From Candidatus Staskawiczbacteria bacterium (GTDB lineage: Bacteria > Patescibacteriota > Minisyncoccia > Minisyncoccales > Staskawiczbacteraceae), in assembly GCA_023245195.1 (NCBI GenBank), contig JAHFKU010000001.1, positions 27,662 through 91,661 of the forward strand: a stretch of 64,000 nt of DNA, in the 5' to 3' direction. Position 1 is the stretch's first letter. Every line of letters begins with the position of its first letter. This document shows, in pieces, positions 1 through 64,000 of the stretch. The notes beneath the pieces are model-generated. The model searched no databases. It was not told where the DNA came from and saw only the letters and a program-made list of their open reading frames with translations. Both the position numbers and the translations under genes were made by a program.

Positions 1-24
1 TTTTTAAAAAACTTTTATGTTGCT

Positions 25-489
25 TTGATAAAATCTCCGGTAAGTTTTTGCGTAGCGGCTAAAGAAAATAATCAAATAATAGGTTTTGTGGCGGGGGTTT
101 CTAATATGAACGCCTTTTACAAATATTTTCTTACGCACTATTTTTTTCAGTCGTTTCTTATATTACTGCCCAAAATATTTTCTTCGTTTAAAAAAATGCT
201 GGAAACGTTATTATATCCAACAAAAGAACAATCTTTGCCTCCTGCGGAGCTCTTAGTTATCGCTATAAAAAAAGAATTCCAAGGTCAGGGGTTGGGTAAA
301 TCCTTATTGAATGAATTTTTAGTCCAAATGCAAAAAAGAAATATTACTATTTTTAAAGTGGTGGTCGGCGAAGATTTAACTAATGCAATTAAATTTTACG
401 AAAAAAATAATTTTACATTTATAAAAAATATTAACATTCATGGCAGTGCCTCCTCAAGAGTTTACTGCTATGAAGCAATGCAATCATGA
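25..489 (+). CDS. GNAT-family N-acetyltransferase (TTG start)
   Basis: 154-aa ORF with acetyl-CoA binding motif QGQGLGKSLL; fold-level call only. Confidence 0.5.
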   Translation: MIKSPVSFCVAAKENNQIIGFVAGVSNMNAFYKYFLTHYFFQSFLILLPKIFSSFKKMLETLLYPTKEQSLPPAELLVIAIKKEFQGQGLGKSLLNEFLVQMQKRNITIFKVVVGEDLTNAIKFYEKNNFTFIKNINIHGSASSRVYCYEAMQS

Positions 490-1418
490 GCATTATTTTT
501 TATTTTTTAGTGCCCCTTTTTATAGGTATCGTTGCAACATTTCTTCTCATGAAATTTTCCCAAAAAACTAATTTTTTGGTTGACGTATCAGAGGGCGATG
601 CACTAAAAATCCACACAAAAAACATCTCGCTTTTGGGCGGGTCGGCCATGGTGTTTACCTGGCTGGTTGGAACTGTCTTATTGTGGCGTCCGGGTTTTCA
701 TTTGTATGTTATTGCAATTACCGTAGGAATTTTGATGGCATTTTTTCTTGGTTTTTACGATGACTTAAAATGGAAGCATGTTTCTAGGATAAAACCGATG
801 CAAAAATTTATCCTTTTGCTTTTGTGTACTATCGGTTCGTCGGCAGTATTATTGTTTACCGGAATTTCTTTTCGTTTTTTGCCGTATTCCGCTATTTCTT
901 TACTTTTAGGTTTTGCCTATATTTTTGTTTGCATTAATGCTGTTAACTACCAAGATGGGATGGATGGATTGGCTGGAGGTTTGGCGGCCATTTCATTTTT
1001 AGGGTTTAGTTTGTCGGGTATGGCTGCTTACAATGGTTTTACAACGATGATTTCCATTATTGCTCTTGGCGCAGTTACGGCACTTTTATGTTTCAATTTT
1101 CCGCCGGCGAAAATCTTTATGGGGGATTCGGGGGCCTATTTTTTAGGATTTATTTTAGCGGTTTTGGCAATGTTACTTTCAAAACCGTATAATATTTACA
1201 GTGTTTTGGGCCCAATATTTATTATTGGCTTGCCGATTTTTGACGGAGTATACACCAATATCAGAAGAGTGCTGACCGGCAAATCCATCTTTTTGGGCGA
1301 CCGAAGCCACTTTTACGATAAACTGTTACAAAAAGGTTTTTCTACGAAAAAAACTTTAGCCATCTGTTATGGGTTGCAAATCGTGCTTGTTATTCTTGGA
1401 TTAGTGATTATTGCTTAG
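486..1418 (+). CDS. Glycosyltransferase family 4 (MraY/WecA-like polyprenyl-phosphate sugar-1-phosphate transferase)
   Basis: Polytopic membrane protein with motifs NAVNYQDGMDGLAGG and DSGAYFLG typical of the MraY/WecA family. Confidence 0.75.
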   Translation: MSIIFYFLVPLFIGIVATFLLMKFSQKTNFLVDVSEGDALKIHTKNISLLGGSAMVFTWLVGTVLLWRPGFHLYVIAITVGILMAFFLGFYDDLKWKHVSRIKPMQKFILLLLCTIGSSAVLLFTGISFRFLPYSAISLLLGFAYIFVCINAVNYQDGMDGLAGGLAAISFLGFSLSGMAAYNGFTTMISIIALGAVTALLCFNFPPAKIFMGDSGAYFLGFILAVLAMLLSKPYNIYSVLGPIFIIGLPIFDGVYTNIRRVLTGKSIFLGDRSHFYDKLLQKGFSTKKTLAICYGLQIVLVILGLVIIA

Positions 1419-1519
1419 ATCGAACATTGATTTATAGGCAATGCTATGGTATTATTTTACCTAGTCCTGATTGTGGCTCGTTGCCTCAATCTTGAATCAC
1501 AAACACAAGGAGATTTCAA

Positions 1520-2422
1520 ATGAAGCTGATTTCTGCGTCGTCTTTTTATCGCCTGCCGTTTGACGAAAGGGCGCATATTGAAGACGGTTCTTTCCTTAAC
1601 GCGCGGGCAAAGCTCTTTGGGGTCGCCGATGGCGTCTCCGAGGCGTACAGTCCTAGTAATCCGCCACTGATGTATGAAGATCTCTACGATTCTCGCTTTC
1701 ATAAGAAAGGCATCACCAGCGGTCAGATGATTGCGTCTTTGTTTGCTGGTAACGGTGCATCGCTACTTCCAACGTACGATGCCGAGGAGTTTCTACTCGG
1801 TATTAATAACCGCATTCTCGCCACCCACAGGCAAATGAGGAAAGATCCTATCAAGGGTGACGATGTTGGCGGTGCAAGCTTCTGCGTTTGCAAGATTTGT
1901 GACAAGTTCATCACGCTGATCTTCGGCGGTGATTGTTTCGCTCTCGTTAAGACAGAAGAGGGATACCAGTTCTTCTCTGGGTTTGACGAAGCGGCCTTCA
2001 AAGTAGAGAAGGAGGATAACGAGGCCTACACCCGATATCTTCAAAAAGCAGAAGGCAATAGGGGACTGGCATGGGATCTATATTGGCCCGAATATAGAGC
2101 CAAGCGTCTTCGTATTTCCAACAAGAATCTGGGCAAGGGTGGATCCGCCACACTCAATGGTGATCCGGCTCTAAAAGAATGCTGGTCGGTCAGGCAGATT
2201 AGCCTGTCGTTAAATCCTCGGTTCGTACTGCTGGGTACTGACGGACTTCTACCATCACACAAAACTGATCCCGCAAACAAGGGACTGGCCGAAGAACTAG
2301 GACACCTGTATTCCTTAAGCGGATTATCAGGCGTCCTAAAATGGCGAGATGAAACCGAGCAGTCACTCGCTCACCTCACGGGCTGGCCCGAAGCTTCCGC
2401 GATTGAAATAAAATTCAGTTGA
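1520..2422 (+). CDS. PPM/PP2C-like phosphatase-domain protein on a GC-rich foreign island
   Basis: Motifs FGVADGVSEAY, GGASFCV, FGGDCFAL and LLGTDGL resemble PP2C motifs 1, 4, 5 and 8. GC is ~50% against a ~37% background, with CTG/GGC/GCG-rich codons. A strong SD (ACAAGGAGATTTCAAATG) sits at 1505-1519. Confidence 0.4.
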   Translation: MKLISASSFYRLPFDERAHIEDGSFLNARAKLFGVADGVSEAYSPSNPPLMYEDLYDSRFHKKGITSGQMIASLFAGNGASLLPTYDAEEFLLGINNRILATHRQMRKDPIKGDDVGGASFCVCKICDKFITLIFGGDCFALVKTEEGYQFFSGFDEAAFKVEKEDNEAYTRYLQKAEGNRGLAWDLYWPEYRAKRLRISNKNLGKGGSATLNGDPALKECWSVRQISLSLNPRFVLLGTDGLLPSHKTDPANKGLAEELGHLYSLSGLSGVLKWRDETEQSLAHLTGWPEASAIEIKFS

Positions 2423-2615
2423 AATTTCACCATACCGCAACCTGTCAAGGAAGCGGTTTTTTTATTTGATTTAAGTTATAAATCTGATAGTATTTAGGTA
2501 ATATGCAAAGCATATATTTTATCACTCGGTCGGCATCCAAAAATGCTCGCGCAAAAATTAAAACGAATTTTAATTTTTGCGCTTACAATTTCGTCTGCCT
2601 CCCTCCTTCATAAAT

Positions 2616-3755
2616 ATGAACATCCCCCTATTTAAAATTTACTGGGACCAAGATGATATTACTGCCGTAAATAAGGCCATAAAATCTGGCTGGGGCTGGG
2701 CGATTGGGCCCCAAGTGGAAAAATTTGAAGAAAAATTGGCAACATATGTCGGCACAAAGTATGCTATTACGTTTAACTCTGGCACATCAGCTCTTTATGC
2801 GCTTTTATTGGCTTGCGGGATAAAAGAAGGGGATGAGGTTATTGTGCCATCATTTACGTTTATTGCCACGGCCAATGTGTGCCTTATGGTAGGCGCTGTG
2901 CCGGTGTTTGCTGAAGTAGAAAATCAAACGTACGGCTTGGATCCTAAAGATGTAGAAAGGAAAATAACCAAAAAAACCAAGGCCATCATGCCGGTTCATT
3001 ACGCCGGGCTGGGTTGCAATATTAATGAAATTAAAAAAATCGCTGATGCGCATAATATCTTGTTACTGGAAGACGCAGCAGAATCATTAGGCGCTAAAAT
3101 TGGCAATAAAAAAGTGGGAACGTTTGGATTTGCTTCCATGGTAAGTTTTTGCAGCAATAAAGTGATAACGACCGGAGAAGGCGGGGCGATCGTCACCAAT
3201 TCAAAAGATCTTTATGAAAAATTAAAATTATTGCGGTCGCACGGACGGGCGGAAACTACAAATTATTTTTCTTCATCAGAATACATGGACTATGTAGAGC
3301 TTGGTTATAATTTCAGGATGTCAAACATTACGGCTTCTTTAGCAATTAGCCAGCTTAAAAAAATAGAAAAAATTATCGGCCTGCGGCGCGCCAATGGCGC
3401 TTATCTTTCTAAAAAGCTAGAAGGTGTGCGTCAAATAACATTGCCTCATGCCCCAAAAGATTATGTCCATATTTACCAGATGTTTACCATATATATAGAA
3501 GGCGGAAAAAAAGTGAGGGATGCCTTAAAAAATTATTTGAATAAAAATGGCATTATGGCCAAAGTGTATTTTCATCCTGTCCACCTAACTACGTTTTACC
3601 GTAAAAAATATGGGTATAAAAAAGGATTTTTGCCAAAAACCGAACAGATATCAGATAGTGTATTAACCCTGCCCATGTATCCAGAACTTTCCAAAAAAGA
3701 AATGGATATTATAGCAAGCAATATTAATACTTTTTTCGGGCAATCACATGATTGA
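2616..3755 (+). CDS. DegT/DnrJ/EryC1/StrS-family sugar aminotransferase (PLP-dependent)
   Basis: Strong family-level similarity (NIPLFKIYWD..., GDEVIVPSFTF, internal lysine region). The ORF track starts at 2577, but the ATG at 2616 is preferred because 2548-2582 is a perfect 15-bp-stem hairpin. Confidence 0.85.
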   Translation: MNIPLFKIYWDQDDITAVNKAIKSGWGWAIGPQVEKFEEKLATYVGTKYAITFNSGTSALYALLLACGIKEGDEVIVPSFTFIATANVCLMVGAVPVFAEVENQTYGLDPKDVERKITKKTKAIMPVHYAGLGCNINEIKKIADAHNILLLEDAAESLGAKIGNKKVGTFGFASMVSFCSNKVITTGEGGAIVTNSKDLYEKLKLLRSHGRAETTNYFSSSEYMDYVELGYNFRMSNITASLAISQLKKIEKIIGLRRANGAYLSKKLEGVRQITLPHAPKDYVHIYQMFTIYIEGGKKVRDALKNYLNKNGIMAKVYFHPVHLTTFYRKKYGYKKGFLPKTEQISDSVLTLPMYPELSKKEMDIIASNINTFFGQSHD

Positions 3756-5595
3756 TTTATTTAAAAAAACGGTGGCAAAAAGAATGCTGTTTTTCATTGC
3801 AGCTGATGTTTTTTTTATTGCCCTTTCCATTTGGCTGGCTTTTTTATTCAGATTTGACGGTAAAATTCCAGCCCAGTACGATCCTTTTATTTTGAGGATG
3901 ATAGTACTAGCCATTATTTTTATCATACCGATTTTTTATTTTCACAAATTGTATTCTTTTTCCTGGTCATACGTGAGCGCCAGCGAACTGGTATCGTTAT
4001 TTAATGCTACCACTATTTCTTTTATATTTTTAAGCATTGCTATTTTTATATCCCACTATTTTCCCCATTTTACGAATTTCCCAAGATCAACTATTTTTAT
4101 AAGTTATATATTGGTCTTTATTTTTACCAGTGCGATACGTTTTTCAAAACGGGTTTATTCCCACAGGTTAGAATTTAAAAGAATTCAGGGACAGGAAAGA
4201 ACGCTCATTGTAGGAGCCGGCGACGCGGGCGAGCAAATTTTAAGAAGTATCCTGTCTTCAAAGATTCACGCTTATTTTCCTATTGGATTTGTCGATGATA
4301 ATCCCATGAAAAAGGGAGTTAAAATCCACGGGCTTAATGTATTTGGGAAAATTTCTGATATACCGGCTATTGTAACAAGTCAGCAAATTAAGCAGTTGAT
4401 TATTGCGCTTCCTTCGGCTAGTTCTACCGCCATAAGAAATGCGGTTGAGCTTGGCAAAAGTGCTGGAGTGCGCAAGATTAAAATTGCCCCGCCTCTCAAT
4501 GAAATTATCCGAGGCCAGGTATCTTTGAAAAATTTACGAGATGTTGATGTGGAAGATTTGCTGGGGCGAGACGCCGTGGTACTGGATAAAAAACAGATAG
4601 AACAATTTATAAAAAATAAGATAGTATTAATTACAGGAGCTGCCGGTTCTATCGGTTCTGAACTTTCGCGCCAGGTGGCAAAGTTTAAGCCATCACTGTT
4701 AGTTTTATTGGATCAAGACGAAACTGGCATGTTTCATATTGCTGGTGAAATAAAAAGTAAGTTTGATACCGTGATTACCCAATCTTTAGTGGCAGATATA
4801 ACCGACAAAGAGAAAATGCACGAAGTATTTGGTCGCTATCATCCGGAAATAGTATTTCATGCCGCTGCTTATAAGCATGTTCCATTAATGGAAGACCAGC
4901 CCGATGAAGCTGTAAAAAATAATATTTTTGGCACCAAGGTTTTAATAGAAGCGAGCCTTAGTGCTCGCGTGCAGAAGTTTATTTTTATTTCAACTGACAA
5001 GGCGGTGAACCCTACATCAGTTATGGGTGGCAGTAAGCGAATTAGCGAGATGCTTTGCCAGGCTTATAACCAAAAAAACAGCACTAAATTTATTTCTGTA
5101 CGCTTTGGCAATGTGCTAAATAGCAGGGGTAGTGTTATTCCTATTTTTAAAGAACAAATCAGAAGAGGGGGGCCGGTGGAAGTTACACATCCCGAAATGC
5201 AGCGATATTTCATGTTAACCAGCGAAGCGTGTTTGCTCGTTATGCAGGCAGGAGCCATGGGCCAAGGGGGCGAAGTGTTTGTGTTGGACATGGGCAAACC
5301 CGTTAAAATTTTGGACTTAGCGCGGGAAATGATACGGTTGTCAGGATTTGAACCCGACAAAGATATCGCCATTATTTTTACCGGAATCCGGCCCGGAGAA
5401 AAATTATTTGAAGAAATTTTGACTGCCCAAGAAGGAGTTGCTGCCACTCAGCACCAGAAAATTTTTATCGCCAAGATGGCCGATGTGCATTTTTCTAATA
5501 TCAATGCCACGTTAGACGATTTAAAGAACAGTATCTATAAAAACAATAAAGAGATGATTGCCAGCAGTATTAAACATATAATTCAAAGTTCTTAA
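3748..5595 (+). CDS. CapD/PglF/WbpM-like membrane-anchored nucleotide-sugar 4,6-dehydratase
   Basis: N-terminal TM segments followed by a Rossmann fold (LITGAAGSIGSEL) and an SDR catalytic region; 4-nt overlap with the upstream aminotransferase. Confidence 0.85.
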   Translation: MIDLFKKTVAKRMLFFIAADVFFIALSIWLAFLFRFDGKIPAQYDPFILRMIVLAIIFIIPIFYFHKLYSFSWSYVSASELVSLFNATTISFIFLSIAIFISHYFPHFTNFPRSTIFISYILVFIFTSAIRFSKRVYSHRLEFKRIQGQERTLIVGAGDAGEQILRSILSSKIHAYFPIGFVDDNPMKKGVKIHGLNVFGKISDIPAIVTSQQIKQLIIALPSASSTAIRNAVELGKSAGVRKIKIAPPLNEIIRGQVSLKNLRDVDVEDLLGRDAVVLDKKQIEQFIKNKIVLITGAAGSIGSELSRQVAKFKPSLLVLLDQDETGMFHIAGEIKSKFDTVITQSLVADITDKEKMHEVFGRYHPEIVFHAAAYKHVPLMEDQPDEAVKNNIFGTKVLIEASLSARVQKFIFISTDKAVNPTSVMGGSKRISEMLCQAYNQKNSTKFISVRFGNVLNSRGSVIPIFKEQIRRGGPVEVTHPEMQRYFMLTSEACLLVMQAGAMGQGGEVFVLDMGKPVKILDLAREMIRLSGFEPDKDIAIIFTGIRPGEKLFEEILTAQEGVAATQHQKIFIAKMADVHFSNINATLDDLKNSIYKNNKEMIASSIKHIIQSS

Positions 5596-5597
5596 CT

Positions 5598-5963
5598 ATG
5601 GATCATTTTAAACGCGTTGCCAATGATGCTCGAAAAAAAGTGCTCGAAATGGTACACAGGGGTCAAACCAGCCATATCGGGTCTAATTTTTCTTCCATGG
5701 ACATTCTGGCCGTTTTGTTTTCTAAATTGAATTTAGATAAAGATTTAAAGCCGGATCGCGATCGATTTGTGCTTTCCAAGGGTTGGGTAGCCGCCGCTTT
5801 GTATTACTTCTTAGCCGAAAAAGGCATTATTCCCAAAGAAGACTTAGAGGAATTTGGCAAAGAAGGATCCCCATATATCGGTTTGGCTGAGGTGATGGAA
5901 AAAGAAGTACCATGTGATTCTTGCCATGGGACAGGGATTGACGATAAACCGATTAAAAACTAA
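5598..5963 (+). CDS. Transketolase N-terminal subunit, fragment a (split gene), with non-transketolase tail ending CDSCHGTG
   Basis: HIGSNFSSMDILAVLF and DRDRFVLSKG align to the transketolase thiamine-diphosphate domain up to about GSPYIG. It then diverges into EVPCDSCHGTGIDDKPIKN. Confidence 0.7.
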   Translation: MDHFKRVANDARKKVLEMVHRGQTSHIGSNFSSMDILAVLFSKLNLDKDLKPDRDRFVLSKGWVAAALYYFLAEKGIIPKEDLEEFGKEGSPYIGLAEVMEKEVPCDSCHGTGIDDKPIKN

Positions 5964-5972
5964 AATTAATAT

Positions 5973-6521
5973 GTGGTTAAAACTTGCCAAACTTGTAATA
6001 AAGAATTTATACCAAAGGATGACAGGCCATCAAGACCTGCTAAGTTTTGTTCGCGTAGATGCATTCGAAACAGTACTCAGTTTAAAATAGGTCACAAACT
6101 TACGCCGCTTGGAAATAGGCGATGGGATAATCCGGCCACAAAGATGACATGGTTTAAAAAAGGTGTTCATTCATATCCTTTTGCTACCAATTTTAAGAAA
6201 GGATTTACGCCATGGAACGCGGGAAAAGATTTCGGAGGGACGGAATATATAGCAAAAAGAATAACTTGGTTGCAACAATATAAGAAATGGAAAAAAGAAA
6301 TTAAAATTAGGGATAATTTAAAGTGTATTCAATGTGGTAGTATTAAAAATCTTAATGTTGATCATTATCCGATTTCTTTAGCTGCATTAATCAAAAAGTT
6401 CAACATAAAAAAACCACAAGAAGCAAAAGAGTTCAAAGATTTTTGGGATAAAGGTAATGGCAGGACTCTTTGTCTTTCCTGTCATAAACAAACAGACACT
6501 TATGGAAAAAACTTCGTGTAA
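5973..6521 (+). CDS. Free-standing HNH endonuclease inserted within the transketolase gene
   Basis: N-terminal CxxC...CxxC zinc ribbon; C-terminal CIQCGS...VDHYP...N...CLSCH HNH motif. Confidence 0.75.
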   Translation: MVKTCQTCNKEFIPKDDRPSRPAKFCSRRCIRNSTQFKIGHKLTPLGNRRWDNPATKMTWFKKGVHSYPFATNFKKGFTPWNAGKDFGGTEYIAKRITWLQQYKKWKKEIKIRDNLKCIQCGSIKNLNVDHYPISLAALIKKFNIKKPQEAKEFKDFWDKGNGRTLCLSCHKQTDTYGKNFV

Positions 6522-7044
6522 AAAATGTAACGGTACCGGAAAGATAAAAGAGAATTTCATACCAGTAAATTCTGGGGCCATGGGCCACGGGTTACCCATT
6601 GCTTTAGGTATGGCTCTGGCGGCAAAACGTGGCAATGAAGCATGGAAAACCTACGTTTTAATGTCCGATGGAGAACTGGATTGCGGCACCACTTGGGAAT
6701 GCGCTTTGTTGGCGGGTCACCAGAAATTAAACAATCTAGCAGTAATTATAGATTACAATGGCTTCCAAGCCATGGGCACTAAAAAGGAAGTATTAGACGT
6801 GGAACCGCTGGCTGATAAGTGGCGCGCTTTCAATTGGGAGGTCGTAGAAATTGATGGGCACGATTACCAACAGATAAGCGATGCTTTAGATAAAATTACT
6901 ACTGCCCAAAAACCATTGGTGATTATCGCCAAAACCACTAAAGGGAAAGGAGTCTCTTTTTTTGAAGGAAAGCTAGAATGGCACTACAAAACCATCGACC
7001 AAGAGCATTATCAAAAAGCCTTAGAAGAATTAACTAAAGATTAA
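6502..7044 (+). CDS. Transketolase N-terminal subunit, fragment b (split gene), with N-terminal CKKCNGTG
   Basis: GAMGHGLPIALGMALA, LMSDGELDCG and IIDYNG align to the second half of the transketolase thiamine-diphosphate domain. The track start is 6457; the internal ATG at 6502 is more likely and overlaps the HNH gene by 20 nt. Confidence 0.7.
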   Translation: MEKTSCKKCNGTGKIKENFIPVNSGAMGHGLPIALGMALAAKRGNEAWKTYVLMSDGELDCGTTWECALLAGHQKLNNLAVIIDYNGFQAMGTKKEVLDVEPLADKWRAFNWEVVEIDGHDYQQISDALDKITTAQKPLVIIAKTTKGKGVSFFEGKLEWHYKTIDQEHYQKALEELTKD

Positions 7045-7050
7045 CATCAT

Positions 7051-7614
7051 ATGATGGATGATAAGCAATCATCAATCCCTGGCTTTACCAAGGGATTGCC
7101 AAATGAGATACAAAAAGAAACAACGGCCCGCAACGCCCGCGGCGTTTTTATGGAAACTCTGGAAGAATTAGTTCAAAAAGATCCGCGCATTATATTAGTG
7201 GTGGGAGACGTCGGTTTTTCCTACATGCAGGAATTTCAAAAAAAATACCCAAATCAATACATCAACACCGGCGTCATGGAACAATCTTTTATGGGGATCG
7301 CAGCGGGACTAGCCCAAAGTGGATGGAAACCGTATGTGTATTCTATGGTTCCGTTTGTCATTATGCGAAACTACGAACAGCTACGAAACGATGTCTGTTA
7401 CGCCAATGCTAATGTGAAACTGATCGGCGCGGTTGGCAATGTGCACTATCGCTTTCAGGGCATGAGCCACAACTTACTGGGAACAGAAAACGAAGAAGAC
7501 TTATTAAAGAATCTTCCCAATATCCAGCGTTTTTATCCCAAAGATACCCAGGAAGTTAGAAAGATTGTGCTGGAAACATATCGCGATAGCAAACCGACCT
7601 ATATTAGGCTATGA
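7051..7614 (+). CDS. Transketolase C-terminal subunit, pyrimidine-binding domain only (lacks the C-terminal domain)
   Basis: MEQSFMGIAAGLAQSG, MRNYEQLRND and KLIGA match the transketolase Pyr domain. The ORF ends at PTYIRL, ~120 aa shorter than canonical C-subunits. Confidence 0.65.
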   Translation: MMDDKQSSIPGFTKGLPNEIQKETTARNARGVFMETLEELVQKDPRIILVVGDVGFSYMQEFQKKYPNQYINTGVMEQSFMGIAAGLAQSGWKPYVYSMVPFVIMRNYEQLRNDVCYANANVKLIGAVGNVHYRFQGMSHNLLGTENEEDLLKNLPNIQRFYPKDTQEVRKIVLETYRDSKPTYIRL

Positions 7615-7633
7615 TTAGGTCTAATCATAAAAA

Positions 7634-9325
7634 ATGAAAAAAATACTTTTTTTTGCCATTGTTTTTTTGGTGTTATTTCCGATAGCCAATGTAAAAGCCG
7701 CCAATGCCGGAGACATGGTGAATTTTAATGTAGATAAAAATTATGATGTAACTGCCAGGTCCCAAGTTACGGCATTGTTAGTTAAAACGGTTCCCAATCT
7801 CTATTTTTATATTGAAAAAAGTTGGTGGGATGCCCAGAGCTTGTCCCGGCAAAATGAAGTCTTGCATAATTTAGATGGTCTTTCTCAAGAATTTAATGAT
7901 AAGATATATCCCACGTTAACTTCATTCTACGGCTTTGAAGCAAGACCAGGGATTGATAGCGATAATAACATTACTATTTTATTTGAATCAGTTAATAATA
8001 ATCTTGGGGGATATTTTCGTTCGGCGGATGAATACAGTAAATTACAAGCTCCTGATTCCAGTGAACGGGAAATGCTTTACTTGCCAATTGCCCAAATTGA
8101 TAGCGCCCAGCTTAAGGTATTTTTAGCCCATGAGTTTGTTCATCTTATTGAGGCCAATCAAAAAGAACGGTTAAAAGGAGTCCAAGAAGAAGTTTGGTTA
8201 AGTGAAGCTAGGTCAGATTATGCATCGACTCTTTTGGGCTATGACGACACTTACGAAGGTAGTAATTTACAGCGGAGAGTGCAGGATTTTTTAAGCCAGC
8301 CGGGTGATTCTTTAACCGAGTGGCAGGGCACCAAATACGATTATGCGATTGAAAGCGTATTTATGCATTATCTGGTTGATCACTATGGGGTTGCCGTTTT
8401 GACTGATTCTTTGCATTCAAAATTAACTGGCATTCCAAGCCTTAACGAGGTGCTTGCCAAAAATGGGGCCCAAGAAACCTTTTCCCAGATTTTTGCCAAT
8501 TGGACAATATCAGTCGTTTTGAATAACTGCACCAATGGCGTAAAATACTGTTTTATCAATAAGAATTTAAGTAGTTTAAAAATAAATCCCAATTTAATTT
8601 TCTTGCCCTTGGTGGGCAGCAGTTCGCTTTCTATATCTAACGCTGTCAAAGATTGGGCAGGGAGTTGGCAAAAAATCATCGGTGGCAGCGGAGATTTAAC
8701 CTTAGAATTTTCGGGGCTTGGCGGCCTGGTTTTTAAGGTGCCCTATATTATCTACGATAAAAATAACACCTATACGGTCAATTTTTTAAATCTCGATAAA
8801 GATGGCAAAGGCCAAATTGATATTAAAAATTTTGGCAGCCGGTATAATTCTTTAGTTATCATGCCTTCGCTCCAATCAAAAATTTCTGGGTTTGGCGGGG
8901 CTGAAATCGCCCGTTCATATTCTTTTGTCGTTTCTATTACTGGCGATATCGTCCAAGAAAATCCCGCTTCAGTAAAGGATTTACTGGCGCAAATAGATGC
9001 CCTAAAAAAACAGATTGCTTTGTTGGAGCAAGGTAAAACACCGGCCGCATGCACCGCCATAACCGGCAATCTTGTTATCGGAATGGCGGGCAGCCAGGTA
9101 ACTTGCCTACAACAGTTTCTAAAAACGCAGGGGCCTGATATATATCCGGAGGGGCTGGTTACCGGGTTTTTTGGTAATTTGACAAAAATGGCCGTTATGC
9201 GTTTCCAGGAAAAATATAAGGCTGAAGTGTTGGCGCCTATTAACCTTTTGCAAGGCACGGGGTTTGTTGGAATATTAACCCGCCAGAAAATAAATCAATT
9301 ATTAAAATTTACCCCCACACCATAA
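7634..9325 (+). CDS. Secreted protein with a possible HExxH (HEFVH) motif and a C-terminal peptidoglycan-binding domain
   Basis: N-terminal signal peptide; HEFVHL motif; C-terminus CLQQFLKTQG...GFFGNLTKMAVMRFQEKY matches the PG_binding_1 pattern. Confidence 0.5.
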   Translation: MKKILFFAIVFLVLFPIANVKAANAGDMVNFNVDKNYDVTARSQVTALLVKTVPNLYFYIEKSWWDAQSLSRQNEVLHNLDGLSQEFNDKIYPTLTSFYGFEARPGIDSDNNITILFESVNNNLGGYFRSADEYSKLQAPDSSEREMLYLPIAQIDSAQLKVFLAHEFVHLIEANQKERLKGVQEEVWLSEARSDYASTLLGYDDTYEGSNLQRRVQDFLSQPGDSLTEWQGTKYDYAIESVFMHYLVDHYGVAVLTDSLHSKLTGIPSLNEVLAKNGAQETFSQIFANWTISVVLNNCTNGVKYCFINKNLSSLKINPNLIFLPLVGSSSLSISNAVKDWAGSWQKIIGGSGDLTLEFSGLGGLVFKVPYIIYDKNNTYTVNFLNLDKDGKGQIDIKNFGSRYNSLVIMPSLQSKISGFGGAEIARSYSFVVSITGDIVQENPASVKDLLAQIDALKKQIALLEQGKTPAACTAITGNLVIGMAGSQVTCLQQFLKTQGPDIYPEGLVTGFFGNLTKMAVMRFQEKYKAEVLAPINLLQGTGFVGILTRQKINQLLKFTPTP

Positions 9326-9404
9326 CGATAGCAAGAATACAAAATAATTTAAATTAAAAAATATAATTACCAGCGAATGAAAATTCACAATAACTTCGTT
9401 TGGT

Positions 9405-10379
9405 GTGGGGGTGAAAGATAATATTTTTGAAGCATTAAGAAAAGAGCTTCCTGGAGTAAAAAGAAATGTGTTGCTGAAATATCACACTACGTTTAAGATT
9501 GGCGGGCCGGCTAACTATTTTTTTATTGCCAAAGAAAGGGAATTGTTATTAAAAGGCATTAGGTTGGCTAAACAATATAAGTTGCCGGTGTTTGTTATGG
9601 GGGGCGGAAGCAATTTGTTAGTTTCTGATAAAGGATTTTCTGGATTGGTGATAAAAATCCAGTTTACCAAATGGGATTTGGCTCAAGATGATATTATCGT
9701 ATCCGAGGCCGGAGTCATGATGAAGGATTTAGTGAGTGCGTCAGTAAAACAAGGTTTGGCGGGCTTGGAATGGGCCGGGGGTTTGCCGGGAACTTTGGGC
9801 GGAGCGATCAGGGGAAACGCCGGAGCGTTTGGCGGTGAAATAAAAGATTCCGTAGTAGAAGTGTTGGCCTTAGATAATAAGCTAACTTTAAAAAAACTTT
9901 CAAATAAACAGTGCAAGTTTTCATACCGCTCTTCCATTTTTAAAGAAAAAAACTGGATGGTGCTTTTCGCCAAATTGCAAGGTAAAAAAGGCGACAAAAA
10001 AAATCTTGCAGCTATTGCCAGTTCCCACATTAATTACCGTAAAGAAAAACATCCTTTGGAATATCCCAATGCCGGATCGGTTTTTAAGAATGTCGATGTC
10101 AAAAAGCTTTCCCCTAAAGTCCAAATGTTATTTTTAGATAAAGTCAAAAAAGATCCATTTCCTATTGTGCCTTCGGCCTGGCTCATTATTGGCGCCGGCC
10201 TGACTGGCAAGAAAATAGGAAGGGCGCAAATTTCACAAAAGCACTCAAATTACATTGTTAACCTGGGCGGCGCAACCGCAAAAGAGGTATTGGCATTAAT
10301 AGATTTTGCTAAAAAAACCATCAAAAAAAAATACGGGGTGGTCTTAGAACAAGAAATACAATATCTAAATAACAATTAA
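9405..10379 (+). CDS. murB: UDP-N-acetylenolpyruvoylglucosamine reductase MurB (GTG start)
   Basis: FAD-binding domain (KIGGPANYF, GGGSNLL) and the MurB C-terminal domain. Confidence 0.85.
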   Translation: MGVKDNIFEALRKELPGVKRNVLLKYHTTFKIGGPANYFFIAKERELLLKGIRLAKQYKLPVFVMGGGSNLLVSDKGFSGLVIKIQFTKWDLAQDDIIVSEAGVMMKDLVSASVKQGLAGLEWAGGLPGTLGGAIRGNAGAFGGEIKDSVVEVLALDNKLTLKKLSNKQCKFSYRSSIFKEKNWMVLFAKLQGKKGDKKNLAAIASSHINYRKEKHPLEYPNAGSVFKNVDVKKLSPKVQMLFLDKVKKDPFPIVPSAWLIIGAGLTGKKIGRAQISQKHSNYIVNLGGATAKEVLALIDFAKKTIKKKYGVVLEQEIQYLNNN

Positions 10380-10453
10380 CCATTAACATTTGACCATTGA
10401 CAGGCGACGGTGACGTTGTCAATTGTTAATTGTCAAATGTCAATTGTTGCATT

Positions 10454-10801
10454 ATGCAAATTATTATTAAGACTAAAAATATCGAGCTTACGCCTTCGCT
10501 CGAAAATTTTATTAATGGTAAAATCGGCAAATTAGGAAAGTTTTTATTTGATGGCGCCGAATTGTTTGTTGAAATAGAACGGGAAACTTCGCACCATAAA
10601 AAAGGAGAGGTATTTTTTGCCGAGGCTATTGTTTCTTTGCCTGGTAAAAAATTAATATCCCAAGCCAAGGGCGACGACTTGGGCAAAGCTATTACCGAAG
10701 TTAAAGAAGAATTGGAAATAGAAATTAAAAAGTATAAACTCAAGAAAATTGAATTACCCAGGCGCAAAGCCAAAAAATCCCAGAACGAAGAAATTTTTTG
10801 A
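10454..10801 (+). CDS. hpf: Ribosome hibernation promoting factor / RaiA family
   Basis: MQIIIKTKNIELTPSLENFI...VEIERE...HKKGEVFFAEA is typical of HPF/YfiA. The track begins at a TTG at 10430. Confidence 0.8.
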   Translation: MQIIIKTKNIELTPSLENFINGKIGKLGKFLFDGAELFVEIERETSHHKKGEVFFAEAIVSLPGKKLISQAKGDDLGKAITEVKEELEIEIKKYKLKKIELPRRKAKKSQNEEIF

Positions 10802-10875
10802 CAAATTTTTAATTCTAGTCTAGGATTAGACTCAGTTCTTAGTTCGTTGGCAATCAAAGTTACAAGGAGGTTTCG

Positions 10876-11112
10876 ATGATCAAGAAAGTGAAGATGATTC
10901 AGATCGTCCAGGAAGCGTCGTCTTTTTTCATGCCGATGCTTTGTGCTTTGCTCTTTGGTTTTGGAACTTTTGTCATGACCATCACTTTGATTGACCAGAA
11001 AAGTTTAGGTACGGGACTTGTCATTTTTCTATGCGTTTTCGGGATTTTCTTGATCTTTTTTAGCATGGAAATGTTCATTCGTAGTTTAACCTGTGGTGTT
11101 GAGTGTGATTAA
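10876..11112 (+). CDS. Small two-TM membrane protein, hypothetical
   Basis: 78 aa and hydrophobic; preceded by a strong SD (ACAAGGAGGTTTCGATG) that is atypical for this genome; mildly GC-enriched. Confidence 0.35.
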   Translation: MIKKVKMIQIVQEASSFFMPMLCALLFGFGTFVMTITLIDQKSLGTGLVIFLCVFGIFLIFFSMEMFIRSLTCGVECD

Positions 11113-11222
11113 GCCATGATGCTAATTTTTCATAAAAAGAAGAATTACTATTGTTTGCCCCAACTCTTTAACAAGAGTTTTTTTATTGCTAAAAAGGTGA
11201 TTTTTGGGTAGAGTTACTGTAC

Positions 11223-13703
11223 ATGTCTATTTTTACTAAATTATTCGGAGATGCTAACGAAAAACAGATCAAAAATCTGGAGCCTTTGGTTTTGAAAATA
11301 AATTCTTTTGAGCCGGAATTACAAAAACTAACCAATGAGCAATTAAAAGAAAAAACCCAAGAATTTAAAGAGCGGCTGGCAGGGAGCCTGCCTGCCGGCA
11401 GGCAGGAAACGTTAGACGACTTACTGCCGGAAGCTTTTGCCGTGGTGCGCGAGGCCGGAAAAAGAACCCTCAATCAGCGTCATTTTGATGTCCAATTAAT
11501 CGGCGGAATCGTGTTGCACCAGGGAAAGGTGGCAGAAATGAGAACTGGTGAAGGCAAAACCCTGTCTGCCACTCTGCCAGCTTATCTTAATGCTTTAGAA
11601 GGCAAAGGGGTGCATATTGTGACCGTTAACGATTACCTGGCCAAGCGAGACATGATTTGGATGGGCCAAATTTACGGGGCTTTGGGCCTTACCACCGGAT
11701 GTGTTGCCGCCGAATCTGCCTATGTGTATGATGCGTTACATGTAGATACTCAAAAAGATCAGGAGCGTGATGTTGTTGGCGGATTTAAAGTAGTACAAAA
11801 TTTCTTAAAACCAGCGACAAAAAAAGAAGCCTACCAAGCTGACATAACTTATGGTACCAACAATGAATTCGGTTTTGATTATTTACGAGACAACATGGTC
11901 TATGATTTGGGCCAGCAAGTCCAGCGCGGTCATCATTTTGTTATTGTCGATGAAGTAGATTCAGTTTTAATTGACGAAGCGCGCGTGCCATTGATTATTT
12001 CGGGGCAGGCGGAAGATGCATCAGATAAATATTATCAATTTGCAAAAATCGTCAGCCGTTTGCAAAAAGAGGTAGATTACGTTTTGGATGAAAAATTAAA
12101 AGCGGTTAATTTTACTGAAGAAGGCCAAAACAAAGTGGTGAAAAGCTTGGGCCTGGATCCTTGGCAAGACAATGATATTACCGCAACCCATCAGTTGGAA
12201 TCCGCCCTAAAAGCCAAAACCCTCTTTTTAAAAGACCGGGATTATGTTACTAAGGGCGGCGAAATTATGATTATCGACGAATTTACGGGCAGGATGTTGC
12301 CGGGCCGCCGCTGGTCTGCCGGGCTTCACCAGGCCGTAGAAGCAAAAGAGGGCGTCAAAATTCAGGCCGAATCGGTAACTTTAGCAACCATTACCTTTCA
12401 AAATTATTTCAGGCTTTATAAAAAAATTTCCGGCATGACCGGAACCGCGATAACTTCGGCTGAAGAATTAGACAAAGTATACAAGTTAGATGTCGTAATT
12501 ATTCCTACCCACAAAGGGGTGGCGCGCCAGGATTTTGCTGACAAAATTTTTAAAACTGAAGAAGGAAAATTTAAAGCCGTGATAAATCAAATCAAAGAAT
12601 TGCACCAAAAAGGCCAGCCGGTGCTGGTGGGAACTCGATCGGTAGAACGGAATGAATTTTTAGGAAAGTTGCTACAGATGGAAGGAATACCCCATCAAAT
12701 GTTAAATGCCAAAAACCACGAACGTGAAGGAGAAATTATCGCTCAAGCCGGAAAAATGGGCGCCGTGACCATTGCTACCAATATGGCCGGGCGTGGAGTG
12801 GACATTATTTTAGGCGGTAATCCGCCAAGCCTTGAAGACGCCAAAAAAATTAAGGATTTGGGTGGATTGTATGTGCTGGGCACTGAAAGGCACGATGCCC
12901 GAAGAATTGATAACCAATTGCGGGGGCGGGCGGGGCGACAGGGGGATCAAGGAGCTTCACAATTTTTTGTTTCGCTGGAAGATGATTTAATGCGTATTTT
13001 TGGCGGCGATCGGATAAAGTCAATTATGACGGCCCTTAAGGTTCCTGACGACGAACCAATTCAGGCCAATATGATTTCAGGGGCGCTGGAATCCGCCCAG
13101 CAAAAGATTGAAGGGTTTAATTTTGATGCCCGCCACCATGTTTTGGAATATGATGATGTTATGAATAAGCACCGGGAAATAATATACAAAAAACGGATGG
13201 CGTTTCTTGAAAATCCGGTATCGTCATTGCGAGCCTTGGCAGAGGCGCGGCAATCTGCGCCAAATTTTATTGGTGAATTAGCAAAGAAAGAAAAAGAATT
13301 GGGCGAAGAAAATTTCAAGCAATTATCCAAGCTCGTTGGTTTAAGGGCCATAGATCTGCTTTGGCAAGAACATTTAAGTAACATGGAACACATGCGCGAG
13401 TCAGTAAAATTACGGGCGTATGGCGGTAAAGATCCTTTGGTAGAATATAAAAATGAGGGGCGAAAATTATTTACGCAACTGTTGGAAGAAATAGACGGAA
13501 CAATTGCAAATAATATTTTAACTGCAAGTTTGAATGTTAATGCAAATCAAAACGTCATTGCGAGCACCGCGCCTGCGGGCGCGGTGCGTGGCAATCCAGA
13601 AGAAGTCGGCCGAAACGAAGAATGTCCGTGCGGTTCGGGCAAAAAATGGAAGCGCTGCGGGATGATAAATAGCCAGGAACATCAAAAAAACATGCCACGC
13701 TAA
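11223..13703 (+). CDS. secA: Preprotein translocase ATPase SecA
   Basis: Full-length SecA with DEAD motor motifs and a C-terminal zinc-binding tail CPCGSGKKWKRCG. Confidence 0.95.
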   Translation: MSIFTKLFGDANEKQIKNLEPLVLKINSFEPELQKLTNEQLKEKTQEFKERLAGSLPAGRQETLDDLLPEAFAVVREAGKRTLNQRHFDVQLIGGIVLHQGKVAEMRTGEGKTLSATLPAYLNALEGKGVHIVTVNDYLAKRDMIWMGQIYGALGLTTGCVAAESAYVYDALHVDTQKDQERDVVGGFKVVQNFLKPATKKEAYQADITYGTNNEFGFDYLRDNMVYDLGQQVQRGHHFVIVDEVDSVLIDEARVPLIISGQAEDASDKYYQFAKIVSRLQKEVDYVLDEKLKAVNFTEEGQNKVVKSLGLDPWQDNDITATHQLESALKAKTLFLKDRDYVTKGGEIMIIDEFTGRMLPGRRWSAGLHQAVEAKEGVKIQAESVTLATITFQNYFRLYKKISGMTGTAITSAEELDKVYKLDVVIIPTHKGVARQDFADKIFKTEEGKFKAVINQIKELHQKGQPVLVGTRSVERNEFLGKLLQMEGIPHQMLNAKNHEREGEIIAQAGKMGAVTIATNMAGRGVDIILGGNPPSLEDAKKIKDLGGLYVLGTERHDARRIDNQLRGRAGRQGDQGASQFFVSLEDDLMRIFGGDRIKSIMTALKVPDDEPIQANMISGALESAQQKIEGFNFDARHHVLEYDDVMNKHREIIYKKRMAFLENPVSSLRALAEARQSAPNFIGELAKKEKELGEENFKQLSKLVGLRAIDLLWQEHLSNMEHMRESVKLRAYGGKDPLVEYKNEGRKLFTQLLEEIDGTIANNILTASLNVNANQNVIASTAPAGAVRGNPEEVGRNEECPCGSGKKWKRCGMINSQEHQKNMPR

Positions 13704-13729
13704 GCGTGGCTAAACCCCGCTAAGCGGGG
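13694..13729 (+). terminator. Twin hairpins after secA with the stop codon in the first loop (GCCACGCTAAGCGTGGC ... CCCCGCTAAGCGGGG)
   Basis: Two perfect GC stems sharing a CGCTAAGCG core; the TAA stop is at 13701-13703. Confidence 0.55.
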
Positions 13730-13742
13730 TGGCAAAAATAAT

Positions 13743-14189
13743 ATGGAAAAGAAATTTACTATCGGTGTCTTTGGTTTTATTTTCAACGTAAAAAGAGAAG
13801 TCTTGCTATGCCATCGCCGTGATTATGATTTATGGAATCCGCCTGGGGGTCAGTTGGAAAACGGGGAATCCCCTTGGCAAGGAGTGGTAAGAGAATTAAA
13901 AGAAGAAACAGGCTTGGATGTTATTGTTGAAAGGTTGACAGGAGTTTATTCGAAATTAGAAAAAAATGATATTGTTTTTGCTTTTCTTTGTAAAGAAGTA
14001 GGTGGTAAAATCACGTTAAATGATGAAGCTGATGAAATTAAATATTTTCCGGTTGATAAATTACCCTACCATATTTCACCAAAACAGGTAGAAAGGTTAA
14101 CCGATTTATTAGAAAACAAAGAAATTACTTTAAGGGTTCAAGATAGTGTCTCGTCGGTTGAGTTATTTAAATTAAAGAAATTGAAGTAG
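13743..14189 (+). CDS. NUDIX hydrolase
   Basis: Nudix box GGQLENGESPWQGVVRELKEETGL. Confidence 0.8.
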   Translation: MEKKFTIGVFGFIFNVKREVLLCHRRDYDLWNPPGGQLENGESPWQGVVRELKEETGLDVIVERLTGVYSKLEKNDIVFAFLCKEVGGKITLNDEADEIKYFPVDKLPYHISPKQVERLTDLLENKEITLRVQDSVSSVELFKLKKLK

Positions 14190-14200
14190 ATTTTTCTGAT

Positions 14201-14638
14201 ATGAAAACTGTTAGAGAATTAATAAAAGAAGTTTTGGAAAAAGGATATTTGATGAGCTTGGGAACAATAGACGACGGGGGAATTTGGGTTTCTGACGTGA
14301 TCTATATTTTTGATGATGATTTTACTATTTTTTGGATGTCAGACCCCGATTGCCGGCACTCAAAAGCCATTTTAAAAAATCCAAAAGTGGCAGGAACCAT
14401 TACCGTGAATTTACCAAAAGAAAATAATTTGGGAATCCAGTTTGAAGGTGTGGCGGAAAAAATTGATGGCGCAAGATTTGATCTGGCAAAAAAGCATTAT
14501 GCAAAAAGAAAAAAACCAGAACCAAAAGAAACAGACAATGTATTGCAGGGGGATTCTTGGTATCTGCTTAAACCAAAAAAGATTGAACTAATTTGCGAAG
14601 AATTTTTTGGTTTTGAAAAGCAGAGGTTAAAATTATAA
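14201..14638 (+). CDS. Pyridoxamine 5'-phosphate oxidase-like FMN-binding split-barrel protein
   Basis: Size and pattern fit general stress protein 26 / PNPOx-like proteins; weak. Confidence 0.4.
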   Translation: MKTVRELIKEVLEKGYLMSLGTIDDGGIWVSDVIYIFDDDFTIFWMSDPDCRHSKAILKNPKVAGTITVNLPKENNLGIQFEGVAEKIDGARFDLAKKHYAKRKKPEPKETDNVLQGDSWYLLKPKKIELICEEFFGFEKQRLKL

Positions 14639-14642
14639 TGTT

Positions 14643-15062
14643 ATGGAAAAGAAAAGAAATGTATCAATTTTAATTCCATATAAAATAGAAAACCAAAGTC
14701 TTTTTGTATTTTTACAAAAACGAGAAAAAAATAGAAAAGTGTTACCAGGATATTTCGCTTTTTTTGGCGGTAAAATAGAAGAAGGTGAAACTTCCGAGCA
14801 GGCCTTAGAACGTGAAATACAGGAAGAGTTATGTTTTATGCCAAAAGGATATGAGTTTTTCGGTAAATATGATTTCACTGATTGGGCCGCAAATGTATAT
14901 TTTTTGAAAGTTAGCAATAATTTTGAAAAAGAAATAAGTGTTGTGGAGGGCGAATACGGCAATTTTTTTTCAGAGGATGAAATAAAAAATGAATCAATGA
15001 TTGCTAGCCACGATAAGGATATTCTGGGGGATTTTTATAGATTATTAAATACCAAAAAATAA
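14643..15062 (+). CDS. NUDIX hydrolase
   Basis: Nudix box FFGGKIEEGETSEQALEREIQEEL. Confidence 0.7.
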   Translation: MEKKRNVSILIPYKIENQSLFVFLQKREKNRKVLPGYFAFFGGKIEEGETSEQALEREIQEELCFMPKGYEFFGKYDFTDWAANVYFLKVSNNFEKEISVVEGEYGNFFSEDEIKNESMIASHDKDILGDFYRLLNTKK

Positions 15063-15943
15063 TGGACAAAAAAATATTGTATATCTCATTTTTAATCTTA
15101 ATTTTGGCCGGGTTTTGGGTCGGCTTTATCTATAGGGAAAACATTTTGGGATTATATCATAATGCTGCCAAAAATGTGGAACAATTTAAAAAAACGGATT
15201 TAGGAAACACTATTAATGAATTTACCAAAGAAATTTTTGCCCCGGGCCCGCTAAAAATCGGGGGACAAGAAAATAGTGTTGTTTTAACCAAGGCTAAAAT
15301 CATCGCTCAAACTAATATCCAGCGCTACGATAATGGTTCATTGCCGCCACTAATTGAAAATGCAAAACTTAACGCAGCAGCCCTGGCAAAGGCCAACGAT
15401 ATTTTCAAACGCCAATATTTTGAGCACGTTTCGCCTTCAGGAGTCGGGCCGGGAGATTTAGTTCTGAGTTTTGGCTACGAATACATTGTTTCAGGGGAAA
15501 ACTTAATATTGGGAAATTTTAAAGATGAAGCGGAAGTAGTGGGAAAATGGATGGCCAGCCCCGGGCACCGGGCTAATATTTTAAATAACCGATTTACTGA
15601 AATCGGCGTGGCAATTATAAAAGGGACTTACCAGAATCAAACGGTTTGGGTAGGGGTGCAGGAATTTGGTTTGCCATTGTCTAGCTGCGCCCAGCCCAGC
15701 GAAACCGAAAAAGCTGAAATTGAAAATAACAAAATCCAACTAGATGCCATGGCTCTGCAAATAGATGCCAAAAGGGCTGAAATTAATAATACCAATCCAA
15801 GATCCCAAGAATACAACCAAAAAGTTGATGAATATAATGCACTGGTAAATCAATATAACCAGTTAAACCAGATCACCAAAAATCTGATTATCCACTTTAA
15901 CAACCAGGTAAATGATTTCAATAATTGTGTAGCGGGACGCTAA
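15062..15943 (+). CDS. CAP/SCP (PR-1-like) domain secreted protein with C-terminal coiled-coil
   Basis: N-terminal TM/signal; GENLILGNF...WMASPGHRANILNNRFTEIGVAI CAP-domain signature; Q/N-rich tail. Confidence 0.7.
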   Translation: MDKKILYISFLILILAGFWVGFIYRENILGLYHNAAKNVEQFKKTDLGNTINEFTKEIFAPGPLKIGGQENSVVLTKAKIIAQTNIQRYDNGSLPPLIENAKLNAAALAKANDIFKRQYFEHVSPSGVGPGDLVLSFGYEYIVSGENLILGNFKDEAEVVGKWMASPGHRANILNNRFTEIGVAIIKGTYQNQTVWVGVQEFGLPLSSCAQPSETEKAEIENNKIQLDAMALQIDAKRAEINNTNPRSQEYNQKVDEYNALVNQYNQLNQITKNLIIHFNNQVNDFNNCVAGR

Positions 15944-15970
15944 GCGTCCCAGTTGCCCCGCTTAGCGGGG
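15934..15970 (+). terminator. Twin hairpins after the CAP-domain gene with the stop codon in the first loop (GGGACGCTAAGCGTCCC ... CCCCGCTTAGCGGGG)
   Basis: Same architecture and core as the secA 3' module; the TAA stop is at 15941-15943. Confidence 0.55.
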
Positions 15971-15999
15971 CGGGGAAGTAATAGTTTGAAATTAATAAC

Positions 16000-16317
16000 A
16001 TGGAATTAATTGAATTTAAAAAATTTATTAAAGCGCTTGATGAAAAATTAAAGGATGCTAGTTATGATAAAGAAAAAAGAATTTTAGCTAGGACCGTAAA
16101 ATTAAGCGAAGAATTAGGGGAATTAGCTAATGATGTATTGAGTTTTAATGCTGATCAGCGTGATGAGAAACTTGATGCGTATGATGCTAGCAATCTGCCT
16201 CAAGAATTTGCTGATGTTATTATTACAACTCTTTTATTGGCGGAATCTATGGGTGTCGATGTTGAAAAGGGGATAGAAAGTAAAATAGAAAAAATTAAAA
16301 AAAGGTATGAAATATAA
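16000..16317 (+). CDS. MazG-like nucleotide pyrophosphohydrolase
   Basis: [10 protein letters not shown]...[14 protein letters not shown] helical EExxE/D motifs of the all-alpha NTP-PPase family. Confidence 0.55.
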
Positions 16318-16609
16318 TAAGTTAGCCAGAGATAAAATTCCGGAATATATCAAAAGCAAAGGCGAGAAGGTGGTTTTTCATGCGGCTGATGAAAAAGAGT
16401 ATTGGATCAAATTAAAAGAAAAATTTGGTGAAGAAGTGGCCGAATTTTTACAGGCAGAATCTATTAATGAAATGGCAGATGTGTTTGAAGTAATTACCGC
16501 GATTTTAGAAACTAAAAAGTGGAAGCTCGAAGAAGTAATTGAAGTGCAAAAGGAAAAACGCGAAGAAAAGGAAGCTTTCAAAAATAAAATCATTTTAGAC
16601 GAATCATAG
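16307..16609 (+). CDS. MazG/HisE-like nucleotide pyrophosphohydrolase
   Basis: [11 protein letters not shown]...EEVAEFL...EMADVFEVI pattern of MazG-type pyrophosphohydrolases. Confidence 0.5.
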
Positions 16610-16645
16610 ATTAATTCAGCTACTTTATAGTACAATAGTTACATG

Positions 16646-16667
16646 CTCACATTCTCGAGAATGTGAG
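16646..16667. promoter_or_regulatory. Perfect 22-bp palindrome CTCACATTCTCGAGAATGTGAG upstream of the ArsR-like gene (candidate operator)
   Basis: Perfect dyad 13 nt before the ATG at 16680. Confidence 0.55.
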
Positions 16668-16679
16668 AATTTAAATCAT

Positions 16680-16955
16680 ATGAAAAATTCCAAACAAATA
16701 GAGAGGCACGTAAAAGGAATTGCCAATCATAGAAGAATTGATATTTTGCTTTTGATTTCTCAAGGCAAGGGGATTACTTTAGATAATATTTCAAAAATTT
16801 TAGACTGTAATTTCAAAACTATTTCAGGACACACATTAAAGTTAGTAAATGCGGGTTTGGTAGATAAAAATTATAACGGAAGATATATTTTACATTCAGT
16901 ATCGCCCTACGGAAAAATTTTTGTAAAATTTATTTTGGATTTTAAAAAACTTTAA
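16680..16955 (+). CDS. ArsR/SmtB-like winged-helix transcriptional regulator
   Basis: HRRIDILLLISQGKGITLDNISKILDCNFKTISGHTLKLVNAGLV helix-turn-helix pattern; perfect palindromes flank the gene. Confidence 0.6.
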   Translation: MKNSKQIERHVKGIANHRRIDILLLISQGKGITLDNISKILDCNFKTISGHTLKLVNAGLVDKNYNGRYILHSVSPYGKIFVKFILDFKKL

Positions 16956-16964
16956 TGATACATG

Positions 16965-16984
16965 CTTATATTCTCGAGAATGTG
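16965..16984. promoter_or_regulatory. Second copy of the operator-like palindrome (ATATTCTCGAGAATGTGGGC) upstream of the MutT-like NUDIX gene
   Basis: Shares CATGCT.A.ATTCTCGAGAATGTG.G with the first site; 15 nt before the ATG at 16999. Confidence 0.5.
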
Positions 16985-16998
16985 GGCATATTAGTAAG

Positions 16999-17466
16999 AT
17001 GAAAAAGAAGATTTTAACTCTTTTAATAATTCATAAAGATAATAAGGTGTTGCTTGGCATGAAAAAGCGCGGGTTTGGAATGGGTAAATGGAACGGTTTT
17101 GGCGGGAAGGTTGAAAAAGAAGAGAGCATAGAAGATGCGACAAAACGGGAATTATTCGAAGAAGCGGGAATCACGGTAAATGATATGGAAAAAATGGGGG
17201 TATTGGATTTTTCATGGCAAAGCCAGGTGCCGCCTGGTACCTGGGAGGTAAATATTTTTAAAGCCACAGATTTTTCCGGCCAGCCGCAAGAAACCGAAGA
17301 AATGAAACCACAGTGGTTTGGCGTAGATGAAATTCCCTTTGAGAAAATGTGGCCGGATGACAAATATTGGTTTCCTCTATTTTTAGAAAACAAAAAGTTT
17401 GAAGGAAAGTTTATGTTTGATGATAAAAATAATATTATTGAATACGATTTACATCAACAATTATAG
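16999..17466 (+). CDS. NUDIX hydrolase, MutT/NUDT1-like (8-oxo-dGTP diphosphatase-like)
   Basis: Nudix box NGFGGKVEKEESIEDATKRELFEEAGI. Confidence 0.75.
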   Translation: MKKKILTLLIIHKDNKVLLGMKKRGFGMGKWNGFGGKVEKEESIEDATKRELFEEAGITVNDMEKMGVLDFSWQSQVPPGTWEVNIFKATDFSGQPQETEEMKPQWFGVDEIPFEKMWPDDKYWFPLFLENKKFEGKFMFDDKNNIIEYDLHQQL

Positions 17467-17468
17467 CT

Positions 17469-17930
17469 ATGAAATTTGCTATTGTTTCAGATACCCACGA
17501 TAATCTGGCCAATTTTAATAAGGTCATTCACTGGCTTAATAATGAAAATATTGAAGTCATTTTGCATTGCGGAGATATTTGTAATCAAGATACTATAAAT
17601 GAAGCCGCGAGAAATTTTAACGGTAAAATATATTTTGTCAGGGGAAATGGGGACTTTCATTTAGATCAGATCTCGGAGAAAATGGAATTAGAATTAGATA
17701 ATAAAAAAATATTTTTCAACCACTATCCGGAAATTTCCAAACAAGCCGCGGAATCCGGAAAATACGAATTAGTATTTTATGGCCACACTCACAGGCCGTG
17801 GGAAGAAACCATAGGGAAGTGCCGACTGGTAAACCCCGGCGAACTAGCCGGCCAGCGATACAAACCCTGTTTTGCGATTTACGATACCCAAATCGATAAA
17901 CTGGAACTCAAAATTTTAGAAAAGTTATGA
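17469..17930 (+). CDS. YfcE-like metallophosphoesterase
   Basis: SDTHDN, HCGDI, GNGD and GHTH phosphoesterase motifs. Confidence 0.75.
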   Translation: MKFAIVSDTHDNLANFNKVIHWLNNENIEVILHCGDICNQDTINEAARNFNGKIYFVRGNGDFHLDQISEKMELELDNKKIFFNHYPEISKQAAESGKYELVFYGHTHRPWEETIGKCRLVNPGELAGQRYKPCFAIYDTQIDKLELKILEKL

Positions 17931-17973
17931 CCCTTGATTATTTTTGCAAGTTAGTTATAATGACTAATTAAAA

Positions 17974-19395
17974 ATGTCTCAAAAATACATCATTTTTATC
18001 GGAGTTTTAATTTTGGCCTTGTTGGCCGGGAATTTTGCTTACCCTGATTATCTTAACAAAGGCATTGATGCGTTAAATGGCAAATTCCACTGGACTCTGC
18101 CCCATTTTTGGCAAAAACCCTATAGTTTGGGGCTTGATTTGCAGGGCGGGGTCAATTTAATTTATCAGGCTGATTTAAGCACGGTGCAAGACAAATCAAC
18201 CTCTATGGCCGGCCTTCGAGATGTAATAGAAAGGCGGGTTAATTTATTTGGCGTTTCAGAACCGGTGGTGCAAATCCAAGGCCAAGATAGGCTGGTGGTT
18301 CAGTTGCCGGGCGTTAAAGATGTCAAGCAAGCTATCGATACTATCGGCCAAACTCCGTATTTAGAATTTGATGAAGTCAGAACGGAAGCCGAAAGCAAGC
18401 CGATTTTAGATAAAATAAAAGAAGTGCAAGAAGCCCAGCAAAAAAACCAGGATATTTCAAAAATAAAAGATTGGCAGCTAGCGTTGCAAAATCCTTACAT
18501 CAAGCCCACGGAATTAACCGGAAAATATTTATCAAAAGCTACCGTCAATTTTGACCAAACTACCTTTAAGCCGCAAATTGATTTGCAATTTAACAGCGAA
18601 GGAGCGAAATTATTTGAAAATATTACCGCTCGGAACATTAAAAAGCCGCTGGCTATTTTGCTAGACGGAGCTTCTATTATAGATACCACGGGAGACGGCG
18701 TTATTGATGGCAGTGATTTGTATGCTCCGATTGTGCAAGATAAAATAACCGGCGGAAAAGCGGTTTTAACTGGAGATATGTCAACCAAAACGGCTAATGA
18801 TATTGCCCGCAGATTGAATTCAGGAGCTTTGCCGGTAAAAATCGGCAGTCCGATTTCACAGGAAACCGTGGGTCCCACGCTAGGCGCCGTTTCATTGCAA
18901 AAATCACTGTGGGCTGGAATTTATGGGCTTTTGGCAGTGGTAATATTTATGATCGTTTTTTACCGCTTGCCCGGATTTTTGGCTTCTTTGGCTTTGATAG
19001 TCTATGTAGCTTTAAACCTTGCTCTATTTAAGTTGGTGCCGGTTACGTTAACCCTGGCGGGAATCGGAGGGTTTATTTTATCTATCGGAATGGCGGTTGA
19101 TGCCAATATTTTGATTTTTGCTAGAATGAAAGAAGAAATCCGCCAAGGCAAAAATTTATCACTGGCCATTAGCGAAGGTTTTAAAAGAGCTTGGCCTTCC
19201 ATCAGGGATAGCAACATTAATTCTTTGATTGTCTGCGCCATTTTGTTCATCTTTACAACGTCGTTTATTAAAGGATTTGCCTTAACGCTTTCGCTGGGTA
19301 TTATTGTCAGTTTGTTTTCGGCCATTTTTATTACCAGGATTTTATTGCTCGTTTTTATCGGCCAGCGCATGGAAAAATTCAAGTGGCTACTTTAA
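17974..19395 (+). CDS. secD: Protein-export membrane protein SecD
   Basis: Periplasmic domain plus C-terminal 6-TM RND-like bundle; conserved SecD motifs. Confidence 0.9.
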   Translation: MSQKYIIFIGVLILALLAGNFAYPDYLNKGIDALNGKFHWTLPHFWQKPYSLGLDLQGGVNLIYQADLSTVQDKSTSMAGLRDVIERRVNLFGVSEPVVQIQGQDRLVVQLPGVKDVKQAIDTIGQTPYLEFDEVRTEAESKPILDKIKEVQEAQQKNQDISKIKDWQLALQNPYIKPTELTGKYLSKATVNFDQTTFKPQIDLQFNSEGAKLFENITARNIKKPLAILLDGASIIDTTGDGVIDGSDLYAPIVQDKITGGKAVLTGDMSTKTANDIARRLNSGALPVKIGSPISQETVGPTLGAVSLQKSLWAGIYGLLAVVIFMIVFYRLPGFLASLALIVYVALNLALFKLVPVTLTLAGIGGFILSIGMAVDANILIFARMKEEIRQGKNLSLAISEGFKRAWPSIRDSNINSLIVCAILFIFTTSFIKGFALTLSLGIIVSLFSAIFITRILLLVFIGQRMEKFKWLL

Positions 19396-19439
19396 CGGTT
19401 TTAATGTTTTAACTGTTGTAATGTTTTAATGAAAAGAAG

Positions 19440-20384
19440 ATGTGCGAACGGCATTATAACAACTATAACAATTACAACAATTACAACATGCATTTTTCTT
19501 TCACCAAATATTCAAAACTTTACTACGCTTTTTCTGGAATCTTAATTGCGGGTGCGATTGTTTCTTTGGTTGTTTTTGGCTTGAAATTCGGCATTGAATT
19601 TACCGGAGGCAGCAACATGGAAGTGGATTTTACCCAAAATCGGCCTGCCAATGAAGACATTTCCAAAGCCTTAACCAGTTTTGATTTGGGTGAAATTATT
19701 ATCCAGCCGACCAGCGAAAAAGGGGCGGTTCTTAAATTTAAAGGGGTTGATGAAGCAACCCATCAGCAGATACTTTCAAAACTCAATGAATTGTCGCCAG
19801 TCCAGGAAAAAGCTTTTCAATATATCGGCCCTTCAATCGGGCAAGAACTTAAAAATAAGACCGAAATCGCTATTGGTTTGGCCTTGATATCTATAACTTT
19901 GTATATTGCTTTTGCTTTCCGCAAGGTTTCGCGCCCGGTGGCTTCTTGGAAATACGGCTTGGCTTCATTGGTAGCGCTGTTTCACGACATTTTAATTCCT
20001 CTTGGAGTGTTTTCTATTTTAGGAAAGTTTTATAGCGTAGAAATTACCATTCCCATTGTGGCAGCGCTGCTGACTATTTTGGGTTTTTCAATTCATGACA
20101 CCATTGTTATTTTTGATAGGATTAGGGAAAACATTTTACGAAAGGGAATGGGGGAATTTAGCCAAACGGTTGACTTGAGTTTAAACCAAACCATCGGCAG
20201 GTCTATTTCTACGGTTGCTACCGTGTTATTAGTTATGTTTTCACTATTCATGTTTGGGGGAGAAACGCTAAAATATTTTTCACTAGCTTTAATTGTTGGA
20301 ATAACCTGCGGAGCCTATTCTTCTATTTTCATTGCCAGTCCATTATTGGTGAGTTGGTCCCGATGGGGAAAATCTAAAAGCTAG
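19440..20384 (+). CDS. secF: Protein-export membrane protein SecF
   Basis: SecF topology and motifs. The N-terminal NNYNNYNNYN comes from a short AAC-AAC-TAT repeat; the true start may be the ATG at 19488. Confidence 0.85.
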   Translation: MCERHYNNYNNYNNYNMHFSFTKYSKLYYAFSGILIAGAIVSLVVFGLKFGIEFTGGSNMEVDFTQNRPANEDISKALTSFDLGEIIIQPTSEKGAVLKFKGVDEATHQQILSKLNELSPVQEKAFQYIGPSIGQELKNKTEIAIGLALISITLYIAFAFRKVSRPVASWKYGLASLVALFHDILIPLGVFSILGKFYSVEITIPIVAALLTILGFSIHDTIVIFDRIRENILRKGMGEFSQTVDLSLNQTIGRSISTVATVLLVMFSLFMFGGETLKYFSLALIVGITCGAYSSIFIASPLLVSWSRWGKSKS

Positions 20385-20388
20385 ATTT

Positions 20389-20408
20389 TCCCATACGGGA
20401 TCCCGTAT
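20389..20408 (+). terminator. Hairpin ATACGGGATCCCGTAT after secF
   Basis: Perfect palindrome followed by an A/T-rich tract. Confidence 0.45.
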
Positions 20409-20558
20409 CAAAATTTGTAATATCAAATTTTTATCGGGACAGCGCTGGAGCGAGAAAAGGGCAAAATAACCATTGACCATTGACATGTGACAGTTGACAA
20501 AAAAGACGTTGGCGGGAGGTCAATTGTTAATTGTTAAAGGTCAAATGTTGCGGGAGGG

Positions 20559-20587
20559 TTGACATACGCCCTGCCATATGGTAGACT
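20559..20587 (+). promoter_or_regulatory. Sigma-70-like promoter (TTGACA-17-TAGACT) upstream of the sigma-region-4 HTH gene
   Basis: Perfect -35 hexamer, 17-nt spacer, 4/6 -10 match; embedded in a TTGACA/TGTCAA-rich repeat also found upstream of hpf. Confidence 0.4.
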
Positions 20588-20606
20588 CTAATAACAGTAT
20601 CAAACT

Positions 20607-21626
20607 ATGAACTATTCACAAATATACGCAAAATTAACTCGCGGTCTTTCTCCAAAAACCAAAGACATCTTTGACCGGCGTTTTGGCGTAAAAACTGGCA
20701 AGGTTGAAACCTTAGAATCTATTGGCAAAAGGCTTGGAATTACCCGCGAAAGAGTCCGCCAAATCGAGGAGGTGGGTTTTAATTTTATCAAAAAAAACCA
20801 TCAGGCAACACTGACCGAAGTCTATAAGCAGTTTGAAGATTATTTCCAAAAAAATGGCGGGTTTAAAAAAGAAGAAGCCGTGCTGGCCGATTTGGGTGGA
20901 AAAAACCATAAGCCGCAGGTGTTATTTTTTCTTACCATCGGGGATCAATTTAAAAAAGTATGCGAGAAAAAGGATTATATGTATTTTTGGTCAACCATGC
21001 AAAATCCTGAAAAAGAAGTGAAAGATATGTTAAATTCCCTGGCTTCGGATTTAAAAACCCACGCTAGCCCATTAGTAAAAGAAGAATTATTGGCTAAGTT
21101 TGCTTCTAATTATAATATTGGTGCTAGTGCGCTGGATTCATATTTGGAAGTTTCTAAAAGAATCCAGGCAAATAAAGAAGGCAAACTTGGGTTGATTGAT
21201 TGGCCCGAAATAAATCCAAAGAGCGTTAAAGATAAAGCGTTTTTGGTGTTTAAAAAGCATCAAAAGCCTTTGCATTTCAGGGAAATTACTTCGTTGATAG
21301 ATCGGTTAGATACCGGATCAGGTGATGAAAAAACTAACGTGCAAACCGTGCATAACGAATTAATTAAAGATTCAAGGTTTGTATTGGTTGGCCGGGGCAT
21401 TTATGCCTTGGGCGAATGGGGGTATAAGCCAGGAACTATTCAAGATGTTATTTCTGATGTATTGAAAGTGAAGCCTCAATTAGCAAGCAAAGATGAAATT
21501 GTCAAAGAAGTGTTAAACCAAAGATTGGTTGAAAAAAATACCATTTTAATAAAACTCAACAATAAAAAGTATTTCCAAAGAGGTGCTGATGGGAAATATT
21601 TTACGGTAGGAAATCAGACAGCATAG
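20607..21626 (+). CDS. Sigma-70 region-4-like HTH domain protein (putative transcription regulator)
   Basis: The N-terminus TLESIGKRLGITRERVRQIEE matches sigma-70 region 4.2; the remaining ~250 aa are uncharacterised. Confidence 0.5.
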   Translation: MNYSQIYAKLTRGLSPKTKDIFDRRFGVKTGKVETLESIGKRLGITRERVRQIEEVGFNFIKKNHQATLTEVYKQFEDYFQKNGGFKKEEAVLADLGGKNHKPQVLFFLTIGDQFKKVCEKKDYMYFWSTMQNPEKEVKDMLNSLASDLKTHASPLVKEELLAKFASNYNIGASALDSYLEVSKRIQANKEGKLGLIDWPEINPKSVKDKAFLVFKKHQKPLHFREITSLIDRLDTGSGDEKTNVQTVHNELIKDSRFVLVGRGIYALGEWGYKPGTIQDVISDVLKVKPQLASKDEIVKEVLNQRLVEKNTILIKLNNKKYFQRGADGKYFTVGNQTA

Positions 21627-21671
21627 ATGTTGAATTATACTAATTATTCTAATTAACCTAATTATACTAAC

Positions 21672-21704
21672 AAAAAAATCCCGCTTCTGCGGGATTTTTT
21701 GTTG
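21672..21704 (+). terminator. Rho-independent terminator after the 20607-21626 gene
   Basis: AAAAAAATCCCGC-TTCT-GCGGGATTTTTTG. Confidence 0.75.
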
Positions 21705-21734
21705 TGGATTATTGCTTGGATTTTTTTCTATTGA

Positions 21735-21995
21735 GTGTGTTACAATTGCATAAAGGTCGTTTTTTTATTTAATCTGAATTTAGAGGAAATGCAAAAATTA
21801 AATACGTTAGATATGGTGTCTTTCGTTTTGACGATTATTGGCGGTTTGAATTGGGGATTGGTCGGATTGTCGGATTTTAATGTTGTGGATACGGTTTTTG
21901 GCCCAATGTCAGTGCTTTCCCGGGTGATATATATTTTGGTCGGATTAGCTGCGGTTTATTTGGCGATTAATGTTATGAAATTTGAGAAGAAGTAA
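21735..21995 (+). CDS. DUF378-family small membrane protein
   Basis: Two TM helices with the conserved GGLNWGLVGL motif. Confidence 0.55.
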   Translation: MCYNCIKVVFLFNLNLEEMQKLNTLDMVSFVLTIIGGLNWGLVGLSDFNVVDTVFGPMSVLSRVIYILVGLAAVYLAINVMKFEKK

Positions 21996-22042
21996 CATCG
22001 TGAATGAATGCAGAAATTAGCGCGGAAAAACGCAGAATTTTT

Positions 22043-22077
22043 ACAACAAAAAATCGCCTAAGGCGATTTTTTGTTGT
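22043..22077. terminator. Bidirectional terminator between convergent genes 21735-21995 (+) and 22090-22278 (-)
   Basis: ACAACAAAAAATCGCC-TAAG-GCGATTTTTTGTTGT, with A/T runs on both sides. Confidence 0.75.
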
Positions 22078-22089
22078 AAATAATCGTAA

Positions 22090-22278
22090 TTAGCGATTAA
22101 ATCGTGGTGGTTTCTTTTTTGACCAGCATTCTCGGCAATAGATTGGTCGATCAGGAGCTGGTTCAAAAGGCAATTGGGTGATTTCTACACCGCATTCACT
22201 GCACTTCCAGTTTCCTTGCACCATTTCTCTTGGGCCAAAGCTGCCTCCACCTTTGTTGTTATCAAATTTATTGAACAT
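22090..22278 (-). CDS. Small CxxC...CxxC zinc-ribbon protein
   Basis: 62 aa with the pair CSECG ... CRECW. Confidence 0.4.
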   Translation of the reverse strand: MFNKFDNNKGGGSFGPREMVQGNWKCSECGVEITQLPFEPAPDRPIYCRECWSKKKPPRFNR

Positions 22279-22525
22279 GAAAATTTTATTTATAAAAATT
22301 TTTACCGAGTACTCAACACATTGAGTGCTTGGTTTTGAATTCTTACATAATATAAACGACCTTTGACTAAAGCCGTTTTATTATTTTGTTGAGTTTTTAA
22401 GATTAGTTAAAAACTTACTAATATACCTACGACTTATTGTCTGGCTTAATAGTACCTTTTTATCCGTAGCATGTCAAAGGTTTTTGAGCACCCTTGAAAT
22501 ATTACCGGGAAATATTTTTTGTAAA

Positions 22526-22572
22526 AGAAAAAACCTGCTACCTTTGAAGGTAAAACAGGCTTTGCAGGTTTT
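22526..22572 (-). terminator. Rho-independent terminator downstream of the cupin gene (minus strand)
   Basis: Minus strand reads AACCTGC...loop with inner stem TACCTTTGAAGGTA...GCAGGTT followed by TTTTTT. Confidence 0.6.
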
Positions 22573-22598
22573 AGCTTTTCAGCTGATTTCTGCTTAAG

Positions 22599-23078
22599 TT
22601 ACAATAGAAAAGCAGGGGGTTCTTTCAGTAGCGCCAGATTTGGCAGGGCGACTGCGCGCTCCTTTTTTCTGCAAAAGAGCATGTCCCAGGGTTTTGCGCC
22701 GACAGGATAGAAACCGAAGACCTGGAAGTTCTCGGTTCGCTCCACGGCTTGGTGAGCTACACCTGCCGGAATGAGAATTGCATCGCCCTGGCCGACTTCC
22801 ACGAGTGTGCCAAGGCGATGACCACCCAGTCGCAGAGTAGCAAAGCCCCGATAAACGACCAGCGCTTCATGTGTGGTTGAATGATAATGCGGTCTCTTGT
22901 AGACCTTCCATAGCCATTCAAGATTCCAGCCCGTTTCCAGGCCGCGCCTCTTAAGATCAGCCATGGCTTCGTCGGCTTTCATGTTGCCGAGATTTACCAT
23001 CTTTTTAGTCAAAATAGTCAAAAAACGGGAATTGGGAATGAAGCCATCATCTTTGAAACCGATGCTTAATCTTTTCAT
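22599..23078 (-). CDS. Cupin-domain protein on a GC-rich island
   Basis: HYHSTTHEALVV...G...IPAGVAHQ cupin motifs; GC ~55% over 22560-23100; strong terminator downstream. Confidence 0.6.
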   Translation of the reverse strand: MKRLSIGFKDDGFIPNSRFLTILTKKMVNLGNMKADEAMADLKRRGLETGWNLEWLWKVYKRPHYHSTTHEALVVYRGFATLRLGGHRLGTLVEVGQGDAILIPAGVAHQAVERTENFQVFGFYPVGAKPWDMLFCRKKERAVALPNLALLKEPPAFLL

Positions 23079-23294
23079 GTCACGCCTTCTCTAAAGAGCT
23101 TACGTAATTTCCCCATCGAGAAATTCGATAGAGAGATTACGTATAAGTTTCTTCTATCACCTTATAACAGAATTGTCAAGTAATTTTTTGTATCGCTGTC
23201 ATTGTAAAGCTATTTTTAATTATGTCATACTTTGGAATAGCTACGGATCCAATTTTTGTTAATTGAGTAAAAAATGATATTATAAAAAAACATT

Positions 23295-25136
23295 ATGAAA
23301 AAATTACAAAAAAATATTATTTATCCTAAAGTCACATTTTGGGATATATCAAAAGCCTTTTGGAAGGGAATTAGACCTCAAAAATGGTCGCTATTTTTGA
23401 TGGTCTTTTTGGTGGTAATTATTCATATTACTAGTATTGTCATTCCGCTTTTTTATAAACATTTTTTTGACGTCATTACCACTAATTACGATAAAAATAC
23501 GATTTATTATGTATTGGTGGGTATTATCATTAATATCGCACTATTGAACGGTATTATTTGGATAAGTTATCGTTTTGCGGCTTTTTTTAATAACGCTTTT
23601 CAGTCAGGCGTGATGGCAAGATTGAGGCAACAAGCTTACGATTATTTAATGCAGCATTCGTACGGATTTTTTACCAATCATTTTACTGGTTCTTTGGTGC
23701 AAAAAGTCAATCGATTTGGCCGGTCGTTTGAAAGATTGTCAGACAATTTAGTCTGGAATTTACTTCCTTTATTGGTAAGGGTAATTGTCATCTGCGTTGT
23801 TGTTTTCTTTATTAATAGATGGATCGCACTGGTTATTTTAATTTGGGCTTTAATATTTGTATTATTTAACGTACTGTTTTCTATATGGAAAATAAAATAC
23901 GATCTTCAAGTTGCACAAGTAGATTCAAGAGCCACCGCCTATTTGGCCGATACGGTAACTAATCAAAACACAGTATCGCTTTTTTCTAGATTTGCTTTTG
24001 AATCGAAAGGTTACAAAAAGGTTACCGACGAGCAGGCTAAAATAACCAGATTCAATTGGAATTTAACTAATTTTGTGGAAGCAGGACAAAGTCTTTTGGG
24101 TTTTGCGATAGAATTTTTGTTATTTTATTTTACTATTAAATATTGGCAGCAAGGATTAGTAACAGTTGGCTTTTTTGTCTTATTACAAGCGTATTTAATC
24201 AATTTAATGGATCAATTATGGGGTTTTACTAGAATAGTAAGAGATATGTATCAAGCCTACGCTGATGCCAAGGAGATGGTGGAAATTATGAAGTTGCCTC
24301 ATGAAATTGTGGATATTCCAAAAGCAAAAGAACTTACCATAAAAAATGGCGGCATTGAGTTTAGAAATTTACAATTTAGCTTTAACGAAACTCGAAAAGT
24401 GTTGCGCGATATACATTTGGTGGTAAAACCTGGCGAACGCGTGGCGTTAATTGGTCCTAGTGGCGCCGGAAAAACTACCTTTGTAAAACTGTTATTAAGG
24501 TTATATGCTCCAACTTCCGGCCATATTTTCATTGACGGACAGGATATTCAAATGGTGACTCAAGACAGTTTGCGCAAAAACATTTCCATGGTGCCCCAGG
24601 ATCCGATTTTATTTCACCGGACTTTGGCTGAAAATATAGCGTATGGCAAGCCGAGCGCATCCAAAAAAGAAATTAAAAAAGCGGCCAAACTGGCACACTG
24701 CGATGAATTTATTAAAAATCTGCCTTATGGATTAGAAACGTTTGTCGGTGAAAGGGGAATTAAATTATCGGGCGGCGAACGCCAGCGGGTGGCCATTGCC
24801 CGGGCTATTTTAAAAAATGCGCCGATACTAATTTTAGACGAGGCGACCAGCAGCCTGGATTCGCATTCTGAAATGTTAATTCAAGATGCGCTGGCAACTT
24901 TAATGCAGGGCAGAACCACGATTGTGATAGCTCACCGGTTGTCTACCATTCAAAAAATGGATAGAATTATTGTAGTGGATAATGGTAAGATAATTGAAGA
25001 GGGAAGTCATGCTGATTTATTGGCTCGTGAAGATAGTTTGTATCGGAAGTTATGGACATTGCAAGCCGGCGGATTTTTAACGGAAGATAATGATGAAGAG
25101 GACGATCAAAAAGAAGAAAATATAGAAGAAGAATAA
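23295..25136 (+). CDS. ABC exporter, fused permease and ATPase (MsbA-like), with acidic C-terminal tail
   Basis: 6-TM domain followed by Walker A GPSGAGKTT, signature LSGGERQRVAIARA and Walker B ILILDEATS. Confidence 0.9.
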   Translation: MKKLQKNIIYPKVTFWDISKAFWKGIRPQKWSLFLMVFLVVIIHITSIVIPLFYKHFFDVITTNYDKNTIYYVLVGIIINIALLNGIIWISYRFAAFFNNAFQSGVMARLRQQAYDYLMQHSYGFFTNHFTGSLVQKVNRFGRSFERLSDNLVWNLLPLLVRVIVICVVVFFINRWIALVILIWALIFVLFNVLFSIWKIKYDLQVAQVDSRATAYLADTVTNQNTVSLFSRFAFESKGYKKVTDEQAKITRFNWNLTNFVEAGQSLLGFAIEFLLFYFTIKYWQQGLVTVGFFVLLQAYLINLMDQLWGFTRIVRDMYQAYADAKEMVEIMKLPHEIVDIPKAKELTIKNGGIEFRNLQFSFNETRKVLRDIHLVVKPGERVALIGPSGAGKTTFVKLLLRLYAPTSGHIFIDGQDIQMVTQDSLRKNISMVPQDPILFHRTLAENIAYGKPSASKKEIKKAAKLAHCDEFIKNLPYGLETFVGERGIKLSGGERQRVAIARAILKNAPILILDEATSSLDSHSEMLIQDALATLMQGRTTIVIAHRLSTIQKMDRIIVVDNGKIIEEGSHADLLAREDSLYRKLWTLQAGGFLTEDNDEEDDQKEENIEEE

Positions 25137-25150
25137 AGGTCGAAAACGAA

Positions 25151-25269
25151 ATTTTTAATTTTCAATTTCTAATTTTTATTAAATTTTCAATTCAGTGAAT
25201 TTTAAAAAACGTTTAGAAATTACGTTATTATAAATTCAATAAAAATTTAAAATTAGGAATTAGAAATTC
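25151..25269. repeat. Family-4 AT-rich palindromic element (TTAGAAATT / AATTTCTAA arms)
   Basis: ATTTTCAATTTCTAATTTTTATTAAATT...CGTTTAGAAATT...AATTAGGAATTAGAAATTC; ends 6 nt before the ATG at 25276. Confidence 0.55.
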
Positions 25270-25275
25270 ACAAAT

Positions 25276-26043
25276 ATGGATACAAAAAAATATATTGTTA
25301 GCGCAGGCGTTGTTGTGGCATTATTGGCCGGAGTTTCTTCTTTGGCTTTTGCTGAAAATATGACTGGGAATGTTTCGGAAATGATGAAGGTAAAAGAATC
25401 TCGGGAAATGGCGGTTCGGGCTGGCACTGAAATGGTGTTAAATATCAATCACCAGGGAAAGGTGCTGATGCGCGGAACCATTGAATCGGTTGGTACCAAT
25501 TCTATTATGGTTAAAAGTTGGGGCGGATCTTGGACGGTAAATATCGGTACTGATGCAAAGTTGCTGCCTGGAACCGATATGTCCCAATTTAAGGCTGGAG
25601 ATTTTGTGGGAGTGCAAGGGTCTATCAATGAAAGTCTTGCTTGGACAGTAGACGCCACGATCATCCGTAATTGGACTGCTAAAAAAGCAATGGTAGAAAC
25701 CAGGATGATGGAACACAAAGAGCGGCACAATAACGAACAAGAAATTAAAGATGTTATTAAAAATGAGAGTCCGAAAAATTGGCAGGGGGTCGCAACCGGC
25801 ATTAATGTGGACGCTAAAACATTTACCCTAACGATGGAGGGCAAGGCTTATACCGTTAATATAGTTACTGATGCCAAAATTGTTGAAAAGAATTTTGCCA
25901 GCACCGATCTTGCTAAGGTGAAAGAAGGGGATACGGTGAGGGTGTGGGGTCCGGTAACCGACACTACCATTAGCGCCTATGTATTGCGCGACATTTCTCT
26001 TGCAATGACACAGACCCACGATGTTATGGAAGGTAATCGATAA
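25276..26043 (+). CDS. Secreted DUF5666-like repeat protein
   Basis: Signal peptide; two tandem ~100-aa repeats (GTIESVGTNSIMVKSWGG... / ...FTLTMEGKAYTVNI). Confidence 0.45.
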   Translation: MDTKKYIVSAGVVVALLAGVSSLAFAENMTGNVSEMMKVKESREMAVRAGTEMVLNINHQGKVLMRGTIESVGTNSIMVKSWGGSWTVNIGTDAKLLPGTDMSQFKAGDFVGVQGSINESLAWTVDATIIRNWTAKKAMVETRMMEHKERHNNEQEIKDVIKNESPKNWQGVATGINVDAKTFTLTMEGKAYTVNIVTDAKIVEKNFASTDLAKVKEGDTVRVWGPVTDTTISAYVLRDISLAMTQTHDVMEGNR

Positions 26044-26057
26044 AATTTTAACTAAAA

Positions 26058-26091
26058 AACAGCTCTGAGTTTATTAAAGGGCTGTTTTTTT
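26058..26091 (+). terminator. Terminator after the DUF5666-like gene
   Basis: AACAGC-loop-GCTGTTTTTTT. Confidence 0.6.
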
Positions 26092-26149
26092 GTAATACTA
26101 AATTACTAAATTTGTTGATACTATCATTTTTGCAATTGCGTAAATTACT

Positions 26150-26320
26150 TTGAATTGCGAAATGCCTTCGTGGTATTTTCTCCAAATTTGGAAGGTGAAA
26201 ATTCGATAGAATTTTGAGCCATAGCCGGAGGCTTCTGGCTCAAAATTATTGCGGATTTTCGACCCAAATTTGGAGAAAAGACCCGAAGAGCGGTTTAAGA
26301 CGGGCATTTCGGGATTCAAA
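26150..26320. mobile_element. MITE-A copy (~171 bp)
   Basis: TIRs TTGAATTGCGAAATGCC / GGCATTTCGGGATTCAA; internal sub-palindromes; homologous to the other MITE-A copies. Confidence 0.7.
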
Positions 26321-26325
26321 GTAAA

Positions 26326-26784
26326 TTAGAGTATCGATATTTTTTTGAAATCCTTTTTTATTTTTTTATATTGGGGTATGGTTTTTGCGACTAGATTCCA
26401 AAATGCCGGCGAGTGGTTTAATTGTTCTAGGTGGCACAGTTCGTGGACAATCACGTAATCTGATAAATGTGGAGGAAGCAAAGCAATTTTATAATTAAAA
26501 TTCAAGTTGCCCTTTTTTGAACAACTGCCCCAGCGGGTCTTTTGGTTTTTAATGGTTACGCGATTTACTTTAAATTTGTAAAAGGCATTAAAGTGCGCGA
26601 TTTTATTTTGTGCCGTTGCCAGGGCCTGGTTTTTGTACTGTATAAATTCCAATGAATTGGGTTTTCGCCTTTTTTTGCGACGCTTTTTTTGCCACCGTGC
26701 TTTGCGCCGAATCAATCTTAAGCTTTTGATGGAAAATCCATTTTTATAGTTAGTTTTTTTAAATACGAAAAACATATGAATCAA
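26326..26784 (-). CDS. YgjP-like (DUF45 / WLM-type) metal-dependent hydrolase
   Basis: RWGSCS...HELCHLEQLNHSPAFW zinc-binding motif of the DUF45/SprT-like M48 superfamily; highly basic N-terminus. Confidence 0.7.
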   Translation of the reverse strand: MIHMFFVFKKTNYKNGFSIKSLRLIRRKARWQKKRRKKRRKPNSLEFIQYKNQALATAQNKIAHFNAFYKFKVNRVTIKNQKTRWGSCSKKGNLNFNYKIALLPPHLSDYVIVHELCHLEQLNHSPAFWNLVAKTIPQYKKIKKDFKKISIL

Positions 26785-26830
26785 TTATACAGCAAGTTGG
26801 TTGTGCCTGGTATACAGATGGAGCCTTTTT

Positions 26831-27007
26831 GCTCTGAATCACGAAACTCCCGTTTTAAAAGTTACTTTTCGGGTCTTTTCTCCAAATCTGGGCTGGAAAT
26901 TCGCAAGAATTTCCAGGCGGAGCCTTTGGCTAAGCCTGAAAATTCTATCAAATTTCCAACCGCCAGATTTGGAGAAAATCCCGCGAAAGAGTTTCGTAAT
27001 TCAGAGC
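26831..27007. mobile_element. MITE-A copy (~177 bp)
   Basis: TIRs GCTCTGAATCACGAAACTC / GAGTTTCGTAATTCAGAGC; central GGCGGAGCCTTTGGCTAAGCC palindrome. Confidence 0.7.
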
Positions 27008-27092
27008 TTTTTGGGAGATTCTGAAATTTACGGTATAATGCGTATAGTTTCTCTTCACAGAAAATTAATAAACTTGAAGGCAAAATCCCTCT

Positions 27093-28391
27093 ATGATGCC
27101 ACTTAGTCAAAAATTTGAAAATGCAGCCAGGTGGTTTTTTGCTGTTGTCCAAAATAAAAAATTGATGGCTTTGGTCTTAGCGGGATTTCTGATTTCCGGC
27201 GGTATTGGGGCATACGTTGCCAAAGATTATATTGCGGGAGTGCTGTCTTCCCAAGAACAATTTTTGGGTGCCATGTTGGGCGCCAAAACTTCAACATCAG
27301 CCGGCGAATTTGATAATAAAAATGCTATCGCTAAAAAACCGGCCAAAGATTGTTTATTTGAAACTTCACAAGCGCCCCAAAAAAGCCCTCTTATTTTAAA
27401 TGAAATCGCCTGGATGGGGAATAAAGAAAGCGCCAATAATGAATGGATAGAACTTAAAAATATTTCTTCAGAACTGATGCATATAGCGGGCTGGAGCTTA
27501 ATAAACCAAAGTGAAAAAATAAAGGCGGTTTTTAAAAGCGATATCGATATTCCAGCCGGTGGCTTTTATATTTTGGAGCGGGGCGGCCTCGATTTTTTAC
27601 CTAACGTAGAAGCGGATGATTTTTTTACCGGGTCTCTTAAAAATAGCGGGGATAGCTTAAGGCTTTTTGACCAGGATTGCAATGTAATTGACCAGGTTCT
27701 TGCCGAAAGCGCCTGGCCGGCGGGAGACAATAAAACCAAAAAAACCATGGAGCGGGATTCTAACACTCTGGCTTGGCACACTTCTGGCATCGTGCAAGGA
27801 ACGCCAAGAAAAGAAAATACCCCTTTGTTAAAAGTGGTTATGAGCCCGCCCAAAGAAGCGGCCAGCCAACCCCAGATTACATTAACGCCACCGCCAACCC
27901 CAACTGTAGATTCTTTTCAAAAATTAACACAACCGCCGGTATCACAAGCCAATAATCACTTATTAATTAGTGAAATTATGGCCGGAAGCGAGACTAGCAG
28001 CACCGATGCATTTATAGAATTTTATAATCCGACATCTGGCGCTATTGATCTTACCGGCTGGACTATTAAGAAAAAAACTTCAACCGGAAGCGAATCTTCG
28101 CTGATTGTTCCTTCGCGCCTTAAGGGAAAGTTGGTTTTACCGGGAACTTATTTTTTGGCCGTAAATGAAAAAGGCCAGATAGGCGTGGCATTAGCCGATG
28201 TCATGTGGCCGGCTTCTTATCTATTGGCGCGCGCTAAAAATTCTGTTGTGATATATGATAGCTTTGGCAAAAAAGTTGAGGAAGTTGGCTGGGAAACCAT
28301 TCCCAAAGGACAAAGCTATGAACGTAATTCCTGGTTTGATAGCGCCTTTCATGTGCAAGTAAATCCTAATCCTAATAGTAAAACCCCATAA
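27093..28391 (+). CDS. Membrane-anchored protein with two lamin-tail domains
   Basis: ILNEIAWMGN...NEWIELKN and LISEIMAG...EFYNPT lamin-tail-domain signatures; PT-rich linker. Confidence 0.65.
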   Translation: MMPLSQKFENAARWFFAVVQNKKLMALVLAGFLISGGIGAYVAKDYIAGVLSSQEQFLGAMLGAKTSTSAGEFDNKNAIAKKPAKDCLFETSQAPQKSPLILNEIAWMGNKESANNEWIELKNISSELMHIAGWSLINQSEKIKAVFKSDIDIPAGGFYILERGGLDFLPNVEADDFFTGSLKNSGDSLRLFDQDCNVIDQVLAESAWPAGDNKTKKTMERDSNTLAWHTSGIVQGTPRKENTPLLKVVMSPPKEAASQPQITLTPPPTPTVDSFQKLTQPPVSQANNHLLISEIMAGSETSSTDAFIEFYNPTSGAIDLTGWTIKKKTSTGSESSLIVPSRLKGKLVLPGTYFLAVNEKGQIGVALADVMWPASYLLARAKNSVVIYDSFGKKVEEVGWETIPKGQSYERNSWFDSAFHVQVNPNPNSKTP

Positions 28392-28396
28392 ATATC

Positions 28397-29026
28397 ATGG
28401 ATAACAAGAAAATTGCAAAACATATTTTTTTTGGCCTCTTGATTATTATCGGTTGGATGGTAATGTATGGAGTATATTACCAGGCTCATAAAGGGGAAAT
28501 TGCGCAAAAAGCCAAATTAGCAGGATTGATGCAAGAGAGCCAGGTTTTGCCTGAAATTCAAAGACCCGTTAAATTTTCTGATTGCCAGATTCGGGGCGCC
28601 CTGCCAGACCCAGAATGCACTCCCGGAGATATCTTTAATAGTATTCCCTTAGAAACCATCTGCACTCATGGCTATACTAAAACGGTCAGAAATGTTTCCT
28701 TGGCCACCAAAAAGAAGGTGTATGCTATGTATGGCATCGCTTATCCGCCGAGCCGCGGGTCTTACGAAATGGACCACTTAATTCCATTGGCGCTGGGAGG
28801 AAATAATAACATTGCTAATTTATTTCCGGAAGCGGCCCAGCCAAAGCCCGGATTTAAAGAAAAAGATGTGGTTGAAATGTATTTATACCAAGAAGTGTGT
28901 GCCGGCCATATTAATCTTGGGTATGCGCAGGCAACCATAGCAAAAGACTGGCTGGCTGTTTATACCACGCTTGACCAAGCAACCATAACTGCGATAAAAA
29001 ATAAATATAAAAGTTGGGCAAATTAA
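28397..29026 (+). CDS. Membrane-anchored HNH-like nuclease
   Basis: N-terminal TM; YEMDHLIPLALGGNN...NLFP HNH His-Me-finger-like motif. Confidence 0.45.
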   Translation: MDNKKIAKHIFFGLLIIIGWMVMYGVYYQAHKGEIAQKAKLAGLMQESQVLPEIQRPVKFSDCQIRGALPDPECTPGDIFNSIPLETICTHGYTKTVRNVSLATKKKVYAMYGIAYPPSRGSYEMDHLIPLALGGNNNIANLFPEAAQPKPGFKEKDVVEMYLYQEVCAGHINLGYAQATIAKDWLAVYTTLDQATITAIKNKYKSWAN

Positions 29027-29044
29027 ATTTTTAAGAAAAAAACT

Positions 29045-29494
29045 ATGGAAAATAAAAAAATATATTTGGTGGTGATTATTGTCATTATGGCCGTGGCGCT
29101 TTTGGGGGCTGTTTTTGTGCTGGTAAAAAATAAAAAAGCATTTACTCCGGTTTCTGTTGTTGAAGATACAGCTGATATCCAGGTTTTCAGTCCCAAAGAA
29201 AACGAGGCAATTTCTTCACCTCTTGATATTACGGGAGTCGTGCGCGGAAACGGCTGGGCGGGCTTTGAGGGCCAAGTGGGAACCGTTCATGTGTTGGATA
29301 ATAATGGCAAAGAATTAGCAGCCACCTTTTTGCCGGCCACCAGCGAATGGACAAAATTACCCGTTAATTTTAGGGCTCGCGTAGAATTTACGGCCGTTGC
29401 CGGCACGCCCGGGTTTTTAGTGTTTAAAAATGAGAATCCTAGCGGCGATCCCAAGAAAGAGAAAACCTTTGTCGTAGCGATCAAATTCAAATAA
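29045..29494 (+). CDS. Secreted Ig-like (Gmad2/GerM-like) domain protein
   Basis: Signal anchor plus beta-rich ~110-aa domain; weak family assignment. Confidence 0.35.
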   Translation: MENKKIYLVVIIVIMAVALLGAVFVLVKNKKAFTPVSVVEDTADIQVFSPKENEAISSPLDITGVVRGNGWAGFEGQVGTVHVLDNNGKELAATFLPATSEWTKLPVNFRARVEFTAVAGTPGFLVFKNENPSGDPKKEKTFVVAIKFK

Positions 29495-29518
29495 ATTACA
29501 GTTTTACAATAGTGTTAT

Positions 29519-29604
29519 GGCTACGAAATACGAATGTCATACGAATATACGAATGCAAACGCTGTTGTTAATTCGTATATTCGTAACTATTCGTATTTCG
29601 TAGC
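29519..29604. repeat. Family-5 TACGAAT/ATTCGTA palindrome upstream of tgt
   Basis: GGCTACGAAATACGAATGTCATACGAATATACGAAT...ATTCGTATATTCGTAACTATTCGTATTTCGTAGC. Confidence 0.55.
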
Positions 29605-29610
29605 TAAATT

Positions 29611-30783
29611 ATGAACTTTCACATCTCAAGAAAATCTAAATTAAGCAATGCCAGAATTGGTTTTTTAGAAACAAGCCACGGAGTTATTGAAACTCCGTGT
29701 TTAGTTCCCGTTGCTACGCAAGCAGTGGTTAAAACGCTGACCAGCGAAGAAGTGGCAGAAACTAAATCCCAAATATTAATTTCCAATACATTTCATTTGC
29801 ATTTAAAGCCGGGCGAAAAAATTGTCCAAAAAGCCGGCGGTTTGCATGACTTTATGAATTGGAAAAAACCACTCATGACTGATTCGGGCGGTTTTCAGGT
29901 TTTTTCTTTGGGTTTTGGCCGGGATTTACATATTGGAAAAATGATTAAATCTGATGCTAAAGATGCAGGCCAGCAAGTAATTTTAGGATCCCGCCCAAAA
30001 CATATTAAGATCATGCAAGACGGGGTATATTTTAAATCTCCGATTGACGGGGCAGAATTATTTATCGGGCCGAAAGAATCAATTGCCATACAAGAAAAAT
30101 TGGGGGCCGATATTATTTTTGCTTTTGACGAGTGTACCCCGCCCTTGGCTGATTATGAATATACTAAAAATTCCTTATTAAAAACCCACGCCTGGGCGAA
30201 GATATGTTTGAAGGCAAAATCCAAGGTCGCCTCTGCTAAGGGCTTGGGCGGACCAAAGCAGGCATTGTATGGCATTGTGCAGGGAGGAAAATATAAAGAT
30301 TTAAGGATTGAAAGTGCCAAGTATATTGCTTCGCTGGACTTTGATGGCTTTGGCATTGGCGGCGAGTTTGGCGACAATAAAAAAATAATGTCAGAAATGT
30401 TGCATTGGGTTGTGGCTGAATTGCCGGAAAAAAAGCCGCGTCATTTGTTGGGGATCGGCCAGTTAGAAGATATGGAAAATATTATAAAAGCCGGAGTTGA
30501 TACGTTTGATTGCACCATACCAACGCATTATGCGCGCCGCGGCATCGCTTTTACTTCAGAGGGAAAACTAAATTTAAACCAAACCAAATTTTTAAAAAAG
30601 CGCGAACCGCTGGATAAAGGCTGCGTTTGCAACGTGTGCCTTAATTACAAAAAAGATTACATCTGCCATTTATTGAGAGCCAAAGAAATAACGGCATTAA
30701 AACTGATAACCTTCCATAATTTGTGCTATTTTAATAATTATGTAGAAGAGATCAGAGGAAAAATAAAAAAAGGTGAAATATAA
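29611..30783 (+). CDS. tgt: Queuine tRNA-ribosyltransferase
   Basis: TIM-barrel Tgt motifs (MTDSGGFQV, LGIGQ) and a CxCxxC...H zinc site (CVCNVCLNY...CHL). Confidence 0.9.
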   Translation: MNFHISRKSKLSNARIGFLETSHGVIETPCLVPVATQAVVKTLTSEEVAETKSQILISNTFHLHLKPGEKIVQKAGGLHDFMNWKKPLMTDSGGFQVFSLGFGRDLHIGKMIKSDAKDAGQQVILGSRPKHIKIMQDGVYFKSPIDGAELFIGPKESIAIQEKLGADIIFAFDECTPPLADYEYTKNSLLKTHAWAKICLKAKSKVASAKGLGGPKQALYGIVQGGKYKDLRIESAKYIASLDFDGFGIGGEFGDNKKIMSEMLHWVVAELPEKKPRHLLGIGQLEDMENIIKAGVDTFDCTIPTHYARRGIAFTSEGKLNLNQTKFLKKREPLDKGCVCNVCLNYKKDYICHLLRAKEITALKLITFHNLCYFNNYVEEIRGKIKKGEI

Positions 30784-30807
30784 TTAACATTTTGTTATAA
30801 TTTATAT

Positions 30808-31446
30808 ATGAACACAAAAAAACACGAATTGCCAAATTTGCCATACGCATATAATGCATTGGAGCCTTATATTTCAGAAGAAATTATGATGTTGCATCAT
30901 GACAAGCATCATGCGGCCTATGTTAAAAATCTTAACGACGCTCTTGAAAAGCATCCTGAATTATTTTCAAAAAGTGCCGAAGAATTAGTTATGAATTTAA
31001 ATAATATTCCAGAAGATATTAAAATGGCAGTAAGAAATAATGGGGGAGGGCATGTGAATCATTCTATGTTTTGGGAAAGCATGATGCCGGCCGTCTCCGC
31101 TAAGGCTTCGGCGGCTGAAAGAGGAGAGCCAAGTGGAAAATTAGCCGAAGAAATTAAAAAAACATTTGGCAGTTTTGCTGATTTTCAAACCAAATTTAAC
31201 GATACGGGTGCTAAGCGTTTTGGCAGTGGCTGGGTGTGGTTGGTAAAAAATAAAGAAGGAGCATTGGAAATTATGTCTACCGCAAATCAAGATAATCCTA
31301 TGACGGATGGCCATATGCCTATTTTGGGAAATGATGTCTGGGAACACGCCTATTATCTGCAATATAAAAATGTGAGGGCGGATTATTTGAAGGCCTGGTG
31401 GAATGTGGTAAATTGGCAGGAGGTAGAGCGTAGATTTAATTTTTAA
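30808..31446 (+). CDS. sodA: Fe/Mn superoxide dismutase
   Basis: Canonical motifs [14 protein letters not shown] and DVWEHAYY. Confidence 0.9.
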
Positions 31447-31483
31447 ATCTGAATCTAGTATCTTGTATCTTGAAGCTAGAATA

Positions 31484-31503
31484 CCTGCCTGCCGGTAGGC
31501 AGG
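31484..31503 (+). terminator. Hairpin CCTGCC-TGCCGGTA-GGCAGG after sodA
   Basis: GC stem 35 nt after the sodA stop. Confidence 0.45.
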
Positions 31504-31527
31504 GAATACAGAATAATGAATACATAA

Positions 31528-32253
31528 GTGATTCCAAATTCATTTATTCCATTCAAGATGCTAGATACTAAATTCCAGATTCTAGTCAACATGGTAACCT
31601 TGGACGACGTTAAAAATAATCCCCAGATATTAGAATTTATCAACCAAACCGAAGAGGCTATGGAAGCTTTGTCTTATACTAATCACGGGCTTCGCCATTC
31701 CAATATTGTAGCACAAAGGGCTATGGAAATTGCCAAGAATATCGGATTAAATAATCGGGAAGCGGAATTGGCGGCCATGGCCGGATTTTGCCACGATATG
31801 GGCAACTTTTTAACCCGCACCTTTCATCACTTTTTTGGCGCCCAGCTTTTTGGCCAAGTGTTTATGGGAAAGTTTGACCCTAAGGAACTGGCTATGATTA
31901 TGCAGGCTATTTCAAACCATGATAAAGATGAAATGAATTTTGTGCATGCGGTATCAGCAGTGTTAGTGTTGGCGGATAAATCTGATGTTGATCGATCTCG
32001 CGTGGCCAAACAAAGCCTAGAAGAAACCAAAGCCGATATTCATGATCGGGTAAATTATGCTACCACTGAAAGTGATATAAAAGTAGAAAAAGGGAAAAAA
32101 CGAATTACCCTGAAGTTAAAAATCGATACCAAATTTTGCCCGGTTATGGAATACTTTGAAATTTTTACCGAAAGAATGGTCTTTTGCCGAAAGGCGGCGC
32201 AGTTTTTGGGATATGATTTTGGGTTGGTTATTAATGATTTTGAATTACTTTAG
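31528..32253 (+). CDS. HD-domain phosphohydrolase
   Basis: H...HD metal-binding motif (HGLRHS...CHDMGN). Confidence 0.7.
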   Translation: MIPNSFIPFKMLDTKFQILVNMVTLDDVKNNPQILEFINQTEEAMEALSYTNHGLRHSNIVAQRAMEIAKNIGLNNREAELAAMAGFCHDMGNFLTRTFHHFFGAQLFGQVFMGKFDPKELAMIMQAISNHDKDEMNFVHAVSAVLVLADKSDVDRSRVAKQSLEETKADIHDRVNYATTESDIKVEKGKKRITLKLKIDTKFCPVMEYFEIFTERMVFCRKAAQFLGYDFGLVINDFELL

Positions 32254-32310
32254 GAGTAATCACGAATATACAAATTTCCACAAATATACGAATTTTACAA
32301 ATATACAAAT
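32252..32310. repeat. Family-5 half-element (left arm only) starting at the stop codon of the HD-domain gene
   Basis: AGGAGTAATCACGAATATACAAATTTCCACAAATATACGAATTTTACAAATATACAAAT, same arm as at 57376. Confidence 0.5.
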
Positions 32311-32367
32311 ATGTCTACTCTCATTACAAAGAGAGCGCAGTAATCTATTGAGCTAATTTTAAAATTT

Positions 32368-33150
32368 ATGGCAGAAAATTTACCATCACAAGAACAACCA
32401 GAAGAAATTTCACTGGAGGAAGATGAGAAAAGAAGACTTGAACAAGAATGGCTTAATTTTTCAGAAGCTAATAAAATGTTGCGGTTTTTGGAAAATCAAG
32501 AAATCGTTGTAAGTGATCGCCAAGCTCGCCTTCTTGCCATAAGTTGTTGTAACCGTCTTAATGATTTGCTGGATGATCGTAGCAAGAAAGCCTTGGAGGT
32601 TGCAGAACTTTATGCAGATGGTAATGCAAATATTGAAGATTTAAATGAAGCGCGCAGGATTGCTAGAGAGGTCTTATCCAATCTCCCTTTTGACGAAAAT
32701 GGTAGTATTGATTTGGGGTCAATCGAGTTAACAGCAACCCAACAAGCCTTGGAAGCTATCAATTGTAGTTTAGACGCCTCAGCACGTCTTTTTTTAGGAT
32801 CGGCTATAATTAGATCTAATACAGCTTTTGCTTATGCTTACGATAAAAATCAATCTAAGGATAAAGCAAATTCATATTCTGTAAATTTATTGCGCGACAT
32901 TGTAGGCAACCCCTTTGCCAAAGAACCAATCGTATTTGATGAAAATTGGCGTACGTCAGATGTTCTTGCAATCGCCAAAGGCATTTATGAAGAAAAAGCT
33001 TTTGAGCGAATGCCCATTTTAGCTGATGCTCTCCAAGATGCTGGATGTGATAACGAGGAAATTCTCAATCATTGTCGTAAAGATTTAAATACTTCAGAAT
33101 GTTCGCATGTCAGAGGTTGCTGGGTTATAGACCTAATACTTGGTAAATAA
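32368..33150 (+). CDS. Hypothetical protein; last 7 codons and stop lie inside the left arm of a MITE-B copy
   Basis: 260 aa with no confident family. The C-terminal ...LADALQDAGCDNEEIL...HVRGCWVIDLILGK resembles repeat-companion cores but is unassigned. The TAA stop at 33148-33150 is inside the MITE-B left TIR. Confidence 0.4.
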   Translation: MAENLPSQEQPEEISLEEDEKRRLEQEWLNFSEANKMLRFLENQEIVVSDRQARLLAISCCNRLNDLLDDRSKKALEVAELYADGNANIEDLNEARRIAREVLSNLPFDENGSIDLGSIELTATQQALEAINCSLDASARLFLGSAIIRSNTAFAYAYDKNQSKDKANSYSVNLLRDIVGNPFAKEPIVFDENWRTSDVLAIAKGIYEEKAFERMPILADALQDAGCDNEEILNHCRKDLNTSECSHVRGCWVIDLILGK

Positions 33151-33293
33151 TTTACTGCAAATTAAATCTTTTGGCTATAAATTTCCAAAAGCTCCGCGGC
33201 TTATCGACCTTGCTGATAAGCCTTGTCGCTTTTTGAAATTTCTATCTCAAGATCTTTAATTTTCGTAACAATTATTTACCAATTATTAGGTCT
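33129..33293. mobile_element. MITE-B copy (~165 bp)
   Basis: TIRs AGACCTAATACTTGGTAAATAAT / ATTATTTACCAATTATTAGGTCT; core ...AAATCTTTTGG..AAATTTCCAAAAGCTC.GCGGCTTATCGA...TGATAAGCC... shared with the 40434 copy. Confidence 0.65.
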
Positions 33294-33353
33294 TAGATCT
33301 AATTCTAGGAAAAAACTAATTCCAGCTCCAGAATACAAGATACAGAATACATT

Positions 33354-33821
33354 ATGGAAAAGAAAAAGTTATTTTATATAATCGTTGATAATATAAGAAG
33401 CTTGGAAAATATCGGATCAATTTTTAGGACAGCAGATGCCTTGGGAGTTGCGAAAATATTTTTATGCGGGATTTCGGGCGTGCCACCAAACCATAAAATT
33501 GCCAAAACTGCGCTTGGCGCCGAAACAACGATTCCTTTTGAATATCACAAGCAAACATGGCGGTTGATAGAAAAATTACAGGCTCAAGGAATACAGATTG
33601 TTGCTTTAGAACAAGACAAAAAAGCCGTTTTATATACAAAATTCAAGCCTAAATTTCCCTTGGCGTTAATTGTTGGCAACGAAGTAAAGGGAATTTCTAA
33701 AAAAACGTTATCTCTCGCAGATAGGATTATTTATTTGCCAATGAAGGGCAAAAAAGAGTCGTTGAATGTATCGGTGGCGTTTGGGGTAGCGGGATACCAG
33801 ATAAGAAAATTTGAAATTTGA
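33354..33821 (+). CDS. SpoU/TrmH-family RNA 2'-O-methyltransferase (TrmL-like)
   Basis: 155-aa SPOUT fold (LENIGSIFRTADALG, ALIVGNE..G). The 3' end, including the stop, overlaps a family-3 palindromic repeat. Confidence 0.75.
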   Translation: MEKKKLFYIIVDNIRSLENIGSIFRTADALGVAKIFLCGISGVPPNHKIAKTALGAETTIPFEYHKQTWRLIEKLQAQGIQIVALEQDKKAVLYTKFKPKFPLALIVGNEVKGISKKTLSLADRIIYLPMKGKKESLNVSVAFGVAGYQIRKFEI

Positions 33822-33970
33822 AATTTACAATTTGAAATCAAGCCGCGCACCACGGTGCGCGGCCGAATGTTAAAATGTGTAAATTTTAAAACCCGACGTC
33901 GTGTTTCAATCATTTCAAATTAAATCATTTCAAATTGATTTCAAATTTCAAATTGTAAATTTCAAATTAA
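33807..33970. repeat. Family-3 palindromic element (TTTGAAATTTACAATTTGAAAT termini with an internal GC-rich hairpin)
   Basis: Termini AAATTTGAAATTTACAATTTGAAATC / ATTTCAAATTGTAAATTTCAAATT; inner hairpin GCCGCGCACCACGGTGCGCGGC (33842-33863); GACGTCGTGTTT box. Confidence 0.6.
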
Positions 33971-33974
33971 AACT

Positions 33975-34226
33975 ATGCTTGATCCACAAACCATAAAATT
34001 TATAGAACTGCTATCTAATCCCTCATACGCTTTATTATTTTTGGCGTTGGCGGTTTGGGGACTGGCTTGGAAGGGAATTGCGCTATGGCGAGCTTCGCGT
34101 AACAACCAAAGAAATTGGTTTATTGTAATGTTGATTTGCAACACGTTTGGCATTTTAGAAATTATCTATATTTTTTACTTTTCTCATCCAAAACAAGCAA
34201 AAAAGGAACAAAACATTGACACATGA
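33975..34226 (+). CDS. Small two-TM membrane protein
   Basis: 83 aa with two hydrophobic helices; the start codon immediately follows a family-3 repeat. Confidence 0.4.
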   Translation: MLDPQTIKFIELLSNPSYALLFLALAVWGLAWKGIALWRASRNNQRNWFIVMLICNTFGILEIIYIFYFSHPKQAKKEQNIDT

Positions 34227-34274
34227 TTGACCTCGAGACTATTATAAGCTAAAATGAGCTTAAAGTTATTGTAA

Positions 34275-34447
34275 CCTTGAATCACGAAATGCCCTTTGGA
34301 AAGCAAGTTTCGGGTCTTTTCTCCAAATCTGGGCTGGAAATTCGCTATAATTTCTATGCGTAGCCTTTGGCTACGCCTATAAATTCTATCACATTTCCAT
34401 CTTCCAGATTTGGGGAAAATCCCGCGAAAGCATTTCGTGATTCAAGG
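34275..34447. mobile_element. MITE-A copy (~173 bp) with perfect 18-bp TIRs
   Basis: CCTTGAATCACGAAATGC ... GCATTTCGTGATTCAAGG; the whole element is a long imperfect palindrome. Confidence 0.8.
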
Positions 34448-34575
34448 TGGTAATTAAATAACAAGGTCGATTTTTTAAAGTTATAAACGTTATAGACGTT
34501 ATATCACTTCGCTCGTTTTAAACGATTAAAACGAAATTGCAAAGTAATTGATATGACGATTAGAACAACTAAACT

Positions 34576-34833
34576 ATGCCAGGAAAATCAAATTCGGCTT
34601 TCATGAAGCCAATGAAACTTACTGCTGAATTAGAAGCAGTGGTTGGAAAGGGGCCTATGCCAAGAAGCCAAGTGGTAAAAAAATTGTGGGAATACATCAA
34701 GAAAAATAATTTGCAAGATGCTACCAATAAAAGAAATATTAATGCCGACGCAGCATTAAAAGCGGTCTTTGGCGGAAAGGGAATGGTAAATATGTTTGAG
34801 ATGACAAAATTAGTTTCAAAGCATCTCTCGTAA
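34576..34833 (+). CDS. SWIB/MDM2-domain protein
   Basis: TAELEAVVGKGPMPRSQVVKKLWEYIKKNNLQD...NADAALKAVFG is the SWIB domain signature. Confidence 0.7.
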   Translation: MPGKSNSAFMKPMKLTAELEAVVGKGPMPRSQVVKKLWEYIKKNNLQDATNKRNINADAALKAVFGGKGMVNMFEMTKLVSKHLS

Positions 34834-34835
34834 AT

Positions 34836-34940
34836 AATACGAATTCACACGAATTGCAAGGCGAATGAACACGAATCACAAATTCGTGCTTTCGTGAAAA
34901 TTCGTGGCGCAACAGCGCCTGATTCGTGTTTATTCGTCAC
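34836..34940. repeat. Family-5-like ACGAAT/ATTCGT-rich palindromic region upstream of the small zinc-ribbon gene
   Basis: AATACGAATTCACACGAATTGCAAGGCGAATGAACACGAATCACAAATTCGTGCTTTCGTGAAAATTCGTGGCGC..GATTCGTGTTTATTCGTCAC. Confidence 0.45.
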
Positions 34941-34944
34941 AAAT

Positions 34945-35109
34945 ATGACAACAGCTTATTGCGTAAAATGCAAAGAAAAGGATGTAGAAATGAAAGATGC
35001 CAAAGAAGTCCCATTTAAAAGAAAAGGTGGAAAGATGGGCAAGGCCATGACCGGCATCCATGAAAAATGCGGAACCAAGATGTTTAGGATTATGGGAGCA
35101 GCGAAATAG
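34945..35109 (+). CDS. Small zinc-ribbon protein (CxxC...C), hypothetical
   Basis: The track ORF starts at 34894, but its first 17 codons translate a TACGAAT-family repeat; the ATG at 34945 gives a 54-aa CVKC...EKCG protein. Confidence 0.35.
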   Translation: MTTAYCVKCKEKDVEMKDAKEVPFKRKGGKMGKAMTGIHEKCGTKMFRIMGAAK

Positions 35110-35118
35110 TCCATTTTC

Positions 35119-35150
35119 AAAACGCCGAGCCTGTAAGGGCTCGGCGTTTT
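35119..35150 (+). terminator. Rho-independent terminator after the small zinc-ribbon gene
   Basis: AAAACGCCGAGCC-TGTAAGG-GCTCGGCGTTTT, a perfect 13-bp stem. Confidence 0.75.
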
Positions 35151-35173
35151 GCAAAACTAATAACTAAAAATAT

Positions 35174-35343
35174 AATTTGAAATTTACAATTTGAAATTTG
35201 AAATCAATTTGAAAAAAACGTGAATTTGAAATAATTAAAACATGACGTCGTGTTTTCAAATTTAAACATTGAAACATTCGGCCACGCGCCCCGCGGGGCG
35301 CGTGGCTTAATTTCAAATTGTAAATTTCAAATTTCAAATTCAA
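35174..35343. repeat. Family-3 palindromic element, inverted relative to the 33807 copy
   Basis: The same termini, the GACGTCGTGTTTT box and the GC hairpin GGCCACGCGCCCCGCGGGGCGCGTGGC (35280-35306); ends 3 nt before the ndk ATG. Confidence 0.6.
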
Positions 35344-35346
35344 AAT

Positions 35347-35856
35347 ATGTCAGATAAATTACAGCGAACTTTAGTGCTTTTAAAGCCCGATGCCCTGCAT
35401 CGGGGGATTGTGGGCGAAGTCATGCACCGATTTGAAAGGGTGGGAGCTAAAATGGCGGGTCTTAAAATGCTGGTTTCCGATAAAGACGCGGCTGGCAGGC
35501 ACTACACCGACGATCTTGCCAAAAGGAGGGGGGAAAAAGTAAGAAATATGATGATACAAATGATAACTTCGGGGCCCATTATTGCTATTGTCTATGAAGG
35601 GGTTGAGATTGTTGAAATTGTTAGAAAACTGGTTGGCGCTACCGAACCAAAGGCTTCAGCTCCGGGAACGATCCGCGGAGATTTTTCCCATGTTTCTTTT
35701 GGGTATGCCGATGCCAAAGAAATGCCGATTATGAATTTAATTCACGCTTCCGCTTCGCCAGAAGAAGCCCAATCGGAAATAGCGGTTTGGTTCAAGCCTG
35801 AAGAATTGGTAAGCCATAAGCCAAGTTATACTAAATACACGCTTGGCGAAGAATAG
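35347..35856 (+). CDS. ndk: Nucleoside diphosphate kinase (long variant with insertion)
   Basis: TLVLLKPDA, NxxHASAS and the active-site His region (NLIHAS); good terminator downstream. Confidence 0.85.
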   Translation: MSDKLQRTLVLLKPDALHRGIVGEVMHRFERVGAKMAGLKMLVSDKDAAGRHYTDDLAKRRGEKVRNMMIQMITSGPIIAIVYEGVEIVEIVRKLVGATEPKASAPGTIRGDFSHVSFGYADAKEMPIMNLIHASASPEEAQSEIAVWFKPEELVSHKPSYTKYTLGEE

Positions 35857-35871
35857 AAAGAAAATATTACA

Positions 35872-35897
35872 AAAACGTACCTCGTACCGTTTTTTGT
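35872..35897 (+). terminator. Terminator after ndk
   Basis: AAAACG.TAC-CTC-GTACCGTTTTTT. Confidence 0.6.
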
Positions 35898-35952
35898 GTT
35901 AATTTATTCACAACTTCTTGTTTTTTAGCAATTAAAAATATGCTAAAATAAA

Positions 35953-35984
35953 GAAATGCCGTGAAAGCATTTCGTGATTCAAAG
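35953..35984. repeat. MITE-A solo-end remnant immediately upstream of giant gene 1
   Basis: GAAATGCC joined directly to GCGAAAGCATTTCGTGATTCAAAG (the right-end sequence). Confidence 0.55.
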
Positions 35985-36008
35985 AGTGTATCATTTTTAA
36001 TTTACCAC

Positions 36009-39000
36009 ATGGCTTTTAAAAAAATTTCAACGTCAGTTATTTTTGCCGGAATATTTACTTGCACGGTGGTGTTTTTTTATTTGCCCGCAACGCCATTAAA
36101 AATCCAAGAAGCCAGAGCTTATGCCTGCTATGACGATGGAACCAATGACAGTAATTTTAACTGGACCGACACCAGTATTTGGGCTGGCTGCAATGGCAGT
36201 TATCCCGGCTCTCCCGCAAATGGAAATAGCGATACGGTAACTATTGGTAATACTAATCAAAGTGGTAACACATTTACGCTTAATACGAGTTCCATTACCA
36301 TAGCTAGTTTAATTATAGGTCCTATCAGCCACGGCGGTACACTAAAATTAAACGGAAATACACTTAATGTAAACGGTGCTGTAACCATAAAAACTGCTGC
36401 CAACTGCAGCTTCGCAAGTGATTTGCAGGTTGGAACAGGAACTTTAAATGCGACAGGTCTTATTACCATCGAAAATACTGCTGCCGATTCTAGTAATTGC
36501 GATGCAGATCTTGACGCAAGTACCGGAACCATTACCGCCAGCGGTGGCATTACCTTTTTATTTACCGCCGGAGCCAGTGCAGACTTAAGGCTCACCACCA
36601 CCGGAGCCACTACGATTAACCTTACCGGAGCTGTAACGGGCGCAGGGGATTTGTCTATTAATTCTGCGACCACGTTAGTTTCAACCGGTACCAGTAGTCT
36701 TGGACAAACTGCAACTTGGGGTAAATTATCTATCCCGAGTGGAACACTTACGATGGGGGCATTTGCTATATCGTTTGCTGGCACTACCAGTCTTACCGGC
36801 GGCACGCTCGCTGTCTCCAGCGCCACTGGAACCAAAACCTTCACCGGCGCCGTCACCTGCACCACCGGTAGTTTTGATTTGTCAGGGTTTGCTACCGTCA
36901 CCAGCTTTGCTGCCGGTATCACCGCCAACTGTACTACGTTTAATACGGGTACGGGCACTGCTGCTTTTTCAGCCGACCAATCTCTTGCTGGTTCGACCAA
37001 TATCACTTTCGGTGGTACTGTCACCCCCGCTTCAACTAAAACGATTACTAACAATAACACTGGAACGGTCACCGTTTCAGGAGCATTGACTCTGACGGGA
37101 AACTGGACGCAGGGCGCCAACTCAACCTTGAGCCTGGGCGCAACTCCGACGGGATCAGGCACTTTTGATACGAGTACGAATACGCCAAACACGGTAAAAT
37201 ATACCGCCACATCAACGCTGAAAGCTCCCAGTAGTTCTTACTACAATTTAACGATTACGGGAGGAACGGTAACAACGATAGCGGTAACGGTAACCAATAA
37301 TCTCGTAGTGAGCGGAGGCACTCTTTCTGGCACTTCTAATATTACCGTCAATGGCGGGGGAGTCACCGGTGATGGCACGATCACCATGAGCGCCCCCAGT
37401 GTCTTTTTAGTAGACGGCACTGGTAACTTCGGTGGTGCTACCGGCTGGACATTTTATGATTTAACCTTTGGAGATGGCAGTGGAGCTACGACAACCACGG
37501 CTACCGGAGCAGGAAGTATTACCGTCACCAACACTCAAACGGTTGCCGCTAATCAAACATTAAATGCTGGAAGTAAAACGTGGAATTTAACCGGTGTAGC
37601 AGTGAGCACTTCTTCTACCTATGTTCAAGGATGCGTCAATACTAATGCTAGTAATTCAGTCACTTGTACGATGAGTTCAAATATAACTGCGGGAAATTTA
37701 TTGGTGGTAAGCGGTTCAACTGCCGCAAATTTAACGGCTACTTTTTCCAGTTCTTCTGGAGTCAGTTGCACCTGGAATACGATTACCAGTGGCATAGCTA
37801 ATAGCGGTGTTCCTTTCAACTACGCTTTGGCTTATTGTCTTGTTCCTTCAACCGGAGCCGAAACAATCCAAATAAGTTGGAGCGGTAGCAGTTCTTTTAG
37901 CGATATTACGATTGCTGAATATAGTAATACGAGCGGCGGGTTTGCTCCCGGATTTGATAAATCGAGCAATGCGGTTGTTACGGGAGACTCCACTACCTGC
38001 AGTACCGGAACGACAGCTACGTTATCGCAGGCCAATGAATTGGTTATTGCCCTTTGCCATGGCTGGAACGGTAATGCTACCATTGGGACCGTATCGGGAT
38101 ATACCAAAAGAACCACTTCTGAAAGATCTAGTAACAATAATGGCTGGTATGACAAAGATGTAACCAGTACGACTGGTGTTTCGTGGTCCGCAACGATTGG
38201 GAGCGATAAAAGCATCGGCTTGATAGCTACGTTTATGAAATCCGGAATTACTGGAAGCCAATCATTAACCGTTAACGGCACTTTCACGGCCAGTACCTCA
38301 ACGTTCGCTTTTCAAAATGATATGGCTTTAACCATTCCCGCATTAACGTATTATAATTTAACCCTCTCTCCCACCATCACCGCCGCCCGCACCTACACCT
38401 TCGCCGGAGTCACCACCGTCAGCAACAACTTTGATATCAACCCCACTGCTTCTTCTGCCTTGGCTCTTACTACTAACCTTGGCGGAACGCTCACCGTCAC
38501 CGGTTCCACCACCATTGAGCGTACCACCTCTGCCACTTCCACCCTCGACACCCTTTCAGCTAGTAACTACGCTCTTTCATCAGGCTCTATTACGATTTCC
38601 ACCGGAGGAACCTTCACTTCCAATAATTCCGTTATCACCCTCACCGGCACCTCCGGCACGTTGTTTACCAAAACCGGAACTCTCACCGCCGTTGGCACCA
38701 CTTCTGAATGGGATGTCACTTCTGCAAGCGGAAGCCCCACCTTATTATCCGCCTCTACAACCCTCCACATCCTCAAGATCAACGCCGCCGCCACCGTCAT
38801 TAACCTCGGAGCGGCTTTCACCACCGACAATAATTCAGGCAACAAACTCTATGTAGCTTCCGGCGTCTTAAACCAGGAAAACCGCACCATCACCGCCGGA
38901 ACCAGCGGCACCTTGCAACTTGATTCCGGAGGCACCCTCTGCTTAGGGGGAACCACTTCTGCCACCACCGCCACCTGTGACTCGGGAGCCACCCAAACCA

Positions 39001-40364
39001 CTTCCTACACCCTTCCTTCATTTACCACTAACACGATTAATGCCTCTTCTACCGTTATCTATCTCTCAAATGCGACTACGACCGTAACCTCGTTAACCTA
39101 CGGCAACCTCAGCCTGATGCCAAAGATGACCACCGGAGTCGGAAGTCTTACTTACACCATGCCATCGAGCACCGTCAGCATCACCGGCAACTTTAACATC
39201 AAACCCACCGCTTCCAACGCGAGTCTGGCTCTCACCGTCAACTTGGCCACTTCCTCAAACACCGTCACCGGCACCACCACCATCCAACCCGATTCCACCA
39301 ATAGTCCCACGGCCAAGTTAGCTTCCACCTCTTCCAACTACAACCTAACCACCGGCAAGGTAGACATCGAATCCAACGGAACCTTGGATATTAATAATTC
39401 CACCCTCACCATTACCGGAACCTCGGGAACGTTATTCACGAGAGTGGGAACCTTCACCATCGGAGGTACCAGTACCACCACCTTTTCGGGCAATGGAGAC
39501 GCCACCTTAAATTCCGGATCGATAACATTCGATGCCATGACTAATTCTGGAACCGGAACCAAAACCCTCGGAGCCGCCATCACCACCGGGGGAGCGTTGA
39601 CGATTAGCGCGGGGACAATCGATGTTTCAGCCAGCGGCTGCTCTTCCGCTTCTTGTGCTGTTAATGTTGCGGGAAATTTTGCAAATTCCGGAACTTTTAC
39701 TGCCCGCACCGGTACAGTCACTTTTAATGGAACTAGTCAGACGATTTTTGGATCTACTTCTTTTTATAATTTTACCAAATCCGTCAGTTCTGCCGACACC
39801 TTAACTTTTACGGCCTCGTCTACCCAGACTATTGCCGGAACTCTTACGCTCCAGGGCGCTTCCGGTCAGCTGCTTTCATTGGTTTCAAGTTCGAGCCCGA
39901 CCCAATGGAATATTGATCCCCAAGGAACTCGGACCATCGGTTATCTAGATGTTAAAGATTCCAACAACACCAATGCTACGGCAATTACGACATCGGGGTT
40001 TACTATTACTGATTCCGGCCACAATACTAATTGGACATTTAGCACCTCGGGAACGACTCAACAATATGCCGGCGGACGAGTAATATATCTGCCAAAATCT
40101 GAAAAACCAAAAAATCCTATTTTGGTAAATCCTCAATATTTCTTCATTCGTTATTTGGGGCCCGGCGATAGGGGAGAGGATGTACTAATGCTTCAAACAT
40201 TACTTTTGCAACAAGGATTTTTTCCCGCCACTGTAATTATGAATGGTTATTTCGGATCGATAACCAAATTGTCAGTTAAAAAATTTCAGGCCAAATATGG
40301 TATTCGCCAAACGGGAAATGTCGGACCGCTCACCAAAAATGTTTTGAATACTTTAGAAAAATAG
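36009..40364 (+). CDS. Giant S/T/G-rich beta-helix surface protein 1 (~1450 aa) with C-terminal peptidoglycan-binding domain
   Basis: Signal anchor; N-terminal C..DDGTNDSNFNWTD..W..CNGSYPG..NGNSDTVTI module; T/S/G-rich beta-solenoid repeats; C-terminal PG_binding_1 (LMLQTLLLQQG...GYFGSITKLSVKKFQ). The track GTG at 35961 would translate a MITE remnant, so the ATG at 36009 is preferred. Confidence 0.7.
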   Translation: MAFKKISTSVIFAGIFTCTVVFFYLPATPLKIQEARAYACYDDGTNDSNFNWTDTSIWAGCNGSYPGSPANGNSDTVTIGNTNQSGNTFTLNTSSITIASLIIGPISHGGTLKLNGNTLNVNGAVTIKTAANCSFASDLQVGTGTLNATGLITIENTAADSSNCDADLDASTGTITASGGITFLFTAGASADLRLTTTGATTINLTGAVTGAGDLSINSATTLVSTGTSSLGQTATWGKLSIPSGTLTMGAFAISFAGTTSLTGGTLAVSSATGTKTFTGAVTCTTGSFDLSGFATVTSFAAGITANCTTFNTGTGTAAFSADQSLAGSTNITFGGTVTPASTKTITNNNTGTVTVSGALTLTGNWTQGANSTLSLGATPTGSGTFDTSTNTPNTVKYTATSTLKAPSSSYYNLTITGGTVTTIAVTVTNNLVVSGGTLSGTSNITVNGGGVTGDGTITMSAPSVFLVDGTGNFGGATGWTFYDLTFGDGSGATTTTATGAGSITVTNTQTVAANQTLNAGSKTWNLTGVAVSTSSTYVQGCVNTNASNSVTCTMSSNITAGNLLVVSGSTAANLTATFSSSSGVSCTWNTITSGIANSGVPFNYALAYCLVPSTGAETIQISWSGSSSFSDITIAEYSNTSGGFAPGFDKSSNAVVTGDSTTCSTGTTATLSQANELVIALCHGWNGNATIGTVSGYTKRTTSERSSNNNGWYDKDVTSTTGVSWSATIGSDKSIGLIATFMKSGITGSQSLTVNGTFTASTSTFAFQNDMALTIPALTYYNLTLSPTITAARTYTFAGVTTVSNNFDINPTASSALALTTNLGGTLTVTGSTTIERTTSATSTLDTLSASNYALSSGSITISTGGTFTSNNSVITLTGTSGTLFTKTGTLTAVGTTSEWDVTSASGSPTLLSASTTLHILKINAAATVINLGAAFTTDNNSGNKLYVASGVLNQENRTITAGTSGTLQLDSGGTLCLGGTTSATTATCDSGATQTTSYTLPSFTTNTINASSTVIYLSNATTTVTSLTYGNLSLMPKMTTGVGSLTYTMPSSTVSITGNFNIKPTASNASLALTVNLATSSNTVTGTTTIQPDSTNSPTAKLASTSSNYNLTTGKVDIESNGTLDINNSTLTITGTSGTLFTRVGTFTIGGTSTTTFSGNGDATLNSGSITFDAMTNSGTGTKTLGAAITTGGALTISAGTIDVSASGCSSASCAVNVAGNFANSGTFTARTGTVTFNGTSQTIFGSTSFYNFTKSVSSADTLTFTASSTQTIAGTLTLQGASGQLLSLVSSSSPTQWNIDPQGTRTIGYLDVKDSNNTNATAITTSGFTITDSGHNTNWTFSTSGTTQQYAGGRVIYLPKSEKPKNPILVNPQYFFIRYLGPGDRGEDVLMLQTLLLQQGFFPATVIMNGYFGSITKLSVKKFQAKYGIRQTGNVGPLTKNVLNTLEK

Positions 40365-40433
40365 TTTTCCACAATTTTCATCTTGACTCGTTTTTTTGAA
40401 AAGTTATAATGAAAGTAGCTCTGAAGTTCCGAA

Positions 40434-40600
40434 AGGCTCACCAATTAAGTATTGTTCTACTGCACATTAAATCTTTTGGTTAAAAATTTCCAAAAGCTCG
40501 GCGGCTTATCGATTCTCACTGATAAGCTTTCTCGCTTTTGATAATTTTCAACTTCAAAACTTTTAATTTTCGTCACGAAAAATACTTAATTGGTGAGCCT
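40434..40600. mobile_element. MITE-B copy (~167 bp) between giant gene 1 and the RAYT
   Basis: Perfect 20-bp TIRs AGGCTCACCAATTAAGTATT / AATACTTAATTGGTGAGCCT; core ~85% identical to the 33129 copy. Confidence 0.65.
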
Positions 40601-40705
40601 CATAATATTCTATATTAATTTTCTTAAGGGAGTTCAATATCTGTTCCGGCTGTGGCCGCGACTTGAGAACACCCACTTATATTTTTCATAGAAATATAAT
40701 AAGGG

Positions 40706-40768
40706 CATCAGAGCAACAAAAAGGTCGCATCCGTGCGATTTTTTTGTTGCTCTGATGCGATGTTTAAT
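40706..40768. repeat. Large perfect hairpin (17-bp stem) upstream of the RAYT; candidate IS left-end structure
   Basis: CATCAGAGCAACAAAAA-GGTCGCATCCGTGCGATT-TTTTTGTTGCTCTGATG. Confidence 0.5.
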
Positions 40769-40789
40769 GATAAAATACCTATATAATAT

Positions 40790-40812
40790 CTTGCGAGGTC
40801 ATACCTCGCAAG
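40790..40812. repeat. REP hairpin copy 1 (CTTGCGAGGTCATACCTCGCAAG), 14 bp upstream of the RAYT ATG
   Basis: Perfect 10-bp stem with ATG/CAT in the loop, which is shared by copies 2 and 3. Confidence 0.7.
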
Positions 40813-40825
40813 ATTTATAAAATTT

Positions 40826-41578
40826 ATGTCTTCAAAAAGACCACAATTAGTTAACGATGAATTTTATCATGTTGTCCTAAGAACTGTGGGTGATAGCGTT
40901 GTTTTCGAAAAAGAAGATGATTTTTATCGTGGCATTTTTTCTATTTATGAATTTAATAATGTCAACCCTGTAAATATATGGTTGAGAAGACAGCAACGTA
41001 AAAAGGAAAAGGCAATGGAAGATCTTGTAAAATCAGATTCTGTAAATTTGCGAGGTATGACCTCGCAATACTCTGAACAACTAGACAGAAGAGATAAGAT
41101 GGTGGAGATTTTATGTTTTTCTTTTATGCCGAATCACTTGCATCTTTTACTGCGCCAATTAAAAGATGATGGAATTACTCATTTTATGCAAAAAGTTGGT
41201 ACTGGCTATGCAAGATATTTTAATCAAAAATACAATCGCAAGGGGCATCTTTTCAGCCGTTTTCGAGCAGTTCATATTAAAACTGATGAACAGTTGAAAA
41301 ATACATTTACCTATATCCACACTAATTTAATCGCTTTAATCGAGCCAGGGTTTAAGGAAAAAGGATTAAAAAATCCCAAGAAGGTAATAGAATTTTTAGA
41401 AAATAGTAAACGCCACAGTTATCTTGATTATCTTAATAAAAAGAATTTTCCTTCGGTCACAGAAAGAGAATTTCTTCTAAACATATTAGGAGGTCCGGAT
41501 GGTTGCCGGGAAGAAGTAAATAATTGGGTAAATCATAAAAAAGAGTTGAAAGATTTTAGTAATGTTTTTTTAGAATAA
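40826..41578 (+). CDS. IS200/IS605-family HUH tyrosine transposase, REP-associated (RAYT-like)
   Basis: N-terminal YHVVLRT, HUH motif NHLHLLL, and catalytic-Tyr region TYIHTNLIALIEPG. Identical REP hairpins lie upstream, inside and downstream. Confidence 0.8.
   Translation: MSSKRPQLVNDEFYHVVLRTVGDSVVFEKEDDFYRGIFSIYEFNNVNPVNIWLRRQQRKKEKAMEDLVKSDSVNLRGMTSQYSEQLDRRDKMVEILCFSFMPNHLHLLLRQLKDDGITHFMQKVGTGYARYFNQKYNRKGHLFSRFRAVHIKTDEQLKNTFTYIHTNLIALIEPGFKEKGLKNPKKVIEFLENSKRHSYLDYLNKKNFPSVTEREFLLNILGGPDGCREEVNNWVNHKKELKDFSNVFLE
41048..41068. repeat. REP hairpin copy 2, inside the RAYT coding sequence
   Basis: TTGCGAGGTATGACCTCGCAA, translated in frame as NLRGMTSQY. Confidence 0.7.
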
Positions 41579-41592
41579 CTATTCTAAATTGC

Positions 41593-41635
41593 AAACAAAA
41601 ACTTTGCGAGGTATGACCTCGCAAAGTTTTTGTTT
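41593..41635. repeat. REP hairpin copy 3 with extended 20-bp stem, downstream of the RAYT
   Basis: AAACAAAAACTTTGCGAGGTATGACCTCGCAAAGTTTTTGTTT. Confidence 0.7.
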
Positions 41636-41886
41636 CTTCTGGGAAGTTATCCACAGTTTTACGGTGGTTTTTAGTATATTTCACATCATTAAAATATGGT
41701 AAAATGAACGAATAATTTTATATTTTTTCCAGCTTTTTTAAATGCCTCCCAAAAAACGCAAGCATAATATTATAACCATAAAAATAAAAGATAAAAATAC
41801 GGTTGCAAAAGCTCCGGCAAGTCTTTATGTGCGCATTGTTTCTCCTGCGCCGGCGCATAAATTATGGTTGCTTAATCTTTTTAGTT

Positions 41887-41957
41887 CTCAATTGCAAAAC
41901 TTCCGTTTTAAAAGTTACTTTTTTGGTCTTTTTCCCACAAAAGATTTTCGTGATTCA
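41887..41957. repeat. Internally deleted MITE-A remnant in the 5' leader of giant gene 2
   Basis: Matches the left 45 bp (…CCGTTTTAAAAGTTACTTTT…GGTCTTTTTC) and right end (AAAGATTTTCGTGATTCAG) of the 26831 copy. Confidence 0.6.
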
Positions 41958-41975
41958 GTGTTTTTTAAAGTTTTT

Positions 41976-44900
41976 GTGGCGGAATTTTGGCATCTTAAAA
42001 ATACCGCCCGCACCAATATTAAATCTATTGCCCTGGTTTCTTCCCTTTTTATTTTTTCTTTAACACTAACAACCGGCAATTCATTTATTTCAACCTACCA
42101 AATACATCAGCGGGATTACCGCACCATTAAAGATGTTGTCATCAAACAACTGTCGCCGGCGGTTATAAATCAGCCTACCCAATACACCGTTTTAGTCAAG
42201 CAAAGTTTAATTACCAAAGGCAAGAAGGGACAGTATTTGGTAAAGCTTCCAAAAGGCGCCACTAATATCAGTGTTAAAACCATCTTAGCCGATCAAGCCA
42301 AACAAATTCTTTCAAAAGAAACTCCAAAAATCACCAGCCTCTTTTCTAATCTTAAAAATCCTTTATCTTTTACAAAACCTTCCCATTCGGTTTCTGTCAA
42401 ACCCAAAAACGGCCAATTTCTTTTAGCTTCACTTGATGAGTCGGGCTTGCCAGAAACTCCACCAGCGCTAGAACCCGTAGCAGTTGAGTCTCTGCCAGTT
42501 GAACTTCCACCGGCCGCAGAACACGCAGCTGATCCCGTAAAAACCCAAGAAGAATCCGCCGTTTCTGAATCTGCGCCAATTCAGGAAGAGCCCGTAACTT
42601 CCGATGTTCGCGTTATTAAAACTAAGGATGCTACCTTTGTAGATGTTTCTTCTCAAGCGCCGCCAGCGCCAGAATCTGTTACAGAAAATAATAGTGAAGC
42701 TTCTGATGCGCCTGTTGTTCCCGATGCGCCCGCTGCAAATGATGCTAACCAAGATTCTACAAATCAAGATATTGCTGATTCTCCTGAAATTGTTTCCGGA
42801 GAAGTTCCCGCCTCCGATAAATCTTCGGCAGACAAGCCAGCAGACAAAGAAAATAAGGAAAATTCTGGCCAGAATAATCCTGACAACAAACTCAAAAAAG
42901 AAGAGTATATTAAAATTGATTATCAAATCCAGGCAGCCGTAATTACCGAACAAAAAACTAACCATGGGAAAAATGTTACCGTTTCCGCTCCCAATGAAGA
43001 TCCAGAACATCCTCTTACCAACGTGTTGGCTTTTACTGCGATTCCCGAAATTTTTAATATTGGCCAGGAAGATAACATTCAAATTAAGTGGACCAACAAT
43101 CAAGATCAGCCAATGCCCTTTACGGCCCACGATACTAATGGCAATGGAAAGCTTGATTACCTAGAATGGGTAGTTCCGCATTTATCCGAACAAGAATTTA
43201 ACATTATTTATATTTCTAAAGCTTTTTTGCTTGACCAGGATAAAAATGTTCTTGAAGATATTTATCCTATTGTTAAAGAACAGGATGGCACTTTTCAGGC
43301 TGTTACCCAAGGCCAGTATGTCCGTGTGACGTTCATAAAAAATCTTACCCAAAATAACGATATTACGTTGTATGCCCGGCCCACTGACCCAAACCAGCCA
43401 GTTACCATAAAAGTTTACTCTGCTTTGACTGATCAACTTATTACTACCTTTGATGTAATTGATCACGAAGATACCTATCGGGTTTTACTGACAAACTTAG
43501 AACAAGACACCGACGTCTTTGACCTAAAAATCACCAACGCTAACGCTGACATTGATTTTATTGTAGATCCGGGTAACGCTTGTGCAACTAATACTACTGG
43601 CACAGTCAATTGGAGTGCCGCGGGAACTTGGACAAGCTGTGGCGGTGGCTATCCTGGCCAAAGTGGAAACAGCGATACGGTCACTATAGCTAATGCAGCG
43701 GTTGCAGTAACCGGCGATGTTACGGTTACCGTCGATACGATTACGTTTACGGGTGGTAATGCATCCGCATCTATTAATATTAGCAACGGTATAACTATTA
43801 CAGCAACGGGTGCTGCTACGATCAATGCCCCGACCTCGGCTTCTATAACGAAAGAAATTGCAGTAGGTGGTGGTGCTTTGAGTGTTGGTGGACTCTTTAC
43901 CCTGGCTTCTGGTAGCTCTTCTACTAGAATTTCTAAACTTTCAGTTGGTACAGGAACTGCTACTCTTTCTGCGGGTTTGACCTGCACCGGATCAGCAGAA
44001 ACTTTTACCGTTGCCAGTGGCGGAACTTTTAATTTCACTGGTACCATGAGTGCTGGTTGTCTAACCGTTACTATAAATTCTGGATCCACTACTAATTTTA
44101 GTGGTACCGTTCAGCTTGATGGGGCTTATACTTTTGGAATTGTAACCGTTAATAGCGGAACAACAACTATGGGAGCTGTTGCTATTACGTTTGCCGGTAC
44201 CACTACTCTGGGTGGCGGCACCCTGGCGGTTTCCAGTGCCACGGGAACTAAAACATTCACCGGTGCCGTCACTTGCACCACCGGCAGTTTTGATTTATCT
44301 GCTGCCGCTGCCGTCACCAGCTTTGCCGCCGGTATCACCGCCAACTGTACTACGTTTAACACCGGATCAGGTACTGCAACGCTAAGTGCAACTCAATCCC
44401 TGGCTGGTTCTACTAATATTACTTTTGGTGGAGCTTTAACGGTTTCTGCGGGAACTACCACCAATAACAATAGTGGAACCGTTTTATCTACGGGAGTTTT
44501 AACTCTTACTGGTAACTGGGCTCAGGGAGCAAATTCCACTTTGTCTATGAATAGTACTAATAGTGGTTCGGGGACCCTAGATGCTTCTACTAACACTCCA
44601 AACACCGTAAAATATAATGCCACCGCTACCTTAAAAGCCCCAACAAGTTCTTATCATAATCTTACTATCACAGCCGGTACCGTTACTTCTGTGGCAGTTA
44701 CGATTAGCAACGACTTAGTTGTTAGCGGGGGCACGTTTTCTGGTACCGCTAGCATTACGGTAAATGGAGGAGATGTTACTGGTGATGGAACTATTACCAT
44801 GACCGGAGGAACGTTTTTACTAGACGGCACCGGAAATTTCGGAGGCGCTACTGCTTGGACATTTAATAATTTAACCTTTGGGGATGGTAGTGGAACTACG

Positions 44901-47900
44901 ACTACCACCGCCACGGGAGCCGGAGGAATCACTGTTACTGGTGCAACAACCGTAGCCGCAAATCAAACACTAGATGCCGGATCTAAAACATGGAATTTAA
45001 CCGGATCTGTATCTACTATTACCTTTCGCGCAGAAGCCCAGGATATTAATACTGGTACTAATTGTAATCCCGGTGAACCAGCGGGTACCGTTGCCAATGA
45101 TTTATTGGTAGGAATGGTTTGGGTTGGTTCTGCCGCAGGTACCACGCCAAGTATGCCCACGGGATGGACTTCTTTATATAGCGGTATTTCTTCTAATAAT
45201 GATTGGAGATATAACGTTGGCTATATAGTGCGTGGCAGTTCAGCTGCTGCTACCACATTTACTAATACTAATCACTATCGTGAATGTTTTATTATTGGTT
45301 TCTCTGGCGTTAGTACTACAGGTACCATCGATGCCCAATCTTCTAGTGGCACTTTGAGTAATGCGAGTGCTCATAACCCGGATCCGCCAGCTGTAACTGC
45401 GGTATCATCTGCTGCAATGGCGATTGCATTGGGATGGAATGAAGCTGGTAACGCAGGGCCGGGAACTACCAACTGGACCGCACCGACAAACTATACTATG
45501 AGGTCAACTGATCCAAGTAATGGAAATGGAGTTGCTATAGCAAGTCGTCTTTTGACTAGTTCAGGTAGCGAAAATCCCTCTGCTTTTGGAAACGTAGGTT
45601 CGGGTACCACTGATTATTGGGATGGGGCAACATTTACCCTTACTCCCGCAACACTTACTCCACTAACCGTTAACGGCACTTTCACGGCCAGCACCTCAAC
45701 GGTCGCTTTTCAAAATGATATGGCTTTAACCATTCCCGCATTAACGTATTATAATCTCACCCTCACCCCCACCATCACCGCCGCCCGCACCTACACCTTC
45801 GCCGGCGCCACCACCGTCAGTAACAACCTAGATATCAACCCCACCGCTTCTTCCGCCCTGGCTCTGACCGCGAACCTTGGAGGAACCACTACGGTTACTG
45901 GCAGTATTACTATTGAAGGCACGACATCAGGAACCTCAAAGCTGGATACGGTATCGGGCTCTAATTATTCTCTTACCGCTGCTTCTATTAATATTACTTC
46001 CGCCGGCACGTTTACTCCCCAGGCTTCCACGGTTACTCTAACCGGAACCTCGGGAACCCTTTTTACTAAGGCTGGCACGTTCACCGTTGCCACTTCTACG
46101 TTCGTTGTCACCTCTTCTTCTGGCCAGCCATCGCTGTTATCAGCTGCTACCACGTTCCACATTTTAAAAATTAATACCACCGGAGGTTCCACGGTTATTA
46201 ACGCCAATCAAACCATTACCATTGATGATGCTAGTGGAGCCAAGCTCTGGATTGCCGGAGGCGTGCTTAACGACTCAGGTTATGGCATTTCCACGTCTGC
46301 TTCCACAACCAATACCCTTCAAATAGATTCGGGAACTACACTGTGCCTTGGCGGAGCTTCCACGAATACTTCCACTACTTGTGATAGCAACGCCACTTCA
46401 ACTACCTCTCGCACCCTTCCTACGTTTCAAACCTATACCCTCGACTCCGCCTCCACCGTCATCTATCTTTCCAACGCCGCCACCACCGTCACTTCCAAAA
46501 CCTACGGCAACCTCAGCCTGATGCCAAAGATGACCACCGGAGTCGGAAGTCTTACTTACACCATGCCATCGAGCACCGTCAGCATCGCCGGGAACTTTAA
46601 CATTAAGCCCACCGCTTCCAACGCGAGTCTGGCTCTCACGGTCAACTTGGCCACCGCAAGTAACACCGTCACCGGCACCACCACCATCCAACCCGATTCC
46701 ACCAACAGTCCCACCGCCAAACTCGCTTCTACCTCTTCTAACTACAACCTAACCACCGGCAAGGTAGATATTGAATCCAACGGAACCTTGGATATTAATA
46801 ATTCCACTCTCACCGTCACCGGAACCTCGGGAACTCTTTTTACCAGAGTTGGCACCTTCACCATCGGAGGCACCAGTACCACCACCTTTTCGGGCAACGG
46901 AGACGCCACGTTAAATTCAGGTACGATTACCTTTGACGCGATGACCAGTTCCGGGACGGGAACAAAGACGTTGGGTAATGATATTACTACGGGAGGTGCT
47001 TTGACTATTTCAGCCGGTACGTTACAACTTTCCACATTAAGTCTTACTGCCAATTCAACCACCTCCCTCACCGGCACTCTCAACGACAACTCCGCTACCG
47101 GAACAAATCTCTTTGTCGGCGCCGTCACTATTAATAGCGGCGGAGTCTGGACCGAAACCAACAACCCCGCTTTTGAATTCAGGGGAGGATTAACCGAAAA
47201 TAGTTCTTCTGGATTTACTTCAGGAACTGGAACTTATACTTTTAGCACTAACGCTCAAACGATTTCGGGATCCCAATCTTTTACGATTACCAACCTTACT
47301 AACAGTGTTACCAGCTCAACCGGATTAACATTTTCTGGTGCTCAACCGACGGTTACCACGTTGACGCAAGGATCAAGTGCCCAATTAACTTTCAGCGGCA
47401 CCGTGCCAACCATTACCACTCTAACCGCAACGGCTTCTTCAAATACCGTTTCATATACTTCCACGAGTTCCCAGACCACCGTTGCCGCTACTTACGTTAA
47501 CTTTATAAAATCCGGCGCTGGAGGTACTGCTACTTTGGGGGGCAATACCACGTTAAATGGAACTCTTACTATTTCTTCCGGTACACTGCAGTTATCTACC
47601 GCCAACCTTTCTGTTACGGGTGCTTCGTCTATCACTGGAACTCTCAATGACAATTCTGCTACTGGAACTAATACCTTTACCGGAGCTGTTACTATTAATA
47701 GTGGCGGAGTCTGGACCGAAACTAACAACCCAGGATTTACGTTTCAAGGTGGACTGACCAATGACAGTTCATCGGGCTTTACTTCTGGTACCGGAACTTA
47801 CACGTTTGATACTAATGCGCAAACGATATCTGGTTCCCAATCCTTCACCATTACCAATCTTACCAATAATGTTACTTCTTCAACTGGACTAACTTTTTCT

Positions 47901-50900
47901 GGCGCCCAGCCGACGGTTACCACGTTGACGCAGGGATCAAGTGCTCAACTTACGTTTAGCGGCACGGTTCCAACGATTACTACTCTAACCGCAACAGCTT
48001 CGTCAAATACCGTTAGCTACACTTCCACGAGTTCCCAAACTACCATTGCCGCCACCTATGTCAACTTTGTAAAATCTGGCTCCGGCGGTACTGCCACGTT
48101 GGGAGGTGATACCGTTTTAAACGGTACTTTAACAATATCTTCGGGTAGCCTTCAGCTTTCTACTGCTAGTTTTACTGCCACCGGAGCATCGTCTATTACC
48201 GGAACTTTAAACGACAACAGTGCCACGGGAACTAACATTTTCATTGGCGCCGTCACGATTAACAGTGGCGGAGTCTGGACCGAAACTAACAATCCTGCTT
48301 TTGAATTTAGGGGAGGACTGACTAATGATAGTTCTTCTGGTTTTACTTCCGGCACCGGAACCTACACCTTCAGTACCAACGCCCAAACGATATCTGGTTC
48401 CCAATCTTTCACGATTACTAATTTGACTAACAGTGTTACCAGTTCCACCGGACTTACCTTTTCTGGTGCCCAGCCGACCGTGACCACATTAACCCAGGGA
48501 AGTAGCGCGTACCTTACTTTTTCTGGTAACACGGTTCCAACTATTACTACGCTAACAGCCACGGCTAGCGGGAATACGGTTGAATATAGTGCTGCCTCCC
48601 AAGCCATTAAAGTTGTTTCGTATGTTAATTTGACGCTAAGCGGCAGCGGTACTGCCACCGGTGCGGTTACTACCGTTACCGGAGCTTTAAATATTTCGGG
48701 AACCGTGTCTTGGTCCGCCGATGCTATTACCAGCACCATGACTAGTGTTACCGTAAATACCACTGGGACTTTAACCCTGGGAGCGAACATGGCTACCAGC
48801 GGTGCCCTTACCGTAACGAAAGGAACTTTTAGCGCATCGGGTAGCAACTATACGGTTACCGCCGCTTCGGTATCTTCAGCAAATACCAACACCCGCACGA
48901 TTACGATGGGGTCGGGCCTTTGGACATTAAATGGAACGGGAACTGTTTGGGATACTTCAACAACGACCAATCTTACCTTAACTTCTTCGGGAACGATAAA
49001 AATAACCGATACCAGCAGTACCGCAAATACTTTTTCCGGAGGAGGAGTGACATCCTTTAATAATATTTATTTTTCGCGCGGGTCAAGTACGGCTTCAAAT
49101 ACGATCGCAGGAAGCAACACCTTTGCTGATTTTAAAGATGATGGAAGCGCCGCTCATTCCATATTATTTACCACGGGCACTACTCAAACCGTAACCACGT
49201 TCACGGTTTCCGGTACTTCCGGCAATTTGATTACTATTAACAGCACCACTACCGGAACCCACACTCTTTCCAAAGCATCGGGAACGGTTTTTTCTGATTA
49301 CTTAAGTGTTCAACATTCAATTGCTACTGGCGGCGCATCTTGGTATGCAGGGTCACATAGCACCGATAATAATTCCGTAACAACTGCCGGAAGCGGTTGG
49401 ATATTTGCTAATGCCCCTTGCACCTCTTTGGCGACTGGTAATTGGAATACCGCCGGCACTTGGGATTGCGGGCATGTACCAACGACGTCAGATCCAGTCA
49501 TCGTTGCAGCAAGCCACGTGGTTACCATGGATGTAAATTCGGCTTCTTTGGGTACCATTACGATTAATGGCACGCTAAATACCAGCGATGGTACGAGCCG
49601 ATCGTTGAGCGGAACCACGTTGGCCATTGGTGCTGTTGGAACGCTTACTGCCAACGCCTCTGTCATTACTCTTTCTGGTACTTCTGGGACACTTTTTGCC
49701 ATTACATCCGGCGGTACTTTTACCAATGGTACGTCGGAAGTGGTGATAACCAGTGCCGCCGATCTTACCCTTAATTCAACCGCTACTTCTTTTTACAAAC
49801 TAACCTTCAATAATTCTGGAAATACCACAACATTGGGCGCGGCAACTACGGTAGATAATAATTTGACGATCACGGCCGGAACTTTGCAATTAAGTACTTT
49901 GGGCCTAACTGTTACCGGCACCACCTCCCTCACCGGCACCTTAAACGACAACTCCGCCACCGGAACAAATCTCTTTGTCGGCGCCGTCACTATTAATAGC
50001 GGCGGAGTCTGGACCGAAACCAACAACCCCGCTTTTGAATTCAGGGGAGGATTAACCGAAAATAGTTCTTCTGGATTTACTTCAGGAACTGGAACTTATA
50101 CTTTTAGCACTAACGCTCAAACGATTTCGGGATCCCAATCTTTTACGATTACCAACCTTACTAACAGTGTTACCAGCTCAACCGGATTAACATTTTCTGG
50201 TGCTCAACCGACGGTTACCACGTTGACGCAAGGATCAAGTGCTCAACTTACGTTTTCTGGAAGTATGCCGACGATCACCACCTTAACAGCTACCGCCAGT
50301 GGTAATACCGTCAGTTACACTTCTACCGGATCACAAACGGTTAAAGGGACGACGTATGTCAACTTAACCATTGATAAATCTGGCCAGACAGCAACCTTGG
50401 GCGGTGATACCACGGCTAATAATAATGTAACTATCACGGCTGGCACCTTAGATGCCGATAATACCAATAATTATAATCTTACGGTTGGTGGCACGTGGTC
50501 AAATTCCGGCACTTTCACTCCACGACAGGGAACATTTACTCTTACTGGCACTTCCACATTTTCTGATACCACTTCATTTTATAATTTTGCCATTAATGGT
50601 TCCGGAAAAACGGTCACCCTTGGCGGAGCTTTAACTGCTTCAAATAACTTAACTATCACCGCCGGCACCTTAGATGTTTCAGCTTCTGGTTGTTCTTCAG
50701 CTTCTTGTGCAGTTTCTGTTGGCGGCACGTGGTCAAATAGCGGTACCTTTACTGCTCGAACAGGAACCGTTACCCTCACCGGAACTTCCACATTTTCTGA
50801 TACTACTTCGTTTTATAATCTGACAATCAACGGAAGCGGAAAAACGGTCACGCTTGGAGGAGCTTTAACTGCTTCAAATAATCTAACCATCACCGCTGGA

Positions 50901-53900
50901 ATCCTGGATGTTTCAGCTTCTGGTTGTTCTTCCGCCTCTTGTGCAGTTTCTGTTGGCGGTAACTGGTCTAATTCCGGAACCTTCACCGCAAGATCCGGCA
51001 CCGTTACGTTAACTTCAACTTCAAGCAGTGCTACCTTAGATTCGGGTGGCAGCAGCTTTTACAATCTCACCCAAAATGGAACGGGTGGTACTTACACTCT
51101 GCAAGGTGGTCTTGGAACGAGCAACAATTTAACTATCACCGCCGGAACGCTGGATACCAAATCAACATTTAATTACGGAGTTTCTGTTGGCGGCACGTGG
51201 TCGCGAAGCGGTACTTTTACCGTAAGAAATGCTAATTTCACCCTTACCGGAACTTCTACGTTTTCTGACACGATGAGTTTTTATAATTTCATTATTAATG
51301 CTAGTGGCAATACGGTTACCCTCGGTGCGGCTTTAACCGCCACCAACAACTTGACTATCACTGCTGGAACCCTGGATGTCTCGGCTTCTGGCTGTTCTTC
51401 CGCTTCTTGCGCAGTTTCTGTTGGAGGAAATTGGTCAAACTCCGGAACATTTACTAAGCGCACGGGAACGGTTACCTTAACTTCCACTTCTTCGGGCGCC
51501 ACCCTAACTTCCGGCGGCAGTAGTTTTTACAACTTAACCCAAAATGGAACCGGTGGTACTTACACTCTGCAAGATGCTTTATCGGCAACTAATAACTTAA
51601 CGATTACCGCCGGAACGCTAGATACCAAAGCCAGTTCTAACTACGGCGTCACGGTTGGTGGCACCTGGTCTAATTCTGGTACCTTTACGCCACAGCAAGG
51701 AACGGTCACCTTAACCGGAACTTCTACGTTTTCTGATACCACTTCTTTTTACAATATTACTATTAATGCCAGCGGCAATACCGTCACGCTTGGCGGAGCT
51801 TTAACTGCCACCAACAACTTAACCATCACCGCCGGAACTCTGGATGCTTCCGCTAGTGGTTGTTCGTCGGCTTCATGCGCTATTTCAGTTGGAGCTAACT
51901 TTTCAAACTCTGGAACCTTTACGGCAAGAACCGGTACGGTCACCATTACTTCCACTTCTTCAGGAGCCACACTAACTTCTGGCGGCAGCAGTTTTTACAA
52001 CTTAACCCAAAATGGTTCTGGTGGAACTTATACCCTGCAAGATGCTTTAGCTACTACTAATAACTTAACCATCACAAATGGAACTTTAGATGTATCGGCT
52101 TCTAACTGTTCTTCTGCTTCTTGTTCCGTCAGTGTTGGAGGCAACTTCTCAAATGCTGGTACCTTTACCGCCCGAAGCGGAACCGTAACATTAACTTCAA
52201 CGTCAGGAAGCGCTACGCTAAGTCCCGGAGGAACTTCATTTTATAACCTCACTCAAAATGGAAGTGGTGGAACTTATACTTTACAGGGAGGCTTAGGAGT
52301 TACCAATAATTTAACCATCACTGCCGGAACATTGGATACCAAAGCCAGCTCAAACTATGGTGTTACCGTTGGCGGCACCTGGTCTCGATCAGGAACCTTT
52401 ACGGTAAGGCAATCTAACTTTACTCTTACCGGCAACAATACGTTTGCCGACACGATGAGTTTTTACAATTTCATTATTAATGGCTCGGGTAAAACCACAA
52501 CTCTTGGTGCTGCCTTAACTGCTTCAAATAACTTAACCATCACCGCTGGCACCCTGGATGTTTCAGCCAGTGGTTGTTCCTCGGCTTCGTGCTCGGTCAC
52601 GGTTGCTGGAAACTTCTCCAATTCAGGAACCTTTACCGCCCGAACTGGCACGGTTACACTTAATGGCACGAGCCAGAAAGTATTTGGTTCCACCACCTTT
52701 TATAATTTCACAAAAAATATTGCCTCGGCTTCCGCTGACACCTTAATGTTTGAAAACACCAAAACCCAAACCGGCGCTTCCGGCGGAACCTTCAGCTTAG
52801 TGGGCGCTTCCGGAAAAGTGCTTACCCTCCGATCTATGGATTCTTCTGGAACTCAGTCAGATGGTACAGAGTGGAATCTTACGGTAAACGGCAGCCAAAA
52901 TGTTACCTATGTTGACGTTAAAGATTCCAATGCCTCCGGCGGAACGGCTATCGCTCAAACCAATTCCACGAATTCGGGCAACAATACTAACTGGACATTT
53001 AACACTGCCCCGACATTTTCTTCTATTTCTAATACCTCTGGTTATATTAAATCCGGAGGCACCGTAACTTTTACTACCACCGCCAGCGACCCTGATTCTG
53101 GCGATACTGTCACTCTGTACGTCTGCAAGGCCAACGATTTTACTGGCAGTGCTTGCGGATCGGGGGGCACGTGGTGTTCTTCTTCAGCTTCCACCACCAA
53201 TCCTTCGTGTAGTTACACGGTCCAATCTTCTGATACTGACGGCTCGCACACTTATTATGGAAATATTATAGATAATAATAGTTCTCAATCTTCGTCTAAT
53301 CCAAGATCAGGTACGTTTACCACTGATTCTACCGCTCCCACGGTTGATGCGGGAACTGATCAGTCAAAATCTGCCAGCTTCACCCAAGACGCTACGGTTT
53401 CTGATGCTACAAGCGGTATCGCTAGCTACCAGTGGAGCAAGCAATCGGGAGGCGGGACAATTACCTTTGGAACCGATACGGCCGAAGATACCACTATTTC
53501 TGCCAGTGCTGCCGGCACTTATGTAATTAGGCTGACCGCAACTGATAACGCTGGCAATTCCAATTACGACGAATTTACTCTTACCTGGACAGTTACATCT
53601 TCAAGCAGTGGCGGCAGTGGTGGCGGAGGCGGATCTCATTTTAGCGCTTTAGACAAGCCTCAAGGAAACTTTTCTCTTACTATTAATAATGGGAGCAGCA
53701 TAACTGCCAGTCAGGATGTTACCTTAAATATGATCGGGGTAGGCAGTGATGTAAAAAGCATGTCAGTTTCCAATGATCAGAATTTTGCCGGCGCGATTCA
53801 AGAAGCTTATCAAACAACAAAATCTTGGAGGCTTACTGATGGAGAGGGTCTAAAAACGGTCTATGTTAAGTTTTTCACTGCCTATGGGGTGGCTTCTGAT

Positions 53901-55331
53901 GTGATTACCTCAACCATCAATTATACGACCCAGCCTCAAAATCCTATTAGCCAAATTATTGACCAGATTGGGCAAGGTGTTACGGAAATTAAAGATAATA
54001 TTGGTAAGATATTTACTCTAAAACCGCCGGCTCCGCCAGCTTTGCCGCCAGTAGAAGAAACCGTAAAGAAGGCCGCGCCTCTTTCATTAAAAGGCAAATG
54101 GAATCTTTTGGCTTTTGATTCAATCTGGGAATTCCTTTTCGCTCCTTTGCCAACCGAAACAAAATCGTTGGCCAAAAAATTACCCGAAGTTAATGAATTG
54201 TTCAAGCAAACTGGAATTGTAACGGTTAATTCAACGGTTCAAAAATTACAAGGGGTTGAATTGACGGTTCCGGGATTAAATAAAAGAACGATTGTGCAAA
54301 AAATCGGTGGCGGCGGAACTATTCCCAAAGCAGAGCCTATTGAAGGTGGTAATTTAACGGCTCCAAAATTACAAGGCGGGGGATTAGCAAAAACGGAATT
54401 AGCGCCAGTTCAATTTGCGTTGCCAAAAAATATTCCCTTGGCCCAAATCGGGGCGAATATCAAAAAGGTTATTCCAACTGAAATTGTCTTTGCTAGAACC
54501 GCTAACGAGCTGATTGATTTTAATATTATTTTGTCTATCAATGACCAGGGAAAACTGCAACAACGAATTAATACCATTTCTGGCCAAGAAATTAAGCTGG
54601 CCGTAAAACCCGATGGGCCGGTCAGCAGTGTAAAAGGATATTTGGTTTTAAAATCAAAACAGCCAGCGCCAACCGCCTTTGAATTACCACGCAACATTTT
54701 CTCGGCATCATTGCTTTTTTCAAATCCTGATTTAGTGGCTTCTTCACAGGGCGCGCCAAAAGTTGAAACTCAATTATTATTAGATGAATTTGATTATCAA
54801 GACGAAGACAAAGATGGAATTTGGACTGCCAACATTAAAGCTCCAGCAGTTGATGGCGAATACGAAGTCACCACGATTATGAAGTACAAAGATATCAAGG
54901 TTGGAGATAAAGAAATAAGATTGGTCGTGGTGGTGGACCCGGAAGGCTATGTTTACAGCAGTGTGATGGGCGGGGAATTGCGTATTAATGGAGCGATCGT
55001 TTCTTTGTACTGGCTAAATCCCGAAAGCAAACAATACGAAATTTGGCCGGCGGCCGATTTCCAACAGGAAAATCCCCAAATTACCAACAAAACCGGTAAG
55101 TACGCATTTTTGGTGCCCGAGGGATTGTACTATATAGAAGTGGCGGCGCCCAACTATGCTACGTTCCAGTCTGAAGTTTTGACCGTCAAGCAAGGTAACG
55201 GCATCCACATGAATATTGAATTGAAAAGCAAGAATTGGTGGCTGGCCTATTTTGACTGGAAAACTATCTTATTGGCTTTGATATTTTTATTATTGTGTTA
55301 TTTAATCATTCGCGGTAAAATTAGAAAATAA
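41976..55331 (+). CDS. Giant S/T/G-rich beta-helix surface protein 2 (~4450 aa) with C-terminal TM anchor; paralog of protein 1
   Basis: Signal anchor; acidic P-rich linker; a module with the same N-terminal motif as protein 1 at ~aa 610; long near-identical tandem repeat arrays; Ig/PKD-like domains near the C-terminus; C-terminal TM helix. The track start at 41742 reads through a hairpin leader and a MITE-A remnant, so the in-frame GTG at 41976 is preferred. Confidence 0.7.
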   Translation: MAEFWHLKNTARTNIKSIALVSSLFIFSLTLTTGNSFISTYQIHQRDYRTIKDVVIKQLSPAVINQPTQYTVLVKQSLITKGKKGQYLVKLPKGATNISVKTILADQAKQILSKETPKITSLFSNLKNPLSFTKPSHSVSVKPKNGQFLLASLDESGLPETPPALEPVAVESLPVELPPAAEHAADPVKTQEESAVSESAPIQEEPVTSDVRVIKTKDATFVDVSSQAPPAPESVTENNSEASDAPVVPDAPAANDANQDSTNQDIADSPEIVSGEVPASDKSSADKPADKENKENSGQNNPDNKLKKEEYIKIDYQIQAAVITEQKTNHGKNVTVSAPNEDPEHPLTNVLAFTAIPEIFNIGQEDNIQIKWTNNQDQPMPFTAHDTNGNGKLDYLEWVVPHLSEQEFNIIYISKAFLLDQDKNVLEDIYPIVKEQDGTFQAVTQGQYVRVTFIKNLTQNNDITLYARPTDPNQPVTIKVYSALTDQLITTFDVIDHEDTYRVLLTNLEQDTDVFDLKITNANADIDFIVDPGNACATNTTGTVNWSAAGTWTSCGGGYPGQSGNSDTVTIANAAVAVTGDVTVTVDTITFTGGNASASINISNGITITATGAATINAPTSASITKEIAVGGGALSVGGLFTLASGSSSTRISKLSVGTGTATLSAGLTCTGSAETFTVASGGTFNFTGTMSAGCLTVTINSGSTTNFSGTVQLDGAYTFGIVTVNSGTTTMGAVAITFAGTTTLGGGTLAVSSATGTKTFTGAVTCTTGSFDLSAAAAVTSFAAGITANCTTFNTGSGTATLSATQSLAGSTNITFGGALTVSAGTTTNNNSGTVLSTGVLTLTGNWAQGANSTLSMNSTNSGSGTLDASTNTPNTVKYNATATLKAPTSSYHNLTITAGTVTSVAVTISNDLVVSGGTFSGTASITVNGGDVTGDGTITMTGGTFLLDGTGNFGGATAWTFNNLTFGDGSGTTTTTATGAGGITVTGATTVAANQTLDAGSKTWNLTGSVSTITFRAEAQDINTGTNCNPGEPAGTVANDLLVGMVWVGSAAGTTPSMPTGWTSLYSGISSNNDWRYNVGYIVRGSSAAATTFTNTNHYRECFIIGFSGVSTTGTIDAQSSSGTLSNASAHNPDPPAVTAVSSAAMAIALGWNEAGNAGPGTTNWTAPTNYTMRSTDPSNGNGVAIASRLLTSSGSENPSAFGNVGSGTTDYWDGATFTLTPATLTPLTVNGTFTASTSTVAFQNDMALTIPALTYYNLTLTPTITAARTYTFAGATTVSNNLDINPTASSALALTANLGGTTTVTGSITIEGTTSGTSKLDTVSGSNYSLTAASINITSAGTFTPQASTVTLTGTSGTLFTKAGTFTVATSTFVVTSSSGQPSLLSAATTFHILKINTTGGSTVINANQTITIDDASGAKLWIAGGVLNDSGYGISTSASTTNTLQIDSGTTLCLGGASTNTSTTCDSNATSTTSRTLPTFQTYTLDSASTVIYLSNAATTVTSKTYGNLSLMPKMTTGVGSLTYTMPSSTVSIAGNFNIKPTASNASLALTVNLATASNTVTGTTTIQPDSTNSPTAKLASTSSNYNLTTGKVDIESNGTLDINNSTLTVTGTSGTLFTRVGTFTIGGTSTTTFSGNGDATLNSGTITFDAMTSSGTGTKTLGNDITTGGALTISAGTLQLSTLSLTANSTTSLTGTLNDNSATGTNLFVGAVTINSGGVWTETNNPAFEFRGGLTENSSSGFTSGTGTYTFSTNAQTISGSQSFTITNLTNSVTSSTGLTFSGAQPTVTTLTQGSSAQLTFSGTVPTITTLTATASSNTVSYTSTSSQTTVAATYVNFIKSGAGGTATLGGNTTLNGTLTISSGTLQLSTANLSVTGASSITGTLNDNSATGTNTFTGAVTINSGGVWTETNNPGFTFQGGLTNDSSSGFTSGTGTYTFDTNAQTISGSQSFTITNLTNNVTSSTGLTFSGAQPTVTTLTQGSSAQLTFSGTVPTITTLTATASSNTVSYTSTSSQTTIAATYVNFVKSGSGGTATLGGDTVLNGTLTISSGSLQLSTASFTATGASSITGTLNDNSATGTNIFIGAVTINSGGVWTETNNPAFEFRGGLTNDSSSGFTSGTGTYTFSTNAQTISGSQSFTITNLTNSVTSSTGLTFSGAQPTVTTLTQGSSAYLTFSGNTVPTITTLTATASGNTVEYSAASQAIKVVSYVNLTLSGSGTATGAVTTVTGALNISGTVSWSADAITSTMTSVTVNTTGTLTLGANMATSGALTVTKGTFSASGSNYTVTAASVSSANTNTRTITMGSGLWTLNGTGTVWDTSTTTNLTLTSSGTIKITDTSSTANTFSGGGVTSFNNIYFSRGSSTASNTIAGSNTFADFKDDGSAAHSILFTTGTTQTVTTFTVSGTSGNLITINSTTTGTHTLSKASGTVFSDYLSVQHSIATGGASWYAGSHSTDNNSVTTAGSGWIFANAPCTSLATGNWNTAGTWDCGHVPTTSDPVIVAASHVVTMDVNSASLGTITINGTLNTSDGTSRSLSGTTLAIGAVGTLTANASVITLSGTSGTLFAITSGGTFTNGTSEVVITSAADLTLNSTATSFYKLTFNNSGNTTTLGAATTVDNNLTITAGTLQLSTLGLTVTGTTSLTGTLNDNSATGTNLFVGAVTINSGGVWTETNNPAFEFRGGLTENSSSGFTSGTGTYTFSTNAQTISGSQSFTITNLTNSVTSSTGLTFSGAQPTVTTLTQGSSAQLTFSGSMPTITTLTATASGNTVSYTSTGSQTVKGTTYVNLTIDKSGQTATLGGDTTANNNVTITAGTLDADNTNNYNLTVGGTWSNSGTFTPRQGTFTLTGTSTFSDTTSFYNFAINGSGKTVTLGGALTASNNLTITAGTLDVSASGCSSASCAVSVGGTWSNSGTFTARTGTVTLTGTSTFSDTTSFYNLTINGSGKTVTLGGALTASNNLTITAGILDVSASGCSSASCAVSVGGNWSNSGTFTARSGTVTLTSTSSSATLDSGGSSFYNLTQNGTGGTYTLQGGLGTSNNLTITAGTLDTKSTFNYGVSVGGTWSRSGTFTVRNANFTLTGTSTFSDTMSFYNFIINASGNTVTLGAALTATNNLTITAGTLDVSASGCSSASCAVSVGGNWSNSGTFTKRTGTVTLTSTSSGATLTSGGSSFYNLTQNGTGGTYTLQDALSATNNLTITAGTLDTKASSNYGVTVGGTWSNSGTFTPQQGTVTLTGTSTFSDTTSFYNITINASGNTVTLGGALTATNNLTITAGTLDASASGCSSASCAISVGANFSNSGTFTARTGTVTITSTSSGATLTSGGSSFYNLTQNGSGGTYTLQDALATTNNLTITNGTLDVSASNCSSASCSVSVGGNFSNAGTFTARSGTVTLTSTSGSATLSPGGTSFYNLTQNGSGGTYTLQGGLGVTNNLTITAGTLDTKASSNYGVTVGGTWSRSGTFTVRQSNFTLTGNNTFADTMSFYNFIINGSGKTTTLGAALTASNNLTITAGTLDVSASGCSSASCSVTVAGNFSNSGTFTARTGTVTLNGTSQKVFGSTTFYNFTKNIASASADTLMFENTKTQTGASGGTFSLVGASGKVLTLRSMDSSGTQSDGTEWNLTVNGSQNVTYVDVKDSNASGGTAIAQTNSTNSGNNTNWTFNTAPTFSSISNTSGYIKSGGTVTFTTTASDPDSGDTVTLYVCKANDFTGSACGSGGTWCSSSASTTNPSCSYTVQSSDTDGSHTYYGNIIDNNSSQSSSNPRSGTFTTDSTAPTVDAGTDQSKSASFTQDATVSDATSGIASYQWSKQSGGGTITFGTDTAEDTTISASAAGTYVIRLTATDNAGNSNYDEFTLTWTVTSSSSGGSGGGGGSHFSALDKPQGNFSLTINNGSSITASQDVTLNMIGVGSDVKSMSVSNDQNFAGAIQEAYQTTKSWRLTDGEGLKTVYVKFFTAYGVASDVITSTINYTTQPQNPISQIIDQIGQGVTEIKDNIGKIFTLKPPAPPALPPVEETVKKAAPLSLKGKWNLLAFDSIWEFLFAPLPTETKSLAKKLPEVNELFKQTGIVTVNSTVQKLQGVELTVPGLNKRTIVQKIGGGGTIPKAEPIEGGNLTAPKLQGGGLAKTELAPVQFALPKNIPLAQIGANIKKVIPTEIVFARTANELIDFNIILSINDQGKLQQRINTISGQEIKLAVKPDGPVSSVKGYLVLKSKQPAPTAFELPRNIFSASLLFSNPDLVASSQGAPKVETQLLLDEFDYQDEDKDGIWTANIKAPAVDGEYEVTTIMKYKDIKVGDKEIRLVVVVDPEGYVYSSVMGGELRINGAIVSLYWLNPESKQYEIWPAADFQQENPQITNKTGKYAFLVPEGLYYIEVAAPNYATFQSEVLTVKQGNGIHMNIELKSKNWWLAYFDWKTILLALIFLLLCYLIIRGKIRK
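47040..48560 (+). repeat. Intragenic tandem repeat: about 2.7 units of ~570 bp in giant gene 2
   Basis: Repeated protein unit TLNDNSATGTN.F.GAVTINSGGVWTETNNP.FEFRGGLTENSSSGFTSGTGTYTF.TNAQTISGSQSFTITNLTN.VTSSTGLTFSGAQPTVTTLTQGSSAQLTFSG; >90% nt identity between units. Confidence 0.8.
49920..50345 (+). repeat. Fourth dispersed copy of the 570-bp unit, ~300 bp identical to 47041-47340
   Basis: The run CCTCACCGGCAC...GACGCAAGGATCAAGTGC is nucleotide-identical in both places. Confidence 0.8.
50400..52760 (+). repeat. Intragenic tandem array of alternating ~222/~246-bp units (~468-bp dimer, about 5 copies) in giant gene 2
   Basis: The LTITAGTLD anchor recurs at 50428, 50650, 50883, 51130, 51351, 51598, 51819, 52066, 52311 and 52536. 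Units encode ...DVSASGCSSASCAVSVGGNWSNSGTFTARTGTVTLT... alternating with ...DTKASSNYGVTVGGTWS.SGTFT..QG..TLTG... Confidence 0.8.
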
Positions 55332-55340
55332 TTAGCCTGC

Positions 55341-55397
55341 AAATTACGAATTTACGAATACGGTATTCGTAATTCGATAAAATTCGTAATTCGTAGG
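55341..55397. repeat. Family-5 palindrome downstream of giant gene 2
   Basis: AAATTACGAATTTACGAATACGGTATTCGTAATTCGATAAAATTCGTAATTCGTAGG. Confidence 0.5.
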
Positions 55398-55418
55398 AAA
55401 TTTTTTCGAAAAAAAATT

Positions 55419-55781
55419 ATGGACAGATTCAAATTAGCCATTGTCATCATTGTTGCCGTTTTAGCTCTATCATTGCTTGCGAATTTTTTCCTGGGCATGG
55501 AGCTTTTTTTGCAAAAGAAAAAGACCCAAGAGCTTGCTCAATCAATCCATGTGCGGGCCAAGGTTTTGGATTTTGCTAATCTGTTTATTAATAAAGTATT
55601 GCGGGCCACGGGAGAAATTTCGTTTGAAGACCGGTTGAAAATTGAAAATGCGGTGCGAGACACGCAAGACAAAGAAATTTACGATGAATGGCAAAAATTC
55701 GTTGGGGTAAAAACCGAAGAAGAGGGGAGGGAAGAAATTAAAAATCTGTTGCAGCTGATTCTCAATAAAATATCAGCGTAA
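55419..55781 (+). CDS. Membrane-anchored hypothetical protein
   Basis: N-terminal TM helix; charged helical C-terminus; terminator downstream. Confidence 0.4.
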   Translation: MDRFKLAIVIIVAVLALSLLANFFLGMELFLQKKKTQELAQSIHVRAKVLDFANLFINKVLRATGEISFEDRLKIENAVRDTQDKEIYDEWQKFVGVKTEEEGREEIKNLLQLILNKISA

Positions 55782-55804
55782 TTCAAAGTAAATTAAACGG
55801 CTAA

Positions 55805-55849
55805 TTTGAAACAAAAAAAGCGGGATCTTGCCGCTTTTTTTGTTTCAAA
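55805..55849. terminator. Terminator after the 55419-55781 gene (symmetric, possibly bidirectional)
   Basis: TTTGAAACAAAAAAAGCGG-GATCTTG-CCGCTTTTTTTGTTTCAAA. Confidence 0.75.
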
Positions 55850-55884
55850 TTTTAATGATGATTCTAAGTATTAGGTCCTTGTCA

Positions 55885-56060
55885 CACTTTAAATCCCGAA
55901 ATGCCTTCGAGGTATTTTTCCAGAATTTGGAGATAGAAATTTGATAGAATTTTCAGGCTTACGCAACGCGTCCGGCTGAAAATTATAGCAAATTTATAGC
56001 CCAAATTCTGGTAAAAGACCCGAAGAGCGGTTTAAAACGGGCATTTCGGGATTTAAAGTG
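55885..56060. mobile_element. MITE-A copy (~176 bp) with perfect 21-bp TIRs
   Basis: CACTTTAAATCCCGAAATGCC ... GGCATTTCGGGATTTAAAGTG. Confidence 0.8.
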
Positions 56061-56130
56061 TCATCGCCTTCATACATTTTGTGCAGGCTAGTACCCGTTC
56101 TTTTTTACCCGTCATTAACCTGACCCATTG
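56053..56130 (-). pseudogene. Partial divergent duplicate of the rpmB 3' half, truncated by a MITE-A insertion
   Basis: Minus-strand translation QWVRLMTGKKERVLACTKCMKAMTL* matches L28 QWVRLITSGKRVLACTKCMKAMAK*. There is a stop immediately upstream of QW, and the ORF's own stop lies inside the MITE-A right TIR (56039-56060). Confidence 0.6.
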
Positions 56131-56272
56131 CGTCGCTTCGCTCCTTCAAAACCCTGAGACGGGAATTCGGGTCAAGCCCGCAATTCTCGCGTCTTGCCGG
56201 TTTTGAATAATTTCCTACACGGGGAAATACCCAATTTCCCCGACCCCCTTTGTGACAATGGGTCCTATAATG

Positions 56273-56461
56273 CTATTTTGCCATAGCCTTCATACACTTT
56301 GTGCAAGCCAACACCCGCTTGCCGCTGGTAATCAAACGGACCCATTGTAAATTTGGGTATTTTCTTATCTTTTGAGTCGGATTGTACTTGCCCCTTAGTT
56401 TAACTAAAGACCAAGACATTCCGGATTTTTTAGCGCAAATAGCGCATATTTTGCTTGCCAT
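56273..56461 (-). CDS. rpmB: 50S ribosomal protein L28
   Basis: 62 aa, basic, CAIC...CTKC zinc-ribbon pairs, and PNLQWVRL conserved L28 motif. Confidence 0.75.
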   Translation of the reverse strand: MASKICAICAKKSGMSWSLVKLRGKYNPTQKIRKYPNLQWVRLITSGKRVLACTKCMKAMAK

Positions 56462-56466
56462 ATTAT

Positions 56467-56586
56467 GAATTTCTAATTCTTAATTTCTAATTTCTATTAA
56501 ATTTTCAATGACCTAATTCCTAAACCTGTTTGAAAATTCACCAAGTTATAAATTTAATAGAAATTAGAAATTAGAAATTGAAAATT
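56467..56586. repeat. Family-4 element directly upstream of rpmB (minus strand)
   Basis: GAATTTCTAATTCTTAATTTCTAATTTCTATTAAATT ... AATTTAATAGAAATTAGAAATTAGAAATTGAAAATT. Confidence 0.6.
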
Positions 56587-56665
56587 AACTTAGCTGTATT
56601 CTATCCTAACTTTCTATTTTTTGCAATATCTGGTATTATGAGCTTGAAATTTGAATTAATAAGTT

Positions 56666-57298
56666 ATGTTCGACCCTATTATTATTTTTTATTTAATTAT
56701 CCTCCTTTTTTCGGTTATCATCCATGAATTATCTCATGGTTATGTGGCTAATTCCCTGGGAGACCCAACGGCCAAATATGCAGGCCGTCTTACCTTAAAC
56801 CCTTTGCCTCACCTTGATATATTTGGGTCGGTTTTGTTGCCCATATTACTTTTTATATCAACCGGAGGGTCGTTTGTTTTTGGCTGGGCAAAGCCGGTTC
56901 CGGTCAACCCCTATAATTTTAGGGATCAAACATGGGGAGAATTAAAAGTATCAATTGCCGGCCCTTTATCAAACCTATTATTAGCAGTCTTTTTTGGTTT
57001 GTTAATAAGATTCATTCCGCAAGAATTTTTTGCCACGTTATCGGGCTCCAAACTAGGTGAAATATTCCTGTTAGTCGTAAGGCTCAATATTATGCTGGCT
57101 GTATTTAATTTAATCCCCATTCCTCCGCTTGACGGTTCGTGGATATTTTTTAAATTTTTGCCTGATAGTTTTCAAAAAGCCAGAGCGTTTATTTCGCAGT
57201 ACGGAATTATCATTTTAATGTTCCTTCTTTTTTCGGGATTATTGGATTGGGTAAATTACCTGGTGGCCTATTTAGTGCGCTTAATTACGGGAATATAA
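56666..57298 (+). CDS. Site-2 protease family (M50) membrane metalloprotease
   Basis: HELSHG zinc-binding motif in TM1, multiple TMs, and a downstream LDG motif. Confidence 0.8.
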   Translation: MFDPIIIFYLIILLFSVIIHELSHGYVANSLGDPTAKYAGRLTLNPLPHLDIFGSVLLPILLFISTGGSFVFGWAKPVPVNPYNFRDQTWGELKVSIAGPLSNLLLAVFFGLLIRFIPQEFFATLSGSKLGEIFLLVVRLNIMLAVFNLIPIPPLDGSWIFFKFLPDSFQKARAFISQYGIIILMFLLFSGLLDWVNYLVAYLVRLITGI

Positions 57299-57375
57299 TA
57301 TCGTAAATATTGACTCTATTTTTATTTTCTGATACACTAGTGAGTATTGAGCGCAGTGCGCTTCTTATTTTTAAA

Positions 57376-57517
57376 GGAGTAATCACGAATATACAAATCT
57401 AAAGTAATATACGAATTTTACCAATATACAAATCACGTTCACGTCACGGCACGGCACACATTTGTATATTTGTAACATTTGTATATTTGAACGTATTAGT
57501 ATATTCGTGACTACTCC
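57376..57517. repeat. Family-5 long palindrome upstream of rpsL
   Basis: GGAGTAATCACGAATATACAAAT...central CACGTTCACGTCACGGCACGGCACACA...ATATTCGTGACTACTCC. Confidence 0.55.
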
Positions 57518-57523
57518 AAAAGA

Positions 57524-57934
57524 ATGCCTACTATCCATCAACTCATTAAAAAACCTAGAAAGCCGATTAAAGCCAAAAAGAAGGGCGTGGCTTTGCATTA
57601 CGGTTTTAATGCCTTGCAAAACAAGCCATCAACCTATCCGTCTCCATTTAAACGAGGAGTATGTGTGAAAGTGTTTACCCAAACTCCAAGAAAACCAAAC
57701 TCAGCTTTGCGAAAAGTAGCCAGGGTTAAATTATCCAATGGCATGGAAGTAACCGCTTATATCCCCGGAGAAGGACACAATTTACAAGAACACTCGGTGG
57801 TATTAATTCGTGGTGGAAGAGTTAAGGACTTGGGAGGAGTTAGGTATCACATTGTGCGGGGAGTGTTAGACACCGCCGGAGTTGAAAATAGAAAGCAGGG
57901 ACGAAGTCGTTACGGTACAAAATTGAAGAAATAA
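57524..57934 (+). CDS. rpsL: 30S ribosomal protein S12
   Basis: [13 protein letters not shown]...[11 protein letters not shown] canonical S12. Confidence 0.95.
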
Positions 57935-58050
57935 TTTTCAATTTCTAATTTCTAATTTTCATTAAATTATTAATACGTGAATTTTCAATCACGTTTAGAA
58001 ATTAAATGATTAGAAATTTAATAGAAATTAGAAATTAATAATTAGAAATT
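57935..58050. repeat. Family-4 element filling the whole rpsL-rpsG intergenic spacer
   Basis: TTTTCAATTTCTAATTTCTAATTTTCATTAAATT..CGTGAATTTTCAATCACG..AATTTAATAGAAATTAGAAATTAATAATTAGAAATTCC. Confidence 0.6.
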
Positions 58051-58053
58051 CCA

Positions 58054-58518
58054 ATGCGCAGAGCCTATAAAAAACACAAATTATCACCAGACTCGGTCTA
58101 TAATGACCTCGTGGTTTCTCAGTTTATCAATAAAGTCATGAAGTCTGGCAAAAAAACCATTGCACAACGAATTGTGTACGATTCTTTTAATATGATCAAA
58201 GAAAAAACCCAAAAAGAGCCTCTGGAAGTTTTTAATAAAGCGATTGAAAATGTTTCTCCGGTTTTAGAAGTTAAGCCAAAACGGGTTGGGGGAGCGACGT
58301 ATCAAGTTCCTATGGAAGTCCGGCAAGAGCGGAAGTTAGATTTGGCGATTAAATGGATTTTAGACGCCGCCCGCGCCAAAAAGGGCAAGGGTATGGCGAT
58401 AAAATTAAGCGAAGAATTAATTGCTTGCTCAAATAACGAAGGCAACGCCATGAAAAAGAAAAACGACACCCACCGAATGGCCGAGGCCAACAAAGCTTTC
58501 GCGCATTTTGCAAGATAA
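58054..58518 (+). CDS. rpsG: 30S ribosomal protein S7
   Basis: Canonical S7 motifs (NKVMKSGKK...[16 protein letters not shown]). Confidence 0.95.
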
Positions 58519-58552
58519 CTACGAAATACGAATATACGAATAAAAGTATTCG
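58519..58552. repeat. Family-5 motif immediately after the rpsG stop
   Basis: CTACGAAATACGAATATACGAATAAAAGTATTCG. Confidence 0.45.
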
Positions 58553-58603
58553 TCATCGCGACTTGCCGTGGCGAAGCAATCTGATTTTACAAAAAAAGGG
58601 CAC

Positions 58604-58870
58604 CTAGTTGATTTCGGTGTCCTGTTGCGAAACAGCCATGGCAAAAGATTCAGTGCGCTCCTTTGGCGATTCGCTTGATAACAAAGCTATTTCAGCTTTC
58701 TCGAATTTGTCCTCACTTCTTTGCGAGCCCAATATAAGCGAGTAGCTTGATAAAATACCTTCGTCGAGCAATTTTACAAGATCTTTTTGGTCTTGTTCAT
58801 TTTGAGGAATCAAGATAATCATGAAAGAATCTGTATCTTGCACCCTTAAATGATCCACGCTTTGTATCAT
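58604..58870 (-). CDS. Hypothetical protein (inserted between rpsG and fusA)
   Basis: 88-aa ORF in a GC-enriched patch with a palindrome at its 5' end; no family recognised. Confidence 0.3.
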   Translation of the reverse strand: MIQSVDHLRVQDTDSFMIILIPQNEQDQKDLVKLLDEGILSSYSLILGSQRSEDKFEKAEIALLSSESPKERTESFAMAVSQQDTEIN

Positions 58871-58995
58871 GGCCTCCCCCTAAATACGAGGCATCGTATT
58901 TAGTAAAAATTACTCATACTGCCTCTTGGATTGATTATATCATATTGTAAAATCTTGTTAAGTGGTCAATAGTATTTTTGCTAAAAATCCAAAAA

Positions 58996-59023
58996 TTGAC
59001 TTTGATTAAAAATAGGCTAAAAT
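58996..59023 (+). promoter_or_regulatory. Near-consensus sigma-70 promoter (TTGACT-16-TAAAAT) for hicB
   Basis: -35 at 58996-59001 and -10 at 59018-59023, which is 7 nt upstream of the hicB ATG (near-leaderless). Confidence 0.55.
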
Positions 59024-59029
59024 AAACCT

Positions 59030-59248
59030 ATGTCATATAAGTTTACCGCTATTATTAATAAGGAATCAAAATGGTATGTAGCTCACTGTGTTGAATTAGG
59101 AGTGGTTAGCCAAGGAAAAACCATTGAAGGTGCGCAAAAAAATTTAAAAGAAGCAGTAGAGCTTTATTTAGAAGATAATCCAAAGGTTAAAACGTATCTT
59201 TCAAAAGTACCTTCTTTAATCACCACCTTTGAATTGCAGTATCGTTAG
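59030..59248 (+). CDS. hicB: HicB-family antitoxin
   Basis: YKFTAIINKESKWYVAHCVELGVVSQGKTIEGAQKNLKEAVELYLE matches the HicB/UPF0150 fold. A near-consensus sigma-70 promoter lies directly upstream. Confidence 0.7.
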   Translation: MSYKFTAIINKESKWYVAHCVELGVVSQGKTIEGAQKNLKEAVELYLEDNPKVKTYLSKVPSLITTFELQYR

Positions 59249-59251
59249 AAT

Positions 59252-59439
59252 ATGGCTAAGCCACTTTCTGCTAAAATAGTAATTAAAGTTTTATGCAAGG
59301 AGTTTGGCTTTTTCTTTGTTTCACAAAGGGGTAGCCAAACTCCTTGCATAAAGAATTATCACCCGGAACATTAAAAGGAATTTTGGATTTAGCCCAAGTA
59401 GATGAAAAGGAATTTAGAGAAAAATTAATAGAATTTTGA
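59252..59439 (+). pseudogene. hicA: hicA toxin gene, frameshifted and internally shortened
   Basis: Frame 0 encodes ...IKVLCKEFGFFFVSQRGSQ... and stops at 59372-59374. The +2 frame continues NSLHKELSPGTLKGILDLAQ..., which is the HicA C-terminal motif. The GSH...TVP.H core is missing. Confidence 0.5.
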
Positions 59440-59522
59440 AAATTTTGTAAAAAAAAGACCCCGTTCCAGTTCTGGTGTGGGGTATGCGCCTACTTAATTC
59501 GGCACCTCTTTAACAATTTTGT

Positions 59523-59717
59523 TTATTTTTTTTCCATCTCGGTAACCGCTTTGGTGACCAAGCAAAGCCCTATTCCGGTCACCATGATATAGATTGCATC
59601 GATACGATTTTTTTCTCTGTCTGTTGATTCAGAAGTACCCATAAAAACTCCCGCCAGAAATATAAAAGATCCAACAGTCATGAATAATAGCGTACAGAAG
59701 CGAAAAAAGAGATTCAT
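59523..59717 (-). CDS. Small two-TM membrane protein, hypothetical
   Basis: 64 aa with two hydrophobic helices. Confidence 0.3.
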   Translation of the reverse strand: MNLFFRFCTLLFMTVGSFIFLAGVFMGTSESTDREKNRIDAIYIMVTGIGLCLVTKAVTEMEKK

Positions 59718-59796
59718 GCGGATTCTCCTTGAGAGATAGAAATCGCCAAGTTAGAGAGCTATATACATACTATATTACTAATAATATTTTGTCAAT

Positions 59797-59845
59797 TAAT
59801 TGATTAGAAATTATTTAAAAATTCAAAATTAGAAATTAAAAATTC
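59797..59845. repeat. Family-4 half-element immediately upstream of the fusA ATG
   Basis: AATTGATTAGAAATTATTTAAAAATTCAAAATTAGAAATTAAAAATTC. Confidence 0.5.
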
Positions 59846-61921
59846 ATGAGTAGACAATATCCTATCGAAAAAATGCGAAACTTCGGAATCATCGCCCACA
59901 TTGATGCCGGTAAAACAACGGTATCCGAGCGCCTTTTGTTTTATACCGGCGTGTCCCACAAAATCGGAGAAGTGCACGAAGGCGACACCGTAATGGACTG
60001 GATGCCTCAAGAACGAGAACGGGGAATTACCATTACCGCTGCTGCGATCACCATGCACTGGAAGGGGATTCAAATGAACTTAATTGATACTCCTGGTCAC
60101 ATTGACTTTACGGCTGAAGTACAAAGATCATTAAGGGTTTTAGATGGAGCCGTAGTTGTCTTTGACGGCGTGGCCGGAGTTGAGCCCCAGTCTGAAACCG
60201 TTTGGCGCCAAGCTGATAAATACGGCACGCCGCGGGTTTGCTTTATTAATAAATTAGACCGCATGGGCGGCAGTTTTGAAAAATCTTTTCAGTCTATTTT
60301 AGATAAATTGACCAAAAATGCGGTGGCCATGACATTGCCCATTGGAGAAGAAGAAAATTTATCTGCGGTTATTGATTTGCTTAAGATGAAAGCCATTCAC
60401 TTTGAAGGTGAAAAAGGAGAGAAAGTAGTTGAAAAAGAAATTCCAGCTGAAATGATGGAAAAAGCCAAGGCTTGGCGCGAAAAAATGGTAGATAGGATCG
60501 CCGGCGAAGACGACACATTAACAAATAAATTATTGGGCGGAGAAGAGATTTCACAAGAAGAATTAATGGCAACCATGCGAAAAGCTTGTTTGGCTTTTAA
60601 ATTAGTGCCGGTATTTTGCGGCAGTGCTTTAAAAAATAAAGGCACCCAGTTTATTTTAGACGCCGTGATTGATTACTTGCCCGGCCCTATGGATATTGGA
60701 ATGGTTAAGGGAACCGATCCTAAAACCGGTGCCGAAATAGAAAGGAAATTTTCTGATACTGAACCATTTGCGGCTTTGGTGTTTAAAGTTGCCACGGATC
60801 CCTTTGTGGGCCAGCTGACGTTTTTTAGAGTCTATTCTGGAACCCTAAATAAAGGAACCTATGTCTTAAATTCAGTAACGGGCGAGCAAGAAAGAATTGC
60901 CCGGATTTTACGGATGAAATCAAATTCACGGGAAGAATTAGATGTGCTTTATGCCGGCGAAATCGGCGCTACGGTTGGATTGAAAGATACTTCAACTGGC
61001 CATACATTGTGCGACAAAGACAAGCCAGTGATTTTGGAAAAGATTTCTTTCCCAGAACCGGTTATTTCTATGCGGGTTGAGCCAAAAACCAAAGCTGACC
61101 AAGAAAAATTAATCATGTCGATTAGAAAACTTACTCAAGAAGATCCGACTTTTAGAATTAAGGAAGATATAGAAACCGGTGAAACCATTATTTCTGGCAT
61201 GGGAGAGTTGCACTTAGATATTATTCAAGATCGATTGCGCCGTGAATTTAATGTCGATGCTAACTTTGGCCGGCCTCAAGTGGCTTATAAAGAAACGATT
61301 ACCGGCGAAGCCGAAGCCGAAGAAAAATATGTCAGGCAGTCTGGCGGAAAAGGGCAGTATGGCCATGTGTGCATTAGGTTAAAGCCGTTGGAACGGGGCG
61401 CTGGATTTTCGTTTATTGATGAAATTAAGGGAGGCGCCATTCCAAAAGAATTTATTAAGCCAACCGAAAAAGGTATTATTGAGGCTTTAGATAAGGGAAT
61501 TGTGGCTGGTTATCCGATGGTAGACGTAGAAGTTACCTTGTTTGATGGAAGTTTCCATGATGTTGACTCTTCAGAATTTGCCTTTAAGATTGCCGGATCT
61601 ATTGCCCTGCAAGCCGGTGCCAAGCGCGCCAAACCGGTGATTTTGGAACCGATTATGAAAACCGAAGTTATCACTCCGGAAGCATTTTTTGGCCCAGTTA
61701 TTTCTGACTTAAATTCTCGCCGAGGAAAAATTGAACAAACCTATGAACGGGCTGGCATGAAAGTGATGGATGCCATGGTACCATTATCCGAAATGTTTGG
61801 GTATGCGACCGCCCTTCGTTCTCTAACAGAAGGCCGCGCATCGTTTACGATGGAGTTTAATTCCTACGAGCAAGTGCCTTCAAATGTGGCACAACAGATT
61901 ATTGAGGGGAAGACGAAATAG
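59846..61921 (+). CDS. fusA: Elongation factor G
   Basis: Full-length EF-G with GTPase motifs AHIDAGKTT, DTPGH and NKLD, plus domains II-V. Confidence 0.95.
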   Translation: MSRQYPIEKMRNFGIIAHIDAGKTTVSERLLFYTGVSHKIGEVHEGDTVMDWMPQERERGITITAAAITMHWKGIQMNLIDTPGHIDFTAEVQRSLRVLDGAVVVFDGVAGVEPQSETVWRQADKYGTPRVCFINKLDRMGGSFEKSFQSILDKLTKNAVAMTLPIGEEENLSAVIDLLKMKAIHFEGEKGEKVVEKEIPAEMMEKAKAWREKMVDRIAGEDDTLTNKLLGGEEISQEELMATMRKACLAFKLVPVFCGSALKNKGTQFILDAVIDYLPGPMDIGMVKGTDPKTGAEIERKFSDTEPFAALVFKVATDPFVGQLTFFRVYSGTLNKGTYVLNSVTGEQERIARILRMKSNSREELDVLYAGEIGATVGLKDTSTGHTLCDKDKPVILEKISFPEPVISMRVEPKTKADQEKLIMSIRKLTQEDPTFRIKEDIETGETIISGMGELHLDIIQDRLRREFNVDANFGRPQVAYKETITGEAEAEEKYVRQSGGKGQYGHVCIRLKPLERGAGFSFIDEIKGGAIPKEFIKPTEKGIIEALDKGIVAGYPMVDVEVTLFDGSFHDVDSSEFAFKIAGSIALQAGAKRAKPVILEPIMKTEVITPEAFFGPVISDLNSRRGKIEQTYERAGMKVMDAMVPLSEMFGYATALRSLTEGRASFTMEFNSYEQVPSNVAQQIIEGKTK

Positions 61922-61988
61922 TAAAATTTTACAAGAAAAAACCCCGCAACACGAAGTTGGGGGTGGGTTGATTAATTAAAAGAGCGGT

Positions 61989-62372
61989 TCAAGAAAGAGC
62001 TTTTAGCAGATCATCAAGCAGTTCGTCTTGTATTGGGGTTGCAATTGATGCCGCTTTCACACCGCCAAGCTCATTGAGTTTGCCGCGATACGCCAGAAGA
62101 ATAGCATTGAGCGCCACGAGGGGAATCTTCTCTTCCCACGAGCATTTCGCCAGGAACTCGCGCGTCGGTGCCTCTCCGTGTTGCTCGATGCAAACTTTGC
62201 CATTCTTGGTGATAGTGATAACCATTGTTTCGGGTCGATCTTTTTCTGGTTTTTGTATCACGAAACCAAAGAGTCGGCTTGCGTTCAATTTAGGAGCTGA
62301 AAGTAAAAATTCTCCCGCAACCTGCGTATTTGTTTCTTCGAATGTCTCCAAATAGATTTCTGTTCGGATCAT
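61989..62372 (-). CDS. Hypothetical protein on a GC-rich insertion between fusA and tuf
   Basis: 127 aa, GC ~48-50%, with a strong SD (TTGAGGAGGACTATTCGATG on the minus strand); no family recognised. Confidence 0.35.
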   Translation of the reverse strand: MIRTEIYLETFEETNTQVAGEFLLSAPKLNASRLFGFVIQKPEKDRPETMVITITKNGKVCIEQHGEAPTREFLAKCSWEEKIPLVALNAILLAYRGKLNELGGVKAASIATPIQDELLDDLLKALS

Positions 62373-62510
62373 CGAATAGTCCTCCTCAATACGGTTGAAG
62401 TTGGAAATGAGCGATTTTTAACGTTAATCTTTTTTTCAGGATTTGTCAAATTTGACACGCTTTTCTGGAGGATTATAATGAGAGCATAATATAAAATAGA
62501 TTTTAAAAGT

Positions 62511-62786
62511 ATGAGCGAAGGTTACGCAGAGTTAATTCAGTATTTAGATGAAAAATTCAATAAAATTGGATTGGATTTAGTTGAAGTAAAAACAGATAAA
62601 GCTGATAAGGTAGATATTGCTTCTTTAAAAAAATCTTTTAATGATCTGCAAACTTCTGTTGATACATATGCCCAAAAAGCAGATACGTATTTTCAGGAAA
62701 TGGCCATGCTAACTCACAAAGTAAATAGACTCGAAAAATTTTTGGAAAAGGTGGCCGAAAAACTGGATATGAAATTTGAATATTAG
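62511..62786 (+). CDS. Hypothetical coiled-coil protein
   Basis: 91 aa with heptad-like charged helices. Confidence 0.3.
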   Translation: MSEGYAELIQYLDEKFNKIGLDLVEVKTDKADKVDIASLKKSFNDLQTSVDTYAQKADTYFQEMAMLTHKVNRLEKFLEKVAEKLDMKFEY

Positions 62787-62904
62787 CCTGTTTTAAGAAA
62801 AAGGGCGCAGAAAGGGGCGTTTTTTTTCAATAGGTCTTATTTATTCGTTTAAAAATTTGTAAAAAAAGAGCGCCAGTTTCTATATTTGGCGCACATGAGC
62901 ATTG

Positions 62905-63102
62905 TTACACAGTTTTGCGCGTGGCGGGTTTCTTTTTACGCTTTACCATATGCACATTGATTTCGTCGCTCCGAGGGTTTGACCTTAAGCGGGCTATTTT
63001 CCACCCGCCTGCAAGAAGCTTATTAAGATTTCTCATCCTTTTTTCGCCCTCTTTTGAATAATCGTTTTCTTTGATCTTTCTTAAGAGGATTTTCTTGCCC
63101 AT
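62905..63102 (-). CDS. Small basic hypothetical protein
   Basis: 65 aa and K/R-rich. Confidence 0.3.
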   Translation of the reverse strand: MGKKILLRKIKENDYSKEGEKRMRNLNKLLAGGWKIARLRSNPRSDEINVHMVKRKKKPATRKTV

Positions 63103-63336
63103 GATTTCTCCTTATAAGTGCGGGCGAGCCTGTTAATGACCTGCATGCAATGTATTACAATAATCGGCATTTGTCAATAAAAATGTAAAACCGGCCACAT
63201 TGTATTGACTTATTAAAAATAGTATAATAGTATTAATAGAGTAAATAAATTTCACATAACACGTAACACATAACACGTAACAAAAAACGATTTCGTTGTT
63301 TTGTTCCATGTTTCATGTTATGTGTTTCATGATAAA

Positions 63337-64000
63337 ATGGCAGCAGAAAAATTTGAGAGGTCAAAACCTCACGTAAACATTGGTACCATCGGCCACGTTG
63401 ACCATGGAAAAACTACCACGTCAGCCGCAATTATGCACGTAACCAAATTACGTGGCTTAAAGTCGTCCGGACAAGGTGTTGATGAAATTGATAAGTCTCC
63501 GGAAGAAAAAGCTCGAGGGGTCACGATTTCTATCACTCACTTGGAAATGGAAACTCCAAAAAGGCACTATGCCTTAATTGACTGCCCGGGACACGCTGAC
63601 TACATTAAAAACATGATTACCGGAGCCGCTCAAATGGACGGCGGAATTTTAGTGGTATCAGCTCCAGACGGACCGATGCCTCAAACCAAAGAACATATTT
63701 TATTGGCCAAGCAAGTTGGTTTGCCAAGCCTTTTGGTATGGATGAACAAATGCGATATGGTAGATGATCCAGAAATTTTGGATTTGGTTGAATCTGAAAT
63801 CCGTGAATTATTGAAAAAATACGGGTTTCCAGGAGATACTACGCCAATTATCAGGGGTTCAGCCGTTAAAGCTTTAGCTGCAACTTCTCTTGATGATGCC
63901 GCTGCCAAGCCAATCGTTGAATTATTGGATGCTTGCGATAATTATATTCCAGAACCTACCCGCGAATTAGACAAGCCTTTTGCGATGGCTATTGAAGACG
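63337..64000 (+). CDS. tuf: Elongation factor Tu, 5' partial (continues beyond the window)
   Basis: [27 protein letters not shown]... with G1-G3 motifs; no stop within the window. Confidence 0.95.

Follow-up and report, generated by a model that had tools for sequence, protein, structure and literature searches.

The window, i.e., the whole 64-kb stretch of DNA that was analysed, carries two very large open reading frames on the plus strand, gene 1 (35961-40364) and gene 2 (41742-55331), the translations of which are surface proteins of 1467 and 4529 aa. The initial annotation had described them as two giant paralogous surface proteins, and the comparison bears this out: the genes are colinear and in direct orientation with a register offset of about 7.4 kb, and residues 67-1368 of the first protein align with residues 623-1950 of the second at 55% amino acid identity. 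Three parts of gene 2 have no counterpart in gene 1: the N-terminal module of 620 aa, the repeat arrays in the centre and the anchor region at the C-terminus.

The gene 1 product appears to be a secreted protein rich in Thr (20%), Ser (13%) and Gly (11%). An alternative start, the ATG at 36009, would yield 1451 aa. A signal-peptide-like segment (36009-36119) is followed by a cap module, read directly as CYDDGTN..NW.D.S.W..C.G.YPG..NGNSDTVTI (36126-36245), which is the opening of the repeat scaffold. The protein ends in a peptidoglycan-binding domain (40170-40346; PF01471 PG_binding_1, E = 1.2e-11, 45 bits with a cut-off of 23), and thus is expected to be wall-bound. The sequence of gene 1 is identical across three independent assemblies over the parts that each covers.

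The gene 2 product begins with a basic tail and a transmembrane (TM) segment (42018-42074), then continues through a conserved module of ~600 aa, the scaffold, repeat arrays and PKD/Ig-like domains to a TM anchor at the C-terminus (55257-55328), where RGKIRK follows a hydrophobic helix. Given this helix, it is expected to be membrane-anchored, and the two different C-terminal ends ascribed to the proteins earlier are both confirmed. The more likely start of gene 2 is 41742 and not 41976, as its first 60 residues can be aligned with those of the gene 2 ortholog at locus L036; the later start was considered since 41879-41937 resembles a dispersed repeat, and was ruled out by this alignment. The cap module (C..GT..W....W..C..YPG..GNSDTVTI) lies at 43581-43688, and its motif also occurs in gene 1 and L036, so the common cap module of the initial annotation is present in both genes. 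Pfam matches are to G8 (49458-49802), where a cap-like motif begins the match, and to PKD (53376-53585). The C-terminal 556 aa are 44% identical to a giant protein at locus L004, and the TM tail is conserved in both L036 and L004. Directly downstream of the giant gene is a conserved partner, a small single-TM protein of 120 aa (55419-55781, plus strand), which is 77% identical to a 118-aa protein of L036 and 46% identical to a 132-aa protein of L004 at the same position.

Two kinds of repeats occupy the centre of gene 2. Modules of 564 bp (47058-50411) comprise three tandem copies and a fourth at 49920; copies 1 and 4 are 99% identical over 300 nt (47068-47367 and 49930-50229), which indicates homogenisation inside gene 2. 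They are followed by an array of 234/468-bp repeats (LDVSASGCSSASC... units; 50421-52660), the final unit of which is homologous to gene 1 39597-39804. L001 was assembled independently from the same strain, and its contig breaks off at window position 47237, in the first 564-bp copy; we suspect that the repeat caused this break. The full gene 2 product has no exact database record, and no contig on record carries all of it.

Judging by their sequences, both giant proteins share one Thr/Ser/Gly-rich repeat scaffold. Its fold is probably beta-helical; no structure or PDB sequence match was found that supports a beta-helix. With regard to autotransporters and PATR proteins, neither giant has a Pfam match to PF12951 or to a translocator barrel, and PF12951 (PATR repeats) was seen in some distant giant homologs only. 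Relatives of the giant genes number in the dozens, at 1100-2500 aa, and the few with a named source come from Paceibacterota and Microgenomates MAGs as well as from bacteria other than Patescibacteria (Syntrophales, Bacteroidota, Limisphaerales). The suggestion that such a locus is unusual for a reduced genome was therefore overstated.

The space between the genes holds the MITE copy and the long hairpin reported in the initial annotation. The former is a palindromic MITE-like element of 167 bp with perfect 20-bp terminal inverted repeats (40434-40600), the core of which has a second copy at 33153-33270 (40458-40512 and 33153-33207 are 93% identical, in an alignment of ~120 nt). The latter (40705-40758) has a perfect outer stem of 18 bp, extended to ~25 pairs (-26.6 kcal/mol, z = -9.5). 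Rfam matched no family between 33 and 57 kb, the MITE-like element included. Downstream of the hairpin is a gene for a Y1 HUH tyrosine-transposase-like protein, discussed below.

Probable exchange between the paralogs

The aligned parts of the two genes fall into blocks on either side of a divergent insert slot. Block A, the 5' flank of the slot (36738-37594), pairs with gene 2 44154-45004 (blastn 71% over 858 nt; amino acid identity 0.67-0.93, dN 0.16, dS 1.8), and a second block (38263-39565 and 45661-46969) has 75% nucleotide identity. The 80-100% nucleotide identity given earlier for the blocks was thus too high, and 91-93% is reached in two tracts only. Tract 1 (38263-38460, paired with 45661-45858) is directly 3' of the insert slot and has 93% nucleotide identity, a dS of 0.20 and a dN of 0.035. 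Tract 2 (39090-39520, paired with 46494-46924) has 91% nucleotide identity, a dS of 0.31 and a dN of 0.030. It includes the run of ~90 bp that was noted as common to both genes, which measures 88 bp (39095-39182 and 46499-46586); no run longer than 51 arose in 10,000 permutations.

A dN/dS comparison of the shared blocks had been proposed as a check, and it found that divergence is far from uniform. NG86 dS, at 0.20 and 0.31 for the tracts, rises to 1.5-2.3 or is undefined (saturated) elsewhere, and the synonymous divergence of the tracts is 5-9 times below that of neighbouring blocks of equal protein conservation. Third-position identity is 0.8-0.9 in the tracts and 0.17-0.4 in adjacent blocks with 70-90% amino acid identity. 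Similarly, the fraction of identical codons among codons with conserved amino acids is 0.87 and 0.74 in the tracts compared with 0.33-0.44 outside (Fisher p = 1e-18). In a three-way comparison with the L036 ortholog, the likeness of gene 1 to gene 2 within the tracts far exceeds the likeness of either to L036: in tract 2, genes 1 and 2 are 95-100% identical in amino acids and L036 is 37-46% identical to either. In the other blocks L036 is nearer to gene 1 than to gene 2. Given this mosaic divergence, the sequence exchange between the paralogs that had been put forward earlier is well founded, and the low-dS tracts support patchy gene conversion between gene 1 and gene 2.

Further evidence comes from L001, which over 12,061 bp departs from the window at two positions only, 46562 and 46578. 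These lie in the 88-bp run, and the window has the gene 1 allele at both; these are two linked SNPs in one other assembly, and could be an assembly or consensus artefact. An indel in L001, suggested by offset NDK/gene 1 coordinates in the gene table, was ruled out by the alignment, which is ungapped at 99.98%. The three assemblies have a single fixed structure over the stretches they cover, with no chimeric or alternative junctions, and all three end short of most of gene 2.

It is possible, if unlikely, that mixed reads of the paralogs produced the tracts during metagenome assembly, or if not the tracts then the 88-bp run and the two SNPs. Both genes are repetitive, the contig of L001 stops in a gene 2 repeat and no recorded contig has the full product, and the two SNPs are exactly where gene 1 reads could mis-map. 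However, three independent assemblies, made from different samples, show the same bases throughout their shared stretches, and the tracts are 91-93% rather than 100% identical with mostly synonymous differences, a pattern that chimeric assembly would not yield. Mixed reads could account for the two-SNP difference at most.

It is also quite unlikely that there was no exchange at all and that the patches of high identity reflect purifying selection or constraint at the nucleotide level, for instance from an embedded RNA or from a gene on the antisense strand. The tracts do encode the most conserved segments of the proteins (amino acid identity 0.92-1.0), and each gene has a minus-strand ORF over tract 2 (39338-39721 in gene 1, 46742-47164 in gene 2). 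Antisense ORFs, however, occur all along both genes and are an effect of composition, and Rfam found no matching family. Selection on the protein would not explain why neighbouring blocks with 80-87% amino acid identity have a third-position identity of just 0.17-0.25, nor why dS falls from above 1.5 to 0.2-0.3 in the tracts alone. The tract 2 segment is not universally constrained either, given the low amino acid identity of L036 in this segment.

In the favoured reading, gene conversion, homologous recombination would copy short tracts between the genes non-reciprocally. The tracts of ~200 and 430 bp would be much younger than the saturated remainder; their remaining divergence of 7-9% shows that the main events were not very recent. 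A micro-tract of 17-88 bp seems to differ between samples, and the same process would homogenise the repeat modules within gene 2. We infer a RecA-type mechanism, and likewise the direction of conversion. It is conceivable that further paralogs exist elsewhere in the genome and were the true donors of the tracts.

The insert domain

Between the conserved blocks each giant protein has a divergent block of ~220 aa, which is predicted to be a phage minor-tail-like beta domain. In gene 1 it spans 37602-38264 (aa 548-768, subtype 1) and is modelled by AF2 with an MSA as an all-beta domain (pLDDT 85, pTM 0.86); the MSA was required, as the single-sequence model had a pLDDT of 40. A Foldseek search of BFVD with this model gave 57 matches, including minor tail proteins, with TM scores of 0.73-0.81 and E about 1e-10. 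In gene 2 the domain spans 45006-45662 (aa 1089-1307) and is assigned to the same fold family as subtype 2 by a profile HMM (E = 2e-69). BLAST found no significant match between the two inserts. No relative of the domain was found in Pfam, PHROG or PDB.

The inserts of gene 1, gene 2 and the L036 ortholog represent three subtypes with a mutual identity of just 20-28%. Each is nearest to a different subtype of stand-alone proteins (44-52% identity), which are mostly phage-encoded: the gene 1 insert is 52% identical to P0210, and the gene 2 insert is 47-48% identical to P0213 and P0218. P0218 and P0217 are located in phage structural modules. There is exactly one copy of the domain in each giant gene and none elsewhere in the window, nor was it found in 87 other giant homologs that were examined.

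We suspect that the slot acquired its domains by replacement or exchange with genes of phages, in which the conserved flanks may have been used; this cassette replacement is deduced from three genes. The insert is likely the ligand- or host-binding part, and the giant proteins may function in adhesion or host binding. The domain has the predicted fold of many proteins of tailed phages, some of which are annotated as minor tail proteins, and distinct subtypes at the same position in a conserved scaffold recall the mosaicism of tail fibres and the shuffling of domains in phage receptor-binding and minor tail proteins. Unlike phage tail proteins, it is embedded in giant surface proteins of a cell rather than in a virion protein. 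We found no solved structure and no demonstrated ligand for the insert family. A diversity-generating retroelement target was considered and ruled out: the direct-repeat search found no template/variable repeat pair, and no direct repeat involves 37602-38264 or 45006-45662. The initial annotation viewed the locus as one of surface-protein diversification. The detected tracts, however, homogenise the scaffold instead of diversifying it, and the diversity lies in the insert domain, outside the tracts.

The Y1 gene and its hairpins

The Y1 gene (40826-41578, plus strand) encodes 250 aa and matches PF01797 at 31.3 bits, above the cut-off of 23. It scores 34.7 bits with NF047646 (REP_Tyr_transpos), under the cut-off of 80. 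The motifs NHxH (N103-H104-x-H106) and YxHxN (Y163-x-H165-x-N167) are invariant in 18 family members. There are more than 1600 relatives, the best 120 of which, as listed, are 59-75% identical to the protein. It is a member of a conserved Patescibacteria family, and the assignment to Patescibacteria is based on the source names of such homologs and of those of the giant genes. The family profile had no match at E <= 1 among solved RAYT structures, and the sole sequence match in PDB is a weak one to ISDra2 TnpA (E = 0.024). A single copy of the gene is present in the 64-kb window, and the exact protein is known from this context alone.

A palindrome, TGCGAGGTnnnACCTCGCA, is found on both sides of the gene. 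The upstream cognate hairpin (40788-40815) has a 12-bp stem and the loop CAT, and the downstream one (41593-41636) has a 20-bp stem and the loop ATG, followed by a T-rich stretch. A third copy, overlooked by the initial annotation, is inside the ORF (41048-41069), where it encodes LRGMTSQ in the variable loop of the family. These are the only three copies in 64 kb. The RAYT with REP hairpins reported earlier is thus a Y1_Tnp gene with a palindrome on both sides, whereas a REP nature of the palindrome is not supported by the 64 kb, where it is present nowhere else.

The arrangement recurs across the family. Among 80 related loci, 40 have the same 7-nt stem core upstream and downstream of the Y1 gene, 23 of these also within the ORF, and there are 'far' copies at 6 of the 80. 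Relatives have the in-ORF hairpin at the same position, with a stem that matches their own flanking hairpins. Around five relatives (9-27 kb) there was no dispersal, all copies being at the Y1 gene; in some Saccharibacteria MAGs the palindrome is dispersed. The Patescibacteria Y1 family has cognate, covarying hairpins upstream, inside and downstream of the ORF.

The Y1 protein resembles RAYTs (Nunvar 2010, PMC2817692; Bertels 2017, PMC5581495) and the TnpA of IS200/IS605 as a Y1 HUH enzyme with NHxH and YxHxN motifs. Like a RAYT gene, it has perfect flanking cognate hairpins that covary with the gene across genomes; its single copy in the window and its housekeeping-like conservation with synteny kept would be in keeping with a RAYT gene as well. 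Unlike RAYTs, it stays under the NCBIfam RAYT cut-off, no dispersal of its hairpin was seen in the window or around the relatives, and the family is longer than RAYTs and TnpA, at about 235-260 aa with a conserved C-terminal extension. A search of these RAYT papers (PMC2817692, PMC5581495) for a few terms gave no mention of an in-ORF cognate hairpin. The gene is bounded by subterminal hairpins like an IS200/IS605 transposase gene, but there are no multiple near-identical copies and no sign of recent transposition, with a single copy in 64 kb.

Six or more diverged genomes have Y1 directly upstream of a gene 2 homolog, with Y1 proteins that are 65-75% identical, and so the gene did not insert between the paralogs. 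In L036 and L004 the Y1-giant adjacency is present and gene 1 is absent from that position. Family members also occur in other genomic contexts. Downstream sequence of 1.5 kb or more is available for 43 family loci, and five of these (L039, L040, L079, L080 and L086) have a long open frame of giant size there; the frames of L039, L040 and L079, from close relatives, match gene 2, unlike those of L080 and L086. On this count, an association with giant genes was ruled out as a general rule of the Y1 family.

One could imagine the locus as a host-range module of an episymbiotic Patescibacteria cell, in which the flanks are recombination arms that swap phage-derived receptor-binding domains into and out of two giant adhesins, one wall-anchored and one membrane-anchored, and the conserved Y1 protein, with its hairpins, is a domesticated single-strand nickase that would control or promote expression or recombination of the giant gene beside it, although we regard this as decidedly improbable. 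As first suggested, the giant genes would rearrange or exchange sequence with the help of the Y1 (RAYT/IS200-like) enzyme and its hairpins; this is highly improbable. The gene with its cognate hairpins does sit between the paralogs, and since six or more related genomes have it beside a giant gene, a functional link is conceivable. However, this adjacency is ancestral synteny with gene 2 homologs that exists also where gene 1 is missing; no copy of the palindrome (up to two mismatches) is found in either giant gene or at the tract borders; few family loci have a giant-size downstream frame; and repeats inside gene 2, far from Y1, exchange as well. The Y1 gene is a long-standing syntenic neighbour, and nothing points to a role in exchange. 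We consider it probable that the explanation as a whole holds, i.e., paralogous giants, conversion of tracts, an insert slot with a phage-type domain, and Y1 as an uninvolved neighbour.

Comparison with known systems and significance

In Helicobacter pylori, the paralogous adhesin genes babA/babB and sabA/sabB undergo gene conversion. The locus resembles that system in having two full-length surface paralogs in one genome, each with a divergent middle, presumed to bind ligands, between conserved flanks, and in the probable copying of short non-reciprocal tracts with mosaic identity as the signature. It differs in that the genes are in tandem, encode 1467 and 4529 aa and belong to a Patescibacteria-like organism, and in that the tracts are in the scaffold and not in the variable domain. 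Chimeric alleles of the binding domain were not observed in the three assemblies. The anchors are a peptidoglycan-binding domain and a TM helix, in contrast to the outer-membrane barrels of bab/sab.

A programmed antigenic variation system of the pilS/pilE, vls or MgPar type, with gene 1 as silent cassette or donor and gene 2 as recipient, is very unlikely and was ruled out. In its favour, a shorter paralog adjoins a longer one in direct orientation and a variable domain lies between conserved flanks. Against it, gene 1 is no promoterless partial cassette, being a complete ORF that has a signal peptide and a wall anchor of its own; no exchange is seen in the variable domains; 64 kb hold no extra cassettes of the domain; and the structure is fixed in three assemblies.

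By description rather than by sequence, the genes also resemble Giant1-5 of Apilactobacillus kunkeei (PMC12863079) and the giants of Omnitrophota (10.1101/2023.11.21.568195), which are adjacent multi-kb surface genes with a notable share of a small genome, a repeat-rich solenoid-type architecture and recombination-shaped diversity. For A. kunkeei, the study reports no recent within-genome gene conversion between paralogs (PMC12863079), whereas conversion between paralogs is the main signal here.

The points newly added by this analysis are the insert-domain subtypes, one per giant gene, and the cognate Y1 hairpins across Patescibacteria. The Y1 family, with its in-ORF cognate hairpin, is widespread and conserved, and could extend what is known of domesticated HUH transposases. 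The lifestyle generally assumed for Patescibacteria is attachment to host cells, and little has been established about how they recognise these hosts. The locus indicates that homologous exchange between paralogs operates in their reduced genomes. A pair of giant proteins with a shared scaffold, sequence exchange and different phage-tail-like domains is a concrete candidate for the part that recognises the host, and the insert slot suggests a way in which this part may be replaced.

Two giant paralogs and their neighbours

Two paralogous giant surface-protein genes lie on the same strand: gene 1 (35961-40364; 1467 aa) and gene 2 (41742-55331; 4529 aa). Both proteins are rich in Thr (~20%), Ser (12-13%) and Gly (11%), and BLASTP aligns gene 1 aa 67-1368 colinearly with gene 2 aa 623-1950 at 55% identity. 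The cap motif that the initial annotation saw in both genes is present, at 36126-36245 and 43581-43688. The 80-100% nucleotide identity given there for the shared blocks was too high, as we measured 71% for 36738-37594 versus 44154-45004 and 75% for 38263-39565 versus 45661-46969. The two ends were described correctly: gene 1 closes with a peptidoglycan-binding domain (Pfam PG_binding_1, E = 1e-11) and gene 2 with a membrane anchor, a hydrophobic helix followed by RGKIRK. In gene 2, Pfam also detects PKD and, weakly, G8. Ahead of the peptidoglycan-binding domain, 39597-39804 of gene 1 is homologous to the unit that closes gene 2's repeat array (52533-52746). Given the paralog alignment and this tail match, gene 1 looks like a shortened gene 2, lacking the 620-aa N-terminal module, the central repeats and the anchor region. 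G+C is 0.42-0.51 with negative GC skew in both genes (36001-54000); elsewhere in the window G+C is 0.33-0.41 and the skew is positive. Codon use rich in Thr, Gly and Ala probably explains this shift.

A Y1 transposase-like gene lies between the paralogs. Related Y1 genes sit directly 5' of gene 2 homologs in loci L036, L079, L040 and L039, where the N-terminal module is common to the giant proteins, and in locus L004, where the C-terminal 556 aa are. L036 and L004 also have the same small membrane protein 3' of the giant gene, and gene 1 is absent from the corresponding place in both. Because of this synteny, the order Y1, giant gene, small membrane protein appears to be ancestral, and gene 1 a lineage-specific addition upstream. 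The small protein (~120 aa, one transmembrane segment) is always 3' of the giant gene (55419-55781 in the window; L036 17362-17718, 77%; L004 13826-14224, 46%) and is a conserved partner of it.

Evidence for sequence exchange between the paralogs

In a codon-aware alignment, divergence between gene 1 and gene 2 is sharply mosaic. Third-position identity is 0.8-0.9 within 38283-38460 and 39081-39530, and falls to 0.17-0.4 in adjoining blocks despite 70-90% protein identity. Conserved amino acids use identical codons in 87% and 74% of cases in the two tracts, compared with 33-44% outside them (Fisher p = 1e-18). Nei-Gojobori dS is 0.20 in tract 1 (38263-38460) and 0.31 in tract 2 (39090-39520), versus 1.5-2.3 or saturation elsewhere. 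The corresponding dN values are 0.03 (tracts), 0.16-0.34 (remaining scaffold blocks) and 1.0 (insert). The long identical run noted earlier measures 88 bp (39095-39182 = 46499-46586), above the maximum of 51 in 10,000 permutations. Uneven protein constraint is ruled out as the cause, since the pattern sits at silent sites.

The positional gene 2 ortholog in L036, a related genome, served as outgroup, chosen because its 5' end, 3' end and downstream gene match. Amino-acid identity between gene 1 and gene 2 is 95-100% in tract 2, where L036 shares 37-46% with each of them; in other parts of the alignment L036 is nearer gene 1 (0.78-0.92) than gene 2 (0.50-0.70). The three genes are mosaics of one another. 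Repeat modules within gene 2 show homogenisation too, with 99% identity between 47068-47367 and 49930-50229 and 77-80% among sister copies. The L036 ortholog itself is broken by a frameshift or stop in the cap module at ~10055 (..WDNCNK* / SSYPGSPTNGNSDTV); the gene may be a pseudogene, or the break may reflect an error in sequencing or programmed slippage.

The same locus, with unchanged structure, is present on three contigs from other samples, at 99.98-100% identity to the window. Over 12,061 bp compared with another assembly, the sole differences are at 46562 and 46578, both in gene 2's 88-bp run, and at both sites the window allele is that of gene 1 while the other assembly's differs. A linked pair of changes, 16 bp from each other and both toward the paralog, matches the trace expected of a 17-88-bp conversion tract; a consensus artefact is also possible, this being a single comparison between assemblies. 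No large chimeras were seen in the three contigs, all of which end within or before the gene 2 repeats.

The initial annotation is partly confirmed: exchange between the paralogs is supported, but its suggestion of transposase- or REP-assisted rearrangement is not. The Y1 synteny seems to predate gene 1, no copy of the Y1-associated hairpin lies within either giant gene, and 38 of 43 other family loci have ordinary genes as Y1 neighbours.

The insert slot

Between block A (36738-37594) and tract 1, gene 1 carries an insert of 221 aa (37602-38264), and gene 2 one of 219 aa (45006-45662) between the counterparts of these blocks. The two are ~20-25% identical, without a significant BLAST match to each other, and the L036 ortholog carries one of a third kind. 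The 3' edge of the slot coincides exactly with the start of tract 1. Searching with a profile gave 19 relatives, each a stand-alone protein (156-290 aa), that group in subtypes, and the inserts have different best relatives (gene 1, P0210 at 52%; gene 2, P0213/P0218 at 47-48%; L036, P0227 at 44%). Each of the three giants has exactly one copy of the domain; none was found in 87 other giant homologs or elsewhere in the window.

Modelled by AlphaFold with the relatives' alignment, the insert is confidently all-beta (pLDDT 85, pTM 0.86), and 57 phage proteins of predicted structure resemble the model (TM 0.73-0.81; E as low as 3e-10), among them several with a minor tail protein annotation. P0218 and P0217 lie in phage structural modules, with an SU10-type portal, capsid and adaptor beside GH16, and with a head-decoration protein and major capsid protein; P0215 is flanked by proteins of 1482 and 1191 aa near a phage lysozyme. 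Of the stand-alone homologs within phage structural modules of L118 (7150-8684) and L119 (3556-12304), one adjoins a GH16 glycoside hydrolase and one lies between two >1100-aa proteins, neighbours that hint at glycan recognition on tails. The simplest reading is a conserved scaffold slot filled by different members of a phage-associated, putative binding-domain family, in which we infer both the binding function and the replacement of inserts.

The Y1 gene, its hairpins and nearby repeats

The Y1 ORF (40826-41578; 250 aa) scores 31 bits against Pfam Y1_Tnp (cut-off 23) and 34.7 bits against the NCBIfam RAYT (REP-associated tyrosine transposase) equivalog, under its cut-off of 80. It belongs to a large, strongly conserved family of >1600 matches, the best 120 of which are 59-75% identical to it; those with a named source are from MAGs of Patescibacteria, Staskawiczbacteria and Doudnabacteria. 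NHxH and YxHxN are invariant, and a variable loop surrounds residues 65-90.

Three copies of the palindrome TGCGAGGTnnnACCTCGCA exist in the 64 kb, where none is expected by chance: 35 nt 5' of the ORF, 15 nt 3' of it, and within it at 41048-41069, where it encodes LRGMTSQ. Five related loci have perfect hairpins 5' and/or 3' of the Y1 gene and within the ORF, with a stem constant within a genome and different between genomes (GCGAGGT in the window, GGGACGT in L004, L007 and L008, GCGGGGGT in L036). In 80 further metagenomic loci, hairpins with one common 7-nt core occupy positions around -30 to -80, +185 to +220 and +710 to +760; counting perfect stems only, and with many contigs ending early, 23 loci have all three, 17 the upstream and downstream copies, 34 another partial set and six none. 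Among these loci there are at least 20 different stem sequences, and additional distant copies are rare. Because stems match within a genome, positions recur and distant copies are rare, the hairpin is tied to the Y1 gene and co-evolves with it. The in-ORF copy falls near codon 65-75, inside the variable loop (window 40788-41636; L004, L007, L008, L036, L038-L117), and some Y1 ORFs hold two inverted copies (L007, P0052).

In its behaviour the hairpin resembles the end of an IS200 element or a REP flanking a RAYT, but the DNA available here shows no dispersal of it; the Y1 gene likewise resembles RAYT/IS200 transposases, but departs from RAYTs on two points testable here. Several Saccharibacteria MAGs have dispersed copies of the window's palindrome TTGCGAGGTnnnACCTCGCAA, at times as tandem pairs (L011, L013, L014, L019, L023, L027 and L030; seven stretches on five contigs of CAZPKQ01), and distant Y1 genes (30-35% identity) adjoin three of these copies, so a REP-like life style exists in the wider group. 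A limited keyword check of the RAYT and Candidate Phyla Radiation literature found no description of this Y1 family or of an in-ORF cognate hairpin.

Other repeats lie between and around the genes. Between them, perfect terminal inverted repeats of 20 bp bound a 167-bp element (40434-40600), which shares a ~120-bp core with 33153-33270; both cores have many internal palindromes, the terminal inverted repeats that close them differ from one core to the other, and neither matches Rfam. Such elements may be MITEs or structured RNAs. A hairpin of ~25 pairs, also between the genes, lies at 40705-40758. A family with 76-88% identity is dispersed in both orientations (26231-26322, 26826-27003, 34274-34444, 55915-56059, 41879-41937), including a 59-nt fragment in the 5' coding part of gene 2 (41879-41937) and a copy ~600 nt 3' of it. 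AT-rich AATTTGAAATTT-type blocks form inverted pairs (33801-33980, 35160-35353, 25143-25273, 56463-56610, 57909-58053) and flank short ORFs directly 5' of gene 1; 33928-33969 and 35173-35214, 1203 nt apart, are 100% complementary over 42 nt.

By the criteria tested here, the giant-gene pair is not a silent-cassette system, a DGR target or an autotransporter. Its behaviour is that of bab/sab-type gene conversion between paralogous adhesin genes, seen here in giant genes that lie in tandem in a small genome. By homolog search, these lineages commonly have giant surface-protein genes, which occur in other small genomes as well (PMC12863079); recent conversion between paralogs was not found in that study. 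Two finds were unplanned: the slot for a phage-tail-like domain, and a widespread Y1 family with its arrangement of three hairpins.

Follow-up and report, generated by a model that had tools for sequence, protein, structure and literature searches.

The window analyzed here, a stretch of 64,000 nt from a Candidatus Staskawiczbacteria bacterium, carries two giant genes, which lie with all their parts described below on its forward strand. The larger one, giant gene 2 (41742-55331), is, according to the ORF list and its translation, an intact ORF of 4,529 aa, and an exact look-up of its protein found no record. Its real start is probably the GTG at 41976; a dispersed repeat element is present at 41879-41937, within the first 78 codons of the ORF. 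The encoded protein has a signal- or anchor-like N-terminus, followed at aa about 640-3700 by an all-beta, repeat-bearing region rich in Thr, Ser, Gly and Asn. Its Pfam scan gave K319L-like PKD and G8 matches only, the PKD-like domain corresponding to aa 3879-3948 (53376-53585). The protein ends with a 570-aa module (53619-55328) that shows a weak CarboxypepD_reg-like match (PF13620) and a terminal hydrophobic segment. The search with this C-terminal module retrieved 200 proteins at E<=0.001 (best 2e-152, query coverage 98-100%), with 34-50% identity to Patescibacteria proteins among the 120 matches listed; its homologues include stand-alone Patescibacteria proteins of about 700-800 aa. One protein, P0018, shows the same architecture as giant gene 2 from end to end, in 2,199 aa. 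The N-terminal domain retrieved eight homologues, all of them fragments with identities <=60%. Another locus, L001, was considered as a frameshifted orthologue and rejected, the part in common being the N-terminal domain alone, followed by unrelated Gly/Ala-rich repeats. We consider it likely that the repeat region forms a modular all-beta shaft in a giant protein of the cell surface of this Patescibacteria (CPR) bacterium, with a putative role at the surface or in adhesion.

The repeats belong to two types. The preliminary description reported three tandem units of about 570 bp and a dispersed fourth copy, and this anatomy is indeed present. The modules A1 (47004-47567, 188 aa), A2 (47568-48131, 188 aa) and A3 (48132-48698, 189 aa, the last of the tandem run) follow each other with a period of 564 nt and in-frame starts at 47004, 47568 and 48132, A3 being 567 nt long due to a one-codon insertion. 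After a spacer that is not of A type (48699-49865), which includes a G8-like segment and is collinear with its L003 and L004 homologues, the fourth module A4 (49866-50420) starts 2,862 nt downstream of the A1 start and stops where the first unit of the second array begins. This second array, B (50421-52772), was described as about ten alternating units of 222 and 246 bp. It does contain ten units, starting at 50421, 50643, 50877, 51123, 51345, 51591, 51813, 52059, 52305 and 52527, but their lengths are in order 222, 234, 246, 222, 246, 222, 246, 246, 222 and 246 nt. The short type encodes 74 aa and the long type 82 aa, including a CSSASC loop, whereas B2 (234 nt, 78 aa) is a chimera with a long-type front and a short-type back. 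The order is thus short, hybrid, long, short, long, short, long, long, short, long, so that the alternation is not strict. The TRF scores of the repeat arrays (689 and 1337) are far beyond chance. The second giant gene of the window, giant gene 1 (35961-40364, 1,467 aa), is a compact paralogue: it is collinear with aa 623-1760 of giant gene 2 and then continues straight into a B10-type unit, so that the whole part from A1 to B9 is missing, and it encodes a PG_binding_1 domain at its C-terminal end. Window-wide scans found no tRNA gene and no Rfam match at the gathering threshold. The seemingly ORF-free region at 33.8-35.3 kb contains three small ORFs, and its Rfam matches are below threshold only.

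The tandem units had been considered as near-identical in DNA, above 90% for the B array, and as the product of very recent duplication; the first statement does not hold and the second is not supported. Over the 131 conserved codons, A1-A3 share only 74-75% DNA identity for 86-90% protein identity, with pS of 0.67-0.70, dS of 1.7-2.0 and dN of about 0.11. The B units share 48-80% DNA identity (median 62%) and 47-89% protein identity (pS 0.45-0.81). Synonymous sites are therefore near saturation (pS 0.6-0.8, dS about 1.7-2.0). Uninterrupted identity between tandem units does not exceed 20-29 nt in either array (26 nt among the B units). At sites where A1-A3 have the same amino acid, the codons agree in 46-49% of cases versus 35% expected at random (z = 2-3), and each pair shows one to four switches between TCN and AGY serine codons, a sign of deep divergence. 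An active diversification of codons directed against recombination was envisaged and rejected, since identical codons are somewhat commoner than the random expectation.

The tails of the A1 and A2 modules are of the same internal type (91% protein identity). In contrast, the A3 tail shows 85% protein identity to that of the L004 unit, from another Staskawiczbacteria genome, versus 62% to A1/A2, and the A4 tail shows 89% to the P0018 unit and 80% to L003 versus 64-66% to A1/A2. Since the tail types of A3 and A4 have counterparts in other Staskawiczbacteria genomes, the A copies would predate the corresponding species splits.

One segment departs sharply from this divergence. An exact tract of 284 nt is found in A1 (47097-47380) and in A4 (49959-50242), where it covers aa 32-126 of the module, its conserved core. 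The two copies are in frame, with an offset of 2,862 nt (954 codons), and identity drops sharply to about 55-70% on both sides. No other exact direct repeat of at least 30 nt is present in the 13.6-kb gene. The segments 47041-47340 and 49921-50220 had been given as identical; they match at only 87 of 300 positions, this pairing being 18 nt out of register, and at the true offset of 2,862 nt 287 of 300 match. With a background identity of 75-85%, the chance of 284 matches in a row is 1e-20 to 1e-35. The tail of A4 is nearer to other genomes than to A1, and the sequence upstream of A4 shows only about 62% protein identity to that upstream of A1, which argues for a core that was overwritten and not for a newly duplicated module. 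The tract was thus probably left by a recent gene conversion between A1 and A4, in either direction.

Two other origins of this pair have to be considered. The exact tract, or the single 2,862-nt loop that it bounds, could be an assembly product, in which case the true copy number of the loop could be zero, one or several, or the loop could originate from a co-assembled strain. An exact repeat of 284 nt does exceed short-read k-mers and most reads; furthermore, in the closest relatives the contigs break off within the homologous genes, and the eight homologues of the N-terminal domain are without exception fragmentary. However, while an assembler may mis-count or mis-route a true exact repeat, it cannot make copies identical when they differ by about 25%. 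The ORF is open and in frame through both tract junctions, the order A3-spacer-A4-B is collinear with L003 and L004, and a comparable exact core tract of 225 nt is found in an independent metagenome-assembled genome (L005). We therefore regard an assembly product as quite unlikely. The warning of collapsed or mis-joined assemblies is justified for the 2,862-nt loop but not for the tandem arrays. The second origin would be a diversity-generating retroelement, with the pair as its template and variable repeats, or some other system of targeted diversification. Such retroelements are common in CPR genomes, but none of the scanned ORFs of the window encodes a reverse transcriptase, the pair is exact with flanking mismatches devoid of adenine bias, and the tract aligns collinearly with the corresponding cores of A2 and A3. 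The absence of reverse transcriptase from these ORFs and the exactness of the pair, without adenine bias, effectively refute a retroelement, and any targeted diversification of this kind appears extremely improbable.

Besides the A1/A4 tract, conflicting signals between cores and tails suggest that gene conversion has also affected other copies. At informative sites, the A3 core favors A1 over L004 (7:1) while its tail favors L004 (15:3; Fisher p = 0.001), and the discordance is also found for A4 (p = 2e-6) and for unit u3 of L005 (p = 1e-8). The cores that support within-genome copies by 7:1 and 9:2 thus belong to units whose tails support other genomes by 15:3 and 17:2. L005, an unrelated Saccharibacteria genome, carries four modules with 74-83% DNA identity, of which two adjacent units share the exact 225-nt tract in their cores, identity being patchy elsewhere; the tracts of this locus differ in age and form a mosaic. 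The concerted evolution proposed in the preliminary description thus stands in a narrower form, as one 284-nt tract between A1 and A4 and a homogenization of cores, but does not extend to the tails. Alternatively, the similarity of cores could result from stronger purifying selection or from lineage-specific duplications, conversion being limited to the A1/A4 event. In every genome, conservation is highest in the cores (85-91% protein identity across genomes), and those of A1-A3 do not retain any residual DNA tract (pS 0.63-0.67). For A2 and A3, the older homogenization of cores is deduced from few informative sites (5-9 versus 1-4) and could partly reflect a stronger constraint on this segment. 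The L005 pattern may come from an independent duplication after speciation, as this genome has no close relative in the sample. Nevertheless, constraint alone does not predict that copies of one genome have genome-specific residues in common, and the opposite ratios of cores and tails and the tracts of different ages in L005 also argue against this alternative. Constraint or duplication without further conversion is therefore unlikely in our opinion.

Overall, the most likely scenario, which has our reasonable confidence, is that of old constrained duplicates with occasional conversion limited to cores. Both arrays would derive from old in-frame duplications, of a 188-aa module for A and of a 74-82-aa unit for B. 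Purifying selection would keep the protein while synonymous sites drift almost to saturation, and short-tract gene conversion would now and then copy the conserved core from one unit to another. In the latest of these events, aa 32-126 of A4 would have been overwritten by the sequence of A1, or the reverse.

The opposite scenario considers recent, near-identical or continuously homogenized repeats that undergo frequent slippage or unequal crossing-over and generate alleles differing unit by unit. Several features are those expected from it: in-frame tandem arrays within a surface protein, one exact tract of 284 nt, a copy number that varies among species and between the two paralogues of the window, and relatives whose assemblies break inside the homologous genes. 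Nevertheless, the low DNA identity within both arrays, the near saturation of synonymous sites and the longest exact runs of 20-29 nt do not fit with it, and tail types that are kept across genomes point to old copies. Furthermore, the stability of impure repeats far exceeds that of pure ones (PMC3899988). We thus consider this scenario very unlikely, and the predicted copy-number slippage is itself unlikely in either tandem array.

With 20-29 nt of uninterrupted identity, the tandem arrays would be poor substrates for slippage or for RecA-type unequal crossing-over, and the 284-nt repeat would be the only efficient recombination substrate of the gene. The requirement of uninterrupted identity for recombination was established in E. 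coli and Bacillus, and CPR bacteria may differ. Since this repeat is the sole good substrate, a present-day change in length should be an in-frame one of 2,862 nt (954 aa), and the predicted variants of the protein would have 3,575 or 5,483 aa instead of differing unit by unit. Protein-level repetition here is not DNA-level identity; therefore, stable arrays that lend themselves to assembly are expected, and the risks of instability and of assembly error are narrowed to the single change bounded by the 284-nt repeat.

No allele was found in two genome and two metagenome scans, in which the nearest sequences show about 80% protein identity in single modules. The metagenome scans with a 32-mer of the exact tract and with the degenerate motif GGVWTETNNPAFEF gave no match, and no relative emerged when genome contigs were scanned with the C-terminal 570 aa. 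Our analysis revealed differences in copy number between species: one A module in L003 and in P0018, two in P0011, three in P0010, four in L005 and four in this window, and a single module in L004 at the place of A1-A3. Exact direct repeats of at least 60 nt are present in 21 of 79 related loci. The A module has no match in Pfam, NCBIfam or PDB, including by a profile search of PDB sequences, but its family includes 671 cluster representatives at E<=0.001 (72 at <=1e-30), with 1-11 matched stretches each, and 105 confirmed genome loci across phyla. This work thus describes a 188-aa module that is widespread in giant proteins of many phyla and shows mosaic evolution, which should be useful to domain curators and to those who study the surface proteins of episymbiotic CPR bacteria.

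A further proposal, which we find doubtful, is that this architecture is itself selected, as a stable 13.6-kb repeat gene whose modules co-evolve as a set. If so, synonymous divergence and position-specific tails would guard the repeat gene against unequal crossing-over, while rare conversion of cores would keep the functional face alike in every 188-aa module of a genome. The modules could then co-evolve, for example against a ligand of the host cell or of a phage, without the cost of array instability, and the mosaic found in the unrelated Saccharibacteria genome would make this a general rule for the undescribed A-module family.

Several known systems resemble this protein in part. The shaft may fold as a beta-solenoid. 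Like the beta-helical adhesins, namely the filamentous haemagglutinins (FHA) of two-partner secretion and the passenger domains of autotransporters, it is rich in Thr, Ser, Gly and Asn and predicted to be all-beta with short strands. The AlphaFold model of the A region (pLDDT 64.5) has EspP, IgA1 protease, SepA, EtpA and Ag43 as its top Foldseek matches, although none of them is significant in the PDB; the single-sequence model of the B array (pLDDT 41.8) is unusable, and TIGR01731 reaches 17.9 bits in this array for a cut-off of 18. Pfam and NCBIfam, run on the entire protein and on segments of it, found neither a TPS domain nor an autotransporter beta-barrel. Unlike FHA and autotransporters, the present protein comes from a Patescibacteria bacterium and carries a signal or anchor at its N-terminus and a hydrophobic segment at its C-terminus. 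Its last 570 aa match the full length of the Patescibacteria proteins of about 700-800 aa annotated as "carboxypeptidase regulatory-like domain-containing"; however, here and in P0018, this module is fused behind a beta-rich shaft of thousands of residues.

As in the copy-number-variable surface proteins of Gram-positive bacteria (Rib/alpha C of Streptococcus agalactiae, SasG/Aap and Bap), in-frame tandem repeats of whole modules form a surface shaft and the number of modules varies among homologues. Here, the periods of 564 and 222/234/246 nt can all be divided by 3 and the ORF that contains them is intact. The repeats of these known proteins are nearly identical in DNA, and this identity makes them variable. 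By contrast, the tandem units found here share 48-80% DNA identity with synonymous sites near saturation, and adjacent units are below the identity of about 95% or more that would be expected of hypervariable repeats of the Rib/alpha C and SasG/Aap type. That repeated domains evolve in concert through gene conversion is a general phenomenon, including in bacterial antigens, and the present case resembles it by the non-reciprocal copying of a tract between paralogous repeats, which would generate mosaics whose phylogenetic signal varies along the unit. It differs in that conversion would be rare compared to synonymous drift and confined to the cores, so that the position-specific tails can still be traced across genomes.

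All the repeats analyzed here are contained in giant gene 2, a single intact ORF of 4,529 aa (41742-55331, +). The repeats reported in the preliminary description do exist, and their period and number are confirmed, since four A modules of 188 aa (starts at 47004, 47568, 48132 and 49866, +; period of 564 nt, A3 being one codon longer) and ten B units of 222, 234 or 246 nt (50421-52772, +) were located in frame. The degrees of identity initially attributed to them do not hold. The tandem ~570-bp units had been considered near-identical and the 222/246-bp array more than 90% identical, whereas A1, A2 and A3 share 74-75% DNA identity (over the conserved 131 codons) and the B units 48-80% (median 62%; protein identity 89% at most), the TRF program's own estimate for the B array being 76-82% matches. 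Furthermore, 49921-50220 is not identical to 47041-47340 (just 87 of 300 bases match): the real offset is 2,862 nt, and the exact identity between A1 and A4 extends over 284 nt with abrupt edges (47097-47380 = 49959-50242). This tract is the only exact direct repeat of at least 30 nt across the 13.6-kb gene, and exact identity between tandem neighbours reaches 20-29 nt at most. Unit B2 (50643-50876, 78 aa) is a chimera of a long-type front with a CSSASC loop (79% DNA identity to B3) and a short-type back (85% to B1), the footprint of an old recombination inside the B array.

The repeats had been proposed to result from very recent duplication. However, synonymous sites are strongly diverged in both arrays. 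A1, A2 and A3 have 86-90% protein identity and differ nearly always at third codon positions (synonymous difference proportion pS of 0.67-0.70, dS of 1.7-2.0, dN of ~0.11), each A pair shows one to four switches of conserved serines between TCN and AGY codons, and the B units are likewise diverged (pS of 0.45-0.81). At amino-acid-identical sites, the codon is the same between A copies in 46-49% of cases compared to 35% expected from random draws from the codon usage of gene 2 itself (z = 2-3), and this excess is therefore a faint residue of common descent; nothing points to selection against shared codons, which are commoner than in random draws. From this divergence, the A and B repeats are best regarded as old duplicates kept by purifying selection. 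RecA-type recombination requires tens of bases of unbroken identity and drops steeply with divergence. Given this requirement, the short exact runs shared by neighbouring units and the far greater stability of impure than of pure repeats (PMC3899988), the tandem arrays should be stable and resolvable by a short-read assembler. Elsewhere in the giant-gene family, recent segmental duplication does occur, since a homologous giant gene of an Ignavibacteriaceae MAG (CAZTKU010000050.1, locus L012, 8114-11893) carries a 1,473-nt exact direct repeat with a spacing of 2,307 nt, besides several 248-nt exact repeats.

The exact tract has another history. At 75-85% background identity, the chance of 284 matches running is 1e-20 to 1e-35, and the tract is in frame since its offset equals 954 codons. 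The identity of A4 to A1 is limited to the conserved core (aa 32-126). In protein, the A4 tail (aa 133-188) shares 89% identity with the tail of the single A unit of the homologous protein P0018 and 80% with that of the unit of the homologous locus L003, compared to only 64-66% with the A1 and A2 tails; the sequences encoded upstream of A4 and of A1 are only ~62% identical, and the order of spacer, A4 and B-type units is collinear with L003. The tract could be taken for a new module copy, but the A4 tail, its upstream flank and this collinearity are those of an old unit, and only the core is that of A1. A4 is thus best viewed as an old unit at its own position, and the simplest reading is that the tract is a conversion product, A1/A4 being the most recent event of core-limited conversion.

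The same pattern emerges from an alignment of 32 units from this window, three genomic loci and twelve homologous proteins. Module tails are position-specific types that recur between genomes (internal for A1 and A2, run-end for A3, pre-B for A4), whereas cores are nearest to cores of their own genome. For example, the A3 tail is 85% identical to the unit of locus L004 versus 62% to A1 and A2, and at informative sites the A3 core sides with A1 rather than L004 by 7:1, while its tail sides with L004 rather than A1 by 15:3 (Fisher p = 0.001). Core and tail also disagree for A4 versus P0018 (Fisher p = 2e-6) and for u3, one unit of locus L005 (Fisher p = 1e-8). L005 is a MAG labelled Saccharibacteria with four units, whose cores have 96-99% protein identity and whose DNA is 74-83% identical; adjacent units share a 225-nt exact tract, near-identity being otherwise patchy. 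Core DNA shows pS of 0.63-0.67 and pN of 0.04-0.08 within the window versus 0.72-0.86 and 0.09-0.11 against L003 and L004. Exact direct repeats of at least 60 nt occur in 21 of 79 related loci. Occasional core-limited gene conversion on top of old duplications is the simplest reading of these data: old in-frame duplications would have come first, and conversion would then now and again overwrite the module core. Concerted evolution, as previously suggested, would therefore concern the cores, as indicated by the core/tail discordance and the A1/A4 tract, but not the tails, which keep their cross-genome types.

Module number clearly differs between species, judging from the homologues. P0018 (2,199 aa) has the same architecture as gene 2 from N- to C-terminus but contains a single A and a single B unit; the A unit of L003, also single, is of A4 type; L004 has a single unit at the place of A1-A3, and other homologues carry one to eight units. 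Gene 2 has a compact paralogue in gene 1 (35961-40364, +; 1,467 aa; C-terminal PG_binding_1), which is collinear with aa 623-1760 of gene 2 (identity up to 96% for protein and 74-84% for DNA); gene 1 lacks A1 through B9, since it joins a B10-type unit directly after the equivalent of aa 1760. The two genes also share an 88-nt exact run (39095 = 46499), longer than the DNA background predicts, that may reflect conversion between the giant paralogues. The differing unit counts, the compact gene 1 and the chimeric B2 indicate that modules have come and gone during evolution. In gene 2 as it now stands, the proposed copy-number slippage is not expected, since neighbouring units share too little exact sequence and the arrays should be stable; its sequence predicts one in-frame change of 2,862 nt, with the exact tract as sole efficient substrate. 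The exact gene 2 protein is not on record in an exact protein look-up, and no match to an allele was found in the genome scan (C-terminal query) or in metagenome scans (exact-tract 32-mer; degenerate motif). The genome-locus scan yielded nothing nearer than ~80% protein identity, in single modules, and the best matches to the ends of gene 2 are 60% (N-terminal) and, among the matches listed, 50% (C-terminal) identical.

The caution about mis-assembly is warranted for the loop between the 284-nt copies, whose copy number is not fixed by the sequence, but not for the tandem arrays. Contigs of relatives end inside homologous giant genes (310 nt past the A unit for L003, ~1.4 kb past it for the 661-kb contig of L004), and all eight N-terminal domain homologues are fragments. 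In GCA_964521495.1 (CAZFTF010000010.1, 10001-20789), over 10 kb of Gly/Ala-rich repeats, which match Glug weakly, come after such a homologue; in-frame stops are scattered through these repeats, so that gene calling yields dozens of small ORFs, and sequencing errors, pseudogenization or recoding could be the cause.

The window DNA is cellular and encodes SecA, SecD/F, Tgt, MurB, ribosomal proteins S12 and S7, EF-G and cell-envelope sugar enzymes, nearly all genes being on the + strand. Taxon-labelled relatives of the giant gene are Patescibacteria (CPR), the nearest being two Candidatus Staskawiczbacteria MAGs. The G+C content of the giant genes (42-51%, with negative GC skew, 36001-54000) contrasts with that of the rest of the window (33-43%, skew mostly positive), which likely reflects the codons that make up Thr/Ser/Gly/Ala-rich sequence and not a foreign origin. 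An IS200-type Y1 transposase-like ORF (40826-41578, +; Pfam E = 2.5e-7) lies between both giant genes. Since a dispersed non-coding element (copy 41879-41937) overlaps the first 78 codons of the gene 2 ORF, its start is more likely GTG 41976, ahead of a signal-like segment. This element of 60-140 nt has other direct and inverted copies (26231-26322, 26826-27003, 34274-34444 and 55915-56059), 76-88% identical and mainly intergenic. An A/T-rich ~40-nt motif (TTATAAATTTAATAGAAATTAGAAATTAGAAATT...; 25228-25268, 33928-33968, 56546-56586, 58010-58050 and 59804-59844), found directly 5′ of at least four gene starts (ORF 25276, M50 peptidase, S7 and EF-G), may be a common promoter or leader element; one of its copies, at 33928, doubles as an arm of a perfect 42-nt inverted repeat (33928-33969 / 35173-35214).

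Pfam matches in gene 2 are limited to a PKD-like domain and a G8-like segment; the C-terminal module has a weak CarboxypepD_reg-like match, and the B array scores just under threshold for the NCBIfam filamentous-haemagglutinin 20-aa repeat. The A module has no sequence match in Pfam, NCBIfam or PDB. Nevertheless, 671 representatives of 50%-identity clusters contain it, and 105 genome loci are confirmed to do so; the taxa include Patescibacteria, Bacteroidota, Gammaproteobacteria, Ignavibacteria and Planctomycetota, among others, and the module usually occurs in multiple copies inside very large proteins. AlphaFold, run without alignment on aa 1707-2353, gave an all-beta model with short regular strands (pLDDT 64.5), for which Foldseek found no significant match in PDB, the top matches being autotransporter beta-helices, EtpA and RsaA; the B-array model was unusable (pLDDT 41.8). 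The C-terminal 570 aa (53619-55328, +) show full-length homology to free-standing Patescibacteria proteins of ~700-800 aa with a carboxypeptidase-regulatory-like annotation (E down to 2e-152), so the gene 2 protein looks like a member of this family with a huge inserted shaft, a fusion also found in P0018. From its composition, signal-like N-terminus, PKD-like domain and C-terminal hydrophobic segment, we infer a putative surface fibre or adhesin.

Overall, the observation reported in the preliminary description was partly confirmed and its interpretation partly supported. The useful details are that the tandem DNA appears old and stable and that one 284-nt tract would be the sole recombination-prone element. 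Gene 2 itself belongs to a known class, that of giant modular putative surface proteins with repeats in concerted evolution through gene conversion.

Follow-up and report, generated by a model that had tools for sequence, protein, structure and literature searches.

The rpmB region of a Candidatus Staskawiczbacteria genome as the probable scar of a gene-end-replacing insertion by a small structured element

We analysed a 64-kb stretch of DNA from a Candidatus Staskawiczbacteria bacterium (hereafter, the window), in which the ribosomal protein gene rpmB is followed by a GC-rich spacer and by a second copy of its own 3' end. The features of this locus are as follows, read from the gene towards its downstream side.

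56273..56461, minus strand: intact rpmB, encoding a 62-aa L28 protein of the CxxC...CxxC type of Parcubacteria (profile and homologue searches)
56273..56347, minus strand: proximal ("up") copy of the duplicated segment, QWVRLITSGKRVLACTKCMKAMAK*, which completes rpmB
56338..56348, minus strand: X, ACAATGGGTCC, the start of the duplicated segment, which pairs with X'
56255..56265, minus strand: X', GGACCCATTGT, which repeats X exactly in inverted orientation and lies 2 nt ahead of the conserved element
56131-56252, minus strand: element A-B-C, ~122 nt, non-coding, GC-rich and hairpin-rich
56211..56252, minus strand: module A, CAAAGGGGGTCGGGGAAATTGGGTATTTCCCCGTGTAGGAAA, which contains a 9-bp hairpin; 41 nt are invariant in three genomes
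56145..56207, minus strand: module B, with the stem TTCAAAACC/GGTTTTGAA
56131..56144, minus strand: tail C, GGAGCGAAGCGACG, the precise 3' end of the element, which abuts the distal copy
56061..56130, minus strand: distal ("down") copy, main part, QWVRLMTGKKERVLACTKCMKAMT, without an in-register start codon or Shine-Dalgarno sequence and with an in-frame TGA upstream
55885..56060, no strand assigned: MITE-A, 176 nt, with perfect TIRs and the 3-bp TSD TGA (56061-56063 and 55882-55884)
55871..55881, minus strand: displaced last codons and original stop of the distal copy (..RT*), reconstructed by removing the MITE and one TSD
55803..55851, no strand assigned: 21-bp perfect hairpin with A/T runs on either side (inverted-repeat search)
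Junctions of the insertion in the window: on the right, GCGACG joined to CAATGGGTCAGG; on the left, ATAG...GGACCCATTGT

The rpmB product matched the L28 model TIGR00009 (E=2e-5) and, over its full length and below the cut-off, Pfam PF00830 (E=0.006). Its close homologues (n=532) belong to Parcubacteria (Staskawiczbacteria and Nealsonbacteria), and many of them bear the name L28. The gene neighbourhood, namely S12, an M50 peptidase, and L28, is conserved among relatives. The hairpin at 55803..55851 is likely a bidirectional terminator for rpmB and a convergent 120-aa ORF; a similar hairpin lies downstream of rpmB in one relative (locus L007).

The minus strand from 56130 to 56053 reads CAATGGGTCAGG...ATGACACTTTAA and translates as QWVRLMTGKKERVLACTKCMKAMTL*. 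This distal copy corresponds to the last ~26-27 codons of rpmB and lies 142 nt downstream of the intact gene. The initial annotation had reported a partial second rpmB copy encoding the L28 C-terminus behind an in-frame stop. Both observations were correct: 19 of the 25 aligned residues match the C-terminus of the adjacent L28, with one codon indel, and a TGA at 56146-56148 precedes by five codons the point at which similarity begins, which is codon 39 of L28. The 30-aa distal fragment is shorter than Pfam or NCBIfam can score, and its identity as L28 comes from the residue match and from the alleles of homologues. The proximal and distal copies, which are 220 nt apart, are out of frame with each other in the window. 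They are identical over 9 nt at the start of the repeat (CAATGGGTC) and continue as diverged gene ends. The annotation had also advised a comparison of relatives for single or double rpmB. Among 141 related loci with an L28 gene, rpmB was single in 140, and the second copy was present in the window only. Empty sites, with a single rpmB and no spacer, were found in L001, L003, L007, and L085.

MITE-A has perfect 22-nt TIRs (55884-55905 and 56040-56061), and further relatives of it lie in the window near 26150-26325 (TSD AAT) and 34275-34450. It thus shows the TIRs, the TSD, and the several copies by which a MITE is recognised. It sits three codons ahead of the distal copy's own stop, and taking it out restores the ending KAMTRT* with a stop at 55871-55873; for comparison, the homologue P0007 ends in KAMART. 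The last two codons and the stop of the uninterrupted 56130-56053 reading lie in the MITE-A TIR, as had been noted previously. MITE-A is, therefore, a later, ordinary insertion with a 3-bp TSD into the distal copy. The view that MITE-A truncated this copy was right in that the insertion lies inside the copy and interrupts its 3' end; since the insertion is in the 3' end, the 5' truncation is not defined by MITE-A. Similarly, the term "MITE-mediated rearrangement scar" came close to the truth in its last two words; however, the scar belongs to another element.

The spacer (56131-56272, 142 nt) has a GC content of 50-54% versus 22-45% in its surroundings. It folds into the stem CGGGGAAAU/AUUUCCCCG and a 62-nt hairpin (minus strand, z = -2.7; plus strand, z = -4.1). 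These values bear out the earlier description of an approximately 50% GC stretch with long stems. The 142 nt contain no ORF of significance longer than 30 aa, and ARAGORN over the window identified no tRNA or tmRNA accounting for the spacer. As a separate observation, the motif GAGCGAAGCGAG is a recurrent hairpin loop across many intergenic spacers. A search of the spacer with Rfam/Infernal had been recommended. Rfam 15 at the gathering threshold gave no match in the whole 64-kb window, and at E<=10 on 55700-56700 the only hit within 56131-56272 was to RsaE at chance level (17 bits, E=4.5), such that no known RNA explains the GC-rich stretch. The accompanying suggestion of a regulatory RNA leader was not sustained because no Rfam family was obtained even at E<=10, relatives carry a single rpmB without the spacer, and members of the same family lie at other genes.

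The spacer is a member of a family of small elements composed of modules A-B-C, and two other members are present on the Parcubacteria contigs L090 and L164. This is a previously undescribed family of small structured elements, based on three members (the window, L090, and L164). L090 is a 60-kb metagenome contig, the L28 gene of which is 77% identical to that of the window, and its member is located between rpsG (S7) and fusA. A segment of L090 shares 98% identity with spacer bases 20-65, which include the hairpin CGGGGAAAT/ATTTCCCCG. The member in L164 came to light when five translated frames of the hairpin were used as protein queries and retrieved P0121, a spurious called ORF in which the element and a uvrA fragment are joined. 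The family strings are the conserved block GGGGGTCGGGGAAATTGGGTATTTCCCCGTGTAGGAAA and the end motif GGCGAGCGACG.

Block A is invariant although the L28 and S7 genes of the carrier genomes are only ~77-84% identical. The loop of module B holds a nested 44-nt palindromic insert in the window (56155-56198) and only GTG in L090 and L164. Module B of L090 carries one compensatory change, from A-T to G-C, read directly from three sequences only. The alignments of A-B-C and of the rpsG hairpins, with three sequences, were too poor to serve as evidence of covariation. Tail C ends in ...GAGCGACG; it is ~55 nt long in L090 and L164, and the window retains a shorter version, GGAGCGAAGCGACG. The 64-kb window contains a single copy of the element. 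Blastn and fuzzy matching in 163 related loci yielded L090 as the sole further member, a scan of viral contigs for further A-B-C members yielded none, and phage and plasmid collections contained no match to the element. A search of L164 with Rfam returned nothing on the element.

In all three members, the element end ...GCGACG is immediately followed by a fragment from the 3' terminus of a conserved gene, which runs in the orientation of the element. These fragments are ~27 codons of rpmB in the window, nine codons of rpsG in L090 (FAHFARSR*), and the last 35 codons of uvrA in L164, where the fragment matches UvrA residues 923-957 (E=1e-16). Between the rpsG fragment of L090 and the real gene end, 6 of 27 bases differ, all of them synonymously. 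The sequences that abut the three members, CAATGGGTC, TTTGCGCATTTTGC, and GAAGGAGGCGATAAG, are unrelated and have no common core.

The left junction is marked by the short inverted flank copy X'. This copy is 11 nt long in the window, 18 nt in L090, 19 nt in L164, and 9 nt in a related rpsG insert (L047). It lies 1-5 nt before block A, and its source sequence is located 5-55 nt further left. In the four loci, X' was significant against shuffled sequences (P from 0.002 to <0.0002; P=0.0002 in the window), and in each it folds with its partner X into a strong stem. X' perfectly matches the proximal copy in all four loci, whereas its match to the distal copy is imperfect. The left flank of L164 is the start of a divergent dinB-type gene, which is unrelated to the uvrA fragment on the right. 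Therefore, X' derives from whatever DNA is present on the left. The L164 contig itself is either rearranged or a chimera of two insertion sites.

The proximal and distal copies of the window differ at 17 of 66 aligned bases (26%), with a change of protein in 3 of 22 codons, and in length they differ by one whole codon only. In a simulation of neutral decay that placed 17 random substitutions on a gene copy, none of the 200,000 runs reached the observed pattern; the same simulation at five other loci gave P<=1.5e-4 for each. A neutrally decaying tandem duplicate of the ribosomal protein gene, which the initial annotation had offered as one of two readings, was rejected because of this near-synonymous divergence, the outcome of the simulations, and the lack of a frameshift. 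The string TGKKERVLAC of the distal copy is present in the functional L28 homologues P0003 and P0023. Both versions are natural L28 alleles, and each has therefore evolved as a working L28 end in a different lineage.

We then considered which of the copies is native. The distal copy in L090 is 85-89% identical to the seven nearest insert-free relatives, and the proximal copy is 78% identical. In the window, the GC3 of the proximal copy is 0.63 (z=2.05) against the prediction from the 5' part of rpmB, and the distal copy has z=0.67. These two weak observations agree with a foreign origin of the proximal copy and a native distal copy. The closest rpmB relative is 89% identical over the 5' part, and its 3' end is like neither copy in the window. 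Codon usage in the proximal and distal copies of six loci provided no consistent signal. The distal copies found were all intact in frame (7/7), which suggests that the events were recent, that turnover is rapid, or that some selection acts on them.

The same layout recurs at other genes. We searched related loci (835 kb) for genes followed by a second copy of their own end. In L146, L132, and L047, the end of rpsG is duplicated around a hairpin insert of 51-52 nt; of the 33 bases encoding the duplicated ANRAFAHFAW*, 6-9 are different, and no more than one residue changes. In L067, which involves a gene other than rpsG, 38 identical bases are followed by eight differences, all synonymous (8/8), and a secondary MITE lies between the copies. 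In L013, the last 26 codons of rpsG are present twice, on either side of a 700-nt two-gene cassette of the nucleotidyltransferase/HEPN-like type; the two copies share 29 identical bases and then differ mostly synonymously. The hairpin inserts of L146 and L132 are identical at 45 of 47 positions, whereas both flanking copies are only 76-79% identical; judged from this comparison, neither flanking copy obviously travelled with the insert. The layout is patchy, occurring in 5 of ~110 rpsG loci and 1 of 141 rpmB loci. No insertion with identical flanking repeats was found in the 835 kb of related loci. Read-through or frameshifting into the distal copy was also considered as a use for the second end and was rejected; the frames differ among loci, and stop codons intervene.

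The explanation that we rank highest, at roughly an even chance of being correct, is that an element entered the end of rpmB along with a substitute 3' end derived from a diverged relative, the native end being left behind as a remnant. This proposal builds on the anatomy of the locus, the family membership of the spacer, the non-neutral divergence of the copies, and the features of the junctions, all of which were directly observed. The copies differ in the manner of alleles from separate lineages, which suggests that the event brought in DNA of a diverged relative. On this view, a compound insertion lies in the 3' end of rpmB, and 56053-56272 would be its right-hand part. The proximal copy would be translated and keep rpmB intact, while the distal copy would be the displaced, untranslated native end, to which MITE-A was added later. 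The resemblance of this layout to that of e14 in icd/icdC and to that of fungal mORFs is the reason for reading the proximal copy and the element as acquired and the distal copy as native.

The joins may have been formed in different ways. The join on the gene side would be homologous, with a crossover inside the gene end, where the copies share identity; the identical stretch at the start of the repeat (9 nt in the window, 29 in L013, and 38 in L067) fits such a crossover. On the other side, the defined 3' end of the element (...GCGACG) would have been joined to the resident gene where the duplicated segment begins, and at the left junction, X' would have been templated by snap-back synthesis. 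The constant element end on the resident gene and the templated X' suggest that these other joins were not homologous. X' also speaks against import because it is not predicted by simple recombinational import. The comparison of L146 with L132 and the intact frames of all distal copies likewise fit this explanation poorly. We speculate that diverged direct repeats persist because identical repeats would vanish quickly through repeat-mediated deletion. No endonuclease, integrase, or reverse transcriptase adjoins the element. The direction of transfer, the order of events, and the enzymology described here are tentative reconstructions.

Target-primed self-transposition of A-B-C through a single-stranded RNA or DNA copy is the second explanation, and we consider it rather unlikely. 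The 3'-OH of a nick would prime copying from the 3' end of the element, and a second nick would fall 30-100 nt away. The resulting long TSD would heal insertions near gene ends, and snap-back would complete the 5' junction and yield X'. The copies would be identical at birth, one of them being later replaced through recombination with a diverged allele, and insertions with identical repeats would soon be lost. Several features fit this sequence of steps: the 3' end is precise in the three members; the duplication has no fixed length (27, ~78, and at least 105 nt); an irregular 5' junction carries an inverted templated copy that ends at the first base(s) of the duplicated segment; and X' perfectly matches the proximal copy in all four loci. 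Moreover, family members are found at different genes (rpmB, rpsG, uvrA, and possibly the 5' end of dinB), which argues against a single attachment site. However, an extra step of allele replacement is required in every observed case, the scanned ORFs of the window included no reverse transcriptase, and the RAYT-like Y1 transposase of the window (40826-41578) has its own, unrelated palindromes. The explanation is placed second mainly because the 835 kb of related loci contain no insertion with identical repeats and because the same duplication in L013 surrounds an ordinary two-gene cassette without transposon-like ends. A wider form of this explanation, which we hold with similarly low confidence, is that A-B-C and the simpler rpsG hairpins represent a new class of tiny non-autonomous mobile elements in CPR, which would insert at the ends of conserved genes by a target-primed single-strand process not described in bacteria. 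Such elements may neutralise their damage through the long duplication or replacement of the gene end. In a variant of this reading, X' may be a programmable guide that pairs with the target gene.

The insert may instead be a remnant or miniature of a non-autonomous site-specific integrative element, with an attP that carried a substitute gene end; the copies would be attL and attR, and the spacer would be the remains of the arms. The layout of icd/icdC and the identical start of the repeat, followed by synonymous divergence, in the window (9 nt), L013 (29 nt), and L067 (38 nt) are consistent with this explanation. The ends of ribosomal protein genes are known integration sites, and ICE and IME are found in the 3' ends of rpsI, rpmG, and rplL, which also favours it. 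However, the same invariant A block lies at the unrelated targets CAATGGGTC, TTTGCGCATTTTGC, and GAAGGAGGCGATAAG, and the lack of a shared attachment core among family members makes a mini-element of the integrase type unlikely, and more so than target-primed transposition. Furthermore, an integrase does not explain an X' derived from whatever lies on the left, no recombinase was found in or near the insert or among the 41 window ORFs scanned with Pfam, and a circle of 120-220 nt is far below the size of known integrative elements. We regard as very unlikely a role of the spacer as a functional RNA, whether as a structure in the 3' UTR or as a small insert removed from the transcript like an intron, with both gene ends being used. 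The use of both ends would explain why all seven distal copies found are intact in frame; the folds are stable (z from -3.2 to -8.4), and the A block is invariant across genomes in which the L28 and S7 genes are only ~77-84% identical. Nevertheless, the proximal copy ends in a normal stop (TAG, TGA, or TAA depending on the locus), and removal of the insert is not needed. The copies in the window are out of frame (220 nt apart), with an in-frame TGA before the distal copy. Normal stops, differing frames, and the patchy occurrence (5 of ~110 rpsG loci and 1 of 141 rpmB loci) all speak against an intron-like or regulatory RNA, as do the lack of an Rfam match, the presence of MITE-A inside the distal copy, and the range of inserts, from a 51-nt hairpin to a 700-nt two-gene cassette. 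The least probable explanation, to which we assign hardly any weight, is a decaying tandem duplicate or paralogue that lost its 5' part, or an assembly artefact in which two strain variants were placed in series. The copies are direct and adjacent, and paralogous L28 genes exist in other bacteria. However, neutral decay cannot account for the divergence, the 5' boundary falls together with X' and with the exact terminus of a mobile-element family, and no relative among the 141 loci has two rpmB genes. Regarding an artefact, the 9 nt shared at the boundary are too few for a loop in a de Bruijn graph, and the layout recurs in independent NCBI, JGI, and Logan assemblies.

We infer that the rpmB region is the scar of a gene-end-replacing insertion by a small structured element, with the MITE as a later passenger. 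If this is correct, compact genomes with scant intergenic space can accept foreign or selfish DNA beside essential genes: a spare gene end comes with the insert or is generated by it, and the former end persists for a short time as a fossil. The signature of such an event would be a gene end, an insert, and a synonymously different gene end in succession, in many cases accompanied by an inverted copy of the flank. At present, annotation pipelines overlook such arrangements or wrongly call small ORFs in them, P0121 being one example. The signature would also mark recent recombination between lineages in unculturable organisms.

The locus resembles several known systems in part. REP/REPIN-RAYT systems, Rickettsia palindromic elements, and the GC clusters of yeast mitochondria are short, non-coding, GC-rich hairpins in AT-rich genomes. 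The location at gene ends, the nesting of a 44-nt hairpin in the loop of module B, and the presence of a RAYT-like gene in the window are points of likeness to these GC-rich palindromic repeats. In contrast to REP/REPIN-type repeats, A-B-C occurs once in 64 kb and lacks an inverted partner of its own. To our knowledge, none of these families produces gene-end duplications of 27-105 nt. A hairpin derived from REP/REPIN-RAYT or IS200/IS605 was rejected because the element is single-copy in 64 kb and the RAYT-like Y1 transposase gene (40826-41578) is flanked by its own 21-nt palindrome, which is different from the hairpins of the element. The window also contains an HNH-like ORF (5973-6521) that splits a transketolase gene; there was no evidence to link this ORF or the RAYT-like gene to A-B-C.

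The target-primed insertion of non-LTR retrotransposons and SINEs generates a precise 3' junction, an untidy 5' junction, and a TSD of variable length. Similarly, the three members of the A-B-C family share an exact 3' end, their 5' junctions vary and contain templated sequence in inverted orientation, and their duplications differ in length. However, they have no poly(A) or simple 3' tail, no reverse transcriptase was present in the scanned ORFs, the host is a bacterium, and the repeats are not identical. A DGR VR/TR pair is similar in that the 3' end of a gene is repeated downstream past a GC-rich hairpin. This assignment was rejected because all four bases take part in the mismatches, which are not limited to adenines and are synonymous, not diversifying, and because the target is a ribosomal protein; no DGR reverse transcriptase was found nearby among the ORFs scanned.

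The closest parallels are events in which a gene end is exchanged. In the mORFs of fungal mitochondria (Allomyces atp6; Glomus atp6, atp9, cox2, and nad3), a foreign C-terminus is followed by an insert and by the native C*-terminus (PMC3630166). The two copies have 63-81% nucleotide identity and encode near-identical proteins, which was explained by horizontal transfer (PMC3630166). The layout and the synonymous divergence of the copies are the same in the window, where a foreign end ahead of a native one is weakly supported; however, the fungal inserts encode a LAGLIDADG or GIY-YIG homing endonuclease, whereas the insert in the window has no ORF. When e14 inserts in icd of E. coli, the inserted DNA supplies the last codons of the gene, and the native fragment icdC is left beyond it, with differences between icd and icdC that are mostly synonymous (PMC13626634). 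An intact target gene, a displaced and, in the window, putatively native C-terminal fragment on the far side, and mostly synonymous differences are common to e14 and the window. However, e14 is 15 kb in length and has its own integrase and a single attachment site, whereas the insert in the window is ~140 nt, non-coding, and a member of a family found at different genes. A shared core is missing among the A-B-C members, and the left junction carries an inverted flank copy. This kind of event is known from prophages and fungal mitochondria, whereas a tiny bacterial carrier with such junctions is not.

A recurrent 12-mer, GAGCGAAGCGAG, includes the GCGAAGC mini-hairpin. In many genomes, intergenic spacers beside ribosomal-protein genes contain short GC stems with this 12-mer as their loop. 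The 12-mer is also present close to the 3' end of the two kinds of insert associated with gene-end duplication, namely the GC-rich A-B-C hairpin element and the 51-52-nt rpsG hairpin. Examples of its sites in the window and in related loci (L-handles) are as follows:

Window 56131-56144, tail C of the A-B-C element 3' of rpmB
L064 1543-1556
L078 1162-1175
L090 970-983, by rpsG, with an A-B-C element
L132, an rpsG locus with the 51-52-nt hairpin
L146, an rpsG locus with the 51-52-nt hairpin

Two further loci involve the end of rpsG. On the reverse strand of the related locus L013 (~4904-5830), a two-gene cassette of the toxin-antitoxin type, encoding a nucleotidyltransferase and a substrate-binding/HepT-like protein, is bracketed by two copies of the final 26 rpsG codons. 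The first 29 nt of these copies are identical, and the remaining differences are mostly synonymous. In the other, L040, rpsL is broken at ~1908-1945 of the locus: 39 of its nucleotides have been replaced by 31 nt that repeat the 3' end of rpsG in inverted orientation. rpsG itself is also apparently frameshifted. Since L040 is from a low-coverage MAG, this oddity may be artefactual, arising from assembly or template switching.

Two further ORFs were noted:

L164 205-438, database protein P0121 (77 aa), an artefactual ORF
Window 41742-55331, a single ORF of 4529 aa near the rpmB locus

The P0121 ORF begins within hairpin A, spans the rest of the element, and has the displaced C-terminus of uvrA at its end; insertion scars of this kind are thus annotated as hypothetical proteins. 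The 4529-aa ORF contains many near-identical repeat units rich in threonine, glycine, and serine, and antisense frames inside it produced false "gene-end duplicates" in our scans for gene-end duplication.

AT-rich inverted and direct repeats of TAGAAATTAGAAATT units are present directly upstream of rpmB, rpsL/rpsG, and fusA in the window:

56462-56587, AT-rich repeats
57933-58050, AT-rich repeats
59794-59845, AT-rich repeats

A similar motif was noted upstream of rpmB in the related locus L007. These repeats may represent a promoter or operator motif common to these genes. Many relatives have rpsG and fusA side by side or nearly so; in the window, a 1.3-kb insert (58519-59845) separates the two genes and includes the following:

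59039-59248, a HicB/UPF0150-like ORF of 69 aa

The insert also holds what appears to be a disrupted partner of this ORF. Several Parcubacteria (L055, L131, L132, L039, L044, L162, and L051) share an rpsG-fusA spacer of ~200 nt that has conserved blocks and, apparently, long-range pairing.

Pfam and NCBIfam searches identified a transposase-like gene in the window:

40826-41578, IS200-like Y1/REP-associated tyrosine transposase-like gene (250 aa)

It matched Pfam Y1_Tnp with 31 bits and NCBIfam REP_Tyr_transpos below the cut-off (E=1e-8). The 21-nt palindrome TTGCGAGGT-ATG-ACCTCGCAA occurs three times within 40791-41624: upstream of the gene, downstream of it, and within its coding sequence (41048-41068).

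The transketolase N-terminal-subunit gene of the window (5598-7044) is broken into two ORFs at approximately Pfam position 104:

5598-5963, half of the transketolase gene
5973-6521, ORF of 182 aa splitting the gene
6457-7044, half of the transketolase gene

The 182-aa ORF carries HNH-like motifs (CIQCGS...NVDH...LCLSCH) and had no match in Pfam or NCBIfam. At the break, each half has an additional CxxC-x-GTG peptide similar to that of the other (MEKEVPCDSCHGTGIDDKPIKN* and MEKTSCKKCNGTGKIKENF), and the pair may be a split zinc-ribbon clasp. The arrangement resembles a gene in pieces made by a free-standing homing endonuclease.
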